Position numbers and translations under genes: made by a program
The notes under the pieces: generated by a model
What the model saw: the letters and a program-made list of their open reading frames with translations, nothing else
Database searches by the model: none
Told to the model about the DNA's origin: nothing
DNA from: a virus
Direction: 5' to 3' (one strand)
DNA length: 64,000 bases
Virus record (IMG/VR): IMGVR_UViG_3300045988_176028
In this document: in pieces, positions 1-64,000 of the stretch
How the letters are laid out: the number at the start of each line of letters is the position of its first letter
How positions within the stretch are numbered: the stretch's first letter is position 1

Positions 1-91
1 GGGATTGGAGGATGGTGAGCTTGTTTGTTCCCTCGTTGTCGATGACTTGGAGTGTGGATGTGTTGCCGTTGTCGTATTTGGTTGCGCTCAT
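1..91 (-). CDS. 5' end of a leftward gene that runs out of the window (partial)
   Basis: A minus-strand ATG at 91..89 opens a stop-free frame to position 1 (MSATKYDNGNTSTLQVIDNEGTNKLTILQS...). It is divergent from the promoter box at 219. Too short to judge. Confidence 0.25.
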   Translation of the reverse strand, partial: MSATKYDNGNTSTLQVIDNEGTNKLTILQS

Positions 92-218
92 TGTTTCTGT
101 GGTCTTTCCCGTTCTTGTGGAATGTTCTGTGTGGGCGAGGTCAGCTTAACACATTAGGTGGGGGTGTGCAACCGTTCGGGGATTCGCGGTCGGATGATTT
201 GCGTTCGACCATACCCTT

Positions 219-240
219 TGTTATACTGGAATCGTCCACA
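219..240 (+). promoter_or_regulatory. Conserved promoter/leader box, copy 1 (TGTTATACTGGAATCGTCCACA)
   Basis: Extended -10 (TGtTATACT) at 219-227 and a TTGCGT -35-like hexamer at 199-204 (17-bp spacer). One of 10 near-identical boxes in the window. Confidence 0.6.
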
Positions 241-291
241 AAAAAAGGGAGCCACACACTCCCAACCACGCCAGAAAAAAAAGAAGAAACC

Positions 292-468
292 ATGAGCAAA
301 CAGACGGAAAACAACATCAACCTGACATTGACACTCATCACAATCGTCAGCGCACTCCTCATGTGGAGACAGGATTACGGCCACGTGGTAATGGCAATCA
401 CCAGCATCACATTTCTACTCAGCTCCACCGCACTGTTCGCTCACTTCATCAAGAAACTCGACGCCTAA
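292..468 (+). CDS. Small membrane protein (58 aa)
   Basis: ATG at 292 lies downstream of the box at 219. Two hydrophobic segments (LTLTLITIVSALLMW, VVMAITSITFLLSSTALFA). The upstream part of track ORF 52..468 overlies the promoter and is discarded. Confidence 0.5.
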   Translation: MSKQTENNINLTLTLITIVSALLMWRQDYGHVVMAITSITFLLSSTALFAHFIKKLDA

Positions 469-481
469 AAAACAAAAAGGA

Positions 482-509
482 ATGCCCCAGCCCGAACGGA
501 CTGGGGCAT
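482..509. terminator. Perfect 9-bp hairpin (ATGCCCCAG-N10-CTGGGGCAT), terminator-like
   Basis: Stem read directly. An A-tract precedes it on the + strand (giving a T-tract on the minus strand), and there is no T-tract after it on the + strand. Confidence 0.35.
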
Positions 510-538
510 AGGCATGTTCGCAAGAACGAAGGAAACCA

Positions 539-919
539 ATGGACGATAAAAACAACACCGAACGAGAGCCGAGAACCGAAGTGGAACGACTCCTGTTCAA
601 AAACGAACGCATGCAGGACGCGTTACTCAGCCTCAAGGACACCATGAGCAGAATGATTGGCGAAGGCCGACTGCCAAACGACGACGAGGTACACCAATGG
701 TTTGAGGGAATCGACCGCAAACTCGAACACGAGGCCGCTGACCGTGAGGTGTTGCTGTTCAACCATGGGGCCATGACCACAGTGCTCCCGAAGTCCACTG
801 AACGATACCAACCCGACCTTCAAGTCCGATATCAGGAAATTCTCACCACATGCAACAAAGCGTATGCGGACGCCGACTACAAATATTGGATTGGCCGTTT
901 CCAACAGGCCGGACTCTGA
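539..919 (+). CDS. Hypothetical protein (126 aa)
   Basis: Open frame in the co-directional gene string. No motif recognised. Confidence 0.5.
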   Translation: MDDKNNTEREPRTEVERLLFKNERMQDALLSLKDTMSRMIGEGRLPNDDEVHQWFEGIDRKLEHEAADREVLLFNHGAMTTVLPKSTERYQPDLQVRYQEILTTCNKAYADADYKYWIGRFQQAGL

Positions 920-978
920 CCTGAAAAACGCAATCCGAGCACAGTGGACAACACTGAAAGGAGTATTCGGACAGGACA

Positions 979-1320
979 ATGCCGGAAACCATACAGACAT
1001 ACCATCCAACGTTCGAGAAGGCCAAGAAGCTCTTCAACCTGCGTAAAAGATTGTGGGAGATAGCCGACGGTAAAAGCGACGGAACAATCTCATATGAGGA
1101 GGCGAACCATCTCGCCGTGGACGCGGTGGCGACCGCCAACGGAGGAATGCCACGCGCCACGAGCGGCCCCATGGTACGACTCTGCAAGCTTTGCACCAAC
1201 GGTTGGATTCGTGAAGCGGCAAACGAGATGGGCTTGGTTTACCCGGACTTGGACTGCCCGGAACGGTGGGGCAAACATCGAGACCATAGCCGTAAAAAGG
1301 AAAGGAAGGCAACGGTTTGA
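979..1320 (+). CDS. Hypothetical protein, 'NGWIREA' family paralog 1
   Basis: 113 aa. C-terminal CxxNGWIREA...YPDLDCPERW motif is shared with the next gene. Confidence 0.6.
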   Translation: MPETIQTYHPTFEKAKKLFNLRKRLWEIADGKSDGTISYEEANHLAVDAVATANGGMPRATSGPMVRLCKLCTNGWIREAANEMGLVYPDLDCPERWGKHRDHSRKKERKATV

Positions 1321-1658
1321 GCGGCAACGGATTCGGCAAGGAAGACATAAGCAGAACAGCCATTCCGGCACGCCCATACGCCAAGGATATGGCTACCATC
1401 AACCGTCTGATAGCAAGGTTGCAAACCATTTCGGACGATAAGGCCAAAGGGAAAATCACATTCCAACAGGCGAACAAGAAGGCTGTGGAAGCAATCCACA
1501 AGGCACGGAACACCAAGTCGAAGTCCCTGCAACGCAAGCCATTAGATTATTTAGAACGTATCTGCGAGAACGGTTGGATTCGGGAAGCTGTGCGAAAGAT
1601 TCCCGAACTGTACCCGTATCTCGACCATCCAGATTTGTGGCTTCGTAAAGGCGTCTGA
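1317..1658 (+). CDS. Hypothetical protein, 'NGWIREA' family paralog 2
   Basis: TTG start overlaps the previous stop (TTGA), with AAGGAAGG 9 nt upstream. Carries ICENGWIREA...YPYLDHPDLW. Confidence 0.6.
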   Translation: MSGNGFGKEDISRTAIPARPYAKDMATINRLIARLQTISDDKAKGKITFQQANKKAVEAIHKARNTKSKSLQRKPLDYLERICENGWIREAVRKIPELYPYLDHPDLWLRKGV

Positions 1659-1888
1659 TGTATTCCAAAGAGCAGATATGTTGCATGGTTTCTCTCATAA
1701 TATTGTCGGCGTTGAGCTTGGCCGCGCTGGTGCATTACGCTCGACTGTCGATAGGGAGAATGAGTCGGATGCCTGACGAGAAATCCCGTTCAGACCTGTT
1801 CAACTATCGGCTGATGACCGTCGTGTCACTGCTGGTGTTGTCGGTTTCGGTGGGTTCCATCATCGTCTACGGTTCCTCTCTCAAATAG
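1658..1888 (+). CDS. Small two-TM membrane protein (76 aa)
   Basis: ATG overlaps the previous stop (TGATG). Two hydrophobic stretches (MVSLIILSALSLAALV, VVSLLVLSVSVGSIIV). Confidence 0.55.
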   Translation: MYSKEQICCMVSLIILSALSLAALVHYARLSIGRMSRMPDEKSRSDLFNYRLMTVVSLLVLSVSVGSIIVYGSSLK

Positions 1889-1948
1889 ATTGGAAGACTG
1901 CCATATTACTAATTCCTTCTACTTCTCAAACATTGACCATAACGTTTA

Positions 1949-2941
1949 TTGACAAAAATCATTTTCAGAAAGCAGGAAGGTCAGTTGTTAAACAGCACGG
2001 AAATGCTTCGACTGGTCAGAGCCGCATGCAACGGAGACCATTTGAAACTGTCCCAGCAAATCGACTTGCTGGCCGACTCGGTGGAGAAAGCCAAGCCGAC
2101 CGCCTACACTACGAATCTGCGTCGGCTGGCAGAGTCGGAACGAGAGAAGGGACTGTCCGTCAACACGAATCTGGCACCGGTTGACGGGTTGACCGAACCG
2201 TTGCTCCCACCGGACGGTACTCATAAGCCTGTGTGGGATAAGACCATGCGGGGATTGTTGGACGGACTGGTTGCCGAATATGGGAAACTGGATGTCCTGA
2301 CCGCGCATAATCTCGCTCCCCGTAATCGAATCATGCTCACGGGAGCGCCCGGCACAGGCAAGACCACCTTCGCTTCCATCCTGTCGGAGAGGCTTGGACT
2401 GGACGGGGTCATCCTTCGTGCAGACCGTGTTATCAGCAGTCAGCTCGGTAAGACGTTAACCAATATCGCCTTGGTGTTCGACCGGCTCCACATGGAACGC
2501 AAGCTCCTGTTCATAGACGAATGCGACATGCTTCTGGCACGACGCGACAACTCCCATGACGTTGCCGAAATGCGTCGGGCAACCAATCTCATGTTACAGA
2601 AAATAGACCTGCTTCCGGAGGATTGCATTCTCATCTGCGCGACCAACATGGACGGTCTCATCGACCGTGCCGCATGGCGTCGGTTCGACGTTCGAGTTCG
2701 CATGACACTTCCCGACAAGACTACGACAAGGCTTATTATCATGCACCGGCTTAAGGAGTTGAATATCCAAGCCGACGTTCGACCATGCGACATCAATGTA
2801 GAGAACATAAGTCCAGCCCTTATCGTCCAAACAGTGGACAATCTTGCCCGTAAGACTTTGATTTCCGGTTCGGAAACCATTCCGGCCGACCTGTTCGTCA
2901 ATGCTTTCAACTCTCTGAAGATGGAGGTTTCCAACCAGTGA
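1949..2941 (+). CDS. AAA+ family ATPase
   Basis: Walker A (LTGAPGTGKTTFA), Walker B (LLFIDECDML) and a sensor-1-like ICATN, with a roughly 115-aa N-terminal extension. The TTG start is uncertain. Confidence 0.8.
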   Translation: MTKIIFRKQEGQLLNSTEMLRLVRAACNGDHLKLSQQIDLLADSVEKAKPTAYTTNLRRLAESEREKGLSVNTNLAPVDGLTEPLLPPDGTHKPVWDKTMRGLLDGLVAEYGKLDVLTAHNLAPRNRIMLTGAPGTGKTTFASILSERLGLDGVILRADRVISSQLGKTLTNIALVFDRLHMERKLLFIDECDMLLARRDNSHDVAEMRRATNLMLQKIDLLPEDCILICATNMDGLIDRAAWRRFDVRVRMTLPDKTTTRLIIMHRLKELNIQADVRPCDINVENISPALIVQTVDNLARKTLISGSETIPADLFVNAFNSLKMEVSNQ

Positions 2942-3204
2942 ACCGTGACGGATACAAGTTCGATATCAATGTCCGCAGAAACGGTTTCATGTCATATCTG
3001 TGGAGTGCTGAAGTGGAAGATGAAGGATTCTTCACTCCCATTGCGAACGGTACTGCCCACACTCTCAACGGCGGCAAGAAAGCCGCTATGAAACAAGCGA
3101 GAAAGTGGGCGCAACACCAGCTCGCCCACCCCAGTGAAAAGGAAAGGTGGGCGGAATGTACGACGATGAGCAACACCAAAACCAGACACCGGCGAAGTCA
3201 CTGA
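2938..3204 (+). CDS. Hypothetical protein (88 aa)
   Basis: GTG overlaps the previous stop (GTGA), with GGAGG 11 nt upstream. No motif recognised. Confidence 0.45.
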   Translation: MNRDGYKFDINVRRNGFMSYLWSAEVEDEGFFTPIANGTAHTLNGGKKAAMKQARKWAQHQLAHPSEKERWAECTTMSNTKTRHRRSH

Positions 3205-3455
3205 AACGTTCCGGAAGGCAACCGAAACTATCCGACGTCGTCATGCTCGACCGGGGTTGTCAACTGTGGATTCGTGAAGCCCGTAAAGGGAACATCACTG
3301 ACACGTCGAAGACCTTGGAGAAGATTCGGTATCAGCTTCGATTGGAACGTCGTGTGGCCGGACAATCCGGTTCTGGACTTCGTAGACCTGTGGGTAGGGA
3401 TAAAAAACCCGATACGGATGGGAACGGTTCAAAGCCGGATAGGAAAGACTTGTAA
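3156..3455 (+). CDS. Basic hypothetical protein with a C-x-LWIREA motif
   Basis: ATG at 3156 with AAAGGTGG 6 nt upstream. 'RGCQLWIREARKG' resembles the NGWIREA motif of 979 and 1317. Overlaps the preceding ORF by 49 nt. Confidence 0.45.
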   Translation: MYDDEQHQNQTPAKSLKRSGRQPKLSDVVMLDRGCQLWIREARKGNITDTSKTLEKIRYQLRLERRVAGQSGSGLRRPVGRDKKPDTDGNGSKPDRKDL

Positions 3456-3463
3456 CCCATTAG

Positions 3464-3499
3464 GGTGCCGGTGGACGGTGCTGTCAACCGGCACCTTTT
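3464..3499 (+). terminator. Rho-independent terminator
   Basis: GGTGCCGG-N16-CCGGCACC followed by TTTT. Confidence 0.6.
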
Positions 3500-3579
3500 G
3501 GTATCCGACCTCACAATACTGGGGGTATCATTGTGTTATCGACGGAACCACACGCCCGTCATTTTTATAAGGAGACACA

Positions 3580-4344
3580 ATGAACGAAGGAACCTATGGG
3601 CTGGAGACCCTGAAAGCCGACTATCATACGATACTCGGCTACGATATCGGCTATCTCACCGCGGAATCCTATCCACTGTTCGCACCCTATCGTGCGAAAA
3701 CCAAGAACAGTTTCTCCGGTAGAGTACCGAGACTGTTAAGCATAATCATCACCACTCTCATTAACACGCCAAGCCGCGAATGGGATGCGGAAACCCGCAC
3801 GCTCACCATCGGCGACGACTTCTTCTTCCTCGCCAACAAATGCGGTTTGAACAGTGGAGGAGACGGACGCACTACCGTCCGGAACCAGCTTCTCATGCTC
3901 TCGTCAATCCAGTTCACCGGAGCGGACGGAGTCAAAGTCACGCCGGTCGAACACACCGAAATCACCGCCGACAGTCTCACTATCGAGCATCGGAAAATCA
4001 CGTTCACGGAACCGTTCGTAAAAATGATGACAAGGAACGTCCGGCAGATGCCGTTGAAGTGTCTGTACCCCAACGCGGGTAGCGCCATAGCGATAGACCT
4101 GCTCGCATTGGCGGCATTGTATTGTCCGAACGACCATAGGCTCATCATCGAACGGGCAGACCTTCCATCACTGCTTCCAGCAAGCAGGCAAAGCCTCTCC
4201 AAGCAGAATCTTCTAAATAGATTCAAGGAGTTAAACGACAGTCAGAACGAGTGGACGTATCGTATAACGAAATACAGTGTGACCATCAGCCCGTTCGGAG
4301 TGTACTCATCCGAAGACGCTTTGAGATTACGTCGCAGACAATAG
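3580..4344 (+). CDS. Hypothetical protein (254 aa)
   Basis: AAGGAG RBS 7 nt upstream of the ATG. Only a vague resemblance to winged-helix plasmid initiator proteins, so no function is assigned. Confidence 0.6.
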   Translation: MNEGTYGLETLKADYHTILGYDIGYLTAESYPLFAPYRAKTKNSFSGRVPRLLSIIITTLINTPSREWDAETRTLTIGDDFFFLANKCGLNSGGDGRTTVRNQLLMLSSIQFTGADGVKVTPVEHTEITADSLTIEHRKITFTEPFVKMMTRNVRQMPLKCLYPNAGSAIAIDLLALAALYCPNDHRLIIERADLPSLLPASRQSLSKQNLLNRFKELNDSQNEWTYRITKYSVTISPFGVYSSEDALRLRRRQ

Positions 4345-4358
4345 TCCAAGCATGAAAA

Positions 4359-4390
4359 GAGGGGAGCCGACCGTAAGGCCGACTCCCCTC
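4359..4390. terminator. Hairpin between convergent genes (bidirectional terminator-like)
   Basis: GAGGGGAG...CTCCCCTC arms lie between the stop at 4344 (+) and the stop at 4411 (-). Confidence 0.5.
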
Positions 4391-4410
4391 AATGATGTCG
4401 GGTTGGAAAC

Positions 4411-5133
4411 TCAGATTTTCAGCTCATCGATAACGGAAAGGTCAACACCGTCACCCCAATTATCGACAATCTTGCTCAGGTTCTTACGCATTCCGGCAGG
4501 AGACTGGTCGTCAACCGGACGTCCGAAATTCTTCTCCGGCGCGACCGCGTTCAGCACGGAGAACAGCAGGTTGGTCATATCCTTGCCCTGCGCGAACACC
4601 AACGTCACCTCTGCGGCAATCATGCCCGGCTCGGCTGTAGCCAACCCTTCCAACGCGGACGCGAACTCAGAGATTCGACGTTGGTTCTTCGGCTCAGTCA
4701 ATGCGTCCAGCACTGCTTCCGGAGTGCTCTTCTTCGTATCAGTCAACGCCTTGGCGAGAGAAACCACACGCTCGTCATCCAACGATTTGACAAGAGGAAT
4801 CAGCTTCTTGCCGAACTGTTCCTCGATGTGCGGCATGGTCTTCTCACGCGGTTTGCGATTGGAACGGCCCTTACCCTTCCCCCTCGGCTTGTCTTCGGTT
4901 TCAGTGGACTCAGCGTCCACGTTCACATCCTCACCATCAGCCGGTGCGGACACGTCAGAGACAGGCTCCGAACTCTCCTGATTAAGAGAATCGGATTCCG
5001 TCTGCGACTCCTCGACAGAAGACTGCTCCGGTTCAGCATAATTGTCGGAACCGTAACCATTGTCCTGCTCCGACTGCTGGTTGTTGTTGAATCCCCAATT
5101 GGTGAAGTCTGGCATCATACCTTCTTTCGTCAT
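4411..5133 (-). CDS. Highly acidic hypothetical protein (240 aa)
   Basis: One of the few convincing minus-strand genes in the window. N-terminal half is rich in D/E/S/Q, followed by a KGKGRSNRKPR basic patch. Confidence 0.65.
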   Translation of the reverse strand: MTKEGMMPDFTNWGFNNNQQSEQDNGYGSDNYAEPEQSSVEESQTESDSLNQESSEPVSDVSAPADGEDVNVDAESTETEDKPRGKGKGRSNRKPREKTMPHIEEQFGKKLIPLVKSLDDERVVSLAKALTDTKKSTPEAVLDALTEPKNQRRISEFASALEGLATAEPGMIAAEVTLVFAQGKDMTNLLFSVLNAVAPEKNFGRPVDDQSPAGMRKNLSKIVDNWGDGVDLSVIDELKI

Positions 5134-5225
5134 ATCCAGCGAACACTCCGGTCGTACAGGCTGTTAACAGTCGGAACGAGGTGTTCTGTATTTTCAATTC
5201 ACGAGTGTAACGCCCGACAGCATCC

Positions 5226-6010
5226 CTAAACGGGGAAAACGGGAAAAACAATTCCCCGCGCCGCCCGCGCCGGTAGTTCCAACAGAAAAGCGGAACCAAA
5301 AAGAGTCCCCAACAAATATGAAAAAAGGAACAACACCCGACCATTATCAGAAAAAACATGAAAACCATCCAGTCCACGCCGGTAGGTCAACATGAATAGC
5401 AGACTCAAAAAAAAGAGAAAAACCAAAAATCAAAAAGACTAAAAGAAAGGAAGCACTACCCACCAAAAAATCAGAAAAAGAAACCAAACACCATCACATC
5501 AAAAAAGAATAACCAAGAAAATCAGAAAGAAAAGAAAAACCAAAAGGAAGAAAAGGAGAATATAAGAGCAGCAATCTTAATCAAATAGAAGCAACAGAAG
5601 AACAGGACAATAAAAGAAGAAACACCTACCCCTAAATCGGGAATACAACGTATGAAAACAACAGAAGCAACGCAACCATCCACAAAGGAACAGCACATCA
5701 ACCCATATGGCATACAAAACAGAAGAACAACAGCACCAAACACCCCAAGAAACAAGAAAAGCCAAGCAACAGCACCACAAGGCAACAGGTCAAGCACCAG
5801 CACCAGCACAAACAACAACCAACAGCCACTACAACAACAAAAACAACAAAAAGGTCAATAGTCTCACTAACAAGGTCAACGACAATCAAAACAAGGTAAC
5901 ATCAATACAGGAACAGCCAATGCAATGAAAAAAGCAACAGCAAAACCAACAAAAAACTAAATATCAAAAAACTATAAATGCCAGAACTCGGACAAAACCG
6001 TAAACGTTCC
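5226..6010 (+). other. Non-coding tract with extreme strand asymmetry (+ strand almost only A and C)
   Basis: Direct counts: the 60-nt line at 5461 has 4 T and 4 G, and the line at 5761 has 1 T and 10 G. Only short low-complexity ORFs occur in any frame. Confidence 0.8.
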
Positions 6011-6027
6011 GATGAAAACAACGGAAC

Positions 6028-7242
6028 ATGACCCATCAGGAGGCGGTCTTATTGGAAAAACGAACGATTTCCCTGATAATCGGCTCCGGAGGGCTTCTCA
6101 CAACTATCAAAAAGGCCCTTACGAGAGCTGGAAACATGCGTTGGCAGGTGCCCGCCGCAGACAATATTCAAGCACAGGCCGACTATCTGGTAAGACATCC
6201 GGTGCCCTCCGGGTTCAAGGGAATCATCTTCACTGACAGGGCTGGAAACTGGCTTCCGATAGCCAACGCCGGATACATGGTCTACTGGTGCAACACCGGT
6301 CAGATACCGGTCGGAGCCATAGGCATGAGCGAACAGATGTTACGCATGAGCGTGGCTGATTTCGCACGGACTTATTGGGGAATCCAGCTTGCGGACAAGC
6401 GTCTCGTAGTCGATATCCTCCAAAACAAAGTGAAGGAAACTGCGGTTCTCCTACCCATCACATCCAACACCGGAGGAGTGGGGAAGACCACGTCCAGCCG
6501 ACAGTTGGCAGACCGTGCGTCGCAAGCCGGATTGCGTGTTCTGCTCATCGACGGCAACATCAGACAGTCCAGTCAACGTAGTTTTTTCGACCCGAGACAG
6601 GACAAGCCATTGCATACGATAGCCGACTGGCGACCGGGCATGCAGGTGCAGGTCGGAGCCAATCGAGGACGTGACCTTGGGGTTCCATACGACATCTGTT
6701 TCGCACCTCCAGCAGGCGTCGGAGTGGACTGGCAGATATACCGTCAGTACATCCAAGCGGCACGCCGACTGTGGGATTTCGTCGTGCTCGACCTTGACCG
6801 AATCAGCGCGGACGATTTGGATGATAGGGAGAATATCGCCAACGGTTTACTGCTTCCATACATTCAATCGGGAGACCCTTGTCTGGTTATCATCAAGGCT
6901 GGAAGGCAGACGCAGATAGACGCGTTGAATCTGCTGACGGCCTTGGCTGAGCATCATCTTCCGAAGGAACTCATCGGAATCAAGGACACCGTTCCGGTCG
7001 GACTGCAAGGTTACAGACGACTCGACTATACGAGATACGGAACGTTTCTCGGAACCGAATATCAGACGGTCGAGGCAAGCAACCATATCGCCAACGGTGA
7101 TGTCAGATGGGATGACCCCGGTCTTGCTTTTGCTAGGGAGAACATTCTTAACTGGGCTTTGCCCGACCGTGGTTTCAATCCGGAAAGATTCAATCCGAAC
7201 GCTAAGAACAGTGAAGGAAAGAAAGGTCGTGGGCGTAAGTGA
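6028..7242 (+). CDS. ParA/MinD-superfamily P-loop protein with an N-terminal extension (CpaE/TadZ-like)
   Basis: LPITSNTGGVGKTTSS Walker A followed by RVLLIDGN. The signature lysine of the deviant Walker A (KGGxGKT) is replaced (NTGGVGKT). Confidence 0.7.
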   Translation: MTHQEAVLLEKRTISLIIGSGGLLTTIKKALTRAGNMRWQVPAADNIQAQADYLVRHPVPSGFKGIIFTDRAGNWLPIANAGYMVYWCNTGQIPVGAIGMSEQMLRMSVADFARTYWGIQLADKRLVVDILQNKVKETAVLLPITSNTGGVGKTTSSRQLADRASQAGLRVLLIDGNIRQSSQRSFFDPRQDKPLHTIADWRPGMQVQVGANRGRDLGVPYDICFAPPAGVGVDWQIYRQYIQAARRLWDFVVLDLDRISADDLDDRENIANGLLLPYIQSGDPCLVIIKAGRQTQIDALNLLTALAEHHLPKELIGIKDTVPVGLQGYRRLDYTRYGTFLGTEYQTVEASNHIANGDVRWDDPGLAFARENILNWALPDRGFNPERFNPNAKNSEGKKGRGRK

Positions 7243-8435
7243 CATTCGATGACCGTTTTCTTTTCGACCCGAACGACGAGAATCTTTGGAAGACCGGAAG
7301 CATTGCCGACTGGTATAAAGGCAACGACATGTTCGAGATGGAGCATCCCGGATTGTTCGCGCAGACCCACCCGTGGTTCGTTGCGAACAAACTGTTCGCG
7401 GAGACAATGGTGAAAGCGAACAGCGAACTCGTTTCGAGTATCCTCGGCGCATTGTTCACTTGGAAGACATGCACGGTTGACCAACTACGTGCGGGACTTT
7501 CCATCAAAGGCGCTCCCGCTTTCGAACGTGACGAACCGAACCTGTATGGTGCGATGAACCGTTTGGGAATCATCAACGTCGGTTTCAGTCAGGCGGAACG
7601 ATTGTACGGTCAGACCGTGAATCATGTTTGGCTTTCACCGTCGAACAGTCCACGTCTTATCAACCGTGCGATGAAATTGTACGGGATGGAAAAGTGGATG
7701 CGTGAGACGATGGCGGTTTCCTATTACGCGGGGAATCGTTTCCATGTTCGGCATAACACTTATGCGGCGCACGCGGGATTGATGTTGGCACGCGATTCAC
7801 GCGTGAAATTCTCATCCGGTGATGGTTGGGGAAAATTCCGTAGCGTTGACCCACAGGCTGTTGCCGAGTCGAAGGTCGGCAAGGCTTGCGCGACCGACGT
7901 GGTGACGTTGTGCCGGAACAATGTGTTGGCGGGTATCGAAATCCAAACGTCCAACAGCGAATTGGATAAGAAGATGCAGAACTGGGCTAAGATGCTCGCC
8001 TATTCTCCGATGAAGCGTCGCGGACTCATCTGCGTATGGTTGCAGATACCGAAGGCAAACGAAGGTTACGAATCGTTCAACGCGGTGGTACAACGCACGC
8101 AAGGCATGACGGAAATGGTCGTGGGCAATCCTACCGTGTCGCAACGAATGGGAATCGCGGTCTGGGACGAATGGTTCGAGCATGGGATGCCGACCGACAG
8201 GTTCGGTGACTATACGGATATGAGTGGAACACGACGCAACATTTTCTCCGACGAGTGGGCGCAATATACTCCGCAGGTTCGTGACGTTCGCAAAGTCAGC
8301 GAATGGGGTTGGGACGTGACGCGAGACATCATAAAGAAGGATTGGGGTTGGGATGTTTCCGGTTGGACAATGCCGGAAGCGTACCGTGGCGGTTTCTACG
8401 GTTTCATTGGAAAGGATTGCGATGGTCTCCACTGA
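7239..8435 (+). CDS. Replication-relaxation-family-like protein (candidate relaxase or accessory protein)
   Basis: GTGA overlap with the upstream gene. N-terminal winged-helix-like segment (ILGALFTWKTCTVDQLRAGL...AMNRLGIINVG), then FHVRHNTYAAHAGLML and ATDVVTL...GIEIQTS motifs. Family assignment is from memory of the pattern only. Confidence 0.5.
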   Translation: MTFDDRFLFDPNDENLWKTGSIADWYKGNDMFEMEHPGLFAQTHPWFVANKLFAETMVKANSELVSSILGALFTWKTCTVDQLRAGLSIKGAPAFERDEPNLYGAMNRLGIINVGFSQAERLYGQTVNHVWLSPSNSPRLINRAMKLYGMEKWMRETMAVSYYAGNRFHVRHNTYAAHAGLMLARDSRVKFSSGDGWGKFRSVDPQAVAESKVGKACATDVVTLCRNNVLAGIEIQTSNSELDKKMQNWAKMLAYSPMKRRGLICVWLQIPKANEGYESFNAVVQRTQGMTEMVVGNPTVSQRMGIAVWDEWFEHGMPTDRFGDYTDMSGTRRNIFSDEWAQYTPQVRDVRKVSEWGWDVTRDIIKKDWGWDVSGWTMPEAYRGGFYGFIGKDCDGLH

Positions 8436-8862
8436 GGAATCATTCCAACAGACGCAGGACGCGTTGGATGTAGCAAGATTGGAACGTGCGCGGGCTTTGC
8501 AACAGGTTCAGACATTATGTGAGACGGGACGTAGACATTTGGTCATTCCGTTTCTGATGGCGAACATGCAACGTGTTCCCGCATTACGGAAGATACGACT
8601 CTGGCAATTGGATTCGATAATGTTCAACACTTCCCGGCGGATTGCGAACAAAACAATCCGCGTCATGCGTGAAACCATCAACGATGATTCGAGCGTGAAC
8701 GACGGTTACGTGACATTGGGTTGGGCTTTGGAGTCGAAGGAGAAAACCGTCCGTATGACTACATGGCTTCTCCAATTGTCGTTACGTGAGAAGCTTTCCA
8801 CTTTCCAGAAGCCGGAAGGTTTCCCATACGCGCAGTTGTATCAGCAGAGCACGAATGATTAA
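8422..8862 (+). CDS. Hypothetical protein (146 aa)
   Basis: ATG at 8422 with GGAAAGGA 6 nt upstream. Overlaps the previous stop by 14 nt. Confidence 0.5.
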   Translation: MVSTEESFQQTQDALDVARLERARALQQVQTLCETGRRHLVIPFLMANMQRVPALRKIRLWQLDSIMFNTSRRIANKTIRVMRETINDDSSVNDGYVTLGWALESKEKTVRMTTWLLQLSLREKLSTFQKPEGFPYAQLYQQSTND

Positions 8863-8887
8863 ACAAAAAAGGAAAGGAAGGTAAAAC

Positions 8888-11548
8888 ATGGGTAATCCGA
8901 ACTGGTATCAGATAACCAGAACGTTGCAACAGTTAGACCCGGACGAGCAACGTTCTAAAGTGGAGAGCATTCCAGCCGAACTGGATGGTTGCACCCTTCT
9001 CCTCATCAAGAAGGGCGAGGAGCCGGTCAAGGAATATATTTACGGTGACGGCGAGGGAATCGTCAACGCCGGACAGTTGGCTGGTTTTGACGCGAGACTG
9101 GTCGAAGACGACGACGGGCCGGTGTTGCCGGATGGCGTGAACAGTGCGGCGCATCCTCTTGTACCATTTCGCGCCCGGTTGAACTCGAAAAGCAACATGG
9201 AGAAGATGCGGACGAACTATTCCGGCGTTCGTACAAGCATCGAGAAGGTCATGCCGCCGGACAGTTATGTGAGCGTCACGCTTCGCAATCAGGGATACTT
9301 CGAGCAGATTCGCATTCGTAATTGGATTAGCGACGAATACAATGCGGTGGAGGATTCAAGCGAACTCGCTTCGACCAACACGATGTGCGCCCGTGTGAGT
9401 TTCGGTTGCCGTCAGGCTTCGCGTAACCGACAGCTTGCGCAGAAGATTGGTCAAATCATCTGTCCGCTCATATCCAACATGTCCAGTCATGCGAGCCGTC
9501 CGAAATTCGGTTTGCTGTTCGTCAGCATGCTGTTGGAAGTGTTGTCCGTGATTTGGAGTGTGTGCGGTCTTGCAAGAGGATACGTGATGGATGGCGTGTT
9601 CCCATTGTTCCATTCCGCTTGGGGTTTCGGAATCGCGCTTCCACTGCTTGCGGTGACGTTGGTCGTGTTCCTGTTCCTCATGCTGTTGTCGTGCATTCCG
9701 TTCGTTTACATTCCGCGACCTCAGATTGCCGGTGGCGCGGTGGCTCTCATGCTTTACCTGCTGTTGGGGTTGCTTCCGCTCCCGACATTCATTCCGATTC
9801 TTTTCGTTCCTCTTCTTGTATTCGCGTTCATCCGTTGGAAGAATTGGACGTTGTGGGATGACATTTTCCAAACGCCACGCAGATATTATGCGATTGCGAA
9901 CGACCGTGGCGCGAACGAGTCCGATAATCAGACCCGTCTTGGCGTGCGAACTCATAAGGAGCGTGTGTCGGCTTATGGTGCGCAACGTACCACGTTGATT
10001 CTTTCCCCGATTATCGTGAGTTCCGTGTTCACTCCGGTCACTCAGGGAGTGGCGATGAAGCAGGAGTTGCATCCGGTTCCGGAAGTATTGTCTCATGATG
10101 GCATCTTCCTCGGGAAAGACGATACGGGACGTAACTGTTATCTCGACCCGTCGCAATTGTTCGGCGGTATCGCCATCAACGGTGAAGCCGGTTCCGGTAA
10201 GACAGTTCTCACTCATGGCATCAGCCAGTGGGCAATCAGCGCACGAGAAACCACCAGTCCGAAAATCTGGGGGCGCGACTCCCGTATCATCCATTTTTGG
10301 ATGAAGGATGATACCGGCGTCAACGTGTTGGAACGTTATCGCAAACGTCACGGTTTCACCAGTCCGCAGCGAGTCGTCTACTTGGCAGACCCGAACAGTG
10401 TATGTTTGGACATGCTTGGCATGAAGGACGGGAACAATGCGATGGAGACTGCGGCGAGCGTGGCGAAAACCATGCGCTACTCGTTCGATGACGGTGATAT
10501 TCTGAACGACTCGCAGAACATCATCACCCAAGCGTTGACCATCGGCGTGGCGGTTGACCGTTACGTGCAGGAGGAGCGCAAGCATAATCCCGAATCCGCG
10601 AACAAGGATTGGGAAAGCGAGATTGTGAAACGTTGCCACCAGCTCGAACAATCGTATCCGGGTGCGGAACAGTTGCGAATGCAGTTGAGTCCAATCGGAT
10701 GGGCCGTCGTCGCATTATGCGGTTCCGACGGTCAGGCCGGTTCCGCGAAAGCGTTGGGCCATGTGTGCCGCGCGTTGAGCATGGAGTTGAAGAGTGGCTA
10801 CATGTTCGAGGAGATGACGTATGCGGCTCGTGCGGCCGAACAATTGTATGGCCGTCCGGATGCGGCTGGTCATACGGTTCGTTCCGACCGTGACATTCTT
10901 ACGAAGACGAACGCTTCGTTGAACAAGGTGAACCAGTTCCTTCCCATCGAACACATGTTCACCGCACGCCGTGGCAAGGTGACTTGGACGAACATTCTCG
11001 ACCATGCTGGCGATTATCACATTGTGCTCGCACCACATAATGGTTATTCGTTGCCGGAACGTATGGATAAGATTCTCGGCGGCTGGCTCATGTACCGTTT
11101 CTGGAATACGGTGTTCGCGCATTGCAAGGATTGGGACAAGGCGGGCAAGTGGACGATGCTCGTGTGCGACGAGTTGAGCCTGTTGGCTAACGGCAATGAT
11201 GGCATCATGCCCGCATTGCGCGAGCAGGGCCGTTCGTTCGGTCTTCTTCTCGTGTTCGCCACCCAGTATCCGACCCAGTTGTCCGACGCGATGTTGGATT
11301 CGTTCATCGGCTATTCGACGTTCATCACATACAATACGACGATTCCGCGTATCGCCGATATGACGGCGAAGCGTCTGACGAACAATGACGGGGAGGATGG
11401 TTGGCGTTCAGGTGCGGTCATGAATCTTCCGCGTTATGCGGCGGCTGTTCGCACTCGAACCCAAGAACAGTTGCAGCCGACATTCCTTGTCCATGTGAAC
11501 GATTTCGATAACGGTTATCGCAATGGTGACATGGACGATGATGACTAG
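8888..11548 (+). CDS. Type IV secretion coupling protein (VirD4/TraG/TcpA-like, FtsK-HerA superfamily)
   Basis: Several TM segments around aa 200-330. Walker A (INGEAGSGKTVLT), Walker B (MLVCDELSLLA) and LLLVFATQYPTQL. Strong RBS. Confidence 0.85.
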   Translation: MGNPNWYQITRTLQQLDPDEQRSKVESIPAELDGCTLLLIKKGEEPVKEYIYGDGEGIVNAGQLAGFDARLVEDDDGPVLPDGVNSAAHPLVPFRARLNSKSNMEKMRTNYSGVRTSIEKVMPPDSYVSVTLRNQGYFEQIRIRNWISDEYNAVEDSSELASTNTMCARVSFGCRQASRNRQLAQKIGQIICPLISNMSSHASRPKFGLLFVSMLLEVLSVIWSVCGLARGYVMDGVFPLFHSAWGFGIALPLLAVTLVVFLFLMLLSCIPFVYIPRPQIAGGAVALMLYLLLGLLPLPTFIPILFVPLLVFAFIRWKNWTLWDDIFQTPRRYYAIANDRGANESDNQTRLGVRTHKERVSAYGAQRTTLILSPIIVSSVFTPVTQGVAMKQELHPVPEVLSHDGIFLGKDDTGRNCYLDPSQLFGGIAINGEAGSGKTVLTHGISQWAISARETTSPKIWGRDSRIIHFWMKDDTGVNVLERYRKRHGFTSPQRVVYLADPNSVCLDMLGMKDGNNAMETAASVAKTMRYSFDDGDILNDSQNIITQALTIGVAVDRYVQEERKHNPESANKDWESEIVKRCHQLEQSYPGAEQLRMQLSPIGWAVVALCGSDGQAGSAKALGHVCRALSMELKSGYMFEEMTYAARAAEQLYGRPDAAGHTVRSDRDILTKTNASLNKVNQFLPIEHMFTARRGKVTWTNILDHAGDYHIVLAPHNGYSLPERMDKILGGWLMYRFWNTVFAHCKDWDKAGKWTMLVCDELSLLANGNDGIMPALREQGRSFGLLLVFATQYPTQLSDAMLDSFIGYSTFITYNTTIPRIADMTAKRLTNNDGEDGWRSGAVMNLPRYAAAVRTRTQEQLQPTFLVHVNDFDNGYRNGDMDDDD

Positions 11549-11575
11549 CTTTTAGCGTTCATCATATTGCTTTTC

Positions 11576-11616
11576 AAAATCCGTTCGGAACTTTCAACTT
11601 CCGGACGGATTTTTTA
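11576..11616 (+). terminator. Rho-independent terminator
   Basis: AAAATCCGTTCGGA-N10-TCCGGACGGATTTT plus extra T residues. Confidence 0.7.
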
Positions 11617-11714
11617 TACCTAAAAACCTCGCTATGACTGTAAACAACCGCGTAGGTTGATAGGATGAAAAATGCAGGAGAGTTCCGTTTGGAAAACGAA
11701 AGGGAACTCAAAAA

Positions 11715-12059
11715 ATGGGTGGAACCATTACCTTGGCTGGAAGCAGCCTTGAGAGCACCTATCATAAGATGTTCGACACCATTTTGAGCAGTAGCGCGGG
11801 AACCGTGTTGACCAACATCGGTCTTGCCGCCGCAGTGCTTCTCGCACTCGGCCTTATCGTCGGTGGCATTTGCAAGGCGTTGGGACGCCAAAACAAGCTC
11901 GTGCAGATGTTCTGCCCGAACATCGGACGTATTCTCGTCGTCCTCGCAGTCGGATTCATTCTCGCTGGCCCGACCTTCACCATTCCGGCAATTCTTAAGT
12001 TGATTGACTGGTTCGTTGACGCGGTTGGCGGCAGTGGAAAGACCTATCTGGGAATCTGA
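11715..12059 (+). CDS. Small polytopic membrane protein (T4SS-associated by context)
   Basis: 114 aa with 2-3 hydrophobic helices. AAAGGGA RBS. Confidence 0.6.
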   Translation: MGGTITLAGSSLESTYHKMFDTILSSSAGTVLTNIGLAAAVLLALGLIVGGICKALGRQNKLVQMFCPNIGRILVVLAVGFILAGPTFTIPAILKLIDWFVDAVGGSGKTYLGI

Positions 12060-12071
12060 CATCCGCAGAAG

Positions 12072-12135
12072 GAAAACCGGAGTGGATATGCGAAGAGGAC
12101 CTTTCCGGTTCTGTTCCCACTCCGGTTTTCTTTTA
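12072..12135 (+). terminator. Long hairpin plus T-tract
   Basis: GAAAACCGGAGTGG...CCACTCCGGTTTTC followed by TTTT. Confidence 0.55.
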
Positions 12136-12164
12136 AGAACCTTACGTACGAAAAGAGTTGAATC

Positions 12165-12587
12165 ATGAGCGATGAGGAAGACGAAGGATACAAAGGCCCC
12201 TTGCATCCGAGGTTGACAATGGACGACATCACGGAAGTGTCCGGCCCGGAGGAAATCGAACGGAAGAACACGTTCCAGATAACCAAGAACACTGAGGCCC
12301 GTTCCAAAACCGTGTTCTCCGTTATCGTCGGCGCATTGGCGGGCTTGGCTCTTTGCCTCATATTCGCCCCGTTGCTCGGATACATGTTCAGCTCGTTCTT
12401 CGTACTGTTGGGCGGAATACTGGCTCCGTTCTTCGCAGTCGGCACCATTAGAGACCGCACCCAACAGACACGGTGGAAGAGAACCTTGCAGGATATGAAG
12501 AGCCGCAAGATTGAAGGGCAGGTCTTCTACCCGAATTCCACTCAGCCGGAAAACATTATCGACCTTCAAGAAATGGAAATCCGTTGA
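12165..12587 (+). CDS. Small membrane protein with an acidic N-terminus and a TM hairpin (T4SS-associated by context)
   Basis: 140 aa. Two adjacent hydrophobic helices (VFSVIVGALAGLALCLIFAPLLGYMFSSFFVLLGGILAPFFAV). Confidence 0.6.
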   Translation: MSDEEDEGYKGPLHPRLTMDDITEVSGPEEIERKNTFQITKNTEARSKTVFSVIVGALAGLALCLIFAPLLGYMFSSFFVLLGGILAPFFAVGTIRDRTQQTRWKRTLQDMKSRKIEGQVFYPNSTQPENIIDLQEMEIR

Positions 12588-15500
12588 ATACAAAATATCG
12601 AGACCCAGTGAAACGGGCGGGTAGAAGGAACCTGCTCGTCATTCTGATGTTGTGCGTGGTCATGACATTGTTCGTCTTGCCGTCCAGCGTGTTCGCCGCA
12701 CAGGTCAACGATTCGACCACGACGATAACATGCGCCAACGGCGGGACTGACAGTGCTACATCAGACATCTCTAGTTGTCTTCCTTCCGGACGTTGGGGAA
12801 ACTACGTTGGGGAAATCACTTCGCGTACGGAACCGTACAGTGGCAGCGATGTCGCCGGTTGGTTCTCGAACGTCAAGCAGACCATCAGCTCGCAGACCCA
12901 TATCGTCCTTCCCAACATTCTGATGCAGTTGACTCAGGTCTGCTGGTCTTCCGCATTGTCCATCAGCCAGTTCGCCGCTTCGTTCGAACCGATGAAACAG
13001 GCTGGTGCGAACATCGACTCCGCAGTGTCCACCATGGTGACGAGTCTGATGGACGGCGGTATCCCCGCCACCATCGCAGTGCTCGGCATCGTGGCTTGGG
13101 TTGGCGCGGCTGGATTCCAAATCGGCACCGTCAAAGAGGCGAGCAAACGAATCGTCATCATGGTTCTCTGCTTCGCTTCAATCACGATGCTTGGAGCTGG
13201 AGCGGCCAAAACCGGAAAGAACGCCACAGAACCGGCGACCGGAAGCCCATGGTGGGTCGTGCAGACAATCAACAACACCATCAACAAGCTTTCGGTCAAC
13301 CTCGACCTTGACGGCATGGCAGACAGTGATAAAAACATGATGTCCTACCATCATGCGGCGAACGGTGCGAAAACCAATTGTCAGGATTACCTGTACTTCA
13401 TGCATCAGGCGTATGACGAACAGGCGAAGTCCAACGGCAATCAGGATACAAGCAACATCACCAAGGCCATCAACCGTATTTGGGAGGAGACCTCCCTTCG
13501 CTCGTTCGTGACCATGCAGTACGGAAACCCGCAGACCACCGGAACATCCTCGTTCCGTATCGCGGAAAACGCCCGGCAAGGTTACTGCCACGTGTTGGAG
13601 ATGAAAGCCAACACGAACACGACCATCCAGAAGGATTTGACCAACAAGGCCATGGCGTTGCACATCAGCGACCAGCGAGCCAAATGGTTGTTCTCCGTGG
13701 ACGGTTGGGTAGACCCGCGTAATCCTTACTTCACCGACAAACCGTTGGAAAGGGAGAACGCGACATATCTCAGCCGTGCGGGCGTGTTCTGGGAAACCTG
13801 TGGCACGAAACGCAATCAGGAAATCTACGCGCGAGCCGGATGGGCGACACTCATCAACAACCTCGGTGACACAGGAACCAAGAACATCAAGAACGGCAGT
13901 ACGAAAGTACGTGTCAAGATTGACGACTTGGACAATGTGAAACCGACCAACGGTGGCAAAGGCGTGATGGACGCGAAACAGAACGGCAGTGAAGACGAAA
14001 CCATCCAACAGACCACTTCGGTCTGCCAGACGATTCTCAAACAGGGTTCCGTAATCTTCTCCCGTTCCACCGATATCAACAAGGAGGATGACGGAACATA
14101 TAAAGACCAGCAGAACGACACCAACTGGGGCGACTCCGCTACGGTCGGATGGCGTTTCGACGTGCCGAACGTTTCCGGAACTTGGAGTGAGGCGAATCTT
14201 CGTGACGCTCAGGATGATTCCACTGTCACGGGCGGTGCGAAGAAAACCATCGACTACATGTATGGCAACAACAACGTCGATACGTTGGGTGCTTGCGGAA
14301 CACTTATCGGAGGCATCGTCAATCTCGTGGTCTGGGGATTGTTGAGCCTTGTTCTAATACTGACGAAGCTCATGCTGATAATGATGGCGTTGTTCCTCGT
14401 GGTCACGTTCCTTGTCCAAGCGTTCCCGATTGGCGAGAAGCCGAAGAACGCGTTGAAGAACTGGGCGACGTACACCTGCCAGTTGAGTATGGTAGGAGCG
14501 TTGTACGGTGCGCTCGGTACTCTCGCAACATTCATTTGTGGCCTGACGTTGAAGTTCACCTCTGCCAGCAGTGGTTCGTTCACCTACCAGTTGATTGCGG
14601 GATTGAGTCCGGTGTTGGCTATCGCCGCAATCGGCATGTTCTGTTCGAAAGTGTTGAAGTGGGGTAATCCGTTCAGCATCAACGCTCTCATGGGAATGGC
14701 GGGTGGAACCGCAATGGCTTCCGGTCTTCGCAAGGGAATGCACATGATTGGACAGCACCGTATGATTCGCGCCATGCGTGGCGGATTCCGTCGTGGCGGC
14801 AATGGTGTCGGACGTTTGTCCACGAACGGTACCGGCGCTGGCATGGCCCATAACGGAGCACGTCAAAGCGAGACCGTCCTAAGCAAGATGAGCCGCGCAC
14901 AACAGGATTCGTTGAGTCAGGGCGATAGGAATCTGATGAATCGTAACGCCAAGGAGTTCGAGGCGATTCAGACGCGTGGACGCGGAAGCAAGAACTGGGC
15001 ACGAATGGACAAGAGCACAGTGAGAGGAAGTCTTGCCGGTGCGAAACTCCATTTTGAGGATTCCACGGGCAAGTTCAAGGGACGGTTGAACAAAGCCGTT
15101 TCCAAGTTCCATGGCGAGGACAATACGGAGGCGTTCGCCCATAGTATCGCCCAACGTCACCCGGGCATGTCCCTCAACGATGTGCAACGCAAAGCACAAA
15201 GGATGAACCATCTGAACAATGCCGGACGCAAACTCCAAGGTGCGGCAAGAGTCGCCGGAGCCGGAGCCGCAATGGCCGGTGCCGGTCTCGCTTTCGCCGC
15301 ACGAGCCGCGAAGAGCGCACCGTTGCGTAACGTCGTAGCACGTGGCGCGAAGGTCGCCGCGAAAGCCGCTGTCACCGGAGCTTTGTTCTCCAATCCGATT
15401 ACCGCACCGTTGGGATTGATTGCCGCTGGAAAGCTGGCCGCCGACCGTAACCTGCATCATGGTATAGCGGTGGGTGCGGGAGCCGCGATGGATAAAATCC

Positions 15501-16591
15501 GCGACATCAGGAACGCCGCTCCCGGCAGTATGAGAGAACGCGACCAGTGGCGTCGCGACGTGTTGGGCATGGCTAATGGTGACGCTCCGTTGTCGTCTCC
15601 GTTCTCCGGCGCCGGTGACGGTGGTTCCGACAATGGTGACAGTCCTATGCCTTCTCCGTCGGCTCCGAATCCGGATGTCCCAACCCAAACCGGTGGTGTC
15701 GGTGGCGCGTCGCCGATTCCGACGGACGCGCAGACTGAGACGATTCCGATTGGCGCTCCGACTGGTCCGATTCCAGCGGACGCCCAAGGACAGCATGCTC
15801 CGGTGTTGACTGAACAGTCCGCGTTCAATCAGGTTCGTGAGGGAATGATGGCCGACTTCGTGGATAACCAGCACATGTCCCAAGAGGATGCGGAACAGGC
15901 TTTCCAAGAGGCCGTCTCCTCCGGCGAGGTCGATAATTCCGTCCAAGCGTATATGAGCCAGAACAATCAATCTCCTAATGAGAATGCGACAGCTCAACCC
16001 GAAACGAACGCCAACCAGCCGGTGTACAACACTGAGACAGGTGAGATTGTTGGTGAGACCCTACCCTCCGGAACGATGGACGCCGCCGTGTCCTCCGCCT
16101 CCACTTGGCAGAAGGCAACCGACAATGCGACTCCGATGCCTGAATCGGTGAACAATTCACTGCAACAGGCGTACATGCGCGAGAATCCGGTGCAACAGTC
16201 TCCGGAGGAGCATTTGCGGATGGCTCAGGAGGAATGGACTGCGACGACCGGACTGCCGGGGTCTACGATGCCGTCGGGTGCCGAACGGGCTATGAACCCG
16301 AATGGAATTCAGCCGAGTAGAAAATTCACGGTGGATTCCGGGCAGACGCAACAGCAGGGTTCGGTACAGGCGCAAGCTCCGCGACAGCAGTCTCAACCGC
16401 AGCCACAAGCTCAGGTAAGACAACAGCCGTCGGTTCGAATGCAACCGCCAACCACACCTTCCCCGACCGTCAAACAGCCGGTGGACGCCAACCCGTCAAA
16501 CCTGACAGGTTTCCCCTCCGTAGGCAATCTTCGTATGAAGAAACCGCCGACCGGAGGACAGCCGACACCCAAACCGCCGTTCATGAAGTGA
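12584..16591 (+). CDS. Large polytopic membrane protein (1335 aa), VirB6/TrbL/TcpH-like by architecture
   Basis: Signal-like N-terminus (LLVILMLCVVMTLFVLPSSVFAAQV). TM clusters around aa 100-200 and 560-700. Ala/Gly-rich then Pro/Gln-rich C-terminal third. TTGA overlap with the upstream gene. Confidence 0.7.
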   Translation: MNTKYRDPVKRAGRRNLLVILMLCVVMTLFVLPSSVFAAQVNDSTTTITCANGGTDSATSDISSCLPSGRWGNYVGEITSRTEPYSGSDVAGWFSNVKQTISSQTHIVLPNILMQLTQVCWSSALSISQFAASFEPMKQAGANIDSAVSTMVTSLMDGGIPATIAVLGIVAWVGAAGFQIGTVKEASKRIVIMVLCFASITMLGAGAAKTGKNATEPATGSPWWVVQTINNTINKLSVNLDLDGMADSDKNMMSYHHAANGAKTNCQDYLYFMHQAYDEQAKSNGNQDTSNITKAINRIWEETSLRSFVTMQYGNPQTTGTSSFRIAENARQGYCHVLEMKANTNTTIQKDLTNKAMALHISDQRAKWLFSVDGWVDPRNPYFTDKPLERENATYLSRAGVFWETCGTKRNQEIYARAGWATLINNLGDTGTKNIKNGSTKVRVKIDDLDNVKPTNGGKGVMDAKQNGSEDETIQQTTSVCQTILKQGSVIFSRSTDINKEDDGTYKDQQNDTNWGDSATVGWRFDVPNVSGTWSEANLRDAQDDSTVTGGAKKTIDYMYGNNNVDTLGACGTLIGGIVNLVVWGLLSLVLILTKLMLIMMALFLVVTFLVQAFPIGEKPKNALKNWATYTCQLSMVGALYGALGTLATFICGLTLKFTSASSGSFTYQLIAGLSPVLAIAAIGMFCSKVLKWGNPFSINALMGMAGGTAMASGLRKGMHMIGQHRMIRAMRGGFRRGGNGVGRLSTNGTGAGMAHNGARQSETVLSKMSRAQQDSLSQGDRNLMNRNAKEFEAIQTRGRGSKNWARMDKSTVRGSLAGAKLHFEDSTGKFKGRLNKAVSKFHGEDNTEAFAHSIAQRHPGMSLNDVQRKAQRMNHLNNAGRKLQGAARVAGAGAAMAGAGLAFAARAAKSAPLRNVVARGAKVAAKAAVTGALFSNPITAPLGLIAAGKLAADRNLHHGIAVGAGAAMDKIRDIRNAAPGSMRERDQWRRDVLGMANGDAPLSSPFSGAGDGGSDNGDSPMPSPSAPNPDVPTQTGGVGGASPIPTDAQTETIPIGAPTGPIPADAQGQHAPVLTEQSAFNQVREGMMADFVDNQHMSQEDAEQAFQEAVSSGEVDNSVQAYMSQNNQSPNENATAQPETNANQPVYNTETGEIVGETLPSGTMDAAVSSASTWQKATDNATPMPESVNNSLQQAYMRENPVQQSPEEHLRMAQEEWTATTGLPGSTMPSGAERAMNPNGIQPSRKFTVDSGQTQQQGSVQAQAPRQQSQPQPQAQVRQQPSVRMQPPTTPSPTVKQPVDANPSNLTGFPSVGNLRMKKPPTGGQPTPKPPFMK

Positions 16592-16606
16592 CGTCGGTTT
16601 GACCAT

Positions 16607-16660
16607 CCGGCGTCGAATGTTTTGAGCATCTTCCACAGCATTCGACGCCGGTTTCCCTTT
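16607..16660 (+). terminator. Rho-independent terminator
   Basis: Perfect 13-bp stem (CCGGCGTCGAATG / CATTCGACGCCGG) followed by a T-rich tail. Confidence 0.7.
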
Positions 16661-16694
16661 CGAAAAACCTTCCAACGTCAAGGAGATTAGAAAA

Positions 16695-17048
16695 ATGGAA
16701 GAGGTAGGAAACCAAGCCGCTGACACTGCGGGACGAACGTTGGGTGACGTGCTCACTGTGTTCTTCTCTTGGGTGTTCACGCCGACGGGCGCAATCCTCA
16801 CTTTGTTGATGATTATTATTTGCGCCGGTAGTGTCGTGTTCGCCATCTTGCAGAAAAGCACCCGCGCGTTGATGACCGCGTTGACCATCTGCGCGTTCCT
16901 GTTGTTCGTGTGGATTATCACCGGTGTCTTGGAGGTCATGGGTTTGCCCGTGCGTGAATGGATGAAGGATATCGCGGCCCAGATGCCTGATATCGGTTCA
17001 CTGTTCATGGAGTTCCTTCGCAAACTGGTGTTCACTGCTACCGAGTAA
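16695..17048 (+). CDS. Small membrane protein (117 aa)
   Basis: AAGGAG RBS. Three hydrophobic helices. Confidence 0.6.
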   Translation: MEEVGNQAADTAGRTLGDVLTVFFSWVFTPTGAILTLLMIIICAGSVVFAILQKSTRALMTALTICAFLLFVWIITGVLEVMGLPVREWMKDIAAQMPDIGSLFMEFLRKLVFTATE

Positions 17049-17055
17049 AAACGAA

Positions 17056-17100
17056 AGAAAGCCGTATCCGTTTCATCGCGGACGCGGCTTTCTGTTTTTC
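17056..17100 (+). terminator. Rho-independent terminator
   Basis: AGAAAGCCG...CGGCTTTCT followed by GTTTTT. Confidence 0.65.
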
Positions 17101-17132
17101 TGTTCCGCCTGTAAACCTGTACGCCGTTCCAT

Positions 17133-17154
17133 TGTTTTACTGGAATGTTTCTCC
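17133..17154 (+). promoter_or_regulatory. Degenerate variant of the conserved box upstream of parA (TGTTTTACTGGAATGTTTCTCC)
   Basis: Shares TGTT-T-ACTGGAA-GTT with the consensus but lacks TCACA. Confidence 0.3.
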
Positions 17155-17267
17155 GAACGGTTTTCCAGTTCGGCGTGCCGACTTTTCGCCGTTGTTATCA
17201 TCGAAACAAAAAACATACCCCCACCATGATTCCGTCCACACCGGAAGCAGAAAAAGGAAACCAGAAC

Positions 17268-17930
17268 ATGAGAGTCAAAAACCATACGGTCATCATCACC
17301 GTCGCAATCATCAAAGGCGGTTCAGGAAAAACAACCACATCAATGGCATTGGCCGAACTATTGCACAAACGCGGGGAACAAGTCACAGTCTTGGACTCCG
17401 ACAACACGGGCGGCGCGACCATGTGGGAAATGTACGTCGAACAGGAAAACCGCAGACGCAGACAGGACAATCCGGACGCGAAACCATACACGCTCGGCTT
17501 CCCCGTCGTGCAAACCAACGAAGCCGTATTGAACAATCCGGAACTCATCCGCGAAAAATATTCAGGCTGGGTCATCATCGACACCCCACCGTCCGACGCG
17601 GGAGTGGTACAGGCGGCGATAAACGCGGGCGACGTGGTGATAATCCCATGCCAGCCATCCGTATCCGATTTGACTCACGCGGGACGCACATACGCGGCGG
17701 CACGCAACGGCATCGTCCTGTTGACACGCGTGAAGCCGAGAACGAAACTCGCCCGGAACAGCATCAGCGAACTGGATGAGGAAGGCATCGCACGGTTCGA
17801 AACCGTCATCACGGAACGTGAAGCCGTCAAGAACATGTACGGCACAACCGAAATCGACAACAAGGAATATTCCAGCGTCGTGCAGGAACTCATCGACTAT
17901 CTGTCTGAAATCAATCTGGTGGAAGAATAA
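17268..17930 (+). CDS. parA: ParA partition ATPase
   Basis: ATG at 17268. Deviant Walker A (AIIKGGSGKTTTS), then VLDSDNTGG and VIIDTPP. The upstream part of the track ORF is rejected. Confidence 0.9.
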   Translation: MRVKNHTVIITVAIIKGGSGKTTTSMALAELLHKRGEQVTVLDSDNTGGATMWEMYVEQENRRRRQDNPDAKPYTLGFPVVQTNEAVLNNPELIREKYSGWVIIDTPPSDAGVVQAAINAGDVVIIPCQPSVSDLTHAGRTYAAARNGIVLLTRVKPRTKLARNSISELDEEGIARFETVITEREAVKNMYGTTEIDNKEYSSVVQELIDYLSEINLVEE

Positions 17931-17960
17931 AAACAGGAGCAGGGGAGTAAGTAGGCAATC

Positions 17961-18416
17961 ATGGTCAAGAACATCAAACGCAACGCTTTCGCAACAGGAA
18001 TGCAGGACAAGCGTGACATGCGCCCATTGGAATCACCGGAAAACATTAGCGAACCGAACACGGAGCAGGAACCGACACAGGCCGTTTCTGAAACGCGGGA
18101 ACCGTCAGACCAGTCAGTCCAAACGTCCGCCGACATGCACGCCCAAACGCTCACGGAGGAAGAAGCCGACCGTCGGGCACGGCTCATCACCGACATAACC
18201 CATCCTGAAACACCGGCACCATCCGAAACGCATCAGCCGCCGAAAGAGAAAAGAATCGGCAGCAACGTCACCGTCGAGAACTGGCGGGCATGGAAATTGA
18301 AAAGCATCGAATACGGGACGAAACAGGCTGTATTGTTGAATGCCGCGATGGACTACTGCTTCCAGCAGGGACACTTCGACCAGACGCTCATCGACAAGTA
18401 CGAGCAGAAGGAATAG
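17961..18416 (+). CDS. Small partition partner with a disordered N-terminus and a ribbon-helix-helix-like C-terminus (ParG-like)
   Basis: Sits immediately downstream of parA. The C-terminal RIGSNVTVENWRAWKLKSIEYGTKQAVLLNAAMDY looks like a beta-strand plus two helices. Confidence 0.5.
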   Translation: MVKNIKRNAFATGMQDKRDMRPLESPENISEPNTEQEPTQAVSETREPSDQSVQTSADMHAQTLTEEEADRRARLITDITHPETPAPSETHQPPKEKRIGSNVTVENWRAWKLKSIEYGTKQAVLLNAAMDYCFQQGHFDQTLIDKYEQKE

Positions 18417-18446
18417 GTTCCGGTATACTAATATTCGGATGAACAA

Positions 18447-18505
18447 AAAGACTTCACCGAAGTCTTCCAGATGGGGCGACACTCACAACAGAGCGGACGC
18501 CCCAT
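18447..18505. terminator. Two hairpins between convergent genes
   Basis: AAGACTTC/GAAGTCTT and ATGGGGCG/CGCCCCAT stems lie between the stop at 18416 (+) and the stop at 18525 (-). Confidence 0.5.
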
Positions 18506-18524
18506 TGGTTTCTCTAAAACACAG

Positions 18525-19394
18525 TTAGGATACGAACGGGTTCATCGGCTCTTCATCGTCTGCCACGCCCGCGTCCGTGTCGGCATCATCGTTAGCCGAC
18601 TGGATGGAAGGGAGACTGGGACGGACTATGACACCGGTTTCCGTGACTTCGACTTTCAATTCCGGCCATGCGAGCTGAATCTTCTCCAACGCTCTCTTGA
18701 ACTTGCGTCTGAATTCACGCATCGGATACCCGTCATACTTGAACTGCATCAACAGGGCTTCCCATGTCACGCGCGTCTCATGGCGCATGGCATGGGCACG
18801 GAACGCGAGCCACTGGTATACGTCCAACGCGAGGGCATCGTTGCGAAGCTGGCGAACGATGGATGGGTTGAGAGGAACGCAGTTCTCCGTCAGCAGTGCC
18901 CACATCTCGGGGGAGAACTTTATGTAAGACTTCTTCGCCCCGTCATCGTCGTAGTTGAGTGACACTATGTTGGCAACGAAGAAAGAGTGGGCTGTGAATC
19001 CGCCAGTGGACCAGTTTTCAAGGACGATGGAGGTTGTCGCTAGATTCCTGACCATGTTCATTACCGTCTCCTTGCTGGACCCTGAATAGTGGATTCCAGT
19101 GCTCTTGCAGAATGAACGATAGGTGTCGTCCAAGTAGACGGTATGATTCTCTGCGTCCACACAGTCGCTACTGTTCTTGATGAGAGAACGGATGTGGATG
19201 AGGAACATTCTGGGGGCTGCTCCGTATGCCCATTCTCCGGTGGAGGCCGAGACTGTGATTGACGAGTTTCCGTTAATTTTTCTCATGGACTGAGATTCCG
19301 GTTTCGACTGCGGCAGGAAACTCAGCTTAGACATAACCGACGGCGTGTAGTTGTATGTATTCGACTTGTAGAGGTCTTTGCTATGATTGGTCAT
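18525..19394 (-). CDS. repA: Plasmid replication initiator (RepA-like, winged-helix type)
   Basis: GAAGGAG RBS. The ALALDVYQWLAFRAH and WEALLMQF segments are typical of RepA-type initiators. Iterons lie about 240 bp upstream of its start. Confidence 0.7.
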   Translation of the reverse strand: MTNHSKDLYKSNTYNYTPSVMSKLSFLPQSKPESQSMRKINGNSSITVSASTGEWAYGAAPRMFLIHIRSLIKNSSDCVDAENHTVYLDDTYRSFCKSTGIHYSGSSKETVMNMVRNLATTSIVLENWSTGGFTAHSFFVANIVSLNYDDDGAKKSYIKFSPEMWALLTENCVPLNPSIVRQLRNDALALDVYQWLAFRAHAMRHETRVTWEALLMQFKYDGYPMREFRRKFKRALEKIQLAWPELKVEVTETGVIVRPSLPSIQSANDDADTDAGVADDEEPMNPFVS

Positions 19395-19634
19395 GTGACC
19401 ACGACTCCTTCAGTGTTAGGTGGTTGCCATTCCCCGGCTGGTTCCAACAGTGCGGGGATTTTCTTTTCTCAGAACAGTATACGTCACTACCTACCCCTTA
19501 TAGATTCTTTTCTACCCTCCGTCTTTTTGTAGCTTCGAACTGCTTGCGAAAAAGGTCGAACGGGGCATGAGGAAGTGCCACAGAACGTGAGAAAGCGGAA
19601 CCAAAAGTTGGAACTTCTGACACACATAGACAAA

Positions 19635-19700
19635 AAAGTGGGCACTTTCGACACGGAAAGTGGGCACTTTCGACACGGAAAGTGGGCACTTTCGACACGC
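19635..19700 (+). repeat. Three abutting 22-bp direct repeats (iterons): AAAGTGGGCACTTTCGACACGG
   Basis: Copies at 19635-19656, 19657-19678 and 19679-19700 (the last base differs in copy 3). A half-copy TTTCGACAC lies at about 19733. Confidence 0.9.
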
Positions 19701-19740
19701 TTTCAACCCGAAACGCCTACTCCCATAAGGGATTTCGACA

Positions 19741-19900
19741 CCTGCAAAAGGTATACAAAAGATTACAAAAGATATTAATATCCCTTGTATTCCCTTCTTT
19801 TTCAAAAAACAAGTTTTTCAAAAAGAAGCAAAAAATCAAAAAATTAGAATAAAACCATTTTTTGATTCTACGTTCAGACAGGGTGAACCCTGAGCAACGA
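19741..19900. other. AT-rich stretch next to the iterons (DNA-unwinding-element-like)
   Basis: Tandem TACAAAAGAT x2 (19754-19773), repeated TTTTTCAAAAA, and an inverted AATCAAAAAAT...ATTTTTTGATT. Very low GC compared with its surroundings. Confidence 0.6.
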
Positions 19901-20125
19901 TTATCCTCAATGCTGTTTTTCGTTTCAACAACGTTGACGTTTAGACAGGTCTGAATGTTTTCGAGGGAAGAGAGAAAAAGAAAAGTTCCGGAAAAAGAAA
20001 AACAGAGAAGCCGACACCGCCGGTGGATGCATGTAGAAAACCCCGAAGCCGATATAGGAAACCTCGGACGGAAGGTAGACTTGAAGACAGTGCATGACAA
20101 GCGGAAATGAATTCGGAGCGGAACT

Positions 20126-21406
20126 GTGTTCGGAAGCAAGAAAGACAAGAACGGCAAACAGCCGATGGGCCAGCAGAAGGCGAAGCAGAACCCGAACAAT
20201 GAGACCGACCTGTTCGCTGATGAAAAAGAACGCAAGGACGAGATAGAACTCACCGCGTGGAAGAAGGCGTTGAAGAACACACAGAAGTGGAAGGTTCTCA
20301 TCATCCTGTTCATCTGCACCGGTCTGGTCGCCCCGATGATTTCCGTCCGCGCAATCAACACGTTGAACGAAATGGGTTCCTACCTGACGGAGAAGTACAA
20401 GGAAATCAGCGGCGACAAGCCCGGCAAGCAGGTCGCATTGCAAGCCGTGTACAGTTGGCTGGATGATGACAAGGGCGCTTTCCAATATGGGTATGCGAAT
20501 TTGTGGTGGAATGGTGCCACTGAAGTCAGCACTTCCACGTCGGATGATTCCGATGGTGCCACGACTCAGTATTGGAGCCATCAGATGTCCCTCACCGATA
20601 AGTCGGATGGAAGCACGAGGGATATCACCCAGCTTGTCGCCGTCACCGATGGTGTGGCTACTGCGGTGGGAACGCCGACCGTGCTTCCCAAGACCGTCAC
20701 TTCGAACAGCAATACGGACACGTACCGTCCCGACGGTTACATTCAGCTTGACCAGAACACAAGCCTGACGAACGTGGTCAGCGCTTGGTCTAAAGCGTAC
20801 ATCGGCAAAGACGCCAACGCTTTGACGGTACTTGTCGGAGACCCGAACAGCGACCACATGTACCAGCCAGCAAGCTTGGGTTCGTATCTGAACTCGTCCC
20901 TCGACTGGCTTGTGCAATGCACCAAGGACGGCAAGACCGTTGACAAGCAGAACAAGTCCGACAATCCCGAATGGGCGGCGGCGAGCGTCAGCATCTCGTT
21001 CAAACCCTACGAGAAGAAGGTTGACGCAAGCACCGCCAACGACCCGAACGCGGACACTGGTTCAACGAGCAACGTGGAGACGAGCGTCACCGTCCTCATC
21101 CATAATCCGACCCGTGGTAGCGCGAAAATCGTTGACTGGGGTGCCGAAGGCAGTCTGACCACGTTGAAGGCGTTCAGCAATGCCATCGACCGTTCGCTGA
21201 TTGGCTCTTCCAGCAGTGATGACGATGATGATTCTTCCGATTCCAGTTCATCGGATTCCGATAGCGGTTCCGGTGATGACGGTTCCGACAATGACGATTC
21301 CGACTCCTCCGATTCGGATTCGTCCGACAACAACGGCAGTAGTTCATCCCAGAATTCCGATGACGGTTCCGTAACCGGCGACCCCAATGAGGGGCCGAAC
21401 GACTAA
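20126..21406 (+). CDS. Bitopic membrane protein with a Ser/Asp-rich tail, TcpC/VirB8-like by architecture
   Basis: Basic N-terminus, a single TM (WKVLIILFICTGLVAPMI), a roughly 280-aa extracytoplasmic region, then about 60 aa of S/D/G/N low-complexity sequence. The function call is weak. Confidence 0.45.
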   Translation: MFGSKKDKNGKQPMGQQKAKQNPNNETDLFADEKERKDEIELTAWKKALKNTQKWKVLIILFICTGLVAPMISVRAINTLNEMGSYLTEKYKEISGDKPGKQVALQAVYSWLDDDKGAFQYGYANLWWNGATEVSTSTSDDSDGATTQYWSHQMSLTDKSDGSTRDITQLVAVTDGVATAVGTPTVLPKTVTSNSNTDTYRPDGYIQLDQNTSLTNVVSAWSKAYIGKDANALTVLVGDPNSDHMYQPASLGSYLNSSLDWLVQCTKDGKTVDKQNKSDNPEWAAASVSISFKPYEKKVDASTANDPNADTGSTSNVETSVTVLIHNPTRGSAKIVDWGAEGSLTTLKAFSNAIDRSLIGSSSSDDDDDSSDSSSSDSDSGSGDDGSDNDDSDSSDSDSSDNNGSSSSQNSDDGSVTGDPNEGPND

Positions 21407-21424
21407 TCCGAAAGGAAAACTAAA

Positions 21425-21559
21425 TTGACAGGACATAACAAGCCCAGTGAGGGTGACAAGTTCGCTGAGTTCATCAACAGCAATGGCCCGTTGACCGGTG
21501 CGATTATCGCCATCGCGTTCATCGTGTGTCTCGTCATCAGCATCATCTTGAACCTGTGA
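21425..21559 (+). CDS. Possible 44-aa single-TM peptide
   Basis: TTG start with AAAGGA upstream. Frame translated by hand (LTGHNKPSEGDKFAEFINSNGPLTGAIIAIAFIVCLVISIILNL). Below the length cutoff of the ORF track. Confidence 0.3.
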   Translation: MTGHNKPSEGDKFAEFINSNGPLTGAIIAIAFIVCLVISIILNL

Positions 21560-21581
21560 TGAGATTTTTTGGAGGTTTCCT

Positions 21582-22607
21582 ATGGCTAAGAAGAAAGGCG
21601 GAATGTCCGCCGGTTCCCTGCTTGGCGGCATTCTGGTCGTGTTGACGGCCATGGTGCTCATCGTGAATCTTGGATTGTGGACTCCCATGTCGAAGATTTT
21701 CGGATTGCCGGAAATCAACAGTCTATCCCAGTTGATGCCGGGTGAGGATTCCAAGGTGAAGCCGGATGTGAAATTAGGGTTGAAGGAGCCTTCCTTGAAG
21801 TCGTCCGGCTCCAATTCGCAAACCAATACTCCAGAAGCCGCAGAAACGCCCTCAGAAACGACGCAGACACAAAATGGGGACAATTCCTCAAGTCAAGCAC
21901 AAAAAGCCTCCACAAGCGTTCCTGAAGGTGCTTTAAGCCCTATCAGCACGAAACAGGCGCTTGACAAACTCGCTGACATCGAAACCGCAACCCCGCACAC
22001 CAAAGGATACAATCGCAAAACCGACTTCGGCACATGGCAGAACAGCAACCAGCTCTGCGGATACGGCACCACCCGCGACTACATCCTCAAACGCGACATG
22101 ACCGACGTGACCATGGACAAGAACTGCAAGGTGCTCACCGGCACCCTCCAAGACCCATATACAGGCAATGCCATCAAATTCCAGCGCGACACCTACGAGA
22201 CCGTCAACGGCAAACAGAAGAAAACAGGCGGAGACAGCATGGCCGTCCAAATCGACCATGTGGTGGCTGTCAACGACGCTTGGGCCAGCGGACTGTGGAA
22301 GGACTCGCGCAAGGGCGACCGCATCACCTATGCGAACGACCCGGAAGTGCTCGTCGCGTCCGAAGGAGAAGCGAACAACATCAAACAGCAGGGCGTGAAC
22401 CTTGTTAAGGACGAGGCGTTGAACGGTTCCTCGACCAGGTGGAAGGACGCAACGCCCAGCATTTGGCTCCCGTCCAACAAGACGTACCAATGCTCGTATA
22501 TGGCTAAACGCGTGTACATCAAAGACAAGTACAAACTGTCCATGAGCAGTTGGGAAAAAGCCGAAACGAAGTCGTTCCTCACGCAATGCGTGGCCGACGG
22601 GAACTGA
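21582..22607 (+). CDS. Membrane-anchored extracytoplasmic nuclease, DUF1524 / His-Me finger (GmrSD C-terminal-like)
   Basis: GGAGG RBS and an N-terminal TM anchor. GYNRKTDFGTWQ, QIDHVVAVNDAW and EGEANNIKQQG motifs. Confidence 0.6.
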   Translation: MAKKKGGMSAGSLLGGILVVLTAMVLIVNLGLWTPMSKIFGLPEINSLSQLMPGEDSKVKPDVKLGLKEPSLKSSGSNSQTNTPEAAETPSETTQTQNGDNSSSQAQKASTSVPEGALSPISTKQALDKLADIETATPHTKGYNRKTDFGTWQNSNQLCGYGTTRDYILKRDMTDVTMDKNCKVLTGTLQDPYTGNAIKFQRDTYETVNGKQKKTGGDSMAVQIDHVVAVNDAWASGLWKDSRKGDRITYANDPEVLVASEGEANNIKQQGVNLVKDEALNGSSTRWKDATPSIWLPSNKTYQCSYMAKRVYIKDKYKLSMSSWEKAETKSFLTQCVADGN

Positions 22608-22810
22608 TAGCCGGTTTCTCCATGAGACCCGTCGCCTGTAATCTATGGTTATAGAGATTCCATATGAGGGCGGCGGGTCGTCTTTTTGCGCGAGAGATAA
22701 GGGTTCATCTAGAAGAGAAAAACACCCGTTAAACCCCTTGTTGGGAAAATTTTTCCTGTTTTTCCGGTTTTTCACCAGATGAATGTTCGAGGTCGTTTAC
22801 TGTAACAGTT

Positions 22811-22950
22811 GAGACCGGGTTTTCGTGGTATATCTTCCACCATCTGGTTTCTTTCCCGGTCTCTGTGGAACGCTCCTCACGGGGAGTGTGTTTCGGGTTC
22901 CGCCACCCGTGTGTGGATTCTTTTTTTGGGTGGCGGAACCATTTTCTTTT
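22811..22950. other. Cluster of three stem-loops in a 430-bp gene-free gap
   Basis: GAGACCGGG (22811-19) pairs with CCCGGTCTC (22855-63). A small CTCC..GGAG hairpin lies at about 22873-87. A perfect 13-bp stem pairs GGTTCCGCCACCC (22896-908) with GGGTGGCGGAACC (22928-40), followed by a T-rich tail. Confidence 0.7.
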
Positions 22951-22985
22951 CTAATCGACATTGTGGCGATTTGAGAAGAGAATGA

Positions 22986-23007
22986 TGTTATACTAGAAGC
23001 GTTCACA
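22986..23007 (+). promoter_or_regulatory. Conserved promoter/leader box, copy 2 (TGTTATACTAGAAGCGTTCACA)
   Basis: Extended -10. Lies 33 nt upstream of the ATG at 23041. Confidence 0.6.
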
Positions 23008-23040
23008 CAATAACAGAAAAAGCCAGCCAAGGAGAAAAAC

Positions 23041-23412
23041 ATGAGCAACTACTTCAACAGCATCGAACATCAAATCAACCTCATGCTCGACAGGGAACAA
23101 GACCTCCAAGACGAACAGGAACAGCGCCTACGGGATATTCACGACGGCATCGGAGACTACGTGCTGTTGCCCGAAGGCGACCCGTGGAACATCGATGACT
23201 ACGAGCAAGACCCACAGCCCACCAACGTCAACAACACTTGCAGTCACGGACTCTATGTTGACGAAGGTGTGAAATCTGGAACCATGTATCATCTCAACCC
23301 TGACCTCGGACTGTGGGCGGCTTGTGACGACTACGAGGACATAGAAAAAATGGTCAGGGAAGGCAAAACGCTCACCCAGCCCATCGACGATTACGATTCG
23401 AAGCTCGCCTGA
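23041..23412 (+). CDS. Very acidic hypothetical protein (123 aa)
   Basis: AAGGAG RBS. D/E-rich throughout (DREQDLQDEQEQ, DDYEQD, CDDYEDIE). Confidence 0.65.
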   Translation: MSNYFNSIEHQINLMLDREQDLQDEQEQRLRDIHDGIGDYVLLPEGDPWNIDDYEQDPQPTNVNNTCSHGLYVDEGVKSGTMYHLNPDLGLWAACDDYEDIEKMVREGKTLTQPIDDYDSKLA

Positions 23413-23454
23413 GAAAGAATTTTTCCTGCAACCTTCCTTGTTTGCGAAAAACTA

Positions 23455-23476
23455 CGTTATAGTGGAACCAGTCACA
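23455..23476 (+). promoter_or_regulatory. Conserved promoter/leader box, copy 3 (CGTTATAGTGGAACCAGTCACA)
   Basis: TATAGT -10 with TCACA at the conserved distance. Confidence 0.5.
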
Positions 23477-23494
23477 AACAAGGAAGGTTCCTTT

Positions 23495-23827
23495 TTGAAC
23501 ACCGAAACGGACATCACGGACAGTCAAACCCAAGAACGTTCCCGTCCGCGCAAAGACCTTGACACCGTAGGAGGGTTCCTTGACTCCTGCAAGGACGAGA
23601 CGCCAATCCTGCTTTACTTCAACACAAACGACGGAATACAAAGAATCCCCCACATCCTAGGAGACCCGCCCACCGTCGGACAACTCCGACTCAACAAATA
23701 TCTGCGGCCACTGAAAATCCAACGAAGAGTCCGCTACCAGATTGCCGGAACCAGCGACACCGGCTGGGTCATCCGGGTCGATGAACGATTCAAGAAAAAG
23801 AAATACGTCAAAGCGTCGAAAGCCTGA
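23495..23827 (+). CDS. Hypothetical protein (110 aa)
   Basis: In-frame TTG at 23495 after AAGGAAGG. The track start at 23438 lies upstream of the promoter box. Confidence 0.5.
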   Translation: MNTETDITDSQTQERSRPRKDLDTVGGFLDSCKDETPILLYFNTNDGIQRIPHILGDPPTVGQLRLNKYLRPLKIQRRVRYQIAGTSDTGWVIRVDERFKKKKYVKASKA

Positions 23828-23852
23828 ATACTTGGAATATCAGAACAACACC

Positions 23853-24581
23853 GTGAACAAAAACTGCCTATACTCCAACGGAGACCGGGAAGCAGTCTTG
23901 CAGACCATCTTCCGTAGGGGAGTCCTCCCACAGGTCGTGGTGTACGCGCTCGGACTACTGGTGGCGGTATGGCTTCTCGCATATTCGAACTCCCTGACGG
24001 GAGGATGGAAAATCATCTTCCTGTTCCTGTCCATCCTGAACTTCGTGTCCGGAATCCGAGGACTCGTCAAGGTAAGCGCCAGCTGGACAACGCTCCGTGA
24101 CTGCGCGTATCCGAACATCGACGCGAACGCGGCTGAAACATGGGATTTGGCAGTATGGCTCGCCAACAGTCCGCAATTCGGAGGAACCCCAATCCGGGAT
24201 ATGCGACAGCAGGAACTACGTGAGGCATTGGATGAGTACGGGCCACTGTTCCAAGCGAACAATCTCGAAGACGTGACCATCCAACTGAACCGGTTGGAAC
24301 GGCTCATGCACGAAGTGGATTGGACAGGCCAATACGTTCATGCTCTCCTTCTATTCCGACAGTTGAAAGACTCGCATCTCAAATATTGGAGCCAACTGGA
24401 CGGAGCCTACCGTCAAACGTTAATAAAACTGACGTCAGGCATGCGTTTGGAAAACCTACGCGAAGACGTGCAACTCTCCCCACACCGCATGGTCATCTTG
24501 GACGGATTGCAGATTAACTGCGGACTGCACGGTACCGCAGGAAAGTACACCGTCGGCTATGAGGACGGCGGTGTACTGTGA
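23853..24581 (+). CDS. Membrane protein with two TM helices (start uncertain)
   Basis: GTG at 23853 is the first start that does not overlap the previous gene. The track ORF begins at 23742. TM helices are VVVYALGLLVAVWLLAY and IIFLFLSILNFVSGI. Confidence 0.5.
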   Translation: MNKNCLYSNGDREAVLQTIFRRGVLPQVVVYALGLLVAVWLLAYSNSLTGGWKIIFLFLSILNFVSGIRGLVKVSASWTTLRDCAYPNIDANAAETWDLAVWLANSPQFGGTPIRDMRQQELREALDEYGPLFQANNLEDVTIQLNRLERLMHEVDWTGQYVHALLLFRQLKDSHLKYWSQLDGAYRQTLIKLTSGMRLENLREDVQLSPHRMVILDGLQINCGLHGTAGKYTVGYEDGGVL

Positions 24582-24895
24582 ACTATCAGATGCTACGGGA
24601 CGCTCGTAGTGGACGAATCCACATGTTCTCCGACAATTGCTGGATGCTCCGGGACTGGGTGGCGAAAAACATCGGGCTGGAAGAGAACGGCGTAGCACTC
24701 ATACGCAGACTCGACCTGTTGGAAATGGAAAAATACTCCACCAAAATGATGGACAATCCCGAATCGTCCAGCGAGGAATACTGGCAAGCGAAAACCATGC
24801 ATGACGGCGTGGTCAGAACCTTCAAAGAACTATCGCCGGTGGCGCTACTCGAATACTGGGACTGTCTGAACGACACTCCCGTCAACATCCTCTGA
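24578..24895 (+). CDS. Hypothetical protein (105 aa)
   Basis: GTGA overlap with the upstream gene. Confidence 0.5.
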   Translation: MNYQMLRDARSGRIHMFSDNCWMLRDWVAKNIGLEENGVALIRRLDLLEMEKYSTKMMDNPESSSEEYWQAKTMHDGVVRTFKELSPVALLEYWDCLNDTPVNIL

Positions 24896-24932
24896 GCTTA
24901 GAAAAACCCCAAAACCTCTGAAAGGAGCAGCA

Positions 24933-25376
24933 TTGGACGAAGAATCCTCCACCCAACGTTTCCGTGTCCTCATGGCCGGTATCAGCGAAGGTGAGACCAG
25001 AATCCTCTACAACATCGAAAATGGAAGGTTGACCGCCGACATTCTCAAAAGCAACATCGGCAGACGACTGCTGGATGCCGGACTCATCCGACGTAACGGG
25101 CAATCAGCCCCGTCCCTCACCAAGGATGGCATGCGCCTCGTATCCACGCTCGCCCAAGGCGAGGCAGACCGTCCAATCCGACTATACGAGCGCAACAGCG
25201 AAACGCTGCTCCGCCAAGCCGGACAGGGAACGGCCAACGCATACAAGACCGGTTTCGAAAACGCCGCCGTCGAACTGTTGACCGACCGGCTTGTCCGACT
25301 TGACATCGCCTCCGGAACCCTCACCCTGCTTCCTGCGGGAACGGAACTCCTGTCCAAGCTCGACAAGGCGGCTTGA
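24933..25376 (+). CDS. Hypothetical protein, possibly winged-helix DNA-binding
   Basis: AAGGAG RBS and a TTG start. ETRILYNIENGRLTADILKSNIGRRLLDAGLIRRNG...LTKDGMRL resembles a MarR-type wHTH, though the match is weak. Confidence 0.5.
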   Translation: MDEESSTQRFRVLMAGISEGETRILYNIENGRLTADILKSNIGRRLLDAGLIRRNGQSAPSLTKDGMRLVSTLAQGEADRPIRLYERNSETLLRQAGQGTANAYKTGFENAAVELLTDRLVRLDIASGTLTLLPAGTELLSKLDKAA

Positions 25377-25377
25377 C

Positions 25378-25581
25378 ATGCTGGGCTGGCTGACTCAACA
25401 GAACGTGCTTGTGGCGATTGCTATTGGAGCCATCATCCTACTGCTCATGTTCCTCATCCCCGCCGTCGAGGAACTGGTCGGCACGTATACTCCGTTGGGA
25501 GAATTCTGCGAAAGGCCGAACATGAGATGGGCTGTGGTCATCCTGACCATCGTAGCGGTTCTCACGGTAGTGGTCATCTGA
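25378..25581 (+). CDS. Small two-TM membrane protein (67 aa)
   Basis: ATG at 25378 directly follows the previous stop. Two hydrophobic helices. Confidence 0.5.
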   Translation: MLGWLTQQNVLVAIAIGAIILLLMFLIPAVEELVGTYTPLGEFCERPNMRWAVVILTIVAVLTVVVI

Positions 25582-25595
25582 CTTTTTCCCTTGAC

Positions 25596-25624
25596 GGGGA
25601 CGGCTTGATGCCGTCCCTTTTTTG
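25596..25624 (+). terminator. Rho-independent terminator
   Basis: GGGGACGGC-TTGAT-GCCGTCCC followed by TTTTTT. Confidence 0.85.
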
Positions 25625-25634
25625 TTTCCCGCAT

Positions 25635-25657
25635 CAAGTATGGGACAGTGTTCCAGC
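25635..25657 (+). promoter_or_regulatory. Degenerate variant of the conserved box (CAAGTATGGGACAGTGTTCCAGC)
   Basis: AAGTAT -10-like hexamer, then GGGA..GTGTTCCA. Lies just after a terminator and before the gene at 25697. Confidence 0.3.
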
Positions 25658-25696
25658 CGACTAATCTAGGAAAGGAAAGACTCGAAAGGTGGAAAC

Positions 25697-25981
25697 GTGA
25701 AAGGCTTCCTAAAGAACCTATTGGCTTTGACCGGGCTGGCGTCCATCATCACCATGCTCGGCTCCCTCGCATATGTGGATAAGAAACTACATGATGTGGG
25801 CAACGAATACAAGTACGGCCCCGCACGGCATCTGGAGTATTTGAGCGCGCTGTTGCACTCCTTCAACCGTTCTATAGATGTTATTGCCGCCGACACGCAT
25901 CGGAAGGTGTGCGATGAGGAGAATCGGAAGTATGACCGTTTGGAGGATGAGCGGGAGAGGGCTTGGAGCGCGGCCCGCTGA
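25697..25981 (+). CDS. Hypothetical protein with an N-terminal TM or signal segment (94 aa)
   Basis: GTG start with GAAAGGTGG upstream. Confidence 0.5.
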   Translation: MKGFLKNLLALTGLASIITMLGSLAYVDKKLHDVGNEYKYGPARHLEYLSALLHSFNRSIDVIAADTHRKVCDEENRKYDRLEDERERAWSAAR

Positions 25982-26008
25982 GTATTTGGTTTTCTTTGCG
26001 TCTGTCTA

Positions 26009-26030
26009 TGTTATAGTGGAACTGTTCACA
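26009..26030 (+). promoter_or_regulatory. Conserved promoter/leader box, copy 4 (TGTTATAGTGGAACTGTTCACA)
   Basis: Extended -10. Lies 23 nt upstream of the ATG at 26054. Confidence 0.6.
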
Positions 26031-26053
26031 TAAAACAGATTCGAAGGAAGACT

Positions 26054-26311
26054 ATGAACCAAAAAGTCCTCATCACTCTCAACAACGGAGCGAAACGTAT
26101 CGTATACCGTGACGACCTCTGCCACGAGCTGGCCGACCTGCTCCGGCTCTACCTGCACGCCGACGCGTTGCCGGGAACAGGGGAACGTTGGGAACTGTTG
26201 AGGACGCTTGCATCCACTCTCATTGGTCGCGCTATCGAAAAAGGGCTTTTTGAGGACTGCGCCCGCGTGAACGTGTATCCGGTTTCTTTCCAAATGGTTC
26301 GGCCTGATTGA
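26054..26311 (+). CDS. Hypothetical protein (85 aa)
   Basis: GAAGGAAG RBS. Confidence 0.55.
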   Translation: MNQKVLITLNNGAKRIVYRDDLCHELADLLRLYLHADALPGTGERWELLRTLASTLIGRAIEKGLFEDCARVNVYPVSFQMVRPD

Positions 26312-26349
26312 CATATTCAACAAACTGAGTTACAGTGGAACTGTTCACA
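26308..26349 (+). promoter_or_regulatory. Conserved promoter/leader box, copy 5, with a perfect -35 (TTGACA-N17-TACAGTGGAACTGTTCACA)
   Basis: TTGACA at 26308-13, a 17-bp spacer and TACAGT at 26331-36. Confidence 0.7.
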
Positions 26350-26375
26350 CATATAGACCCAAAGGAGAAAACCAA

Positions 26376-26639
26376 ATGACCGTCAACGAACTCATCGAAC
26401 AATTAAAGAACCTACCCAAGGAAGTACGCGAACGCCCCATCATGGACGGCAATCCGAACAATGAATACTGGTTGGCCGACCTCCGCGCGATTTCAGTCGC
26501 CAAGGTCGTTGTATCCGGCGATGGCGCTTGTAACATGTACGACCCGGTACTTTCCGACGAGGAAAACATCGAAGAACTGGAAGACAGATACGACATGTCA
26601 ATGCATGTCGAACATCGGGCATTGGCATTCTTCAATTGA
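26376..26639 (+). CDS. Hypothetical protein (87 aa)
   Basis: AAAGGAG RBS. Confidence 0.55.
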   Translation: MTVNELIEQLKNLPKEVRERPIMDGNPNNEYWLADLRAISVAKVVVSGDGACNMYDPVLSDEENIEELEDRYDMSMHVEHRALAFFN

Positions 26640-26655
26640 GATAGGGGTCGTACAA

Positions 26656-27105
26656 ATGGACGCGAACACTCCCATTAACATTCCCATCCGTCTTGAACAG
26701 TGGATACATGACAACTACATGGAAGTCGAAACCATTATCATCGATGCCCGGACAATCCTAGACGCAACCGATTTCGATAATCTTCCCGAATGGGAGGATT
26801 GGGATACGGACTTCATCGCGGAGGACGCTCAAAGAATTGGGCTGCTGAAAATGTGGTCTGGGCCATTCACCGTCGAACTATTCAACTGTGACGAGTATCC
26901 CGACTATCTCGAATGGCGCAAAACTCATAAGACCGTCGAAGGTGCCGCAGAACACATTCTCGACTTGAGCAAGAAGGAACTACTGTGGCAAATCGAAGAA
27001 ACCAAGAAGCAACTAGACAAGTATGTTAGCCAATATGAGGCGTTAAGCGGGGAGAATCCGCGTCAAACTTCTAGAACGGCACTGGTTGGCAGACCACTCG
27101 TCTAA
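26656..27105 (+). CDS. Acidic hypothetical protein (149 aa)
   Basis: ATG at 26656. The track ORF start at 26461 overlaps the previous gene. Contains DATDFDNLPEWEDWDTDFIAEDAQ. Confidence 0.55.
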   Translation: MDANTPINIPIRLEQWIHDNYMEVETIIIDARTILDATDFDNLPEWEDWDTDFIAEDAQRIGLLKMWSGPFTVELFNCDEYPDYLEWRKTHKTVEGAAEHILDLSKKELLWQIEETKKQLDKYVSQYEALSGENPRQTSRTALVGRPLV

Positions 27106-27131
27106 CATCCGAGAGAAAAGAAGAAAACCAA

Positions 27132-27500
27132 ATGGTATGCAAAAATACCCCGGACAACTGGGCTACCCGCCGAGTCCTCGCAATCTCATACAGTCCGGAC
27201 GGCAGATATAAGGAAACACTATTCGAGCGTGAAGAAGATGGAAACTATTATGCGGGCTGTGGAAGATTCTACGCCAGCGATATCGAGGATAGAACCAAGT
27301 TCTATCCGATTCCGGACGACGAGAAACTATCTCGCTGGGTGTTGAAGGATGGAACGGTAATCACTTCGTCCGAGAATAGTGACATCCTTAACCCGGAGGC
27401 CATGCGTGTTATGACTTTCGACGGCACTCGTATCGTAATCCCAGCCGAACAGCTTAACTACGTGCAGGACATGTGTGAGGATACCAATGCAGAATACTGA
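27132..27500 (+). CDS. Hypothetical protein (122 aa)
   Basis: Open frame in the operon string. Confidence 0.5.
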   Translation: MVCKNTPDNWATRRVLAISYSPDGRYKETLFEREEDGNYYAGCGRFYASDIEDRTKFYPIPDDEKLSRWVLKDGTVITSSENSDILNPEAMRVMTFDGTRIVIPAEQLNYVQDMCEDTNAEY

Positions 27501-27846
27501 ACAAAACCGTTGGATATTACTGGATATGGCTCGTGCCATGGGTGGCTACGGCTACGACGAGATGTGGTGGGCTGACGTTTTTGAGCCGGACGAATTGGAG
27601 TATTCCGCTCCCGACTTGTATGAGAAGTTCGTCAACTCGTCCGACTACGACCCTGCTGCTCATTGGTTCCGTCGTAAGGAATACGGTGTCGGTTTCGAGT
27701 CGGTCACGGACGAGAGCCTGTTGGCGGATGCTTGGCATATGCGGGATGATATTGTCGAATTGGCTTCTCGTAGGGATGTGTGGCTGAATATTCCGGATAT
27801 CGATTTTGTTTCGCGTATTCGGAAGCTTGGGGTTGTGGTTTCTTAG
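27487..27846 (+). CDS. Acidic, aromatic-rich hypothetical protein (119 aa)
   Basis: ATG at 27487 with GAGGA 7 nt upstream. Overlaps the previous stop. Confidence 0.5.
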   Translation: MQNTEQNRWILLDMARAMGGYGYDEMWWADVFEPDELEYSAPDLYEKFVNSSDYDPAAHWFRRKEYGVGFESVTDESLLADAWHMRDDIVELASRRDVWLNIPDIDFVSRIRKLGVVVS

Positions 27847-27848
27847 GA

Positions 27849-27890
27849 TTGTCTCTCTGAAAATTCCATGCTATACTGGAAACGTTCACA
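27849..27890 (+). promoter_or_regulatory. Conserved promoter/leader box, copy 6 (TTGTCT-N17-TATACTGGAAACGTTCACA)
   Basis: The -35-like TTGTCT lies at 27849-54. The box TGCTATACTGGAAACGTTCACA lies at 27869-90. Confidence 0.65.
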
Positions 27891-27917
27891 AAAAAGTTTT
27901 CGGAAAGAGCAAGAAAA

Positions 27918-28004
27918 ATGAGCGACATCAAGACGCCTGTCACCCCAATAGACGAGGAACGGGTCAAAAAAACTGGTACCCTCGCTACTCGCATTCAGAC
28001 ATGA
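27918..28004 (+). CDS. Possible 28-aa peptide
   Basis: First ATG after box copy 6 (MSDIKTPVTPIDEERVKKTGTLATRIQT). Its stop overlaps the next ATG (ATGA). Translated by hand. Confidence 0.25.
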   Translation: MSDIKTPVTPIDEERVKKTGTLATRIQT

Positions 28005-28117
28005 ACGACAATATTCGCCTCCGCTTGAACAAGGCGATTGAAACCACCGATTCTGAGGAATTCGTGGACATTGCCTACAAGCTGGGACTGTTCCTTACGG
28101 AAGGGGAAGACGATTGA
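28001..28117 (+). CDS. Possible 38-aa peptide
   Basis: MNDNIRLRLNKAIETTDSEEFVDIAYKLGLFLTEGEDD. Its stop overlaps the TTG start of the next gene. Confidence 0.3.
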   Translation: MNDNIRLRLNKAIETTDSEEFVDIAYKLGLFLTEGEDD

Positions 28118-28662
28118 GCGTCGAAGAAACAGGAGTTTGGACGGAAACTTATCCAAAAGAACCTTGCCCATTCTGCGGAAAAACGGTTGCTATTCGAATC
28201 AGCGAGATTCTTATTGTGGACAAAAAATACTGGAAAGTCCGTATTTTCGACGATAGTGGTTGCCCGTTGTCCGCAATGTTCGAGCGGGGCTTGCGAATGG
28301 GGTCAGCGGGGGAAGTGTGTGCCGTTCTTAAAAAGGATTGGCATGAGATTGTGGAAACCGTTTCCACTATGCCGGTTTGTCCCGAATGTGGACGCTCCCC
28401 GGTTTGTCGTTATTCCACGAACCTCGACCGTTGGATTATCCTTTGCGAAAAAGGACATTTGAGAACGGATGAGGCTTTCGTTCTCTCTGCCATGAGGAAT
28501 TGGAACAAGAAAGTCGGTCAATATGTTTGCGACAATCAGAACCAACGACTCGGTCAATGTCTGATGGAGTTCTGGCATCAAGGGGATACGTCGGACGAGA
28601 ATCTTCCGGAATTCATGCGGCAAAGTTGGCGGATAAAACACGCCGATTGGGAGAGAAAGTGA
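28114..28662 (+). CDS. Protein with two Lar-like (restriction-alleviation family) zinc-ribbon modules
   Basis: Module 1 is CPFCGKTVAIRISE...AVLKKDWHE. Module 2 is CPECGRSPVCRY...LCEKGH...AMRNWNKKV. Both follow the CPFCG ... C ... A..WN pattern remembered for Lar-family proteins. Confidence 0.55.
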   Translation: MSVEETGVWTETYPKEPCPFCGKTVAIRISEILIVDKKYWKVRIFDDSGCPLSAMFERGLRMGSAGEVCAVLKKDWHEIVETVSTMPVCPECGRSPVCRYSTNLDRWIILCEKGHLRTDEAFVLSAMRNWNKKVGQYVCDNQNQRLGQCLMEFWHQGDTSDENLPEFMRQSWRIKHADWERK

Positions 28663-29018
28663 ACGAAAACGTAAATTACCATCCGCTACGCCGTTGCGTC
28701 ATCTGCAACGAATCAGTGGAGGCCGACGACCCGACATGCGCGGTCTGCGGCCAACCGGCTTGCAGTAACCACGCTTACGACGTGGGTGGCGGCGAATGGT
28801 ATTGCGCCGACTGCCACCACGGAAAAACTCACCCGTGCGCGGACTGTGGTACGCCATCCCATTGGCGGTGCAAGGATTGCGGCAAATGGGTTTGCAAAAA
28901 CCATTCGACATTCGTCGCGGTTCAAGGTGAGGAATTCTATACTCTTTTCGGCTACTACTGCGATAATGATTTACGTTGGGAACTAGCGGAAGAACAAGCT
29001 AAGGAGGTGACGTTGTGA
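28659..29018 (+). CDS. Cysteine-rich zinc-binding protein (119 aa)
   Basis: GTGA overlap with the upstream gene. Five CxxC pairs (CVIC, CAVC, CADC, CADC, CKDC) plus CSNH and CKNH. Confidence 0.55.
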   Translation: MNENVNYHPLRRCVICNESVEADDPTCAVCGQPACSNHAYDVGGGEWYCADCHHGKTHPCADCGTPSHWRCKDCGKWVCKNHSTFVAVQGEEFYTLFGYYCDNDLRWELAEEQAKEVTL

Positions 29019-29123
29019 GCGAGAAAACCAGACGGGATAAGACGTTGAAGCTTATCGAGGACGGCGATGACGATGATTGGAAGACTGCCGTATTTATACT
29101 TCCTTCTACTCGCTTGAGTTTTG

Positions 29124-29156
29124 GCCGCTCCTTTTCTGGGAGCGGCTTTTATTTTT
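29124..29156 (+). terminator. Rho-independent terminator
   Basis: GCCGCTCC-TTTTCT-GGGAGCGGC followed by TTTTATTTTT. Confidence 0.8.
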
Positions 29157-29166
29157 CTCATCCAGA

Positions 29167-29188
29167 TGTTATAGTGGAATTGTTCACA
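29167..29188 (+). promoter_or_regulatory. Conserved promoter/leader box, copy 7 (TGTTATAGTGGAATTGTTCACA)
   Basis: Extended -10. Lies 22 nt upstream of the ATG at 29211. Confidence 0.6.
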
Positions 29189-29210
29189 AAAAATGGTTAA
29201 GGAGAAAAAT

Positions 29211-29939
29211 ATGAGCGACAAAAACACCACACCAAAACTTCCCAAGTACAAGAAGACCATCGACGCTACCGGATTCGGACTATCCTGCGTCACCGAATAC
29301 GGGTTCGATGACGCAGGGCTGTTCCACCACTCATACACGTACAACTACAAGAACAGGAAGGCCGTCATCCAAGTGATGGGAAGCCAGCAGCCCGCCGACT
29401 GGCATACCCGCCAAAGCGCCTACGCCTCCTACTATGAGGATGGGAAACAGGTAGGCCGAACCCGTGCCTATAACATTCTTGAAAACGCTCAAATCAAGGC
29501 AGTCCGTTGGATTATGGGCTTCGGCTCGGATAGCAAGGCGGAAGAAGCCTATCGTGCCGTTCGACTGGAGAAAAGCCATCGCAATCAGCAAATCTGCCGT
29601 CGCATCCCCAAACCATTGCGCATGGAAGTCGAGGGGCTTGCAAATAAGCTGGGTTTGAAAATCCACGGCGACGAAGACAACAGCATTGTGGAAACGTTCG
29701 TGAACACGTATCTCGCCACTGCGGAACAGAATGGTCTGATTGAACTGAGAGAACGTCAATACGGTTACGAAAAGTCGATGACCGTATGGCTGGACGGGGA
29801 TGCGAGCCGCAAAACCGAAGACGCCCCCGACTGGGAGAAGTTCAAGGAAACCGTCGTGGAAATCGTCCCACTCTATTTGGAATGTAGACGGAAAACGGCG
29901 GAAAGCGTTGGTCTGGGGGAGAAGCTGGCTGAAAACTAA
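29211..29939 (+). CDS. Hypothetical protein (242 aa)
   Basis: ATG at 29211 with AAGGAG 6 nt upstream. The track start at 29193 lies over the RBS. Confidence 0.6.
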   Translation: MSDKNTTPKLPKYKKTIDATGFGLSCVTEYGFDDAGLFHHSYTYNYKNRKAVIQVMGSQQPADWHTRQSAYASYYEDGKQVGRTRAYNILENAQIKAVRWIMGFGSDSKAEEAYRAVRLEKSHRNQQICRRIPKPLRMEVEGLANKLGLKIHGDEDNSIVETFVNTYLATAEQNGLIELRERQYGYEKSMTVWLDGDASRKTEDAPDWEKFKETVVEIVPLYLECRRKTAESVGLGEKLAEN

Positions 29940-30429
29940 TCCTGATGGTTGGGACAGAAAACTGCTCCAACCATTTTTGTTGCGTTCTCCAATATCTGCC
30001 TATAATCCTCAAGGACACCTACTGTCACGTTTAAGTCCACGGCCATTGGGAAAAGCTCACCCTCATAGATTCGTTCGGATTGGATATATTCGAACGGATT
30101 GATAAGCAGTATCGCCGTCTCCTTACGAACGTATGATTCAGCCTTGTCATCGTATTGTTTCCAGCAACAAGTATCACCGTGAGTCCAATGGAATAGTTCA
30201 TGCGTTAACGTGCATCGTTTCTGCCGCTCGTTCAACCGTGGGTCTATGACGATGATGCGGGTTTCCTCGTCATATACGCCGTATATACGCCGTTGATGTT
30301 TTCCGGAAGTTCCTCCTCGAAAACGTATGGCGCTTGACGTGTGAGTCCTACCATCCGTTTTATCTCTTCATAGCACATTCGCCGGTCGATGGCGACGCTT
30401 CTGTTGTCTACTGGGGGATGTTTCAGCAA
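29936..30429 (-). pseudogene. ImmA/IrrE-type zinc metalloprotease gene split by an 11-bp tandem duplication
   Basis: Two minus-strand ORFs (30429..30244 and 30235..29936). The downstream one carries HELFH (HEXXH). ATATACGCCGT occurs twice in tandem at 30272-30293. Deleting one copy by hand gives a continuous ...INGVYDEETRIIVIDPRLNERQKRCTLTHELFHW... Confidence 0.75.
30272..30293. repeat. Perfect 11-bp tandem duplication (ATATACGCCGT x2)
   Basis: Read directly from the sequence. It causes the frameshift in the ImmA-like gene. Confidence 0.95.
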
Positions 30430-30803
30430 GCGTCCTCGCTTTCCGATTCCGCTTGCTTGTTGGGGTCGTGGTTTGCGGCCAATGTGAGGTCGCCGGAATT
30501 GATTTTACGCAGGACGGCTTGAAGCTGCTGTTCCACAACGGATTGCGTGGAATGGTATCCGTTGTGTCCGGCGATGAGTTCTTCTGGGGTCATGTTCCAT
30601 GCGTGGGCGAGTTTTTCCACGTCGGCGGGGAGCCATTCGACCGTTTCGTTGTATCGTGTGGTGACGTAGCTGGGGCTTTTGCCTAGTTGACGTGCGATGT
30701 CCCGTGCGGAGAGCCGTCGGATTCCGGCTTCCGCTAGGATGCGTTGGTTGATTCTTCTGTTGAATTCGCTGGTTTGGTTTTTTCTTTTTCCCATGTTTTC
30801 CAT
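30423..30803 (-). CDS. XRE-family helix-turn-helix repressor (ImmR-like by context)
   Basis: HTH segment LSARDIARQLGKSPSYVTTRYN. Its stop overlaps the start of the ImmA-like gene by 7 nt. Confidence 0.75.
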   Translation of the reverse strand: MENMGKRKNQTSEFNRRINQRILAEAGIRRLSARDIARQLGKSPSYVTTRYNETVEWLPADVEKLAHAWNMTPEELIAGHNGYHSTQSVVEQQLQAVLRKINSGDLTLAANHDPNKQAESESEDAC

Positions 30804-30841
30804 GATAACTGATTTTTAACATGAAACGCGTGGTTTTAGAT

Positions 30842-30869
30842 TTGACAGCATACTTTTATATGCTATTGT
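30842..30869 (+). promoter_or_regulatory. Promoter-like TTGACA-N16-TATTGT enclosing an inverted repeat (AGCATA-N6-TATGCT)
   Basis: Lies in the divergent XRE / 31116 intergenic region. Read directly from the sequence. Confidence 0.4.
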
Positions 30870-31001
30870 CTGTAATTACGAACACTTGTTCACTCGAAGA
30901 AACAGGAAGTCAATGCATAACATGAGTTACGACAAGGCACGGACGCCCTTGTGGACAGTCAGGTAGACACCTCCAAGAAACCCGTTCCACATACCCCGCC
31001 T

Positions 31002-31071
31002 CAAAATTGGAGGGACACACCCCCAATTTTGTGAATACGCCCAGTATGACTAGAATAAAAAAACGTCCACA
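31002..31071 (+). promoter_or_regulatory. Inverted repeat CAAAATTGGAGGG/CCCCCAATTTTG overlapping the -35, then TAGAAT -10 and GTCCACACAATA leader
   Basis: Inverted repeat at 31002-14 and 31020-31. TAGAAT at 31051-56. GTCCACACAATA at 31065-76 resembles the leader of box copy 2 (GTTCACACAATA) but sits 2 nt further from the -10. Confidence 0.45.
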
Positions 31072-31115
31072 CAATATAAGCCAGACTCCACACAGGCCAG
31101 ACCAAAAGGAATGTT

Positions 31116-32690
31116 TTGAGAAAGACAATAGACCAGAAAATCCTCTTGGATAAACACTTCACAAAATTGGACATCCTAGGCCAGCACCTATGGATGATGC
31201 TCCAACTGCATCCGAAGACCAATGCTCTCGGCGTATGTGATTGGACGTTTGGAAAAATCAACGCTTACACTCACGGAAACACTCCCACCCTATTCCAACA
31301 GGCGGGACGGGAACTCGTAAACGAAGGACTACTGGTCATAGACGAGGACACCGAAGAAGCACTCCTCCTCGACCACATCGACCTCACGGCGGACTCCGGA
31401 ACCATCGAATCCGCATACCTTGGAACCGCCAGCCCAAGACTGCGCAGAATCCTAGTCAGTGAACTGAACCGAACCCTCCGACAGGGAAAGCACTTCCCGT
31501 TCGAATGGGAGGAGATTCATGACATCCTCAGTGAATCGAATGCCGACTCCGACGAATATGAGGAGCCGCATCCAAGCGTGGAACCCGTCGAGGATGATTC
31601 CCTAAACACCTCCCAGACAGATAATTCCACCTCCAAAAAGGAAAAAGAACCCGCCAAGCAGGACGATACCGAAACCTCAAGCGTGAAACCCGTAGAAGCG
31701 GAAGACAAGCCCGTCGGGAAGCGTCGCGGTCGCCCACGCAAGAATCCACTCCCTCCGGAAGGAGAAGACAAACCGAAGCGTCGGCGCGGTCGCCCACGCA
31801 AGTACAAACCCGAACCGGTCGAACTGATGGACGGAACCATGGAGCCTCCGTTCGAGGAGCCGATGACCATGGAACAGGTCGAGGTTCTGCCCCAATACGA
31901 TTCCAACGCTCCAATCGACGTGGATGATGACGGGGAACCCAAGTATTTGCAGTGGGATGAAATCCCGCAACAGCTTTGGTTCTGGCATCCTCTGCCGGAA
32001 GACTGGTCTCCGACCAAGGAAGCCGCCGACTTGTACAAGGAGCTGGGCGGCGGAAGCAAGATGACCATTTTGCAAGCGGCTGACTCGTTCCGTAAGGTCT
32101 ACGATTCACGTTTGTACGTGAAACGTGACAATGGTTTCAAGGCCGCTCCGCTTTCGCCTGACCGACTTTTCATCCAACAGTTGCTTCACTGGCGTAAGGA
32201 GAAGGACGAGGAAAACGAACGCAAAGCCAAGGAAAAAGCCGAGGAGGAAGCTCTCCTCAACGAGGAACCGACAATCGACGTAGACCCCATCTGGGGAAAC
32301 CCCGAAGACTTGGTTTCCGCCAAAGTGGAACAGGAAAACCCCCAACAGGAGGAAGTGACCCCACTGATTCCAGACGAGGAAGTACCGAAAGTCCGCCACT
32401 ATAAGCGGATGGTGCCGAAGGATTGGAAACCGAACCAGAAGCACATCGACCGGGCCAATGAACTGAACATCGACGTGAACACGGAAGCCGAGAAATTCTA
32501 CAACTACAGCCATTCCAATGGCAAGAAATACTTGGACTTCGACCGCGCCTTCGACAATTGGCTCCTCAACGCCGACAAGTTCAACAGGAACAGCCGAAAC
32601 ACACGACGCAAAACCCGTAGCGAGGAAGGATACGAGCACAACATGAACATGCTGAAAGAATCCCTCGCCCAAGCCGGATGGGATGAATGA
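31116..32690 (+). CDS. DNA-binding protein with two AT-hooks and C-terminal DnaD/replisome-organiser-like repeats (putative)
   Basis: KRRGRPRKNP and RRRGRPRKYKP. Acidic linkers. C-terminal ...EAEKFYNYSHSNGKKYLDFDRAFDNWLLNA. Confidence 0.6.
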   Translation: MRKTIDQKILLDKHFTKLDILGQHLWMMLQLHPKTNALGVCDWTFGKINAYTHGNTPTLFQQAGRELVNEGLLVIDEDTEEALLLDHIDLTADSGTIESAYLGTASPRLRRILVSELNRTLRQGKHFPFEWEEIHDILSESNADSDEYEEPHPSVEPVEDDSLNTSQTDNSTSKKEKEPAKQDDTETSSVKPVEAEDKPVGKRRGRPRKNPLPPEGEDKPKRRRGRPRKYKPEPVELMDGTMEPPFEEPMTMEQVEVLPQYDSNAPIDVDDDGEPKYLQWDEIPQQLWFWHPLPEDWSPTKEAADLYKELGGGSKMTILQAADSFRKVYDSRLYVKRDNGFKAAPLSPDRLFIQQLLHWRKEKDEENERKAKEKAEEEALLNEEPTIDVDPIWGNPEDLVSAKVEQENPQQEEVTPLIPDEEVPKVRHYKRMVPKDWKPNQKHIDRANELNIDVNTEAEKFYNYSHSNGKKYLDFDRAFDNWLLNADKFNRNSRNTRRKTRSEEGYEHNMNMLKESLAQAGWDE

Positions 32691-33358
32691 TGACAGCACA
32701 GGCTCCCACACAAGGAACGTTGACCACGGCACAGGCCAGCAATGGACAGCATTACCCACGCGCCTTCGAACGCCCGTGCGCCATCGCGCTGTTGACTCAA
32801 ATCAACAGTCATTACGGCAACAAGCCGTTGGATGACGCGCAGGTGGATAACTTCGTCAACGAAATCGACCATACGATTAAAGCTGACGAAGCCCGTCAAG
32901 CCATCATCGAATTCTTCCAGACACATTCGTCACGGGAAGCTTGGATTGCTCCCTACGACATCAATCAGATGGTCAGGAGGAAGCGTTTGAGCAGAGTGCC
33001 ATCCAATGCTGAAATCAGCCGCATGCTCGACGTATATGGCATCACCGACGCGAACACCGCATGGGGATTTCGACGAGGACTGACCTACGCCATCTCCAAA
33101 GGCGCTTCGCCGGAACGCGCTATCGAGTATGCGAAAAGACACTGTGATGACGTGAAGACCATCTCCAACACCCCAGACCAGTATCCACAGCTCACAGCCG
33201 GTGACAACGTGGGCAAGGAAGACGGTGTCACTTCATTTTCAGCGCTATTGAAAGACTTCCGGTCAGGATTGGAACGGCCATCCACACAGGCCAATCCAAT
33301 CCCAGCCGAAAACAATCCAATCCAGAAAACCGATAAGAAAGAAGAAAACAAACAATGA
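32687..33358 (+). CDS. Hypothetical protein (223 aa)
   Basis: ATGA overlap with the upstream gene. Confidence 0.55.
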   Translation: MMTAQAPTQGTLTTAQASNGQHYPRAFERPCAIALLTQINSHYGNKPLDDAQVDNFVNEIDHTIKADEARQAIIEFFQTHSSREAWIAPYDINQMVRRKRLSRVPSNAEISRMLDVYGITDANTAWGFRRGLTYAISKGASPERAIEYAKRHCDDVKTISNTPDQYPQLTAGDNVGKEDGVTSFSALLKDFRSGLERPSTQANPIPAENNPIQKTDKKEENKQ

Positions 33359-33756
33359 CCGACGTCACCACCAAGCTTATTCACGACACTTTCATCCAGA
33401 ACCGTCCCGATAAGGTAGGCGAACAGGAAGCGGAGGAACTGTTCAACCATTGGCTTGAAGTCCACGGATTCCAGCCGGAGGAACAGCCCATCGCACCAGC
33501 CGGATTCGAGTATGAGACCGTCAAAACCAAGGAGGATTCCACACCATCCTCCGACGATTTGGACGCCATCGCCCTCGCATCCGACAATGCCACCAATTCC
33601 GCCGCAATGATTTCCGACGTGATGGATTCTCTTCCTGAAAGCACTCAGGAAGCGCTTGCGTGCGCGTTGAACGACTTCGACTGTGCCGCCGAGCATCTGC
33701 ACAGGTTGCTCGACAAGTACAATTACAAGCCTTTGGAAGAAAGGGAGGAAGAGTGA
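33355..33756 (+). CDS. Acidic hypothetical protein (133 aa)
   Basis: ATGA overlap with the upstream gene. Confidence 0.55.
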   Translation: MTDVTTKLIHDTFIQNRPDKVGEQEAEELFNHWLEVHGFQPEEQPIAPAGFEYETVKTKEDSTPSSDDLDAIALASDNATNSAAMISDVMDSLPESTQEALACALNDFDCAAEHLHRLLDKYNYKPLEEREEE

Positions 33757-33812
33757 AGTAGCGCAAGAACACAAAACCAATCCACACACAGTAAGAAACC
33801 AGAAGGAAAGAT

Positions 33813-43165: not shown

Positions 43166-43501
43166 CTAGCAATACCAGCGTCTACGCCGCTGATATACGT
43201 TTGGTTCATCCCAATCCTCATCCATCATGCCGCTGTTGTAAGTGTTAACGGCGATGCTCAGTGAGTCACGGATTCGGGTTTTATTCCCGTAATCCGTATA
43301 CCAATCGTCCTCAATCCACCGCCAATCCTCCCACCGACGTGCCGGAATATGCGGATTCCTCTTCCGTGAATACGCGTATTTTGCGACTTCGACATACTCC
43401 CAGTGAAACCGTCCGCAATCATAAGTGTGACTGAAACCGCGTGAACGGGCCTCGTCCTCGATAAGCGCATATGGTCTGTCCTTGAATGTTCTCGACATCA
43501 T
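43166..43501 (-). CDS. Arg/Trp-rich hypothetical protein (111 aa)
   Basis: Minus-strand ATG at 43501 after GAGG. Contains ARRWEDWRWIEDDWYTDY. Confidence 0.45.
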   Translation of the reverse strand: MMSRTFKDRPYALIEDEARSRGFSHTYDCGRFHWEYVEVAKYAYSRKRNPHIPARRWEDWRWIEDDWYTDYGNKTRIRDSLSIAVNTYNSGMMDEDWDEPNVYQRRRRWYC

Positions 43502-43661
43502 CGCCTCGTTTCGTGTTCTTGGATTAAATGGTACCGGTAGCGGATAGGTAAACGAAAAACATATCCTCTTTCTATAAGAAAATTCCGTTTTTCCGAAGGT
43601 TGATTGTAGAAAACCTGATATATGTGGAAACAACAATACAAACCTCTAGAGGAGTTAGTCT

Positions 43662-46600
43662 ATGGGTAATCCATTGAGTAAAACTTCCCGGAAAGTCAAG
43701 GACTCCATTCTTAAACGGGTGGGGAAGGCCGCTGTCGCACTGGTTGCGGCGACGGCTACCTTGGCTTCTGGAGTGATAACGACCGGTAGTGCGCTTGCCG
43801 CCACGACTGACGGCCCCGGCTACTGGTTCAATGCGACGCGTTCTGGGAGTTGGTGGATTGGTACTCACGGTAGTTCTCTTGGTCCGCAACGTTATGAGAA
43901 CGGTAATCCGGTGTACTGTGTTGAGGCCGGTGAACCTGTTACTAATACCGGTACTTGGAATAAGGCTACGGATGTGAACCATAAGGTTGGTGCGTGGCTG
44001 GTTGAGAAGCATAAGGGTGATAGCAGTGATTTCACTCAGGCTTCGGTTGCTTATGCGATTCATGAGCATCTTGACCAAGGCAGTAGCCATTTCCGTCAGC
44101 TGGTAGCGGCTGGTTTGGAAGGTGCGGATATCAATGCCGTCGCTTCCAATGCGGCGAATCTTTGGAATGATGCATATAACACTCTTCCCGCTAACCTTAA
44201 TGCCGCCTATGCCTATACCTCTGGCAAGCGTACCGGAACTGTTGACCCCGGCGTTAAGAACTCTAGCGGACAGTACATTGCTGGCATTCAGTACACTGCG
44301 ACGTTGAACGGCCCGGCGAAATTCGACCAGACCGGAACCAATACAATCAGTGGTACGACCACCGGTCAGGCAATGCATATTCCGTGGACGGCAACCGGCA
44401 ACGGAAAAGTAACAGGCCATGTTTCGATTAATGTTCCCACTGCCGCCGTTCTAAATTCCCCCGGTCAGGATATGATGCGGCCTTCCGACCCTGAGAATCA
44501 GACTGCTGATGTTCAGTTCTCTGTGTCGCGTGATTTTCAGCCGACCGTCAGTACCAGAGTCAGCAAGAAACAGTTGACCCGTGGCTCCCCGGTCGAAGAC
44601 CGTGTGACCTCCGGTGTCGCCTCCTCCGACGACGAGTGGGCGGACAACGTGCCCGTCAAATTCAAGGGCTACTATTTCGTCGGTGACTCCAAGCACATCC
44701 TCCAAGTCATCAAGAAGAACAATGGTGAGAATCCGACCGACTATTTGAAGCGCCTGCGTGAAACCGATGGCATCCGTCAGGTTGCCGCAGCAACCACCCG
44801 CTTCATCAAGAGCGGTCAGACCAACACCGTCAAGGCGAAGGCCGCTACCGGTGGCATCGACTATGACAGTGTGAACGGTTTGGACGATTATCAGGTGTCC
44901 GATGAGGACGCCGGACTGTTCGGAACATGGGTTTGGGTTGAAGTCAAGTCAGACCAGTCCCAGCAGGATTACATCAAAGGCGATTACATCGATGAGTTCG
45001 GTAAAACTCAGGAAACGTCCGTGAGTGTTCTGCCGCCGAACCACGACTCCACCGTGTTGGAGCAGGAGTCCGGCATGAACAAGGACATCCTTGATGAAAT
45101 CAACATCAGCCGTCTGCCGTCCGACTACGGTAAGTTCACCGGTGATACGAACTATGGTTTCAACGCTGACGCGAAGGCCAAGATTCGTGTCTGGTGGGCT
45201 GGCTCCGGAACCGGCAACAAGGATGAGGACGAAAAGTACGTCCCGACCACCGAAGAGGAGCCTACTCAGGATGCCAACCACAAGCTGGTTGGCGAATGGG
45301 AAGTTCCGGCCATGAACGGCAAGTACAAGGTCGGCGGCGGTAAAATCGTTCTCTATCCGAGCGATGGTAGCGACGCCAAGACCGTTGCCACTGATGTGAA
45401 CATCAAGGTCACGGATAAGGCCCATTGCGGCTACTACGTGTTCATCTACGACTTCCCCGGCTCCGACCGTGCGGAAGGATTCAAGAGCGCGTACAACAAT
45501 CCGTGGGAACGTTCCTTCGTCACTCAGGACGCGCAACCCGTCACATTGACCACCAACGTGAACAAGACCACCGTCACCCAAGGTGAGAAGTTCTACGATA
45601 CCGCGACCATCTCCGGTCTGGTTCCGCGTGGCTCCTATGTCACCTTCACCGCGTATGACGCCGTGTCCGGCGAGCCGGACGTGTCCACCAACAAGCTGTT
45701 GGACAACACTCGCGTGAACGTCACCAACGACCAAGCCGACCATTCCGACACCACCCAGTTCGAGGTGAAGTCCCCGGAAATCAGCACCAACAAGATTGGT
45801 AAGGTCTACTGGGTTGCGAAACTCTACAATGCCAAAGGAAAGGCTCTCGCGGGTCACGCCATCGGCTTGGAGAACGAGACCATCGAAGTGGTAGGCCCGT
45901 CCCTCACCACCAAGACCAGCGCACAGCAGACCTATGTCGGTCGTCCGTTCCACGACACCGCCGTCATCAACAACAAGATTGACGCGGGAGCCTATCTGAC
46001 ATTCACCGCCTATGACGCGGTTTCCGGCAAGCCGGATACGAATGCCGCGAAACTGCTTGACAACAAGCGTGTGGACATTCCAGCCGACAAGATTGCATCC
46101 TCCGGCGCCGGTAAGAGCTTCACCGTTGACTCCCCGGACGTGACCGCCACCAAGGCCGGTATCGTCTACTGGAAGGCGACGCTCTACAACAAGGGCGGAA
46201 TGGAACTCGCCACCCACGAGCTGGGTGCCACCGGCGAAAGCGTTCTCATCAAAAACCCGTCCATCACCACCAAGGTCAGCAAGGAACAGGTCTCCATCAA
46301 CGAGGAGTTCACCGATACCGCCACCATCAACGGTGAAATCGAATCCGGCGATTACGTCACCTTCGACGCCTACGCTCCGGTTGACGGCGCTCCGAACGCC
46401 CAAGGTGCCAAACTGCTCGACTCCGAGCGTGTGAACATTCCGGCCAAGGATGTCACCGCAAGCCAGAACGGACAGGCCATCAACGTCACCAGCCCGAAGA
46501 CCCACGCCACCGAAGGCGGAAACGTGTATTGGAAGGCCACCCTGCACCGTGCCAACGGCACTGTGCTCGCCACCCATGATTTGGGTGTTGGCGGTGAGAC

Positions 46601-49600
46601 CGTTCAGGTCAAGTATCCGACCATCACCACGCACGTGTCCTCCACGAGCGTCGGTGTCGGAGAGGACTTCTACGACACCGCCGACATCAAGGGTGTCGTC
46701 CACGCGGGTGACTTCGTGGTGTTCCGCGCCTACGATGCGGTCGGTGAGAAGCCTGACACAAACGCCAGCCTTCTGCTGAAAGACCAGAAGGTCAACATCA
46801 CTGCGGCTCAGGCGAAGGATTCCGCTCAGGACAAGACCGTGACCGTCAAGTCCAAGACCGTCAACACCATGAACGGTGGAAACGTGTATTGGAAGGCAAC
46901 CCTGTACGACAAGCAGGGACGCCAGCTTGCCACCCACGACCTTGGACTTCCGGAAGAAACCGTCACGGTTCGTCCTCCGACCATCACCACCCAAGTGACC
47001 AAGGGCAAGGTCAAGCCGAGCGAGGAGTTCGCTGATAAGGCGACCATCTCCGGTAAGGTGCTCAAAGGTTCCTACGTCACGTTCACCGCTTACGACGCGG
47101 TATCCGGCGACCCGGATGCCAATGCTCCTAAGCTGTTGGACAACGTGCGTGTGAACATCAAGGACTCCGATGCGGAAGCTTCCGCGTCCAAGAAGTTCAC
47201 CGTCACCAGCCCTACCACCCACACCGATAACTCCGGTTCCGTGTACTGGGTTGCGACTCTGTGGTCTCCGCAAGGCAAGCAGTTGGCTTCCCACGATTTG
47301 GGTCTGCCGTCCGAAACCGTTCAGGTGAATCCGGGTGGTATCGTCACGTCCAACGCGCAGAAGATGGGTGCGACCGGCGAGCAACTGTACGATGAAATCA
47401 CCGTTTACGATGAGACCAGTGAGGCCGAGTCCGCTGATGGTCAGGTTCACGAGGGTGAAGGCAACAGCAATCCGACCGGCGTCATCGGTCGTATTCCGCA
47501 AGGCTCCACCGTCACCGTGGAAATGTACCGTCAGGCCGAAGAGGATGACGGCGACCAAGGCTTGTTCAAGATTGCCGAGAAGACCGTCACCATCGACACC
47601 AACAAGTTCACCGCAATCAAGGCCGGTCAGGAAGGCAACCGTCCGGGCAAGCTGACTTTCAAGGTCACTGACCCGAGCTTCAAGACCACCAAGGCTGGCA
47701 TGATTTACTGGAAGGCCACGTTGAAGACCCCGCAGGGCGGCGTGCTCGACCAGCATATCTACGGTGAAAAGGGTTCCGACCACAAGACCGGTTACAAGAG
47801 TTACGAACGCACCCCGGTGCAGAAGTTCTCCACCACCGTGTCCAAGAAGTGGCTGAGCGACGCGAACGGCAATTACGAGGACAAGACCACGCAAATCTAC
47901 GACGTGCTCCACCAGACCTCGTATGAGCAGTTCGACGGCGAATCCATCGACGGAGACACCTACACCACCGGCAAGACCGCCCAAACACCGAACGGTGCCA
48001 AAGTCCAGTTTGAAATCTGGGCCAAGGACGGCGCGAACGCTGGCAAGATGGTCAAGCAGTACAATGCCGAAGACCTCCCGAAGGTTCGTGAACTCGCCAA
48101 GAGCGAAGACCCGGACAAGAACCATCCGTATGTGGGTACCGATGGTCTGGACAACTACCAGAACGTCAAATCCTCCACGTTCCCGATTCCGTCCGACTGG
48201 TCTGCGAACAAGTACTACTACCGTGTGAAGATTACCGTCCCGTCCACCACTCCGGGCGCTGGAACCGACCCTGCCGACAACAATCGTGATGTTGTCTGGT
48301 ATGGCGACGATGACGAGTCCGAAGAGTTCGACGTGATTCACATGGACACCAAGAGCACCGAACCGTTGTGGCTCGACAGCATGAACGTGTCCGACGAAAT
48401 CACGTTGAAGGGCAACATTCCGGCTGGCTCCCAGTACGAGGCCGAATTGTGGCGCACAAGCAAGGATGGCAACGTCCGTAAGGACGCGGCCACCAAGCAG
48501 GATGATTCCGACCATAATGGCATCGCCTCCGAAAAGGTCGCCACCACCGGTCGCGTAAACATTCCGTCCAAGGCCATCGGCGCCCACCTCAATGGTGTCA
48601 CCTTCCGCTCCAAGAGCGTGAAGAATCCGGGTGTCGGCTCCTACATCTGGCGTGTGAAGATTTACACTCCGGAAATGCCTCACAAGGATGGCAACGGCGT
48701 GGGCACTGGTGGAGACACCAGCATGAACTCCGCATTCGGTGTCATCACCAAGGAGTGGATGACCGCCGCCAAGGCCACCACCGACGCCGATGACTCCCAA
48801 GCCGGTGACTACTGGCAGAACGCCACCGCCAAGCAGAAGGGCAATGGCGACGGTTACGCCGACCGTTGGCTCCTGTTCGACGGCAAGAACATCGCATCCG
48901 AGAAGTTCGAGGTCGTGAAGCTGACCACGAACGTGACCGGAACCCCGAACATCCACACCAGCGAAGGCGAGCATTACGTCGATGTCACCAACGGCAACGA
49001 TGTGAACGATAAGCTCACCATCACCGGTTATATGCTCAAGGACTACAAGGTCGCGTTCAAGCTGTACAAGCAAGCCGAGAATCAGACCGCCGACAAGGAC
49101 ACCGTCGTCAAGACCCTTGACCCGGTTGCCCTGACCGAAGCCCAGAAGACCCTCGACTCCGCTTCCGTACATCTGACTGACCCCGCCGACTACTACTGGC
49201 AGTGGGTGTTCACCAAGCCGGACGGCACCGCCTTCCAGCCTGACAACATCAACCCGGCAGTCTCCGATAAGCGCATCAAGGACGAGTCCTTCCACGCCGT
49301 CCGCGTGACCACCAGCACCTACAAGTGGGCTTCCAAGAACGGTACCGTTCAGGATGTCGCACGACTCGAAGGCCACCTGCCTGAGAACGCGACGCTCACC
49401 TTCGAGATGCATGATTACGCAACCGGCAAGAAGGTCGCCTCCACCAAGTCCGCCACCCTCAAGGAACTGGGCTTCGACAAGTCCAGCATCGACCAGCAGT
49501 TGACCAGCCCGAGCCTCAAGGTTCCGGACGCAATCGACTACTACTGGGTTGAGGTTCTGAACCTGCCGAAGGATGACCAGAACACTCCGTTGCACACCGG

Positions 49601-51764
49601 CAAGGACAAGGTCAAGAACGAGTCCTTCCGTTCCATCGAAGCGCAGACCGATATCGCCACCGAACGTTATGTGGGCACCGTGGTCAAAGACCATGCCGAC
49701 CTGACCAACGTGAAGTGGAAGCAGTCCGGCGACATCCGCGACGATTTGGCCCAAGGATTGGACGCACGCTGGTTCCTGTACAAGCAGGGCGACGGCGATG
49801 TGAAGACCGATAAGAAGATTTTCACCGGCGACTACGTACATCTGGCCAGCGGACAGACCGAAGCCTACGGCCCCGAACACAAGATGGACGAGGTGGGCGA
49901 CTACTACTGGGTCATCGAAATCAGCGACCCGAGCACGAATCACAAGGTTGTCAAGCTGGGAACCCAGCGCGACCCGCGTGAATCGTTCCGCATCGTAAAG
50001 GCTTCCTCCGAAGCTCAGGTGGCACAGCAGGTCAACAAGCCCACCAAGGACACCGTGACCATCACCGGACATCCGGCAGAAGGCACTCTGGTCTCTTGGA
50101 ACCTGTACAAGACCAATACTGCCGACGACGACGATTATCTGATTGACAAGACTGAGCAGCAGCAGGGCGAGAGCGAAGGCTCCGACGATACTGACGCCGA
50201 TGCCGAACCTCAATCCGATAACGGCGAAGCCTCCGACAGCATGCTCGTCGCAAGCTATCAGACCCCGGCTGATGGTGCTCACCTCATCACCGCCGAGGAA
50301 GCCGCCGAAGCGTTGAAGAACGGCAAGGTGACAGTGGAAAGCCCCGAGTATACTCCGACCGAGGTTGGCGAATACTACTGGGTGTTCAGTCTGACCAGTC
50401 CGACGAAGAACCTCGCCGGTGACGGACAGCCGAACAAGCCGCAGAACGATAAGGACACCAGCCATCTGGAGTCCGAGGACTTCTTCACCGACCGCGCCCA
50501 TGTGGCCGATGAGACCGTCCAGATTATCGACGCGACCACCAAGACCAAGCCGCTGGGACACGTCGGGGAGAAGTTCCATGACACCGTGCTCCTGCAAGGA
50601 CGCGTGCCGGAAGGCTCTCAGGCGGACGCCACCCTCTACCGTCAGGTGGACGGCGACGATTCCAGCAAGGATGAGGAGGTTCTGACCACGAAGCGCACCA
50701 CGCTCTCCGAAGGTCAGGCGTTCGCGGACTTGGAGGATGTGACCGTTGACAAGGTTGGCGTGTACTACTGGCGTGAGCACGTGTACGTGCCGACCAAGCA
50801 CACCACCACCGCAGACCACGACAAGAAGGTGGAAGTCGAGAAGACCCCGACCATCACCGGAAAGCCTCGCGTGAGCAACGAGACCGTCAGCGTGGTCAAC
50901 GTGACCACCACCACCCACCGTCTGGAAGAATCCGGCATCAAACTTCAGGACAAGGCGAAGATTGAAGGCAACGTCGTTGACGGCTCCTACATCATCTTCA
51001 CCCTGTGGAAGCAGTCCGATGGCGACGACTCCAGCAAGGACGAGAAGGTGTTCACCAGCGACAAGGTGATGCTCAAGGCCGGTCAGAAGGAAGCCGACTC
51101 CCCGACCTACGAGGTCAAGGAGACCGGAACCTACTACTGGCGTGAAAGCATCTACAATCCGGTCGAGGACACCGACATTCCGCCGTGCGTCCCGCCGACC
51201 GGAAACACCGACGAAGACCATCCGTGCGACACTCCGGTTCATACCGAGAAGCCGCGCACGCCGGGTGAAACCACCGACGTGGTGAAGGTCGCGACCAAGG
51301 CCCAGAGTAACGGCACCGCCACCAAGCCGGTCAAGGATACCGCCCTCATCGAAGGCAAGATTCCGAACGACGACTACGAGCTGGTGTTCGAACTGTGGAA
51401 GCAGAACGGCAACGATGTGAAGGACGACCAGAAGGTCGCCACCACCGACGCCGTGAACGTCCCGCAGAACGCGACCACGGTCGATTCGCCGGAAGTCACC
51501 CCGTCCGACGCTGGAACCTACTACTGGCGTGAGAAGCTGGTGGAGAAGTCCACCAAGCGGCTCGTCCACTACGGTGAGGCCCGTGTTCCGGGCGAGACCG
51601 TAATCGTGGGCGAACTCGCCAAGACCGGTATCGCAAGCGGCTTCATCATTCCGCTCATCGGAATGCTTGCAGTGCTTGGACTGGGATTGGCGGTCGTTTC
51701 CGAAGGAAAGCGTCGCATCGCTTCCCTCTCGAACGGCGCTCATCTGTCCGGCTCCACGAAGTGA
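43662..51764 (+). CDS. Giant LAxTG-anchored adhesin (2700 aa) with N-terminal thioester-domain-like motifs and about 15 Ig-like modules
   Basis: GGAG RBS and a signal peptide. VYCVEAG (Cys codon 43917-19) and FTQASVAYAI (Gln codon 44037-39). Repeated ...YYW/VYWKATL... modules. C-terminal LAKTG, a TM and KRR. Confidence 0.85.
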   Translation: MGNPLSKTSRKVKDSILKRVGKAAVALVAATATLASGVITTGSALAATTDGPGYWFNATRSGSWWIGTHGSSLGPQRYENGNPVYCVEAGEPVTNTGTWNKATDVNHKVGAWLVEKHKGDSSDFTQASVAYAIHEHLDQGSSHFRQLVAAGLEGADINAVASNAANLWNDAYNTLPANLNAAYAYTSGKRTGTVDPGVKNSSGQYIAGIQYTATLNGPAKFDQTGTNTISGTTTGQAMHIPWTATGNGKVTGHVSINVPTAAVLNSPGQDMMRPSDPENQTADVQFSVSRDFQPTVSTRVSKKQLTRGSPVEDRVTSGVASSDDEWADNVPVKFKGYYFVGDSKHILQVIKKNNGENPTDYLKRLRETDGIRQVAAATTRFIKSGQTNTVKAKAATGGIDYDSVNGLDDYQVSDEDAGLFGTWVWVEVKSDQSQQDYIKGDYIDEFGKTQETSVSVLPPNHDSTVLEQESGMNKDILDEINISRLPSDYGKFTGDTNYGFNADAKAKIRVWWAGSGTGNKDEDEKYVPTTEEEPTQDANHKLVGEWEVPAMNGKYKVGGGKIVLYPSDGSDAKTVATDVNIKVTDKAHCGYYVFIYDFPGSDRAEGFKSAYNNPWERSFVTQDAQPVTLTTNVNKTTVTQGEKFYDTATISGLVPRGSYVTFTAYDAVSGEPDVSTNKLLDNTRVNVTNDQADHSDTTQFEVKSPEISTNKIGKVYWVAKLYNAKGKALAGHAIGLENETIEVVGPSLTTKTSAQQTYVGRPFHDTAVINNKIDAGAYLTFTAYDAVSGKPDTNAAKLLDNKRVDIPADKIASSGAGKSFTVDSPDVTATKAGIVYWKATLYNKGGMELATHELGATGESVLIKNPSITTKVSKEQVSINEEFTDTATINGEIESGDYVTFDAYAPVDGAPNAQGAKLLDSERVNIPAKDVTASQNGQAINVTSPKTHATEGGNVYWKATLHRANGTVLATHDLGVGGETVQVKYPTITTHVSSTSVGVGEDFYDTADIKGVVHAGDFVVFRAYDAVGEKPDTNASLLLKDQKVNITAAQAKDSAQDKTVTVKSKTVNTMNGGNVYWKATLYDKQGRQLATHDLGLPEETVTVRPPTITTQVTKGKVKPSEEFADKATISGKVLKGSYVTFTAYDAVSGDPDANAPKLLDNVRVNIKDSDAEASASKKFTVTSPTTHTDNSGSVYWVATLWSPQGKQLASHDLGLPSETVQVNPGGIVTSNAQKMGATGEQLYDEITVYDETSEAESADGQVHEGEGNSNPTGVIGRIPQGSTVTVEMYRQAEEDDGDQGLFKIAEKTVTIDTNKFTAIKAGQEGNRPGKLTFKVTDPSFKTTKAGMIYWKATLKTPQGGVLDQHIYGEKGSDHKTGYKSYERTPVQKFSTTVSKKWLSDANGNYEDKTTQIYDVLHQTSYEQFDGESIDGDTYTTGKTAQTPNGAKVQFEIWAKDGANAGKMVKQYNAEDLPKVRELAKSEDPDKNHPYVGTDGLDNYQNVKSSTFPIPSDWSANKYYYRVKITVPSTTPGAGTDPADNNRDVVWYGDDDESEEFDVIHMDTKSTEPLWLDSMNVSDEITLKGNIPAGSQYEAELWRTSKDGNVRKDAATKQDDSDHNGIASEKVATTGRVNIPSKAIGAHLNGVTFRSKSVKNPGVGSYIWRVKIYTPEMPHKDGNGVGTGGDTSMNSAFGVITKEWMTAAKATTDADDSQAGDYWQNATAKQKGNGDGYADRWLLFDGKNIASEKFEVVKLTTNVTGTPNIHTSEGEHYVDVTNGNDVNDKLTITGYMLKDYKVAFKLYKQAENQTADKDTVVKTLDPVALTEAQKTLDSASVHLTDPADYYWQWVFTKPDGTAFQPDNINPAVSDKRIKDESFHAVRVTTSTYKWASKNGTVQDVARLEGHLPENATLTFEMHDYATGKKVASTKSATLKELGFDKSSIDQQLTSPSLKVPDAIDYYWVEVLNLPKDDQNTPLHTGKDKVKNESFRSIEAQTDIATERYVGTVVKDHADLTNVKWKQSGDIRDDLAQGLDARWFLYKQGDGDVKTDKKIFTGDYVHLASGQTEAYGPEHKMDEVGDYYWVIEISDPSTNHKVVKLGTQRDPRESFRIVKASSEAQVAQQVNKPTKDTVTITGHPAEGTLVSWNLYKTNTADDDDYLIDKTEQQQGESEGSDDTDADAEPQSDNGEASDSMLVASYQTPADGAHLITAEEAAEALKNGKVTVESPEYTPTEVGEYYWVFSLTSPTKNLAGDGQPNKPQNDKDTSHLESEDFFTDRAHVADETVQIIDATTKTKPLGHVGEKFHDTVLLQGRVPEGSQADATLYRQVDGDDSSKDEEVLTTKRTTLSEGQAFADLEDVTVDKVGVYYWREHVYVPTKHTTTADHDKKVEVEKTPTITGKPRVSNETVSVVNVTTTTHRLEESGIKLQDKAKIEGNVVDGSYIIFTLWKQSDGDDSSKDEKVFTSDKVMLKAGQKEADSPTYEVKETGTYYWRESIYNPVEDTDIPPCVPPTGNTDEDHPCDTPVHTEKPRTPGETTDVVKVATKAQSNGTATKPVKDTALIEGKIPNDDYELVFELWKQNGNDVKDDQKVATTDAVNVPQNATTVDSPEVTPSDAGTYYWREKLVEKSTKRLVHYGEARVPGETVIVGELAKTGIASGFIIPLIGMLAVLGLGLAVVSEGKRRIASLSNGAHLSGSTK
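45537..47322 (+). repeat. Five tandem modules of about 119 aa (about 357 bp) inside the giant adhesin
   Basis: Each module runs ...(I/L)TT.V....V....F.DTA.I.G......Y(V/L)TF.AYDAV.G.PD....LLD...V.I........VYW(K/V)ATL....G..LA.H.LG...E(T/S)V.V. Confidence 0.85.
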
Positions 51765-51816
51765 CGGACTGAACCGGTAGGGGAGGGCCGATAGGGTTCC
51801 TTCCCTACACCGCCTA

Positions 51817-51866
51817 GTTTGGGGAGGTGGGAGAGCATGACTCCCCGCCTCCCCAAACTTTTCTTT
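51817..51866 (+). terminator. Rho-independent terminator
   Basis: GTTTGGGGAGGTGGGA...TCCCCGCCTCCCCAAAC followed by TTTTCTTT. Confidence 0.75.
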
Positions 51867-51909
51867 GAAGGTCTTTAACATAGAAAGAAAAAATACGGAA
51901 AGAGGATAC

Positions 51910-54900
51910 ATGCGTAAACCTATCGCCCTGCTTGCGGCAGGTTCGATGATGCTCATGCCGCTATTGGGGGCAACGAGTGTCGTGCTGACACCCGTATCGG
52001 AGGCTTATGCCGAAACCGCCGATAGCACCGCAAGCGACTATCCGGAAGGTGTCACAGCCTATCTGGACGGTACACGGCTAGCGAGCTTCGACCCCTCCGG
52101 AAACGGAGTATATGACGCGACGGGACAAACTGTGGAACTGTCCGGTGTGCCCGACGATTGGACGGTGCAATGGAGAAGCATGGTCAATGGAATCACCAAC
52201 AAGGATTCCATCATGTACATCCTGTCCAACGGTTCCACCACCTATCGTTACTGGTTCGATGGGGCTGACGGCGCGGTTCATACCGTCGAAGAGCTTCACG
52301 GCATGACAATCACTTTGAACGGTCAGGCTGTGGACGGCGACATCACCAAGGGATTCACCATCCACAACGTGACCGCCAGCGACATGAAGGGATATGAGAA
52401 CACCCCATACGGTTGGGTGCTCGACGGTGATTCCGAAGACGACCACTACACGTACACCGCCCATCCAGAGGATTCGGACACGCCAAGCGTCCAATACACG
52501 TTCATGTATGACGACACCCGACCCCACGACAGCATCAATTCGTTGAGGAACCTGAAAGCGTATCTGACCGTTGACGGCAGCGCCGTGAAAGGATTCGACT
52601 ACACGCTCGCCAACACCGACACCATCGCCATTCCAATGAACACCGACGTGCGTCTGGAAGGCGTACCGGACGGCTGGAAAGTTGACTACAACAATCCTTC
52701 CACCGGGAAACTGAACCGCGTATACACGCTGACCGGCCCCTGTGGGGACACGTTCACCTACATCTTCCATCCGACTTCGGATTACAAAGGATACTATTAC
52801 ATCGACCAGCTCCAATACGTCCGGGCATTCGCTGACGGGGAACTGGTTGACGGATTCGACTACAAGGGAGGCGCATGGAGTTTCCCTGAAACCACCAAGA
52901 ACGTCGAAATCGCAAACGTACCAGACGACTGGAACACTCAACGTACCGTTAATGGCAACATCATCACCTACGTGGTATCCAGTCCGAACAATTCCGTCTC
53001 TGTCACCTACGTGTTCAACATCGCCAAACATCAGGCAAGTCTGGACGAACTGGCGAATGTGAAAGCCATCGTAGGCGGCAACTATGTTTCCGGATTCAAC
53101 CCGAAACAGTCCGGTATCTACGAATACGAAGACGGTCAAGGAATCGCCATCGTCAACGTGCCGTCCGGATGGACTCAGACCACAACCGACGGTGACGGAT
53201 ATAAGGTGTATACGTTGACCAGTGGAGACCTTTCGGTGTCCTACCGTTTCAACAAGCATGTGAAAACCTATTCGGTGGACGAGCTTGCCAAAGTGTCAGC
53301 TTCTACCGACGACGGCGTGGTTCAGGATTTTAAGCCGATGGAGTCCGGCACCTACACCATTGGAGAGCACGCTACCGTGTGGATTACCGGCGTGCCCGAC
53401 GGTTGGGATACCAAATCGTCCGACAATGATATGACCTACACGGTGACTAGTCCCGACGGGAAAATCAAAGTCGTCTACACGTTCAAACATGCGAAGCACC
53501 AGTATTCCGCTTCCGAATTGAAGAACGTCACCGCAAAACTCCCCAACGGAGACTACCTCAACGGCTTCGACCCGGTCTCCGGTGGTGAATTCACCGTACC
53601 GATGGGAACCAAGAACGTGACCATCGGTCATATTCCGAACGGGTGGAACCTCACCAAGAACAATGGACTGTCCTACACGCTAACCAGCAATGATGGGGAA
53701 GTGTCCGTCTCCTATAAGTTCCATGCGAAGAACGGCCATACGGTAGTCTTCGACACTGATGGAGGAACCACTGTCGAATCCCAAACCGTCGAGGATGGGG
53801 GAACTATCACACCACCCGACGACTATCCGTCCAAGACCGGCTACCGTTTTAAAGGCTGGTATAAGGATGGTGTCCCATACGATTTCACACAACCCGTCTA
53901 TGATGATGCGGTAATCACAGCCAAGTGGACGGTAAACACTTACGAAGTGTATTTCGACGCCGGAGCCAGTGACGACTGGTATCCTATGCAGACCATCGCA
54001 TATGGCGATAAGGTCGTCAAGCCGGTTGACCCGACTTTGGACGGTTACGATTTCGCCGGATGGCTGTTGGATGGCAAAGTGTACTCGTTCGACACTCCTG
54101 TCACCGCCGACATGACCTTGACCGCGTCTTGGAAGACCGCGCAGGTGAAGACGCATACGGTAACTTTCACCGGTGCGGGAGACGATTTCATCCAAACCGT
54201 GGCGGATGGTTCCTCGGCCACTGTTCCAACGGTTCCTTCCAAGAAAGGCTACACGTTCGACGGATGGTATTCCGGAGACTCCCTGTACGATTTCACCACG
54301 CCCGTTACGGATGATTTGACTGTGGAAGCCCATTGGACGAAGAACACGTACACGGTCAGCTTCGACTCCAATGGCGGAAGCGACGTGGACTCCCAGCAGG
54401 TGGAATACAAGGATACGGTGTCCCAGCCGGACAATCCGACATTGGACGGTTATACATTCCAAGGTTGGACTCTTGACGGCGACCCGTATGACTTCAACAC
54501 TCCAGTCACCTCCAGCATCACGTTGAAGGCACTATGGTCTAAGAACACGCCAGTAGCCAAAAAACATACGGTCACATTCGACAGTAGCGAGGGAAGCAAG
54601 GTCGATAGCCAAACCGTCAAGGAAGGCGACCCCGTGTCCAAGCCTGACAATCCAACCCGTGAAGGATACACGTTCAACGGTTGGCTGTTGGGCGGAGACC
54701 CGTATGATTTCACCACTCCCGTCATGCAGGATTTGACGTTGACGGCCTCTTGGACGAAGAACAAGAGCACGTACACCGTGAAGTTCGATTTGAATGGGGG
54801 AGATGGCAATATCGCAGACCAGAAGGTCAAGGAAGGCTCCACCATCGACCGTCCGGCCAATCCGACCCGTGAAGGATACACGTTCATGGGATGGCAGTAT

Positions 54901-57555
54901 GAGGATTCCGACTGGAACTTCCTGAACACCGTCGCATCCAACATGACATTGACGGCGCAATGGAAGCGCAACGAGGTCAAGAAGTATACGGTCGCTTTCG
55001 ACACTGCGGACGGCACCAGCATCGACCCGCAGACCATCAGGGATGGTGGCAAGGTTTCCAAGCCGGATGACCCGACCCGTGAGGGCTACGAGTTCAAGGG
55101 ATGGACTCTGAACGGCGTTGACTACGATTTCACCGCTCCAGTGAAAGCCGACCTTGTCCTGACAGCCGTATGGACTCCCGTCAAGCCGAAGACCTACACC
55201 ATCACGTTCGACACCGATGGAGGAACCGTAGTCCCCTCCCAGACGGTGAAGGACAAGGGAACGGCGACCGAACCTACCGCCCCAACCAAGACCGGTTACG
55301 AGTTCAAGGGTTGGCTGTTGGATGGGAAAACGTATGATTTCACCACGCCCGTCACCAAGGATGTGACATTGAAAGCCAAGTGGGAGAAGACGAAAGTCGA
55401 ATCCTACACGGTGGCGTTCAATTCAGCGGAAGGAAGTGAGGTGGCGTCCCAAACGGTCGAACAAGGCAAGACCGCCGTCAAACCTGACGACCCGACCCGT
55501 GAAGGCTACACATTCCTCGGCTGGTATGCGGGAGACGCCGCATACGATTGGGATACTCCGGTCACAGGCAACCTCATTCTGACCGCACACTGGCAGAAGG
55601 ACGAGCAACCCCAGCCGAAGACCTACACGGTCACGTTCGACTATCAGAACGGCAGTCCCTCCGATACTCGAACAGTGTCCGAGGGGAACACCGTCTCCCC
55701 GCCGGAAAATCCGGTGCGAGACGGTTACGACTTCCAAGGATGGGTTGCTATCGACGGTTCCGAATTCGATTTCGAACAGCCGATTACCTCTGACACTCTG
55801 GTGAGCGCCAAGTGGAAGAAGCATGAAGACCCGAAGCCGGTCATGCACACCGTCACGTTCAACTCGAACGGAGGCACGAGCATCGACCCGCAGACGGTTC
55901 AGGACGGGTTGACCGTCCGCCGTCCGGCAGACCCGGTGAAGAACGATTATGTGTTCGACGGATGGTATCTTGACAACGACCAGTATGATTTCAACAAGCC
56001 AGTCACCGGTGACATCACGCTGACCGCAATCTACCATCGCAAACCGATACCACAGCCGAACACGTACACCGTGCGTTTCGACACCGGTGAGGGAAGCAAG
56101 GTTGACCCGCAGACCATCATTGAAGGCAAGACCGTCATCCGTCCGGCAGACCCGAGCATGGACGGTTACGACTTCCAAGGATGGCTGTTGGACGGCAAGG
56201 ATTATGATTGGAACACTCCAATCACCGGCGACATGACTCTGACCGCATCGTGGAAGAAGCATGAGGAGCCGAAGCCCGTCACCCATACGGTCAGCTTCTA
56301 CACCGATGGCGGGAACACGGTCGCACAGCAGACCGTGAACGACGGTGAGACCGTCACGGTACCGGATACGCCAACCAAGAACGGATACACGTTCTCAGGG
56401 TGGACGCTGAACGGCGAACCATACGATTTCAACCTTCCCGTCACAGCCGACATCACCTTGAAGGCCACATGGGTTGAAAACCAGAAGCCCCAGCCGAAAC
56501 GCCACACGGTCACATTCGACACGACCGGAGGGTCTGAAATCGGCCAGCAGACCGTCGATGAGGGGGAGAAAGCCATCCAACCCGCAAACCCAACCCGTGA
56601 AGGATACGACTTCCAAGGCTGGTTGCTGAACGGACAAGCCTATGATTGGAACACTCCAATCACCGGCGACATCACCCTCACCGCATCGTGGACTGAGAAA
56701 GCCCCGACCCTATTCACGGTCGCGTTCAATACGGGCGGCGCTTCCAACATCCCATCTCAAAAAGTCAAGGAAGGTGATAAGGCCGCACGTCCGACCGACC
56801 CGAAGCGTACCGGATACACTTTCACCGGATGGCAGTTGAACGGCAAGGACTACGATTGGAACACTCCAATCACCACGGATATCATTCTGACCGCCACATG
56901 GCAGAAGAACGAAACTCCGAAACCGGTCTTCTACACCGTCAAATTCGACACCGGCAACGGTTCGAAGATTGACCTGCAAACCATTCAACAGGGAGGAAAG
57001 GTCAAGAAGCCCGCAGACCCGACCCTGAACAGTTACAAGTTCATCGGATGGCAGTTGGATGGCAAGGACTACGATTTCAACACTGCGGTATCCAAGGATA
57101 TGACTTTGACCGCAGTGTGGGAAGCCAATACCCTGCCCCCGACCGTCAAGAAGCATACCGTGACAGTGACCTTGTATGACGGCAAGACCGAACGTTATGA
57201 GGTCAAGGATGGTGAGAAGCTGACACTTCCATCCAATCCAACCCGTGACGGATACGTGTTCGACGGTTTCATTGACAAGGACGGCAACGTCTACGACATG
57301 AGCAAGCCCGTGGTCAAAGACCTGACGTTGACCTGCGTGTGGAAGAAGGCCAACGGCGTCTCCTCCGACAAGGACAAGGAGATTGCCGACGCATCCACCA
57401 ATGGGACGGTTGGTAATGGCGAACAGAATTCTGGCTCCCAGAATCCTCTAGCCAGCACTGGCGCTCCAATCTACGGAATGGTCATCGCGGCCATCATCGC
57501 CGGACTCGGCGGCATTGGAATACTGCTCGCCCGGCTATGTAGCCGAAACGAGTAA
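51910..57555 (+). CDS. LAxTG-anchored surface protein (about 1881 aa) with 17 Listeria-Bacteroides-type repeats
   Basis: ATG at 51910 after GAAAGAGGA. Signal peptide (...VVLTPVSEAYAETAD). About six N-terminal modules of roughly 85 aa (VPDGW...YTLTS...VSYKF). 17 copies of GY.F.GW...G..YDF. C-terminal LASTG, a TM and RLCSRNE. Confidence 0.85.
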   Translation: MRKPIALLAAGSMMLMPLLGATSVVLTPVSEAYAETADSTASDYPEGVTAYLDGTRLASFDPSGNGVYDATGQTVELSGVPDDWTVQWRSMVNGITNKDSIMYILSNGSTTYRYWFDGADGAVHTVEELHGMTITLNGQAVDGDITKGFTIHNVTASDMKGYENTPYGWVLDGDSEDDHYTYTAHPEDSDTPSVQYTFMYDDTRPHDSINSLRNLKAYLTVDGSAVKGFDYTLANTDTIAIPMNTDVRLEGVPDGWKVDYNNPSTGKLNRVYTLTGPCGDTFTYIFHPTSDYKGYYYIDQLQYVRAFADGELVDGFDYKGGAWSFPETTKNVEIANVPDDWNTQRTVNGNIITYVVSSPNNSVSVTYVFNIAKHQASLDELANVKAIVGGNYVSGFNPKQSGIYEYEDGQGIAIVNVPSGWTQTTTDGDGYKVYTLTSGDLSVSYRFNKHVKTYSVDELAKVSASTDDGVVQDFKPMESGTYTIGEHATVWITGVPDGWDTKSSDNDMTYTVTSPDGKIKVVYTFKHAKHQYSASELKNVTAKLPNGDYLNGFDPVSGGEFTVPMGTKNVTIGHIPNGWNLTKNNGLSYTLTSNDGEVSVSYKFHAKNGHTVVFDTDGGTTVESQTVEDGGTITPPDDYPSKTGYRFKGWYKDGVPYDFTQPVYDDAVITAKWTVNTYEVYFDAGASDDWYPMQTIAYGDKVVKPVDPTLDGYDFAGWLLDGKVYSFDTPVTADMTLTASWKTAQVKTHTVTFTGAGDDFIQTVADGSSATVPTVPSKKGYTFDGWYSGDSLYDFTTPVTDDLTVEAHWTKNTYTVSFDSNGGSDVDSQQVEYKDTVSQPDNPTLDGYTFQGWTLDGDPYDFNTPVTSSITLKALWSKNTPVAKKHTVTFDSSEGSKVDSQTVKEGDPVSKPDNPTREGYTFNGWLLGGDPYDFTTPVMQDLTLTASWTKNKSTYTVKFDLNGGDGNIADQKVKEGSTIDRPANPTREGYTFMGWQYEDSDWNFLNTVASNMTLTAQWKRNEVKKYTVAFDTADGTSIDPQTIRDGGKVSKPDDPTREGYEFKGWTLNGVDYDFTAPVKADLVLTAVWTPVKPKTYTITFDTDGGTVVPSQTVKDKGTATEPTAPTKTGYEFKGWLLDGKTYDFTTPVTKDVTLKAKWEKTKVESYTVAFNSAEGSEVASQTVEQGKTAVKPDDPTREGYTFLGWYAGDAAYDWDTPVTGNLILTAHWQKDEQPQPKTYTVTFDYQNGSPSDTRTVSEGNTVSPPENPVRDGYDFQGWVAIDGSEFDFEQPITSDTLVSAKWKKHEDPKPVMHTVTFNSNGGTSIDPQTVQDGLTVRRPADPVKNDYVFDGWYLDNDQYDFNKPVTGDITLTAIYHRKPIPQPNTYTVRFDTGEGSKVDPQTIIEGKTVIRPADPSMDGYDFQGWLLDGKDYDWNTPITGDMTLTASWKKHEEPKPVTHTVSFYTDGGNTVAQQTVNDGETVTVPDTPTKNGYTFSGWTLNGEPYDFNLPVTADITLKATWVENQKPQPKRHTVTFDTTGGSEIGQQTVDEGEKAIQPANPTREGYDFQGWLLNGQAYDWNTPITGDITLTASWTEKAPTLFTVAFNTGGASNIPSQKVKEGDKAARPTDPKRTGYTFTGWQLNGKDYDWNTPITTDIILTATWQKNETPKPVFYTVKFDTGNGSKIDLQTIQQGGKVKKPADPTLNSYKFIGWQLDGKDYDFNTAVSKDMTLTAVWEANTLPPTVKKHTVTVTLYDGKTERYEVKDGEKLTLPSNPTRDGYVFDGFIDKDGNVYDMSKPVVKDLTLTCVWKKANGVSSDKDKEIADASTNGTVGNGEQNSGSQNPLASTGAPIYGMVIAAIIAGLGGIGILLARLCSRNE
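53731..57348 (+). repeat. Array of 17 repeats of about 70 aa (G-Y-x-F-x-G-W ... Y-D-F ... L-T-A-x-W)
   Basis: Counted by eye in the translated protein. Confidence 0.8.
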
Positions 57556-57573
57556 CGCCTATATATAGCGAGG

Positions 57574-57606
57574 AAGCCTCCAGTCTTAAAAACTGGGGGC
57601 TTTCTC
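57574..57606 (+). terminator. Rho-independent terminator
   Basis: AAGCCTCCAGT-N7-ACTGGGGGCTT followed by TCTC. One mismatch in the stem. Confidence 0.55.
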
Positions 57607-57884
57607 GGTTAAGGGTGTGTATGATTGTTTTGTTATTTTTTCTTTAGAAAGTTTTACTGTGTCTATCAATTCCCCGAAATGCCATGAACAGAATCAAGAA
57701 GACAACCGACATGTGACATACTCGGAGAGTATGTCTAATAGCGTCAACGTCGAAGCACGACGTGAGGCTTTGGAAGGGAAGTACATCTTCTCTTCTTCGT
57801 CTGTTGACGAACTGATGAGGTTTCTTGATAAAGATGATTAATTACGATTCCATTGGGGGTAGGGGCCTTCTCTTTCGTGTTTTC

Positions 57885-57926
57885 TGTCAAATCACGCCAA
57901 TATCTGCTATACTGGGATAGTTCACA
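57885..57926 (+). promoter_or_regulatory. Conserved promoter/leader box, copy 10, upstream of ssb (TGTCAA-N17-TATACTGGGATAGTTCACA)
   Basis: The -35-like TGTCAA lies at 57885-90. The box TGCTATACTGGGATAGTTCACA lies at 57905-26. Confidence 0.65.
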
Positions 57927-57948
57927 AATTCAATGGAAGGTTTAACAC

Positions 57949-58518
57949 ATGCCAACCCCAAGCACAACCCTCGAAGGCCGACTCACCGACGACCCGCAAC
58001 GCAACCAGCGCAACCCCAATCTGGTTGAATTCTCCATTGCGGAAGGCACTCGCTATCAGGATAAGAAGACCGGCGAGTGGAAAGACGGGCAGACGCTTTT
58101 CGCACGATGCAAAGTGTGGGATACCACGCTCGGCAACAACATCATGAACACACTCCGTAAAGGCATGGACGTGGTGGCGTTGGCCGACGTGAAGCAGAAC
58201 AGTTGGACTGACCAGCAGACCGGACAGAAGCGTTCGATGGTGGAATTCACAGTCACCAACATCGGTGTCGGACTCCGTCACGCGACCGCGCAGGTCATGC
58301 CGAATCCGAAACGCAACGGCGGATACGACGGCGGCAACCGTACCAACACCCAGCAGAACAATGGTCAGATGTTCCAAAATCCGAACAATCCGCCAGTGTT
58401 CCAAAATCCGAACAATTATGGTGCCGACAATTTCCAGCCAGCCGCATCCGACGACCCGTGGGGTGCTCCGATGGGCAATCCGGCACCGGTGTCGCAGAAC
58501 GACGAGCCGGAATTCTAG
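57949..58518 (+). CDS. ssb: Single-stranded DNA-binding protein
   Basis: OB-fold pattern (RLTDDPQ...FARCKVWDT...WTDQQTGQKRSMVEFTV), a G/N/Q/P-rich linker and an acidic tip (NDEPEF). Confidence 0.9.
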   Translation: MPTPSTTLEGRLTDDPQRNQRNPNLVEFSIAEGTRYQDKKTGEWKDGQTLFARCKVWDTTLGNNIMNTLRKGMDVVALADVKQNSWTDQQTGQKRSMVEFTVTNIGVGLRHATAQVMPNPKRNGGYDGGNRTNTQQNNGQMFQNPNNPPVFQNPNNYGADNFQPAASDDPWGAPMGNPAPVSQNDEPEF

Positions 58519-58528
58519 TCTCTAAAAG

Positions 58529-58570
58529 CGCGGGGTCATGCGTTTTAAGCATAGACCCCGCGTTCTTTTT
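58529..58570 (+). terminator. Rho-independent terminator
   Basis: CGCGGGGTC...GACCCCGCG with inner ATGC/GCAT pairing, followed by TTCTTTTT. Confidence 0.8.
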
Positions 58571-58595
58571 GGTTTAATCAGAAGGGGATAAAATA

Positions 58596-59993
58596 ATGGT
58601 CAAACCCGGTCGCAAACCCATGGATGTTGCCGGTCAACGTTTCGGGAAACTCACGGTGGAAAAGTATGTTCCCAATACTAAAAAAGGTTCCTATTGGTTA
58701 TGTTCTTGCGATTGCGGCAATAACGTCGTCGTATCTTTAGGTAATCTGAAAAAAGGCAATACAAAAAGCTGTGGGTGTCTTTCTAAAAAAGGAAAACCTT
58801 ACGGGGAACGGCCACGGGGAAAACGTAACGAGCTTTCGTCCACTTCTAAGGGGAGACGCCGGAGAGCAGATGAGTTGTGCGGAAAACAATTCGGACGTTT
58901 GACCGTATTAAGTTTTCAAGGTGTCAATAAGAACCATCACTCCGTCTACTTATGCCGGTGCTCTTGCGGGAAAACAGTCTCAGTAGTTAGAAATGCCCTA
59001 ACTACGGGGAACACTAGAAGTTGCGGGTGTTTTGAAGTTCAAAGGACTCGGGAAACCCGACTTAAACATGGTGACGCTTCTGAAAATTCTCCGTATGTTA
59101 AGCTTTTTCACTCGTGGAAACTGATGCTTGACCGTTGTAGCAATCCCCGTAACGTTTCTTATTCTCATTACGGGAAAAGAGGTGTTCAGGTCTGCGATGA
59201 ATGGAAGGAATGGGGAATCTTCAAAAAATGGGCTATTGACAATGGGTGGAAAGCGAACGCTGGATTATCCCTCGACAGAATAGATGTTGACGGAAACTAT
59301 GAACCGGATAATTGCAGGTGGACGGATGCCAAGACGCAGTCTAATAATAAAAGGAAAAGCATACGAGTCGTATATGGTGACAAACGTATTTCATTGTATG
59401 ATTGGGCGAGAATAAAGGGAATTTCTTTAGAAGAAGCAAAAGGAATGTTCTCCTCAAATATATTGGAGAACCCACCTCAACTATTAGAAGAAAAGGACGA
59501 CAACGTGGAAAAGAAAAAAATCACAAAGATTTCCGACGGAATGAAAATCGGGTATTTAACCGTACTTCGACCCAATGGGAAAGACAGGTACGGTCATGTC
59601 GTCTATCTTTGTCGTTGCGTGTGTGGCAGGGAGAAAAATGTTCTGGTTTCCAATCTAAGGAATGGTAGTGTCAAAAGCTGTGGGTGCATGAGAAAACAGC
59701 TCATATCCAAAGCTAGGACAAAACACGGGGATAGTATTAAAAGCTCTCCATATTATCGGTTGTATAGGGTTTGGGACGATATGATTCACCAGCGTCGGAT
59801 TGAATCTTATGAGGAACGGGAACTTATTCCCGTTTGCAAAGACTGGTCTGTATGGGCGTCTTTTAAGGAATGGTCTTTAGCCAATGGGTATTCGAAGGAT
59901 AAAAAGTTAACGAGAATTTCATATCGTAAAGGCTACGAACCGGATAATTGCGTTTGGCGTTCTGAGGGTGAGTATGTTTTGCATAAGTTTTAA
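58596..59993 (+). CDS. Low-GC protein with three Cys-rich modules and two HNH/AP2-like modules (homing-endonuclease-like)
   Basis: The Cys-rich modules follow G..FG.LTV...Y.C.C.CG...V....L..G...SCGC. The HNH/AP2-like modules follow Y..W..M..R...YG.RG..VC.EW...F..W...NG....LDRIDVDGNYEPDNCRW. GGGGA RBS. Confidence 0.6.
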   Translation: MVKPGRKPMDVAGQRFGKLTVEKYVPNTKKGSYWLCSCDCGNNVVVSLGNLKKGNTKSCGCLSKKGKPYGERPRGKRNELSSTSKGRRRRADELCGKQFGRLTVLSFQGVNKNHHSVYLCRCSCGKTVSVVRNALTTGNTRSCGCFEVQRTRETRLKHGDASENSPYVKLFHSWKLMLDRCSNPRNVSYSHYGKRGVQVCDEWKEWGIFKKWAIDNGWKANAGLSLDRIDVDGNYEPDNCRWTDAKTQSNNKRKSIRVVYGDKRISLYDWARIKGISLEEAKGMFSSNILENPPQLLEEKDDNVEKKKITKISDGMKIGYLTVLRPNGKDRYGHVVYLCRCVCGREKNVLVSNLRNGSVKSCGCMRKQLISKARTKHGDSIKSSPYYRLYRVWDDMIHQRRIESYEERELIPVCKDWSVWASFKEWSLANGYSKDKKLTRISYRKGYEPDNCVWRSEGEYVLHKF

Positions 59994-60219
59994 TCAAAGA
60001 TTGGAAACATTTTATGTATGGTTCTTTAGTTGACGCCGATAGCAGCGATTATGTCAGAAAAGAAATATGGGCAGTCCCCGTCCATAAAAAATCCAAGCAG
60101 ATAAGAGGATACTAAATGCGCGTGCAACATTACAATCCAAATCCCGTCCCCCAACCGAAAAACGCTTACGAATGGCGCGTTTTCCTGTTCAGCCACTTGG
60201 ATAAGCCAGTACCATTGAA

Positions 60220-60579
60220 TTGGAACAGCAACTCCCAACATCAAAGGAAAAACAAGTGGCGTCGATAAAAGTATTCATGGGAAACACGATATATCCGGTA
60301 GAAATATCTAAAGGCCAGCATATAAGCTTCTACTATCTTCCAGCCGGTGAGCATACCGCGCCCGGACGTGAGGAACAGGTTCAGAAAGCCACTTTGGAGA
60401 ATGAGTCCGGCAGAACCATCAAGACTTGGGAGGCTGTCGGCGGCTTGTTTAAGAACAAGATTGTGACCAAGCATGCTCCTCTACTTCGCCGTATGATGGG
60501 TGCTTCGGACACCTACCAGTTCGACAAGTGCATTGGTGGCCCTCAGTTTTTCTCCGCGCAGGAAGAAGCGGAGTGTTAA
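60220..60579 (+). CDS. Hypothetical protein (start uncertain)
   Basis: Open frame with no convincing RBS at either candidate start (TTG 60220, ATG 60277). Confidence 0.3.
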   Translation: MEQQLPTSKEKQVASIKVFMGNTIYPVEISKGQHISFYYLPAGEHTAPGREEQVQKATLENESGRTIKTWEAVGGLFKNKIVTKHAPLLRRMMGASDTYQFDKCIGGPQFFSAQEEAEC

Positions 60580-60590
60580 ATTGGGTTCAC
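60574..60590 (+). promoter_or_regulatory. Shortened variant of the conserved box (TGTTAAATTGGGTTCAC) upstream of the CHAP gene
   Basis: TGtTAAATT extended -10-like sequence, then GGGTTCAC. About 4 nt shorter than the consensus. Confidence 0.3.
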
Positions 60591-60619
60591 CTGCACATAA
60601 AGCGGCTCCAACTAGAGTC

Positions 60620-61351
60620 ATGCAACGTCGGCGTAGACTATTCCAGCGTCGTATCGCGGTTTGTTTGTTGGCTGGAATGTTCGCCGCCGCCGGTACGTCT
60701 ATGCTTGTGTTGAAGCCAACTCCCAGCGCTTACGCTGAGGCTAAGCCGTTTGATACGAGTACCGCTACTACTCGAAGCACGTTGACTGAAACCAGTGCGG
60801 CATCCCGTAGCGCGTCCCGTGAAGAGTTGAAGGATTATAAGGCCACAAGCAATGATGGAAGTTGGAGCATGTCCGATTCCGATGGTGTGACCGGCAAACT
60901 GACTGCTATCAGTGCGGATAATCCGGTGGTTAAATCGTTGATTAACGGTCGTGACGAGGGTCAGACTCCTGACGGTTTCAATCCGAATCATGCGACCGGT
61001 GACACGGGCAATGCCTACGAGTTTTCGCAATGCACTTGGTGGGCTTACGTGCGCCGTCACCAGTTGGGATTGCCCGCTGGCTCCCACATGGGCAATGGTG
61101 CCGACTGGGCGAACACGGCCCGTAAACTCGGATATTGGGTTGACAACACTCCCCGTGTCGGTGATGTGATTTGCTTCCAACGTGGACAATACGATTCAGA
61201 CCCCACGTATGGTCATGTGGGGATTGTCGAAAACGTTGGCGCGGATGGTTCAATCACCACGTCCGAATGCGGTAGCGCATACAATGGCAAACCGTTCAGC
61301 CGCACTTTCACTGCGGAACAGGCGTCCCAACTGCAATTCATCCACTACTGA
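60620..61351 (+). CDS. Secreted CHAP-domain peptidoglycan hydrolase
   Basis: ATG at 60620 and a signal peptide (RRIAVCLLAGMFAAAGTSMLVLKPTPSAYAEA). Catalytic-type motifs FSQCTWWAY and YGHVGIVENV. Confidence 0.8.
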   Translation: MQRRRRLFQRRIAVCLLAGMFAAAGTSMLVLKPTPSAYAEAKPFDTSTATTRSTLTETSAASRSASREELKDYKATSNDGSWSMSDSDGVTGKLTAISADNPVVKSLINGRDEGQTPDGFNPNHATGDTGNAYEFSQCTWWAYVRRHQLGLPAGSHMGNGADWANTARKLGYWVDNTPRVGDVICFQRGQYDSDPTYGHVGIVENVGADGSITTSECGSAYNGKPFSRTFTAEQASQLQFIHY

Positions 61352-61368
61352 CCGGAAAGAACACAAGA

Positions 61369-61560
61369 ATGGTGAAACCGCTTTCAAACCGCTCGCGCCG
61401 AAGCATTATGACTCCCCAAGGCGCGATAACAGGCCATGAGTTTGACGAGTTCGTGAAAGCCAGAGGTGGCACACCCTACCGGCTCGACACCGGCGGGGAT
61501 GGAATCTTCGACCCATTCCAAGAAGACGGAAAGAACAGCAAAAGCCCATCGAAGAAATGA
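61369..61560 (+). CDS. Hypothetical protein (63 aa)
   Basis: GGAAAG lies 10 nt upstream of the ATG. Confidence 0.4.
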   Translation: MVKPLSNRSRRSIMTPQGAITGHEFDEFVKARGGTPYRLDTGGDGIFDPFQEDGKNSKSPSKK

Positions 61561-61592
61561 TTTGCGGCACAGAAAGCCGCCAGAAAGGAAAG

Positions 61593-62498
61593 ATGCAAAC
61601 CATGTTGGATAAGAAAACAGCGCAGGAGATAAGCGAACTGTGCGTTGAGAAAATCGATTGGACGATAGTCGGCATTGAAGGTGGCACCGTAACCATCTTC
61701 ACCGGCAAGGACAGGTATTACGCGTCCTACGGTACCGAAGGTAGTGACCCCATCACGGAGACGAGCAAGTCAAAGGAACCCGGCAACGCGAGGTGGTTTG
61801 AACGGGACGGAACCGTGTCCTCCGACCATCCGGTAATCTGCACGGTGAGCGTGCATGACGGGAAGGCTGAGACGGACGTTCGTCACATGCCGCCCATGTT
61901 CGATGAGGAAGCCTACGAAGCTGTTGCCAATATGGAACTTGATAGGAAATTCGTCCACGATGAAAGTGGAGAGGATTATTGGCCGGATTGGCCGAAGGAC
62001 ACCATCAAGGCATGGCAACAGTTCCGGGATGAGATTGAAGACATTCCGGAAGACTACAAATACGTTCTATTTGAGGTCGAGCCGAGCACGCAGAAACTTC
62101 TGTTCGCCTTGTCGGAAATCACCGGAATACACTATCTGTCTGAAATTCCACTCACCATCAAAGTACTGCCCGAGGATGCGAAACAAGTCCGATTCAGCAT
62201 TCCCGAAAGCGAAGCGAAAATGTGGTGGGATGTTCGCGCCCGCAGTTGGGATAGCCGTTTCATCATATGTACCCACCAGTGGCCGTTCCACAAGAAAGGA
62301 CAATTGATGTACACCATCATCGACCGGAAGCGTAACGTTCGCGGCGCATGCACCTATCTGGGTGGCGGGGCGAGCAAGGACGGCACGTATACGGACGCGG
62401 AATGCGCGGAACTCATCAGCCGACTATCCGACCCGAAGGACGAAACCCAAGTCAGCTACCGCAACTACGTGCCCTTGCGACTCGTGGAATACCGGTAG
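61593..62498 (+). CDS. Hypothetical protein (301 aa)
   Basis: ATG at 61593 after GAAAGGA. The track start is at 61557. Confidence 0.55.
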   Translation: MQTMLDKKTAQEISELCVEKIDWTIVGIEGGTVTIFTGKDRYYASYGTEGSDPITETSKSKEPGNARWFERDGTVSSDHPVICTVSVHDGKAETDVRHMPPMFDEEAYEAVANMELDRKFVHDESGEDYWPDWPKDTIKAWQQFRDEIEDIPEDYKYVLFEVEPSTQKLLFALSEITGIHYLSEIPLTIKVLPEDAKQVRFSIPESEAKMWWDVRARSWDSRFIICTHQWPFHKKGQLMYTIIDRKRNVRGACTYLGGGASKDGTYTDAECAELISRLSDPKDETQVSYRNYVPLRLVEYR

Positions 62499-62521
62499 AA
62501 ATTAAAAGAAAGGAGCCGAAT

Positions 62522-62671
62522 ATGGGAACCGACATCACCGTAACCCAATTGGGCAGTCCCGCCGACCCCACCTATCTCGTCCGCCGTGGCGACGAATTCT
62601 GGAGCGAATGGCATTTAAGCTGTTCCGAAGCCCAACGATTGGCCTCTGAGCTAAGGAGCATGGGACTTTGA
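62522..62671 (+). CDS. Hypothetical small protein (49 aa)
   Basis: ATG at 62522 after AAAGGAG. Its stop overlaps the next start (TTGA). Confidence 0.45.
   Translation: MGTDITVTQLGSPADPTYLVRRGDEFWSEWHLSCSEAQRLASELRSMGL

Positions 62672-64000: not shown

Follow-up and report, generated by a model that had tools for sequence, protein, structure and literature searches.

Conserved boxes in a Bifidobacterium adolescentis plasmid sequence

A 64,000-nucleotide stretch of DNA (IMG/VR record IMGVR_UViG_3300045988_176028, hereafter the window) carries a series of near-identical 22-nt boxes, each placed shortly before a gene. An earlier note, made from the letters alone, took their 5' half for a promoter and their 3' half either for a common transcript leader or for an operator overlapping the transcription start. 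This raises the question of what the boxes are and, in particular, what reads the half that an ordinary promoter would not need.

The note had also taken the replicon for a plasmid, and our analysis agrees: the window is part of a ~220 kb megaplasmid of the pMP7017 type from Bifidobacterium adolescentis, the species name that the exact window proteins carry in NCBI. Its relationship to the conjugative megaplasmid pMP7017 is distant and syntenic, with 30-69% protein identity and no DNA similarity. Of the window proteins tested, 36 have pMP7017 matches in syntenic order, and the ATPase of the T4SS cluster (8888-11548) shares 59% identity over 99% of its length with its counterparts in pMP7017 and in the B. 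longum megaplasmids.

A pattern search allowing up to three mismatches recovered the ten plus-strand boxes with exactly the coordinates and sequences first reported, and added an eleventh on the minus strand (Table 1). In 100 dinucleotide-preserving shuffles the mean number of matches expected by chance was 0.01, and no shuffle reached 11. A weight matrix trained on sites from other contigs only gave these eleven boxes 22-39.5 bits, where the null reached at most 14.5, and detected a twelfth, degenerate box above that maximum. The description of the boxes as lying entirely on the plus strand is accurate for the original ten and is corrected by the two minus-strand sites (43063 and 31027). Among six weaker look-alikes listed at the same time, the one at 31051 is a real pair of sites, consisting of the minus-strand box 12 and a plus-strand variant promoter, and the other five score below 4 bits and are not supported.

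Table 1. Boxes and the variant promoter in the window.
Feature	Position	Strand	Downstream gene(s)	Evidence
Box 1, TGTTATACTGGAATCGTCCACA	219..240	+	58-aa membrane protein (292-468) and operon through AAA ATPase (1985-2941)	Pattern search; 37.7 bits
Box 2	22986..23007	+	123-aa acidic protein (23041-23412)	Pattern search, weight matrix
Box 3, degenerate (CG replacing TG; AGTCACA)	23455..23476	+	23495-23827 and genes through terminator at 25596	22.2 bits
Box 4	26009..26030	+	85-aa protein (26054-26311)	38.2 bits
Box 5 (AG replacing TG; TACAGT); TTGACA 17 bp upstream	26328..26349	+	26376-26639 and genes after	27.2 bits
Box 6	27869..27890	+	Short ORFs 27918-28004 and 28001-28117, then 28114-29018	37.4 bits
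Box 7, right after terminator 29123-29147	29167..29188	+	242-aa protein (29211-29939)	39.5 bits
Box 8, right after terminator 35795-35824	35834..35855	+	175-aa membrane protein and operon to 41006	34.2 bits
Box 9	41085..41106	+	280-aa protein (41122-41964)	39.0 bits
Box 10	57905..57926	+	ssb (57949-58518)	36.2 bits
Box 11, TGTTATAGTGGATTTGTCCACA, missed by the earlier note	43063..43084	-	Minus-strand 337-aa gene (41982-42995)	30.9 bits
Box 12, degenerate, AGTCATACTGGGCGTATTCACAAAA	31027..31051	-	Faces CI/Xre-type HTH gene (30423-30803)	21.2 bits
Variant promoter, TAGAAT-N8-GTCCACACAA	31050..31073	+	Precedes Rep-like gene (31116-32690)	

Eleven of the twelve boxes are entirely intergenic in a window that is 11% intergenic, and the remaining one is overlapped by a marginal ORF call only. 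Each box is co-directional with the gene 3' of it (53.4 kb of the window is coding on the plus strand vs 3.7 kb on the minus strand) and is followed by a Shine-Dalgarno sequence and then a start codon 9-67 nt past the box end. The terminator hairpins said to precede some boxes directly are found before 29167, 35834 and 41085 (the last read from the sequence), and the perfect TTGACA upstream of box 5 is real. In a relative with 75% identity over this intergenic region, box 12 stands out as a conserved island. In the same relative the start-site block of the variant promoter is kept; this promoter joins the block of the boxes, at the start site, to a different -10 through a spacer of 7-8 nt.

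The box is the motif of pMP7017 promoters

A 34-bp motif overlapping the -10 of 19 pMP7017 promoters was described in 2024 and presumed to mark a plasmid-specific regulon (Dineen et al., 2024, Microb Biotechnol 17:e14405, PMC10832533). In that study, AWAYATGYTATACTGAATATGTCCACATAAAAWA lay over the -10 of six highly expressed genes and had 13 further copies on the plasmid and none in bifidobacterial chromosomes, and RNA-seq of steady-state cultures placed the motif-bearing promoters among the most highly transcribed on pMP7017. Like the window box, this motif consists of TGYTATAsT, 6 nt and GTYCACA, is repeated many times around a syntenic megaplasmid, up to ~60 bp from start codons, and stands before orthologous genes, among them ssb and those for two small acidic proteins. 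Judging from this base-for-base alignment, the window box is the 34-bp motif in the same register. The motif itself is thus already known, and what is new here is its comparison over three plasmid lineages.

We counted 23-27 box copies on pMP7017, in the same register as in the window. The claim that ssb is among the box-headed genes is true on both plasmids (pMP7017 box at 160429, minus strand). The pMP7017 orthologue of the box 2 acidic protein (35141-34803) has a box at 35178 (minus strand) and that of the box 3 gene (36052-35807) one at 36100 (minus strand); the pMP7017 region syntenic to box 1 also has a box, and the 58-aa gene after box 1 is called in metagenome contigs as well. Our own pattern scan gave no matches in Bifidobacterium genomes and two single matches only in the genomes of 185,579 species. 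The two plasmids differ in host and lineage, the window belonging to B. adolescentis and having a lower GC content. They also differ in the discriminator (GGRANN in the window vs GAATAT in pMP7017), in the start-site block (GTTCACA vs GTCCACA) and in the extent of conservation, which ends at about +9 in the window and continues to the ribosome-binding site in pMP7017.

Taken together, the boxes are very probably a promoter module of the pMP7017-type family of bifidobacterial conjugative megaplasmids. That the boxes head cassettes across the replicon as a plasmid-specific regulon, as proposed from the window, is also the published reading of the homologous motif. The earlier suggestion that this regulon may serve establishment would be plausible in view of the genes present. 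The box promoters of pMP7017 are active according to the published RNA-seq (PMC10832533), and those of the window are taken here as a plasmid-wide set of strong promoters.

An extended -10 joined to a start-site block

Conservation extends over three plasmid lineages whose ATPases are 51-61% identical and whose GC contents are 52, 57 and 63%. The invariant core is TGnTAyAsTG-N5-GTYCACAnA, in which the two conserved parts are shared and the 5 nt between them differ; it comprises an extended -10, a G at -6, a fixed 6-nt discriminator and a block beginning at the predicted +1. The interpretation of the 5' half as an extended -10 is borne out by the near-invariance of both the TG and the -10. No usable -35 was found, since matches to it at the boxes are no better than background (2.9 vs 2.7 of 6). 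At the fifth base of the -10, all three lineages have C or G throughout in place of the consensus A. Wherever TGnTATAnT occurs in the window, the downstream half is present too, so that no extended -10 stands free there.

The spacing from -10 to block is 6 nt in 154 distinct sites, position 15 being a pyrimidine in 82% and position 16 a purine in 100% of sites. An ordinary operator does not need so strict a register, which fits joint recognition with RNA polymerase better. Given the 6-nt discriminator, we infer that +1 is position 16, a G after a pyrimidine, so that transcripts would begin GUYCACAnA. Because the Shine-Dalgarno sequence behind box 41085 starts 4 nt past the box end, transcription must begin inside this box.

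By sequence comparison, GTYCACAnA is an element selected separately from the -10. It is asymmetric and contains no covarying dyad, and no RNA structure was predicted for the leaders (mean z -0.4 and +0.2). The distance from block to ribosome-binding site varies, and one pMP7017 box precedes an array of 18 tRNA genes in place of an ORF; on this basis the block would act at transcription and not at translation. Outside the boxes, GTYCACA occurs in the window at about chance frequency (20 vs 15.6 expected).

What reads the start-site block

The best overall explanation, to which we give a probability of roughly 0.45, is that a host sigma-A promoter has been combined with an element at the start site, which may serve a plasmid-encoded regulator. 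Positions 1-10 (TGnTAyAsT-G) would form an extended -10 for the host vegetative sigma-A RNA polymerase, working without a -35, and GTYCACAnA, from +1 to +9, would be a second element acting at initiation. We tentatively regard this block as the asymmetric binding site of a putative plasmid-encoded DNA-binding regulator. After establishment of the plasmid, such a protein would occupy the start site and hold down the output of these strong promoters; on entry of the plasmid into a cell without the protein, all cassettes would fire together. Both the regulator and the burst on entry are predictions. A precedent for plasmid factors acting in trans is the repression by pMP7017 of its own rep promoters. 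Any repression could only be partial, because the box promoters are among the most highly transcribed on pMP7017 at steady state. Against a regulator count the lack of a DNA-binding domain in all 46 representatives of the box-headed first genes and the asymmetry of the block without a covarying dyad, which is unusual for a dimeric repressor.

Neither of the binding proteins suggested earlier is supported in this role. The product of 24933-25376 has no recognisable DNA-binding domain. That of 30423-30803 is a CI/Xre-type repressor, the only clear one in the window, but the intergenic region upstream of its own gene contains a separate palindrome, which is the likelier operator for it, and the 17-bp inverted repeat beside its pMP7017 orthologue is unrelated.

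A less probable explanation, though one of some weight, is that GTYCACAnA acts in cis and without a dedicated factor, either by affecting initiation or by forming the RNA 5' end. It might fix the start at G, help RNA polymerase to leave an extended -10 promoter that it binds very tightly, link expression to the GTP pool or provide a 5' terminus that resists 5'-end-dependent decay. The exact start of the block at the predicted +1, after a pyrimidine at -1, its strict register to the -10, its asymmetry and its recurrence, again after a C, at the different -10 of the variant promoter would all fit, as would the high steady-state activity of the box promoters (PMC10832533) and the failure to find a regulator among Pfam-searched window proteins or box-headed first genes. 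However, RNA polymerase is not known to read +3 to +9, seven to nine invariant bases over 52-63% GC exceed the known needs of an initial transcribed sequence, and the leaders have no predicted structure. A good promoter design should also recur on host chromosomes, from which this one is absent (PMC10832533; our Bifidobacterium scan).

The missing -35, the register and asymmetry, the avoidance of A at the fifth base of the -10, the plasmid specificity of the motif and the absence of free-standing extended -10 elements would also suit a private promoter class, whose whole 24 bp is read as a unit by a plasmid-encoded protein on RNA polymerase, such as a sigma-like factor, a sigma appropriator or a WhiB-type partner. 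The plasmid would then have its own transcription channel, and pMP7017 does have a WhiB-family gene within a box-headed operon. We consider this unlikely, as none of the 59 window proteins is a sigma factor or RNA polymerase by Pfam, neither is annotated on pMP7017, no WhiB domain was found in the window, ordinary sigma-A contacts fully explain the upstream half, and no known factor reads +1 to +9. Much less likely still is that a plasmid-encoded DNA methyltransferase (for example Type IIL MmeI-like or an orphan adenine methylase) has GTYCACA as its asymmetric target, so that the promoters would sense newly arrived, still unmethylated DNA. Being 7 bp long and asymmetric, with adenines towards the 3' end, GTYCACA has the format of a Type IIL site, of which TCCRAC is an example, and pMP7017 has an MmeI-like system and several adenine methyltransferases; the chance frequency of GTYCACA outside the boxes speaks against it. 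Finally, binding by CRP/GlxR, LexA or a similar host global regulator is already contradicted by the data. TTCACA does match a CRP right half-site and GTTC a LexA half-site, and a true LexA-like palindrome lies close by (30878-30891), but the left half-site is missing at either spacing, candidate pairs do not covary and the motif is absent from chromosomes (PMC10832533; our scan). The CRP/FNR half-site seen in the earlier note fails on the same missing left half and on the two sister lineages B and C, which have CCACA and not TCACA.

Comparison with other multicopy promoter elements

The global repressors of IncP-1 plasmids act at comparable places, with KorA operators at the -10 and, at the kle and klc promoters, KorC operators over the start site. 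As with the boxes, many strong promoters of one conjugative plasmid share a short element whose place over the -10 or start site is fixed, and their expression is coordinated. The IncP-1 operators are palindromes with known dimers, whereas the box element is asymmetric and its binding protein putative.

Asymmetric like the box element are the stoperators of gp71 of mycobacteriophage L5, a 13-bp site present in ~30 copies in one orientation relative to transcription; they share with the boxes an actinobacterial host, a location in short intergenic regions and orientation with transcription. Stoperators lie apart from promoters and block elongation, whereas the boxes are fused to a -10 at a fixed distance, and no gp71-like protein was found here. 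Some phage promoter classes likewise combine an extended -10 with the lack of a -35, for example the middle and late promoters of Thermus phage P23-45. They have no conserved block at +1 to +9, unlike the boxes, and resemble them in that a mobile element drives its genes from TGn plus a -10 without a -35.

Promoter boxes in the window

Our pattern search of the window (TGYTATASTGGRANNGTTCACA, up to 3 mismatches) recovered the ten + strand copies of the 22-nt promoter box TGYTATAsTGGrANNGTTCACA, each at the position and with the sequence given in the earlier note. The same search returned an eleventh box on the minus strand, so the statement that all copies lie on the + strand does not hold, and a weight matrix, trained exclusively on sites from other contigs, added a degenerate twelfth box, also on the minus strand. 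The strand bias arises because gene orientation sets the strand of the box. The observation itself is correct and far above chance: shuffled sequence yielded a mean of 0.01 matches to the pattern, and the weight-matrix scores of the eleven boxes, 22-39.5 bits, all exceed the null maximum of 14.5. The six weaker look-alikes proposed in addition fared less well, five of them scoring below 4 bits.

Eleven of the 12 boxes lie within the intergenic 11% of the window, and nothing but a marginal ORF call overlaps the remaining one. At 11 sites, a start codon follows the box end by 9-67 nt on the same strand, with a Shine-Dalgarno sequence in between; the twelfth site has a leader of ~230 nt. Several boxes are directly preceded by a terminator hairpin, as had been described. 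The first genes behind boxes include those for SSB, an RNase T-type exonuclease, a sortase, RlaP, DUF2786, DUF4192, and LPD28 proteins. Another box-headed gene encodes a 280 amino acid protein that by eye ends in YRG...SWTS...EHEV and resembles the ADP-ribosyltransferase R-S-E signature; Pfam gave nothing for this protein. The window also encodes, at another location, a separate ADP-ribosylglycohydrolase.

Coordinates of boxes and neighboring features in the window
Feature	Strand	Position	Remark
Boxes 1-10	+	219, 22986, 23455, 26009, 26328, 27869, 29167, 35834, 41085, 57905	First base of each box
Eleventh box	-	43063-43084	
Twelfth box	-	31027-31051	Degenerate
Acidic protein gene		23041	123 aa; box-headed on both plasmids
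Gene with box-headed pMP7017 orthologue		23495	
Regulator candidate		24933-25376	No domain found
CI/Xre-type HTH gene		30423-30803	
Promoter TTGACA-16-TATTGT	+	30842-30891	Palindrome AGCATA-N6-TATGCT in spacer; interval includes the LexA-like box
LexA-like box CGAACACTTGTTCA		30878-30891	Downstream of TTGACA-16-TATTGT
Repeats TCCACACA		31064-31094	21-bp spacing
Rep-like gene		31116 (start)	524 aa
280-aa protein gene		41122-41964	
Two giant surface-protein genes		43662-57555	

Assignment to a Bifidobacterium adolescentis megaplasmid

No near-identical DNA was found in plasmid and phage collections. The proteins of the window form a set typical of Gram-positive conjugative plasmids, including RepA_C, a second Rep-like protein, two ParA proteins, SSB, CHAP and NlpC/P60 wall hydrolases, an AAA ATPase, and giant surface proteins with Listeria-Bacteroides repeats. 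The 886 amino acid ATPase of the T4SS cluster is 59% identical over its full length to proteins of pMP7017 (Bifidobacterium breve) and of B. longum megaplasmids, and pMP7017 has matches to 36 window proteins, with 30-69% identity and in syntenic order. In NCBI, sequences exactly identical to the ATPase and to SSB carry the name B. adolescentis, and metagenome contigs bearing exact window proteins number from hundreds to >1000, the longest being ~220-240 kb. Because of these protein matches, the synteny, the NCBI names, and the contigs, we assign the window to a common B. adolescentis megaplasmid of ~220 kb, for which our literature searches found no earlier description. IMG/VR files the relatives of this plasmid as viral; the plasmid has a GC content of ~52% and no DNA match in PLSDB. 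The phage origin implied by the viral label was rejected, since PHROG and Pfam find plasmid functions only (Rep, ParA, SSB, T4SS ATPase, CHAP, and NlpC/P60) and since the homologue pMP7017 is experimentally conjugative. Pfam, on 59 window proteins, and PHROG detected neither phage structural genes nor a sigma factor or RNA polymerase, and the window harbors no Rfam families or tRNAs.

The two giant surface proteins have orthologues on pMP7017. The first, of 2700 amino acids, has no Pfam match, and a 2335 amino acid ORF antisense to its gene is a compositional artefact; the second, of ~1880 amino acids, contains 17 Listeria-Bacteroides repeats.

The box is a published megaplasmid motif with an invariant core

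The transcription of pMP7017 has been profiled by RNA-seq, and copies of a motif on this plasmid were predicted to drive 56 genes, ~24% of the plasmid (Dineen et al., 2024; PMC10832533). By the published estimate, about a quarter of the pMP7017 coding capacity is driven by box promoters, with ssb, CRISPR-Cas genes, nucleases, and many small unknown proteins among the products. Homologues of pMP7017 also carry the motif and bifidobacterial chromosomes lack it, its promoters are highly expressed at steady state, and its authors suggested that it is a transcription-factor binding site (Dineen et al., 2024). The window box matches the published AWAYATGYTATACTGAATATGTCCACATAAAAWA in register and the consensus sequences align without gaps, sharing TGYTATAsT, six bases of which the first (position 10) is G, and GTYCACA at positions 16-22. 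Like members of this family, the window boxes overlap a -10 element, have a start codon within about 60 bp (9-67 nt, 11 sites), and are megaplasmid-borne. We found 23-27 box copies on pMP7017, and orthologues headed by a box on both plasmids include ssb, the 123 amino acid acidic protein, and the gene at 23495, among others. The full strict pattern gave two isolated matches in the genomes of 185,579 species and none in Bifidobacterium, and a literature search with the motif string returned unrelated matches only.

The promoter and regulon reading of the earlier note thus agrees with published data on a homologous plasmid, and the finding rediscovers a motif already in the literature, in a family member far more distant than those examined before. 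Because the motif was already known, what is new is limited to an abundant plasmid lineage and to the definition of an invariant core across three lineages, which were found by searching with an alignment of two ATPases.

Box consensus in three plasmid lineages
Lineage	T4SS ATPase	Consensus
A (window type)	94-99% identical	tG.TATAcTGG.a.tGTtCACA.aaa
B (pMP7017 type)	59% identical	TGtTAtACTGAAtatGtCCACATAaA
C (63% GC)	51% identical to that of the window	TGATA.aCTGTaa.aGTCCACaCAaaa

In register, the three lineages share the core TGnTAyAsTG-N5-GTYCACAnA. Between the G at -6 and the G at +1 lie five bases whose identity differs among lineages and varies within lineage C but whose number is fixed: in 154 distinct contexts, 6 nt separate the hexamer from GTYCACA. 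Lineage C is represented by two IMG/VR contigs of 88 and 66 kb (L110 and L115), with five boxes of the form ACGTGATAyAsTGT-N4-GTCCACACA in a 22-kb stretch around the T4SS genes. In the human gut, megaplasmids of this family are common. With the invariant parts TGnTAyAsTG and GTYCACAnA known, a loosely defined transcription factor site becomes a precise mutagenesis target. The box may also serve as a compact, strong, and portable promoter for Bifidobacterium genetics.

One pMP7017 box (within 120539-125804, which is 20539-25804 of the compared sequence L064) directly adjoins the start codon of a rep gene that runs on the other strand, and a transcript from it would be antisense to the rep 5' end. 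No ORF lies downstream of this box, which is followed by an array of 18 tRNA genes instead.

The upstream half as an extended -10 promoter

A set of 180 distinct sites was drawn from the window together with its IMG/VR relatives. Inside the 22-mer, where selection by pattern match inflates frequencies (the flanks are free of this effect), T1 is present in 82%, G2 in 89%, T4 in 97%, and A5 and T9 in 100% of sites. The boxes carry TG at -15/-14 and a -10 element with T-12, A-11, and T-7, likewise in lineages B and C. The -35 region shows a faint TTG only, and the best -35 match averages 2.9/6 as compared to 2.7/6 in shifted controls; compensation of a missing TG by a better -35 was rejected, with no overall improvement when TG is absent. 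Because -35 matches stay near the control level and do not gain when TG is missing, the boxes are predicted to be -35-independent extended -10 promoters. The upstream half is fully accounted for by host sigma-A contacts, namely TG, the -10 hexamer, and the G at -6.

Transcription usually starts at the seventh base after the -10 hexamer, which is where box position 16 falls. In the 180 sites, position 15 is a pyrimidine in 82%, position 16 a purine in 100% (G in 92%), and position 24 an A in 84%. The Shine-Dalgarno sequence behind the box at 41085 begins four bases past the box end, and transcription must therefore start inside the box. From the pyrimidine at -1, the purine at +1, and this short leader, we infer a start 6-8 nt past the hexamer.

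On both strands of the window, nine of nine TGnTATAnT sequences carry the downstream half, and the exact downstream half occurs without the upstream half once only; the two halves are one unit for these reasons. Free-standing TGnTATAnT is absent from both strands, several being expected by chance, which may reflect selection against stray strong promoters.

Explanations for the start-site block

Bases +3 to +9 are not known to be read by RNA polymerase. The block is plasmid-specific, being absent from chromosomes in our strict full-pattern scan and in published data (Dineen et al., 2024; PMC10832533). For these two reasons, the block needs an explanation of its own.

The known types of site considered here do not provide one. 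The CRP/FNR half-site seen in its TCACA end proved untenable, since the boxes lack the left half of TGTGA-N6-TCACA, candidate pairs show no covariation, and the block reads CCACA in lineages B and C. A LexA box of the Cheo or actinobacterial SOS type (GAAC-N4-GTTC) was rejected because the boxes have GAA-NN-GTTC at best and GTTC is missing in lineages B and C, and dyad symmetry (TGGA-N4-TCCA or TGT-N16-ACA) for lack of covariation between the pairs. The box is related neither to the pMP7017 RepA repeats, CTTAGAATTYTGACACC, nor to the published critical RepB bases, GGnCnAnnR. CRISPR-guided recognition gave a best match of 15/35, at chance level (25 spacers of two pMP7017 type I-E arrays). At the RNA level, predicted leader folds are no better than shuffles (mean z near 0), the 5' end has no consistent pairing partner at the start codon, and a tie to translation is contradicted by the variable distance from block to ribosome-binding site and by the pMP7017 copy preceding tRNA genes. 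A promoter of a single-subunit (T7-like) RNA polymerase was likewise rejected, with no polymerase detected by Pfam among 59 window proteins or annotated on pMP7017; lineage A shows no conservation upstream of box position 1, and the T7-like class needs -17 to -5.

We favor the reading, at a probability of about 0.4, that the block is an asymmetric site of a predicted plasmid-encoded regulator over the start site. Such a regulator would damp the strong box promoters at steady state, and entry into a new host cell would set off a synchronous burst from them. Precedents for this mode of action are the IncP operators of KorA and KorC and, with asymmetric sites, the repressor of mycobacteriophage L5. 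The likeness of the KorA and KorC operators to the box is restricted to their position over the -10 and start site, and an operator of this type was rejected, as the box has no dyad and no repressor can be linked to it. In favor of a regulator, the rep promoters of pMP7017 are known to be repressed in trans by factors that this plasmid itself encodes. Counting against it, none can be assigned, steady-state expression is high, and the register is stricter than an operator requires. No DNA-binding protein was found among the first genes after boxes. Neither binder suggested in the earlier note is supported: one candidate has no recognizable domain, and the CI/Xre-type protein, the only clear repressor in the window, has a separate palindrome in its own upstream intergenic region, its pMP7017 orthologue sitting in an unrelated 17-bp inverted repeat.

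An element that acts in cis on initiation or at the 5' end is a possible but somewhat unlikely alternative to the regulator. In three diverged lineages, the block begins exactly at the predicted +1, in a strict 6-nt register to an extended -10 lacking a -35. On a reading that we consider improbable, GTYCACAnA is no ordinary operator and forms half of a private promoter class, read by a plasmid factor together with host RNA polymerase or through binding of the nascent 5' end. If true, the plasmid would have its own transcription channel in Bifidobacterium. A methylation-sensitive site is a further alternative, to which we give very little weight.

The intergenic region before the Rep-like gene

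The Rep-like gene has no homologue on pMP7017 or among PLSDB plasmids. Before it, the block also occurs 7-8 nt behind a different -10 (TAGAAT or TAAAAT, no TG) and is preceded by C. In a relative with 75% identity over the intergenic region, this site and the adjoining minus-strand box stand out as conserved islands.

Between the CI/Xre-type gene and the Rep-like gene, the promoter TTGACA-16-TATTGT has a palindrome in its spacer and a LexA-like box, a genuine LexA candidate, downstream. Palindrome and LexA-like box are largely conserved in the same 75% identical relative (compared sequence L021), and these elements may constitute an SOS- or repressor-controlled switch. Just upstream of the Rep-like gene, TCCACACA is repeated, and L021 has three copies of GTCCACACAACATAAG (about 7740-7800); both sets of repeats look like iterons and share the start-site block of the box.

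What the first reader, a model, noticed from the sequence alone, without database searches (positions are those of the whole stretch)
23041..29939. Seven kb of small orphan genes in cassettes: candidate establishment or anti-defence island
About 19 co-directional ORFs of 28-242 aa occupy this stretch, and almost none has a recognisable domain. They are organised as short operons, each behind a copy of the conserved box and separated by strong terminators (25596, 29124). Contents include:
- very acidic proteins (23041, 26656, 27487), of the kind seen in DNA-mimic anti-restriction proteins;
- a tandem Lar-like protein;
- a Cys-rich zinc protein;
- several tiny membrane proteins.

It is established that leading regions of conjugative plasmids carry ssb and are enriched in anti-restriction and other anti-defence genes in uniform orientation. 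Here ssb shares the same promoter box. That these orphans are anti-defence or establishment factors is inference only.
Basis: inference. Interest (0 to 1): 0.75.

Follow-up and report, generated by a model that had tools for sequence, protein, structure and literature searches.

The report
Swappable orphan-gene island on Bifidobacterium megaplasmid
A 7-kb run of 18 small genes of unknown function is the variable cargo slot of a very common, apparently undescribed Bifidobacterium adolescentis megaplasmid; it probably helps the plasmid settle in new hosts by blocking restriction, but no gene could be assigned that role.

Summary
Window 23041-29939 carries 18 co-directional small ORFs. Sixteen are under purifying selection. 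None has a significant Pfam, PADLOC or PDB match. They lie behind six copies of one promoter box and are closed by two strong terminators. Six are far more acidic than any other gene checked in the window.

The window belongs to a ~220-kb B. adolescentis megaplasmid, a distant relative of B. breve pMP7017. The box is the orthologue of the 34-bp motif already published for pMP7017, which also precedes ssb there.

In 55 related loci the island sits at one fixed backbone position: DUF1524 nuclease gene, g1/g2 pair, variable island, ImmA/HTH, Rep. Its content changes cassette by cassette, sometimes exactly at boxes or terminators.

The recurrent recognisable cargo in sister islands is solitary DNA methyltransferases, plus DUF2786, WhiB and Lar-like zinc ribbons. 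Sister islands also hold IS elements, an ABC pair and one Type III R-M system.

An anti-restriction or establishment role is therefore the best guess (about 0.45), and it rests on association only. No oriT or relaxase could be located, so "leading region" is untested. "Lar-like" stays below threshold. A confident g18 model matches no known fold.

The parts
22608..23040 (+). Structured 433-nt intergenic region ahead of the island. It contains a unique hairpin at 22896-22908 / 22928-22940 with a 19-nt loop.
   Evidence: The ssDNA fold has z = -5.2. The stem is 13 bp and perfect. The hairpin is present once per locus at this position in every related locus that covers it; the loop core TGTGGAYTYTTT is conserved and the stems covary.
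22981..23015 (+). Promoter box copy 1 (core 22989-23007), driving g1.
   Evidence: It is orthologous to the pMP7017 34-bp motif (PMC10832533).
23041..23412 (+). g1: 123 aa, pI 4.07, net charge -20. It is the only island gene found in every lineage.
   Evidence: pN/pS 0.07. The conserved core is GIGD..LLPE..NTCSHG..MTYH..W..C.
23450..23484 (+). Promoter box copy 2 (core 23458-23476), driving the g2-g6 operon.
23495..23827 (+). g2: 110 aa, basic (pI 9.8). Conserved together with g1 in pMP7017-type plasmids.
   Evidence: pN/pS 0.17.
23781..24581 (+). g3: 266 aa membrane protein, shared with pMP7017 itself.
   Evidence: Hydropathy 2.31; family F6; pN/pS 0.22.
24578..24895 (+). g4: 105 aa (or 90 aa from the ATG at 24623).
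   Evidence: pN/pS 0.17.
24933..25376 (+). g5: 147 aa. The g5/g6 junction (25348-25396) is where relatives carry a solitary N6_N4 DNA methyltransferase.
   Evidence: pN/pS 0.37.
25378..25581 (+). g6: 67 aa membrane protein.
   Evidence: Hydropathy 3.05.
25596..25618 (+). Intrinsic terminator 1. It is also a recurrent recombination junction (25609-25635).
25697..25981 (+). g7: 94 aa with an N-terminal hydrophobic segment, behind only a degenerate box at about 25631-25648.
   Evidence: pN/pS 0.32.
26012..26030 (+). Promoter box copy 3, driving g8.
26054..26311 (+). g8: 85 aa single-gene cassette. It is deleted exactly box-to-box in L006 and replaced by a 120-aa gene in at least L002, L015, L016, L017 and L023.
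26331..26349 (+). Promoter box copy 4, driving the g9-g12 operon.
26376..27846 (+). g9 (26376-26639, 87 aa), g10 (26656-27105, 149 aa), g11 (27132-27500, 122 aa) and g12 (27487-27846, 119 aa). All four are acidic (pI 4.4-4.45).
   Evidence: pN/pS 0.14-0.43.
27872..27890 (+). Promoter box copy 5, driving the g13-g17 operon.
27918..28117 (+). g13 (27918-28004, 28 aa, unverified) and g14 (28001-28117, 38 aa, acidic). There is a recurrent recombination junction at about 27950-27980.
28114..28662 (+). g15: 182 aa with two zinc-ribbon modules carrying Lar-like motifs (CPFCG...W.V..C; CPECG...WIILC...AMRNWNKK).
   Evidence: PHROG 599 E = 3.5e-4. Pfam Lar E = 0.72. The remote homologue P0052 gives Lar at 21.8 bits, below the 28.6-bit cut-off. 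Alignment.
28659..29018 (+). g16: 119 aa with 13 Cys.
   Evidence: pN/pS 0.34.
29015..29200 (+). g17: 61-aa ORF with a strong Shine-Dalgarno sequence, but it runs through the terminator and the next box. Doubtful.
29123..29147 (+). Intrinsic terminator 2.
29170..29188 (+). Promoter box copy 6, driving g18.
29211..29939 (+). g18: 242 aa, present in every complete window-type island. The model shows an N-terminal beta sheet followed by a helical bundle.
   Evidence: pN/pS 0.13. AlphaFold2 pLDDT 84, pTM 0.77. No Foldseek match in PDB or BFVD.
29936..30803 (-). Right-hand backbone anchor: ImmA-like metalloprotease (29936-30235) and HTH repressor (30423-30803), convergent with the island.
   Evidence: PHROG 87 E = 5e-10 and PHROG 4 E = 3e-5. 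Conserved in position.
21582..22607 (+). Left-hand backbone anchor: DUF1524 / GmrSD_C-type HNH nuclease gene.
   Evidence: PF07510 E = 1e-6. 54% identical to the pMP7017 orthologue. Used as the anchor for the related loci.
57908..58518 (+). A distant member of the same box regulon: the box at 57908-57926 and ssb at 57949-58518.

Best explanation
The stretch is the variable cargo island of a ~220-kb Bifidobacterium adolescentis megaplasmid of the pMP7017 superfamily. It occupies one fixed backbone slot, between a DUF1524 nuclease gene with a structured intergenic region and a convergent ImmA/HTH pair followed by a Rep gene.

Its 16-18 small genes are arranged as compact expression cassettes. 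Each has the plasmid family's own promoter box (an extended -10, TGnTATAnT, plus the conserved GGnAnnGTTCACAnAAA around the start site), an 18-34 nt leader, a Shine-Dalgarno sequence and an ORF. Cassettes are gained, lost and swapped between near-identical plasmids by recombination, partly at the boxes and terminators.

My best guess for function is that most of these proteins act on the host when the plasmid arrives in a new cell. They would work mainly against restriction-modification, which the literature describes as a major barrier to DNA entry in bifidobacteria (own knowledge, not checked here). They would be expressed together with ssb from the box regulon.

Shown: the anatomy, the box, the terminators, that the genes are real, their restriction to this plasmid lineage, the hotspot behaviour, the acidic enrichment, and methyltransferases in sister islands.

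Inferred: the anti-restriction or establishment function, early expression, and any role of an individual ORF.
For: - Host and element: contigs of 214-231 kb in human gut metagenomes. Exact proteins are recorded as B. adolescentis. RepA is 37%, DUF1524 54% and g1/g2 about 40% identical to pMP7017-family plasmids.
- Box: 12 copies against 0.25 expected. By my reading, about 22 of 27 consensus positions match the published pMP7017 motif. That motif overlaps mapped -10 elements, occurs at 19 sites and includes an N6_N4 methyltransferase plus SSB (PMC10832533).
- Real genes: pN/pS 0.07-0.43.
- Fixed slot with variable content across 55 loci and 106 ORF families; only g1, g2 and g3 are shared between lineages.
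- Cassette events at boxes or terminators: a box-to-box deletion of g8 in L006, replacement of g8 between 26033 and 26308 in at least five loci, and junctions at 25609-25635.
- Sister-island cargo: Dam, EcoRI-type and N6_N4 solitary methyltransferases, DUF2786/DUF7168, WhiB and DUF3310. The N6_N4 enzyme sits alone between g5 and g6 in L015, L017, L019 and L022.
- Acidic enrichment.
- g15 has weak Lar-like signals.
- Solitary methyltransferases and SSB genes are enriched in plasmid leading regions, all in one orientation (PMC11541004).
Against: - None of the 18 proteins hits a known anti-defence family.
- The g18 model is confident but matches nothing. The g1 model is unusable at pLDDT 45.
- In g1 the conserved part is a Cys/His core. 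The acidic N-terminal helix is missing in the 96-aa pMP-type homologues.
- No oriT or relaxase was found.
- The box regulon is plasmid-wide. In pMP7017 it was first found upstream of six genes highly transcribed in established log-phase cells, so it is not specific to entry.
- Sister islands also carry a complete Type III-like R-M system, an ABC/AAA_21 pair and IS200/605 elements. Three island proteins are membrane proteins.
Confidence: 0.45

Rival explanations
1. The island is a general cargo hotspot with no unifying function. It is a permissive insertion site where any small gene carrying a box promoter can persist. The orphans would do unrelated things, such as exclusion, membrane functions, regulation or host interaction.
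For: Sister islands hold a Type III-like mod-res pair (L037), an ABC/AAA_21 pair (L023), IS200/605 elements, WhiB and a tandem paralogue array. g3, g6 and g7 are membrane proteins. There are 106 ORF families in 55 loci with little overlap between lineages.
Against: The recurrent recognisable cargo is solitary DNA methyltransferases (12 of 22 and 3 of 14 complete islands). Acidic small proteins are strongly enriched. Purifying selection is fairly strong on most genes, and the same g1/g2 head is kept in all lineages.
Confidence: 0.33
2. The island encodes regulatory or maintenance accessories of the neighbouring replication and ImmA/HTH module, for example anti-repressors, copy-number control or transfer-control proteins. 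This would resemble the early operons of ICEs and temperate phages.
For: The island abuts an ImmA-like protease, an HTH repressor and a Rep initiator in every lineage. A box copy on the minus strand at 31048 points towards the HTH/ImmA genes. WhiB-type regulators occur in sister islands.
Against: The island is convergent with ImmA/HTH, not divergently coupled to them; the divergent partner of the HTH gene is Rep. Regulators are normally conserved, whereas this content is swapped between 97-100% identical plasmids. No DNA-binding domain was detected in the 18 proteins.
Confidence: 0.12
3. It is a plasmid-borne defence island that protects the host against phages or competing plasmids.
For: One relative carries a Type III-like R-M system in the slot. 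The pMP7017 box regulon includes CRISPR-Cas genes.
Against: There are no PADLOC hits for the ten largest island proteins. The proteins are 28-266 aa with no enzymatic domain.
Confidence: 0.05
4. The ORFs are chance open frames in non-coding DNA.
For: The ORFs are very short and have no database annotation. g13 and g17 have no supporting variation data, and g17 crosses a terminator.
Against: Sixteen ORFs have pN/pS of 0.07-0.43 with no stop-containing alleles. Strong Shine-Dalgarno sequences lie at the right spacing. Independent gene calls agree. g18 folds confidently.
Confidence: 0.02

Closest known systems
The syntenic island and 34-bp promoter motif regulon of B. breve megaplasmid pMP7017 (Dineen et al. 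2024, PMC10832533)
   Same: Same backbone order: AAA ATPase, large hypothetical protein, ParA, DUF1524, g2/g1 homologues, small-gene island, ImmA, HTH, Rep. Same promoter motif overlapping the -10 element. Same link to ssb.
   Different: Backbone proteins are only 37-54% identical. Of the 18 island genes, only g1, g2 and g3 have homologues there. pMP7017 carries Dam- and EcoRI-type methyltransferases and DUF2786 in the slot; this window carries none. The host is B. adolescentis, not B. breve or B. longum.
Leading-region anti-defence islands of conjugative plasmids (Samuel et al. 2024, PMC11541004)
   Same: Uniformly oriented clusters of small, mostly uncharacterised genes. Solitary methyltransferases and SSB genes belong to the same gene set. 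The island shows high turnover.
   Different: oriT and the relaxase are unknown, so the position relative to entry is untested. No known anti-defence gene is present. The promoters are an ordinary double-strand extended -10 box in 60-80 nt spacers, not long Frpo hairpins. ssb lies 28 kb away.
Lar restriction-alleviation protein of the Rac prophage (Pfam PF14354, PHROG 599)
   Same: g15 has two zinc-ribbon modules with the CPxCG ... W.V.C ... A..WN pattern. There is a weak PHROG 599 hit and a sub-threshold Pfam hit in a remote homologue.
   Different: g15 scores 10.6 bits against the 28.6-bit Pfam cut-off. It has a tandem architecture of 182 aa. The family has 11 members in 1.84 billion representatives. 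Function has not been tested.
DNA-mimic anti-restriction proteins ArdA and Ocr
   Same: g1, g9, g10, g12 and g14 carry -0.10 to -0.16 net charge per residue. From memory, ArdA is about -0.17 and Ocr about -0.24.
   Different: There is no sequence similarity. No usable structure was obtained for g1. The acidic N-terminus of g1 is not conserved in pMP-type homologues.
Early or 'moron' gene regions of temperate phages and ICEs next to ImmR/ImmA switches
   Same: Mosaic small orphan genes, each with its own promoter and terminator, lie next to an ImmA/HTH pair. Exchange happens at conserved regulatory sequences.
   Different: The island is convergent with ImmA/HTH. No island protein has a phage homologue.

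Membership tests
pMP7017-type promoter-box regulon (Dineen et al. 2024) | A conserved motif of about 34 bp that overlaps the -10 element (ATGYTATACTGAATATGTCCACATAAAA). | tested here: met
   The window consensus is ATGYTATASTGGAAnnGTTCACAAAAA. By my reading about 22 of 27 positions are shared. There are 12 copies against 0.25 expected.
pMP7017-type promoter-box regulon (Dineen et al. 2024) | The motif lies within 60 bp upstream of translation starts, at many sites across the plasmid, including ssb. | tested here: met
   The box ends 18-34 nt before the start codons listed. Sites run from 222 to 57908. ssb sits behind the box at 57908.
pMP7017-type promoter-box regulon (Dineen et al. 2024) | Promoter activity, that is, mapped transcription starts. 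| not testable with these tools
   Activity is inferred only from homology to the RNA-seq-mapped pMP7017 promoters.
Leading-region anti-defence island (Samuel et al. 2024) | Located within the first genes to enter the recipient, next to oriT. | not testable with these tools
   No relaxase, T4CP or oriT was recognised in the window or within 10 kb either side. pMP7017 is typed non-mobilizable by MOB-suite although it is conjugative.
Leading-region anti-defence island (Samuel et al. 2024) | Contains known anti-defence genes, solitary methyltransferases, SSB or toxin-antitoxin genes. | tested here: inconclusive
   None of the 18 genes in this window qualifies. Solitary methyltransferases occur in 15 of 36 complete sister islands. 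ssb shares the regulon but lies 28 kb away.
Leading-region anti-defence island (Samuel et al. 2024) | All genes lie on one strand (the T-strand orientation). | tested here: met
   All 18 ORFs are on the plus strand. However, almost the whole block of at least 64 kb that starts after the box at 222 is also on the plus strand, so this feature does not discriminate.
Leading-region anti-defence island (Samuel et al. 2024) | Frpo/ssi-type single-strand promoters: long hairpins that rebuild the -35 and -10 elements. | tested here: inconclusive
   The spacers inside the island are only 45-115 nt and carry a double-strand-type extended -10 box. Only the 433-nt region ahead of g1 is strongly structured as ssDNA (z = -5.2), with the box core paired to 22868-22877. 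No comparison with known Frpo sequences was possible.
Lar restriction-alleviation family (PF14354) | A score above the Pfam gathering threshold. | tested here: not met
   g15 scores 10.6 bits (E = 0.72) against a 28.6-bit cut-off. Its homologue P0052 scores 21.8 bits. PHROG 599 gives E = 3.5e-4.
Lar restriction-alleviation family (PF14354) | Alleviation of type I restriction in vivo. | not testable with these tools
   This needs an experiment.
ArdA/Ocr DNA mimics | Sequence or fold homology to ArdA or Ocr. | tested here: not met
   No Pfam or PHROG hit for g1, g9, g10, g12 or g14. The g1 model has pLDDT 45, so no fold test was possible.
ArdA/Ocr DNA mimics | A very high density of surface negative charge. 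| tested here: met
   Net charge per residue is -0.10 to -0.16, against -0.066 or higher for 33 other window genes. This is composition only; the surface pattern is unknown.
ImmR/ImmA-controlled divergent operon (ICEBs1 type) | The operon is transcribed divergently from the repressor gene and shares its control region. | tested here: not met
   The island ends convergently against the ImmA gene: g18's stop at 29939 overlaps the ImmA end at 29936. Rep (31116) is the divergent partner of the HTH gene.
Integron-type cassette array | An integrase plus 3' attC recombination sites, with promoterless cassettes. | tested here: not met
   No integrase is present. The repeated element is a 5' promoter. 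Events look like homologous recombination between 19-21 nt identical box cores.

The most novel reading that the evidence does not exclude
The island is the counter-defence arsenal carried on the first-entering DNA of a conjugation system whose relaxase and oriT are still unrecognised. On this reading, the conserved hairpin at 22896-22940 (conserved loop, covarying stem, strongly structured ssDNA context) marks the transfer origin or a single-strand initiation or promoter element. The box promoters fire on entry. Several of the 16 verified orphan proteins (the acidic g1, g9, g10 and g12; the zinc proteins g15 and g16; and g18 with no known fold) would be new anti-restriction or anti-defence families specific to bifidobacteria.
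Probability: 0.15. Interest if true: 0.8.

Novelty: new member of a known kind. Interest (0 to 1): 0.5.

Why it matters
B. adolescentis is a dominant adult gut bifidobacterium. This plasmid is very common: the exact g1 protein was seen on at least 1000 contigs. No paper in the library searched describes it.

Bifidobacteria are hard to engineer, and restriction-modification is described as a major reason (own knowledge, not checked here). If some of these cassettes are anti-restriction proteins, they would be new protein families and practical tools for getting DNA into bifidobacteria. They would also extend the "anti-defence island" idea to Actinomycetota plasmids that use a different promoter logic.

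If the genes are not anti-defence, the island is still a clean natural example of promoter-bearing cassettes shuffled at their own regulatory sequences.

Tried and rejected
- Megablast of the island against PLSDB and phages found nothing.
- tblastn of all 18 proteins joined together found only g1 and g2 in six Bifidobacterium megaplasmids and nothing in phages.
- Pfam, PHROGs and PADLOC on the island proteins gave nothing significant apart from the weak PHROG 599 hit.
- PDB sequence searches for g18, g15 and g5 gave nothing meaningful.
- Two scans of genome contigs with the DUF1524 anchor returned nothing, so the host was identified through source names instead.
- AlphaFold2 on g1 with a 7-sequence alignment failed (pLDDT 44.7). 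I did not search with that model.
- The g18 model is good, but Foldseek against PDB and BFVD gave no hit below E = 0.01.
- g18 is not related to the pMP7017 DUF2786 protein that occupies the same position.
- g1 and g2 are not detectable paralogues.
- Profile comparison of the g15 family with the pMP-type multi-zinc-ribbon family F7 was inconclusive (probability 13%).
- Two of the g15 "homologues" from the exhaustive search, P0054 and P0057, are fibronectin and ankyrin repeat proteins, which I judged spurious.
- Rfam found no RNA family in the window, and there are no tRNA genes.
- NCBIfam on ten large unannotated window proteins found no relaxase or T4SS names.
- The 2015 pMP7017 discovery paper could not be read.
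- I rejected the integron, defence-island and spurious-ORF readings (see the rivals and the membership test).

Full report
**1. What is in the sequence**

Between 23041 and 29939 I find 18 plus-strand ORFs:

| Gene | Coordinates | Length (aa) | Gene | Coordinates | Length (aa) |
|---|---|---|---|---|---|
| g1 | 23041-23412 | 123 | g10 | 26656-27105 | 149 |
| g2 | 23495-23827 | 110 | g11 | 27132-27500 | 122 |
| g3 | 23781-24581 | 266 | g12 | 27487-27846 | 119 |
| g4 | 24578-24895 | 105 | g13 | 27918-28004 | 28 |
| g5 | 24933-25376 | 147 | g14 | 28001-28117 | 38 |
| g6 | 25378-25581 | 67 | g15 | 28114-28662 | 182 |
| g7 | 25697-25981 | 94 | g16 | 28659-29018 | 119 |
| g8 | 26054-26311 | 85 | g17 | 29015-29200 | 61 |
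| g9 | 26376-26639 | 87 | g18 | 29211-29939 | 242 |

Gene calls on identical metagenome contigs agree and show no minus-strand gene in the stretch.

I compared the window with 22 near-identical relatives. Sixteen ORFs have pN/pS between 0.07 and 0.43, and no allele has an internal stop. These are real genes under purifying selection. g13 and g17 have no variation data. g17 also runs through a terminator and the next promoter box, so it is doubtful.

**2. The box and the terminators**

The pattern TATASTGGNANNNKTCACA occurs 12 times in the window against 0.25 expected. Six copies lie at or inside the island: 22989, 23458, 26012, 26331, 27872 and 29170.

- All six are on the plus strand. For the copies followed by a called gene, the box ends 18-34 nt before the start codon.
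- The motif reads as an extended -10 element (TGnTATAnT) followed by a conserved GGnAnnGTTCACAnAAA, with no conserved -35 element.
- g7 has only a degenerate copy.
- Intrinsic terminators lie at 25596-25618 and 29123-29147.
- The same box precedes ssb (57908, then 57949-58518; PF00436).

The transcription units are therefore:

- box 22989: g1
- box 23458: g2-g6, closed by terminator 1
- degenerate box: g7
- box 26012: g8
- box 26331: g9-g12
- box 27872: g13-g17, closed by terminator 2
- box 29170: g18, which ends convergently against the ImmA gene

**3. Orphan status and composition**

- No island protein has a significant Pfam hit or PADLOC hit.
- g5, g15 and g18 have no meaningful PDB sequence match.
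- No island protein has a phage homologue.
- Among 72,556 plasmids, only g1 and g2 have homologues. These are at about 40% identity in six Bifidobacterium megaplasmids.
- g15 has 11 hits at E <= 1e-3 among 1.84 billion representative proteins. Two of these are spurious repeat proteins.
- g1 has 12 clusters and g18 has 25, all unnamed; the long contigs that carry them are of plasmid size, up to about 237 kb.

The acidic character is a real enrichment. Thirty-three genes elsewhere in the window have a median pI of 6.4. Only one of them is below pI 4.5, and none is below -0.066 net charge per residue. In the island, g1 (-0.163), g14 (-0.158), g9 (-0.115), g10 and g12 (-0.101) and g11 (-0.074) all exceed that.

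g16 has 13 Cys in 119 residues, and g15 has 10 Cys in two zinc ribbons. g3, g6 and g7 have clear hydrophobic segments.

**4. What element this is**

- The exact g1 protein is encoded on contigs of 214-231 kb from many human gut metagenomes.
- The exact g1, g18, DUF1524 and SSB proteins are recorded in NCBI as B. adolescentis proteins. g1 was seen on at least 1000 contigs.
- RepA_C (18525-19394, minus strand) is 35-38% identical to RepA of B. longum and B. breve megaplasmids, including pMP7017.
- The pMP7017 region around its g1/g2 homologues is syntenic: AAA ATPase, a large hypothetical protein, ParA, DUF1524, g2-like and g1-like genes, about 8 kb of small hypothetical genes, ImmA, HTH and a further gene.
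- I found no paper in the held library that describes a B. adolescentis megaplasmid.

**5. The box is already known in the sister plasmid**

Dineen et al. 2024 (PMC10832533) describe a 34-bp motif, AWAYATGYTATACTGAATATGTCCACATAAAAWA. It overlaps the -10 element of RNA-seq-mapped promoters at 19 sites in pMP7017, and the authors assign 56 genes to it.

- That gene set includes a solitary N6_N4 methyltransferase (p0197), SSB (p0198) and three genes whose locus-tag numbers (p0032, p0044, p0046) suggest they lie in the syntenic island; I did not map the tags to coordinates.
- They propose that the motif is a transcription-factor site and report that it is absent from bifidobacterial chromosomes.
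- The window consensus, ATGYTATASTGGAAnnGTTCACAAAAA, shares about 22 of 27 positions with it by my reading.
- The motif was first seen upstream of six highly transcribed genes in established log-phase cells, while p0197 was transcribed at a low level. The motif is therefore not an entry-only signal.

**6. Comparative anatomy**

I used a DUF1524 alignment as the anchor and retrieved 56 metagenomic loci. Together with the ten loci and pMP7017, 54 related loci and the window itself had enough sequence for island analysis.

All of these loci that extend far enough keep the order DUF1524, g1/g2, variable island (about 5.3-9.8 kb from the end of DUF1524), an optional zinc-ribbon gene, then ImmA and HTH on the minus strand.

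A crude ORF catalogue gave 906 ORFs in 106 families. Only g1, g2 and g3 are shared between the window-type and pMP-type lineages.

Pfam scans of 78 family representatives, followed up, recognised:

- Dam-type methyltransferase, in 12 of 22 complete pMP-type islands
- EcoRI-type methyltransferase, in pMP7017 only
- a solitary N6_N4 methyltransferase of 318 aa that sits alone between g5 and g6 in window-type relatives L015, L017, L019 and L022 (3 of 14 complete islands)
- DUF2786/DUF7168, WhiB and DUF3310
- IS200/605 genes and an ABC/AAA_21 pair
- in L037, a Type III-like mod-res pair

Most of the remaining families gave no match.

**7. Cassette dynamics**

Plasmids that are 97-100% identical elsewhere differ by whole cassettes.

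- L006 lacks g8 through a deletion whose ends are the two identical box cores, 26012-26030 and 26331-26349.
- At least five loci replace g8 between 26033 and 26308.
- The methyltransferase inserts at 25348-25396.
- Other junctions cluster at terminator 1 (25609-25635), at 27950-27980 and at 28780-29111.
- Boxes and terminators are therefore used as exchange points, but not exclusively.

**8. Tests of the specific functional labels**

Lar. g15 shows the pattern CPxCG ... W.V.C ... A..WN twice.

- PHROG 599 ("Lar-like restriction alleviation") hits residues 76-178 at E = 3.5e-4.
- Pfam PF14354 gives only 10.6 bits against a 28.6-bit cut-off.
- The remote homologue P0052 gives 21.8 bits.
- A profile comparison with the pMP-type multi-zinc-ribbon family F7 was inconclusive.
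- Membership is therefore not established.

DNA mimicry. Only the charge criterion is met. In g1 the conserved part is a Cys/His core, and the acidic N-terminal helix is absent from the 96-aa pMP-type homologues. AlphaFold2 failed on g1 (pLDDT 45).

g18. The model is confident (pLDDT 84, pTM 0.77). Foldseek finds nothing in PDB (best E = 0.02, TM below 0.21). In BFVD the best E is 0.014, and the only matches are partial ones to uncharacterised phage proteins. g18 is also unrelated to the DUF2786 protein that holds the same position in pMP7017.

**9. Is it a leading region?**

This could not be tested.

- No relaxase, coupling protein or oriT was recognised in the window or within 10 kb on either side.
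- MOB-suite types pMP7017 as non-mobilizable, although the plasmid has been shown to conjugate.
- The one-strand orientation is shared by almost the whole plus-strand block of at least 64 kb that begins just after the box at 222. Orientation therefore does not discriminate.
- The island's internal spacers are too short for Frpo-type hairpins.
- The 433-nt region ahead of g1 is strongly structured as single-stranded DNA (z = -5.2).

That region holds a hairpin (22896-22940) that is unique in the window.

- It is present once, at this position, in every related locus that covers it. The loop core TGTGGAYTYTTT is conserved.
- The stems covary. The window type has GGTTCCGCCACCC and the pMP type has GGTGCGGCT.... 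By my reading of the sequences, three base pairs differ with compensating changes.
- It is followed by a T-rich tract. Other large-loop hairpins in the window follow long genes. A terminator is therefore the simplest reading.
- The constrained loop remains unexplained and would also fit an oriT, sso or protein-binding site.

**10. Verdict**

Its interpretation is a reasonable hypothesis with circumstantial support:

- methyltransferases at the same position in sister islands
- a regulon shared with ssb
- hotspot behaviour
- acidic enrichment
- weak Lar-like signals

It has no direct support, and there are real counter-indications:

- no known anti-defence family is present
- the regulon is plasmid-wide and active in established cells
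- the slot holds mixed cargo, including an R-M system
- the island is adjacent to Rep, and oriT is unknown

I put the anti-restriction or establishment reading at about 0.45. A function-agnostic cargo hotspot stands at about 0.33.

The architecture and the box are known in kind from pMP7017 and from work on leading-region islands. What is new is this plasmid lineage and its set of lineage-restricted proteins.

Noticed in passing
whole window; loci L001-L010: The window comes from a megaplasmid of Bifidobacterium adolescentis (long assembled contigs 214-231 kb). It is very prevalent in human gut metagenomes: the exact g1 protein was seen on at least 1000 contigs. It is only 35-54% identical in backbone proteins to pMP7017. 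No paper in the held library describes it.
   Followed up: partly
window 22896-22940 (within intergenic 22608-23040): A unique hairpin with a 13-bp perfect stem and a 19-nt loop. Across window-type and pMP7017-type plasmids the loop core TGTGGAYTYTTT is conserved while the stems covary. The loop contains the reverse complement of the box core GTYCACA. The surrounding 433 nt fold strongly as ssDNA (z = -5.2). It could be a terminator, an oriT/sso or a protein-binding site.
   Followed up: partly
L037:16374-20623: In one pMP-type relative the same island slot holds a Type III-like R-M pair: a 523-aa DPPY N6_N4 methyltransferase and an 891-aa ResIII/DEAD protein. So the slot also accepts defence systems.
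   Followed up: partly
L015:13801-14757 (also L017, L019, L022; remnant in L002): A solitary 318-aa N6_N4 DNA methyltransferase (PF01555, E = 1e-49) is inserted exactly between the g5 and g6 orthologues, at window position 25348-25396. There is no room for a restriction enzyme gene beside it.
   Followed up: yes
L006 versus window 26012-26349: The g8 cassette is missing through a 299-bp deletion whose ends are the two identical box cores. This shows that the promoter boxes also serve as recombination substrates.
   Followed up: yes
pMP-type loci, e.g. L011:13283-16572, L035, L058: Islands of pMP7017-type plasmids contain a tandem array of 1-8 copies of one paralogous family (F1). Its longest member (L031:12838-14574) carries a DUF3310 domain.
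   Followed up: no
pMP-type loci, e.g. L034:16159-16863: A 234-aa multi-zinc-ribbon protein (CPLC..., CPNCG...WWRVGCPYC...REAAEKF) is present in 21 of 22 complete pMP-type islands. It resembles g15 in motif pattern. Profile comparison was inconclusive (probability 13%).
   Followed up: partly
window 35837-39436: Another box-driven operon: box 35837, four unannotated genes of 175, 157, 207 and 295 aa, then an ADP-ribosylglycohydrolase (38552-39436; PF03747, E = 4e-56). An enzyme of this family could plausibly reverse ADP-ribosylation by defence toxins (speculation, not checked).
   Followed up: no
window 31030-31048 (minus strand): A box copy with two mismatches points towards the HTH/ImmA genes, about 227 nt upstream of the HTH start codon. 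The neighbouring repressor module may therefore belong to, or control, the box regulon.
   Followed up: no
window 25631-25648: A degenerate box (TATGGGACAGTGTTCCAG) sits between terminator 1 and g7. It is the only island unit without a canonical box.
   Followed up: partly
window 29015-29200: ORF g17 has a perfect Shine-Dalgarno sequence (AAGGAGG, 7 nt from the start). It reads through terminator 29123-29147 and box 29170 before reaching a stop. Relatives have deletions or replacements at 28780-29111.
   Followed up: partly
window ~88-287; L070:6509-6708: A strand switch lies immediately before the box at 222. Upstream genes, including a DnaB-like helicase, are on the minus strand. Almost all genes for at least 64 kb downstream are on the plus strand.
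   Followed up: no
window 20126-22607: Just upstream of the island lie two notable genes. One is a 426-aa protein with a long Ser/Asp-rich acidic tail. The other is a DUF1524/GmrSD_C HNH-type nuclease whose N-terminus looks hydrophobic by eye (not computed), so it may be a secreted or surface nuclease. The nuclease is conserved at 54% identity in pMP7017.
   Followed up: no
L047 (contig OKVT01000001.1, 549 kb): A pMP7017-type island lies on a 549-kb contig, far larger than the plasmid. This could be chromosomal integration, a cointegrate or a mis-assembly.
   Followed up: no

What the first reader, a model, noticed from the sequence alone, without database searches (positions are those of the whole stretch)
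29936..30429. ImmA/IrrE-type anti-repressor protease inactivated by a perfect 11-bp tandem duplication
On the minus strand an XRE repressor gene (30803..30423) overlaps the start of a gene that now reads as two ORFs. ATATACGCCGT is present twice in tandem at 30272-30293. Removing one copy by hand restores a single frame, ...ENINGVYDEETRIIVIDPRLNERQKRCTLTHELFHWTHGD..., a typical ImmA/IrrE zinc-metalloprotease layout with HEXXH.

In ICEBs1-type systems ImmA cleaves the ImmR repressor to induce the element, so this lesion would lock the repressor on. Because the lesion is a clean duplication, it can revert precisely by slippage or recombination. That makes it a potential on/off switch rather than simple decay.
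Basis: partly seen in the sequence, partly recalled or inferred. Interest (0 to 1): 0.65.

Follow-up and report, generated by a model that had tools for sequence, protein, structure and literature searches.

The report
Frameshifted ImmA protease gene on Bifidobacterium megaplasmid
A gene for a repressor-cutting protease on a large gut-bacterial plasmid has been broken by a very recent 11-base duplication; this is an ordinary one-off knock-out mutation, and nothing suggests a designed on/off switch.

Summary
ATATACGCCGT occurs twice in tandem at 30272-30293. It splits a minus-strand gene into a 61-aa and a 99-aa ORF, and removing one copy gives a 160-aa protein with HELFH. That protein passes Pfam Peptidase_M78 (ImmA/IrrE) and matches only IrrE in the PDB.

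About 30 near-identical contigs from other samples carry a single copy. The only duplicated one is the window's own contig (JGI 3300053491 Ga0557493_057133, 221 kb). Across 20 kb this contig has no private SNPs against its five closest relatives. It differs only by this insertion and a 1-nt change in an intergenic poly-A run, so the lesion is very recent or, less likely, an assembly error.

The gene is under strong purifying selection in the family (dN/dS about 0.1).

The element is not an ICE. It is a roughly 220-kb Bifidobacterium megaplasmid with RepA, three 22-bp iterons and ParA, distantly related to pMP7017, which has the same XRE-ImmA island.

The lesion probably leaves the intact XRE repressor uncleavable. 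That step is inferred.

The "reversible switch" idea has no support. The wild type has one copy and no flanking microhomology, and the allele does not recur. Three other, unrelated frameshifts of this gene exist elsewhere, which looks like sporadic decay.

The parts
30272..30293 (.). Perfect tandem duplication, 2 x ATATACGCCGT (minus strand ACGGCGTATAT x2). One copy (11 bp) is an insertion relative to all relatives.
   Evidence: Single copy in 29 related loci.
29936..30429 (-). immA pseudogene (ImmA/IrrE, Peptidase_M78). It would encode 160 aa if one repeat copy were removed.
   Evidence: Repaired product: PF06114 25.1 bits (cutoff 22), DUF6782 27.9 bits (cutoff 27), phrog_87 metallo-protease 5.7e-17. 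99% identical to intact P0001. PDB profile hits are IrrE only.
30244..30429 (-). 5' fragment ORF. The TTG start overlaps the xre stop by 7 nt. It has 49 native residues, then 12 out-of-frame residues, then a stop.
29936..30271 (-). 3' part of immA in the original frame (D50 to the stop). It carries the HEXXH motif (H73-E74-L-F-H77) and conserved Glu residues E94 and E100. The only in-frame restart is a TTG at 30235, with no Shine-Dalgarno sequence visible upstream.
30423..30803 (-). Intact xre-type HTH gene (126 aa), the presumed repressor and ImmA substrate.
   Evidence: Weak HTH hits (HTH_24, HTH_26) and phrog_4 transcriptional repressor 2.8e-5. The exact protein is on record on 636 contigs. 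dN/dS is 0.15-0.19. It is homologous in its HTH and C-terminal tail to the gene upstream of immA in pMP7017.
30804..31115 (.). Divergent intergenic control region. Two blocks are conserved across subfamilies, each with a promoter-like site on the + strand (30842-30869 TTGACA/TATTGT; 31029-31056 TTGTGA/TAGAAT). There is an inverted repeat at 31002-31031.
   Evidence: The promoter and operator roles are inferred.
31116..32690 (+). First gene of the divergently transcribed + strand gene array (524 aa). Its N-terminal part resembles phage replication-initiation proteins. It is the presumed target of XRE repression.
   Evidence: phrog_3171 7.8e-15 and phrog_8064 1.5e-12. The regulatory link is inferred from arrangement only.

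Best explanation
A private, very recent 11-bp tandem duplication has frameshifted immA. immA is the ImmA/IrrE-type (M78) zinc-metalloprotease gene of an XRE-ImmA regulatory pair carried by a roughly 221-kb Bifidobacterium-associated megaplasmid.

The insertion falls between the codons for Y49 and D50, inside the invariant N-G-V-Y-D-E strand just upstream of the HEXXH helix. Translation therefore ends after 12 wrong residues, and the catalytic part is not made. This is a null allele.

By analogy with ImmR/ImmA (ICEBs1, prophages) and DdrO/IrrE, the protease normally inactivates the adjacent XRE repressor in response to a stress signal. That derepresses the divergent operon starting at 31116. 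With immA dead and xre intact, this copy of the plasmid is predicted to be non-inducible through that route.

The lesion is an ordinary sporadic loss-of-function mutation, not a programmed device.

Shown here: the lesion, its polarity (an insertion relative to all relatives), the family assignment, the module architecture, purifying selection on intact alleles, and the plasmid nature of the element.

Inferred: repressor cleavage, the identity of the regulated operon, and the phenotype.
For: - The lesion and the repaired frame are confirmed.
- There is a single copy in 29 related loci from other contigs or samples, and the duplication occurs only in L050/L058, which are 100% identical to the window and so are its own contig.
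- Across 20.4 kb the window has no private SNP against its five nearest relatives. It differs only by this insertion and an A6/A7 run.
- Pfam M78 is above its cutoff, PHROG metallo-protease scores 5.7e-17, and IrrE structures are the only PDB hits, aligned across NGVYDEE...HELFHW.
- H73, E74 and H77, plus G47 and Y49 at the insertion site, are invariant in 13 homologues. N46, D50 and E51 are also invariant in the 11 closer homologues.
- immA dN/dS is 0.08-0.11 and xre 0.15-0.19 against the 72-78% subfamily.
- All 35 IMG/VR loci have uninterrupted immA.
- The xre-immA pair with its 7-nt overlap, standing alone on the minus strand against a + strand gene array, is conserved. The same island exists in pMP7017.
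- immA disruption lowers prophage activation in an ImmAR-regulated pneumococcal phage (PMC12637031).
- Plasmid replicon: RepA_C, 3 x 22-bp iterons and ParA. The nearest records are pMP7017-type megaplasmids.
Against: - No read-level data are available, so an assembly artefact cannot be excluded.
- Repressor cleavage, operator binding and the inducing signal are untested for this family.
- The XRE protein has only weak HTH profile hits.
- The structure model of the repaired protein was poor (pLDDT 49), so the fold is not confirmed.
- XRE-COG2856 pairs have also been proposed as toxin-antitoxin-like modules, which fits a plasmid context.
Confidence: 0.7

Rival explanations
1. Assembly or sequencing artefact. 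The extra 11 bp is not present in the DNA, and the plasmid has an intact immA.
For: - The allele is a singleton, seen only in the window's own contig.
- The JGI and IMG/VR collection scans found only single-copy sequences.
- The contig is otherwise identical to its relatives.
Against: - A perfect 11-bp non-homopolymer tandem insertion is not a typical error of short- or long-read platforms. This rests on my own knowledge.
- In 20 kb the contig shows only one other indel, in a homopolymer, so it is not a generally error-prone assembly.
- The same JGI data set resolves three separate 219-221-kb copies of the plasmid, which argues for high-resolution data.
Confidence: 0.12
2. Reversible switch. 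The duplication toggles immA OFF and ON by slippage, giving a population-level bet-hedging control of plasmid induction.
For: - A perfect tandem repeat can be deleted precisely by slippage.
- The duplicated allele forms a hairpin absent from the wild type (minus-strand ssDNA -7.3 vs -1.6 kcal/mol, z = -3.8), which could favour misalignment.
- Single-copy versions of the plasmid are present in the same JGI data set (L052, L057).
Against: - The wild type has one copy and no microhomology at the junctions, so the OFF direction is not favoured.
- The allele does not recur: 1 of about 30 near-identical loci, and that one is the window itself.
- None of about 65 family loci shows any other repeat-number variant here.
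- The other null alleles are unrelated 1-bp deletions.
- The co-occurring single-copy contigs differ by further SNPs and indels, so they are not simple revertants.
Confidence: 0.05
3. The XRE-M78 pair is a toxin-antitoxin-like addiction or defence module rather than an induction switch, and the lesion simply inactivates the toxin or effector.
For: - The gene order (HTH first, then M78, with overlapping stop and start) and the plasmid location fit type II TA layouts. XRE-COG2856 pairs have been predicted as TA-like, which I state from my own knowledge.
Against: - No PADLOC defence-model hit was found.
- The pair sits alone and divergent from a long gene array, across a 312-bp region with two conserved promoter-like blocks. 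This is the layout of immunity regions.
- Characterised members of the family (ImmA, IrrE) are anti-repressor proteases (PMC12637031).
Confidence: 0.1
4. Adaptive loss. immA knock-outs are repeatedly selected because a non-inducible megaplasmid costs the host less (domestication).
For: - Four independent inactivating lesions occur in the family: this duplication; a 1-bp deletion in the HELFH codon in two NCBI assemblies (L006, P0031); a 1-bp deletion shared by two ENA samples (L062, L063); and a 1-bp deletion in an A5 run with xre also damaged (L064).
- Frameshifts and domestication are discussed for pMP7017 relatives (PMC10832533).
Against: - Null alleles are rare against hundreds of intact sequences (clusters of 545 and 338 members).
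- dN/dS of about 0.1 shows the gene is normally kept.
- No comparison with the lesion rate of other plasmid genes was made.
Confidence: 0.1

Closest known systems
ImmR/ImmA of Bacillus subtilis ICEBs1 and ImmAR modules of Gram-positive prophages
   Same: An XRE-type HTH gene is immediately followed by an overlapping M78/HEXXH protease gene. The pair is divergent from the genes it is presumed to control. Disruption of immA reduces induction (PMC12637031).
   Different: There is no adjacent integrase, and the element carries a plasmid replicon. Sequence similarity to the family is at profile level only. Cleavage and signal are untested. In this copy the protease gene is frameshifted.
IrrE(PprI)/DdrO of Deinococcus (PDB 3dte, 8slm)
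   Same: These are the only solved structures hit by the family profile. The alignment covers the strand and HEXXH helix (DGAYDPE...QRFTLAHEISH against NGVYDEE...QKRCTLTHELFH).
   Different: IrrE is about 290-300 aa with extra HTH and GAF-like domains, and it is chromosomal. This protein is 160 aa. The E-values are weak (0.0035 and 0.018).
ImmA/IrrE locus of Bifidobacterium megaplasmid pMP7017 (NZ_KM406416.1, WP_244296520.1) and B. longum relatives
   Same: The island architecture is the same: an HTH gene followed by ImmA/IrrE, opposite to the flanking genes. ImmA is 43-45% identical, the XRE HTH is 37% identical with a shared C-terminal tail motif, and RepA is 35-38% identical.
   Different: It is a different plasmid family. 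There is no megablast match, and the 524-aa gene has no tblastn match in PLSDB. The size is about 220 kb rather than 169-198 kb. Identities are far below the 70% backbone criterion used for pMP7017 relatives (PMC10832533).
Contingency loci (simple-sequence-repeat phase variation)
   Same: A repeat-copy change shifts the reading frame of a regulatory gene.
   Different: There are only two copies of an 11-nt unit, and the ancestral state is one copy. There is no tract and no recurrence across lineages.

Membership tests
Peptidase M78 / ImmA-IrrE (PF06114, COG2856) | Profile match above the curated threshold | tested here: met
   The repaired 160-aa product scores PF06114 25.1 bits (cutoff 22) and DUF6782 27.9 bits (cutoff 27). 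phrog_87 metallo-protease scores 5.7e-17.
Peptidase M78 / ImmA-IrrE (PF06114, COG2856) | HEXXH zinc-binding and catalytic motif | tested here: met
   H73-E74-L-F-H77 is invariant in 13 homologues down to 43% identity.
Peptidase M78 / ImmA-IrrE (PF06114, COG2856) | Third zinc ligand (Glu in the helix after HEXXH) and a zincin-like fold | tested here: inconclusive
   E94 is invariant and E100 nearly so. The AF2 model was poor (pLDDT 49), so no fold search was run. Its secondary structure (strands 47-50 and 55-58, helices 64-79 and 91-104) is compatible.
Peptidase M78 / ImmA-IrrE (PF06114, COG2856) | Intact open reading frame in this window | tested here: not met
   The 11-bp insertion causes a frameshift after codon 49. 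The gene is a member of the family but is a pseudogene here.
ImmR/ImmA-type anti-repressor module | Co-directional, adjacent XRE-type HTH repressor gene upstream of the protease gene | tested here: met
   xre runs 30803..30423 and overlaps the immA start by 7 nt. The pair is conserved in all loci of the >=72% subfamily checked.
ImmR/ImmA-type anti-repressor module | Divergent from the operon it regulates, with operators in the intergenic region | tested here: inconclusive
   The arrangement is met, and there are two conserved promoter-like blocks. No conserved operator repeat was identified, and binding was not tested.
ImmR/ImmA-type anti-repressor module | Site-specific cleavage of the repressor by the protease upon a stress or quorum signal | not testable with these tools
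   This needs biochemistry or genetics.
ICEBs1-type integrative conjugative element | Integrase next to immR-immA; an integrated element with att sites | tested here: not met
   The genes flanking the module have no family hit (29193-29939, no Pfam hit) or only a phage replication-initiation PHROG hit (31116-32690). No recombinase appears among the families listed for 49 window ORFs, although those lists are capped at 25 families. The window has RepA_C, iterons and ParA. Related contigs cluster at 213-228 kb, and in an NCBI assembly the element is a separate 228-kb contig.
pMP7017-family Bifidobacterium megaplasmids | Backbone proteins at >=70% identity and coverage to pMP7017 (criterion of PMC10832533) | tested here: not met
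   RepA is 35-38% and ImmA 43-45% identical. There is no megablast match. It is a distant relative, not a member.
Phase-variable contingency locus | Repeat tract present in the ancestral state, with ON and OFF alleles recurring in independent lineages | tested here: not met
   There is one copy in 29 relatives, and the duplication occurs only in the window's own contig.

The most novel reading that the evidence does not exclude
immA of this widespread Bifidobacterium megaplasmid family is a recurrent target of knock-out, by at least four independent lesions. In the window's case the knock-out is precisely revertible. Hosts or plasmids would then toggle or lose stress-inducibility of a large plasmid operon as an adaptive strategy.
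Probability: 0.07. Interest if true: 0.5.

Novelty: new member of a known kind. Interest (0 to 1): 0.2.

Why it matters
As a lesion it matters little. It is a fresh loss-of-function mutation in a well-known type of anti-repressor gene, seen in one metagenomic contig.

It has practical use. This natural immA-null plasmid has siblings that are nearly isogenic over the 20 kb compared (2-4 SNPs plus 1-2 small indels, with immA intact). The pair would make a ready-made experiment for finding out what the XRE-ImmA module controls on Bifidobacterium megaplasmids, which is unknown even for pMP7017.

The wider context may be of more interest than the finding. The plasmid family is about 220 kb and common in gut metagenomes: the exact XRE protein is on more than 600 contigs. 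It is absent from PLSDB, and I found no paper describing it.

Tried and rejected
- Megablast of 29000-33000 and 1-25000 against the INPHARED phages and PLSDB found nothing. One call failed on query length.
- tblastn of the 524-aa gene against PLSDB found nothing.
- The genome-contig scan with P0001 gave only an irrelevant 29-residue match in a rumen Eubacterium MAG, so the host could not be read from GTDB representatives. The host was inferred instead from RefSeq names of an XRE cluster member (WP_217736084.1, Bifidobacterium) and from pMP7017-type relatives.
- The AF2 model of the repaired protein was too poor to use (pLDDT 49), so no fold search was run.
- PADLOC gave no hit for XRE, ImmA or their neighbours.
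- PHROG "tail" and "virion" hits raised the possibility of a phage, and IMG/VR lists related contigs as viral. All those hits map to the NlpC/P60 domain of 62668-63423. No capsid, portal or terminase was found in the window.
- P0012 looked like a fifth frameshift allele. It is a contig-end or mosaic case and was dropped.
- The palindrome AGCATA-N6-TATGCT inside promoter P1 was considered as an operator. Its left arm is not conserved in L015 and L016.
- Programmed ribosomal frameshifting across the insertion was considered. There is no slippery site, and all relatives lack the insertion.
- A transposon-excision footprint (an 11-bp target duplication) was considered. There is no supporting evidence, and the IS200/IS605 elements seen in relatives make no target duplications (my own knowledge).
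- Literature searches for this plasmid family and for ImmA on bifidobacterial plasmids found nothing specific.

Full report
**Observation**

On the + strand, ATATACGCCGT is present twice, head to tail, at 30272-30293. The 11-mer occurs nowhere else in the window, and the repeat does not extend by a single base on either side.

On the minus strand a 126-aa gene with weak helix-turn-helix and repressor hits (30803..30423) is followed by two ORFs:
- ORF-N runs 30429..30244 from a TTG start that overlaps the upstream stop codon by 7 nt. It has 61 aa.
- ORF-C runs 30235..29936. It has 99 aa and contains HELFH.

ORF-N has 49 native residues followed by 12 out-of-frame ones.

A perfect 11+11 tandem is expected about 0.017 times per window, and appeared in 4 of 300 simulated windows. 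Chance is therefore unlikely but not absurd. The comparative data settle it.

**The lesion is an insertion, and it is private and recent**

The repaired protein is 99% identical over its full length to P0001, an intact 160-aa protein representing a cluster of 545 sequences.

DNA from contigs carrying intact alleles has exactly one copy of the 11-mer and is otherwise nearly identical (2 SNPs in 940 bp for L001 and L002).

A regular-expression census over all fetched loci found one copy in 29 loci from other contigs or samples and two copies in a single contig. The single-copy loci are L001-L004, L006-L011, L042-L049, L051 and the 20-kb loci L052-L057 and L059-L061, several of which re-sample the same contigs. 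Scans of IMG/VR and of the JGI metagenome collection with a pattern that accepts either allele returned only single-copy matches.

The duplicated contig is JGI 3300053491 Ga0557493_057133 (221,031 bp). Its 20,381-bp stretch (L058) is 100% identical to window 20423-40803, so it is the window's own source.

L044, from another sample, differs from the window over 2.8 kb by nothing but the 11-bp indel.

Across 20.4 kb, aligned with its five nearest relatives (99.8-99.9% identical), the window has no private SNP. Its only departures are this insertion and an A6/A7 difference, shared with L053, beside a terminator-like hairpin near 35829.

The event is therefore extremely young or an assembly error. 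It is not part of a general decay of this contig.

**What the gene is**

- The repaired product passes Pfam Peptidase_M78 (IrrE N-terminal-like; 25.1 bits, cutoff 22) and DUF6782, and matches PHROG 87 "metallo-protease" at 5.7e-17.
- A profile of 13 homologues hits only IrrE structures in the PDB (8slm at 0.0035, 3dte at 0.018). The alignment covers NGVYDEETRIIVID...QKRCTLTHELFHW.
- H73, E74, H77 and E94 are invariant. So are G47 and Y49, which flank the insertion point. N46, D50 and E51 are invariant in the 11 closer homologues.
- The insertion therefore sits in the conserved strand just before the catalytic helix, and the HEXXH part is out of frame.
- The 99-aa ORF-C would lack that strand, and I see no ribosome-binding site before its TTG. 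I regard the allele as null.
- The AlphaFold model was too poor (pLDDT 49) to test the fold.

**The gene matters to the element**

- All 35 related IMG/VR loci (42-99% identical) have an uninterrupted gene.
- Against the 72-78% subfamily, dN/dS is 0.08-0.11 for immA and 0.15-0.19 for xre.
- The xre-immA pair with its 7-nt overlap is conserved.
- The pair is the only minus-strand unit in a long + strand array. Upstream genes converge on the immA stop.
- A 312-bp intergenic region separates xre from a 524-aa gene at 31116 whose N-terminal part resembles phage replication initiators.
- Within that region, two blocks are strongly conserved across subfamilies while the rest has diverged. Each holds a + strand promoter-like site: 30842-30869 and 31029-31056. 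I could not define a conserved operator repeat.

**What the element is**

It is not an ICE of the ICEBs1 type. I identified no integrase gene. The flanking genes have no recombinase hit, and none appears in the capped family lists for 49 window ORFs. The window contains:
- a RepA_C replication gene (19394..18525, minus strand);
- three perfect 22-bp repeats 240 nt upstream of it (19635-19699);
- ParA genes (17145-17930 and 6028-7242);
- an SSB;
- an NlpC/P60 hydrolase;
- giant Flg_new-repeat surface proteins.

The PHROG "tail" hits all fall on the NlpC/P60 domain.

Contigs carrying the exact XRE protein number more than 600. Of the roughly 950 collection blocks holding it, 34-36 have a longest contig of 0.2-1 Mb. 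All the long contigs actually read are 213-262 kb, and most are 213-228 kb. In an NCBI assembly the element is a separate 228-kb contig. A cluster member of the XRE protein is a RefSeq "MULTISPECIES [Bifidobacterium]" protein.

In PLSDB the nearest records are pMP7017 of B. breve and the B. longum megaplasmids. RepA is 35-38% identical and ImmA/IrrE 43-45% identical. pMP7017 has the same island: an HTH gene followed by ImmA/IrrE, opposite to its neighbours. Its HTH protein shares both the HTH and a C-terminal tail motif with the window's XRE.

There is no nucleotide-level match. This is a distinct, distantly related megaplasmid family.

**Mechanism**

The best-supported reading, by analogy with characterised family members, runs in four steps. 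All four are inferred.
1. XRE represses the divergent operon.
2. ImmA inactivates XRE upon a stress signal. ImmA cleaving ImmR in ICEBs1 is my own knowledge. For IrrE/DdrO, and for immA disruption reducing activation of an ImmAR-regulated pneumococcal prophage, see PMC12637031.
3. With immA null and xre identical to the consensus, this plasmid copy should be non-inducible by that route.
4. Because the plasmid has its own RepA, iterons and ParA, maintenance need not depend on the regulated operon.

**The switch idea**

A two-copy perfect tandem repeat can be lost precisely by slippage. The duplicated allele also creates a hairpin absent from the wild type (-7.3 vs -1.6 kcal/mol on the minus strand). 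Reversion is therefore possible.

A switch needs both directions to be favoured and both alleles to recur, and neither holds:
- The ancestral sequence has one copy and no microhomology at the junctions. The base before the unit is A and the unit ends in T; the unit starts with A and the next base is G.
- The allele is a singleton.
- Single-copy plasmids in the same JGI data set (L052, L057) differ by additional SNPs and indels, so they are separate lineages rather than revertants.

A speculative origin consistent with zero microhomology is a fold-back template switch. The nascent ...ACGCCGT pairs on itself, copies ATAT and then realigns at the upstream ATAT. This is inference only.

**Other broken alleles**

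Three further independent lesions were verified at the DNA level:
- a 1-bp deletion in the HELFH codon in NCBI GCA_039754515.1, with a near-identical fused product in a second 228-kb NCBI contig (L006, P0031);
- a 1-bp deletion (CATCAAT to CATAAT) shared by contigs from two ENA samples (L062, L063);
- a 1-bp deletion in an A5 run, with xre also damaged (L064).

These are few against hundreds of intact sequences. With dN/dS near 0.1, I read them as sporadic decay. A proper census could test for adaptive loss.

**Verdict**

The gene identity and inactivating lesion are supported. The functional consequence is plausible but inferred. The ICE framing should be replaced by a megaplasmid, and the switch is unsupported. 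This is an ordinary, recent pseudogenisation, or possibly an artefact, of a known kind of gene in a new member of a known kind of element.

Noticed in passing
window 17145-19775 (whole window belongs to JGI 3300053491 Ga0557493_057133, 221,031 bp): There is a plasmid replicon here: RepA_C gene 19394..18525 (-), three perfect 22-bp repeats (AAAGTGGGCACTTTCGACACGG) at 19635-19699, an AT-rich 10-bp repeat at 19745-19775, and ParA 17145-17930 followed by a 151-aa ORF. The element is a roughly 220-kb Bifidobacterium-associated megaplasmid only distantly related to pMP7017 (RepA 35-38% aa identity). It is absent from PLSDB by megablast but common in gut metagenomes: the exact XRE protein is on more than 600 contigs, and all the longest contigs read are 213-262 kb. 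I found no paper describing it.
   Followed up: partly
L006 10001-10780; L062/L063 1501-1821; L064 648-1112: Three other independent frameshifts of the same immA gene occur in related plasmids: a 1-bp deletion in the HELFH codon in NCBI assembly GCA_039754515.1 (a near-identical fused product, P0031, is on a second 228-kb NCBI contig); a 1-bp C deletion shared by two ENA samples; and a 1-bp deletion in an A5 run with the xre start and frame also damaged.
   Followed up: yes
window 1949-2941: An AAA ATPase matches the anti-phage IetA/IteA models strongly (PADLOC IetA 5.5e-62; NCBIfam IteA_antiphage 5.5e-51). The expected partner protease gene (IetS) was not looked for.
   Followed up: no
window 43662-57555: Two giant + strand genes are present: 2700 aa with no Pfam hit, and 1896 aa with 17 Listeria-Bacteroides (Flg_new) repeats. 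A 2335-aa open frame (44949..51956) runs antisense to the 2700-aa gene and is probably a by-product of its composition.
   Followed up: no
window 31743-31802 (gene 31116-32690): The 524-aa replication-initiator-like gene varies in length among near-identical plasmids (497, 504, 523, 524 and 544 aa). L057 has a 60-bp in-frame deletion here. The region encodes repeated GRPRK (AT-hook-like) motifs.
   Followed up: no
window ~35829 and ~27972: Homopolymer length differs among near-identical plasmids: A6 vs A7 next to a terminator-like hairpin (AATCCCGCC...GGCGGGATT), and T6 vs T7 in L052. Gene calls for the adjacent gene differ (175, 197 or 206 aa).
   Followed up: partly
window 29936-30803 vs L012-L017: Between subfamilies, immA is far more diverged at synonymous sites (dS 1.5-2.3) than the overlapping xre gene (dS 0.4-0.7). 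This suggests a recombination breakpoint or mosaicism inside the module.
   Followed up: no
L054 13484-15096; L055 19500-20381; L001 6418-6636: IS200/IS605-type Y1 transposase and TnpB (OrfB_IS605) genes are inserted at different places in related plasmids. A 72-aa TnpB-remnant-like ORF lies near the adhesin gene in some of them.
   Followed up: no
window 30423-30803 vs L067 5333-5887: The XRE proteins of this plasmid and of pMP7017 share a C-terminal tail motif (LRKINSGDLTLAANHDPNKQAE vs LEKLRRGDMSLAAHKDPYKREE) besides the HTH. This is a candidate protease-recognition or oligomerisation segment.
   Followed up: no
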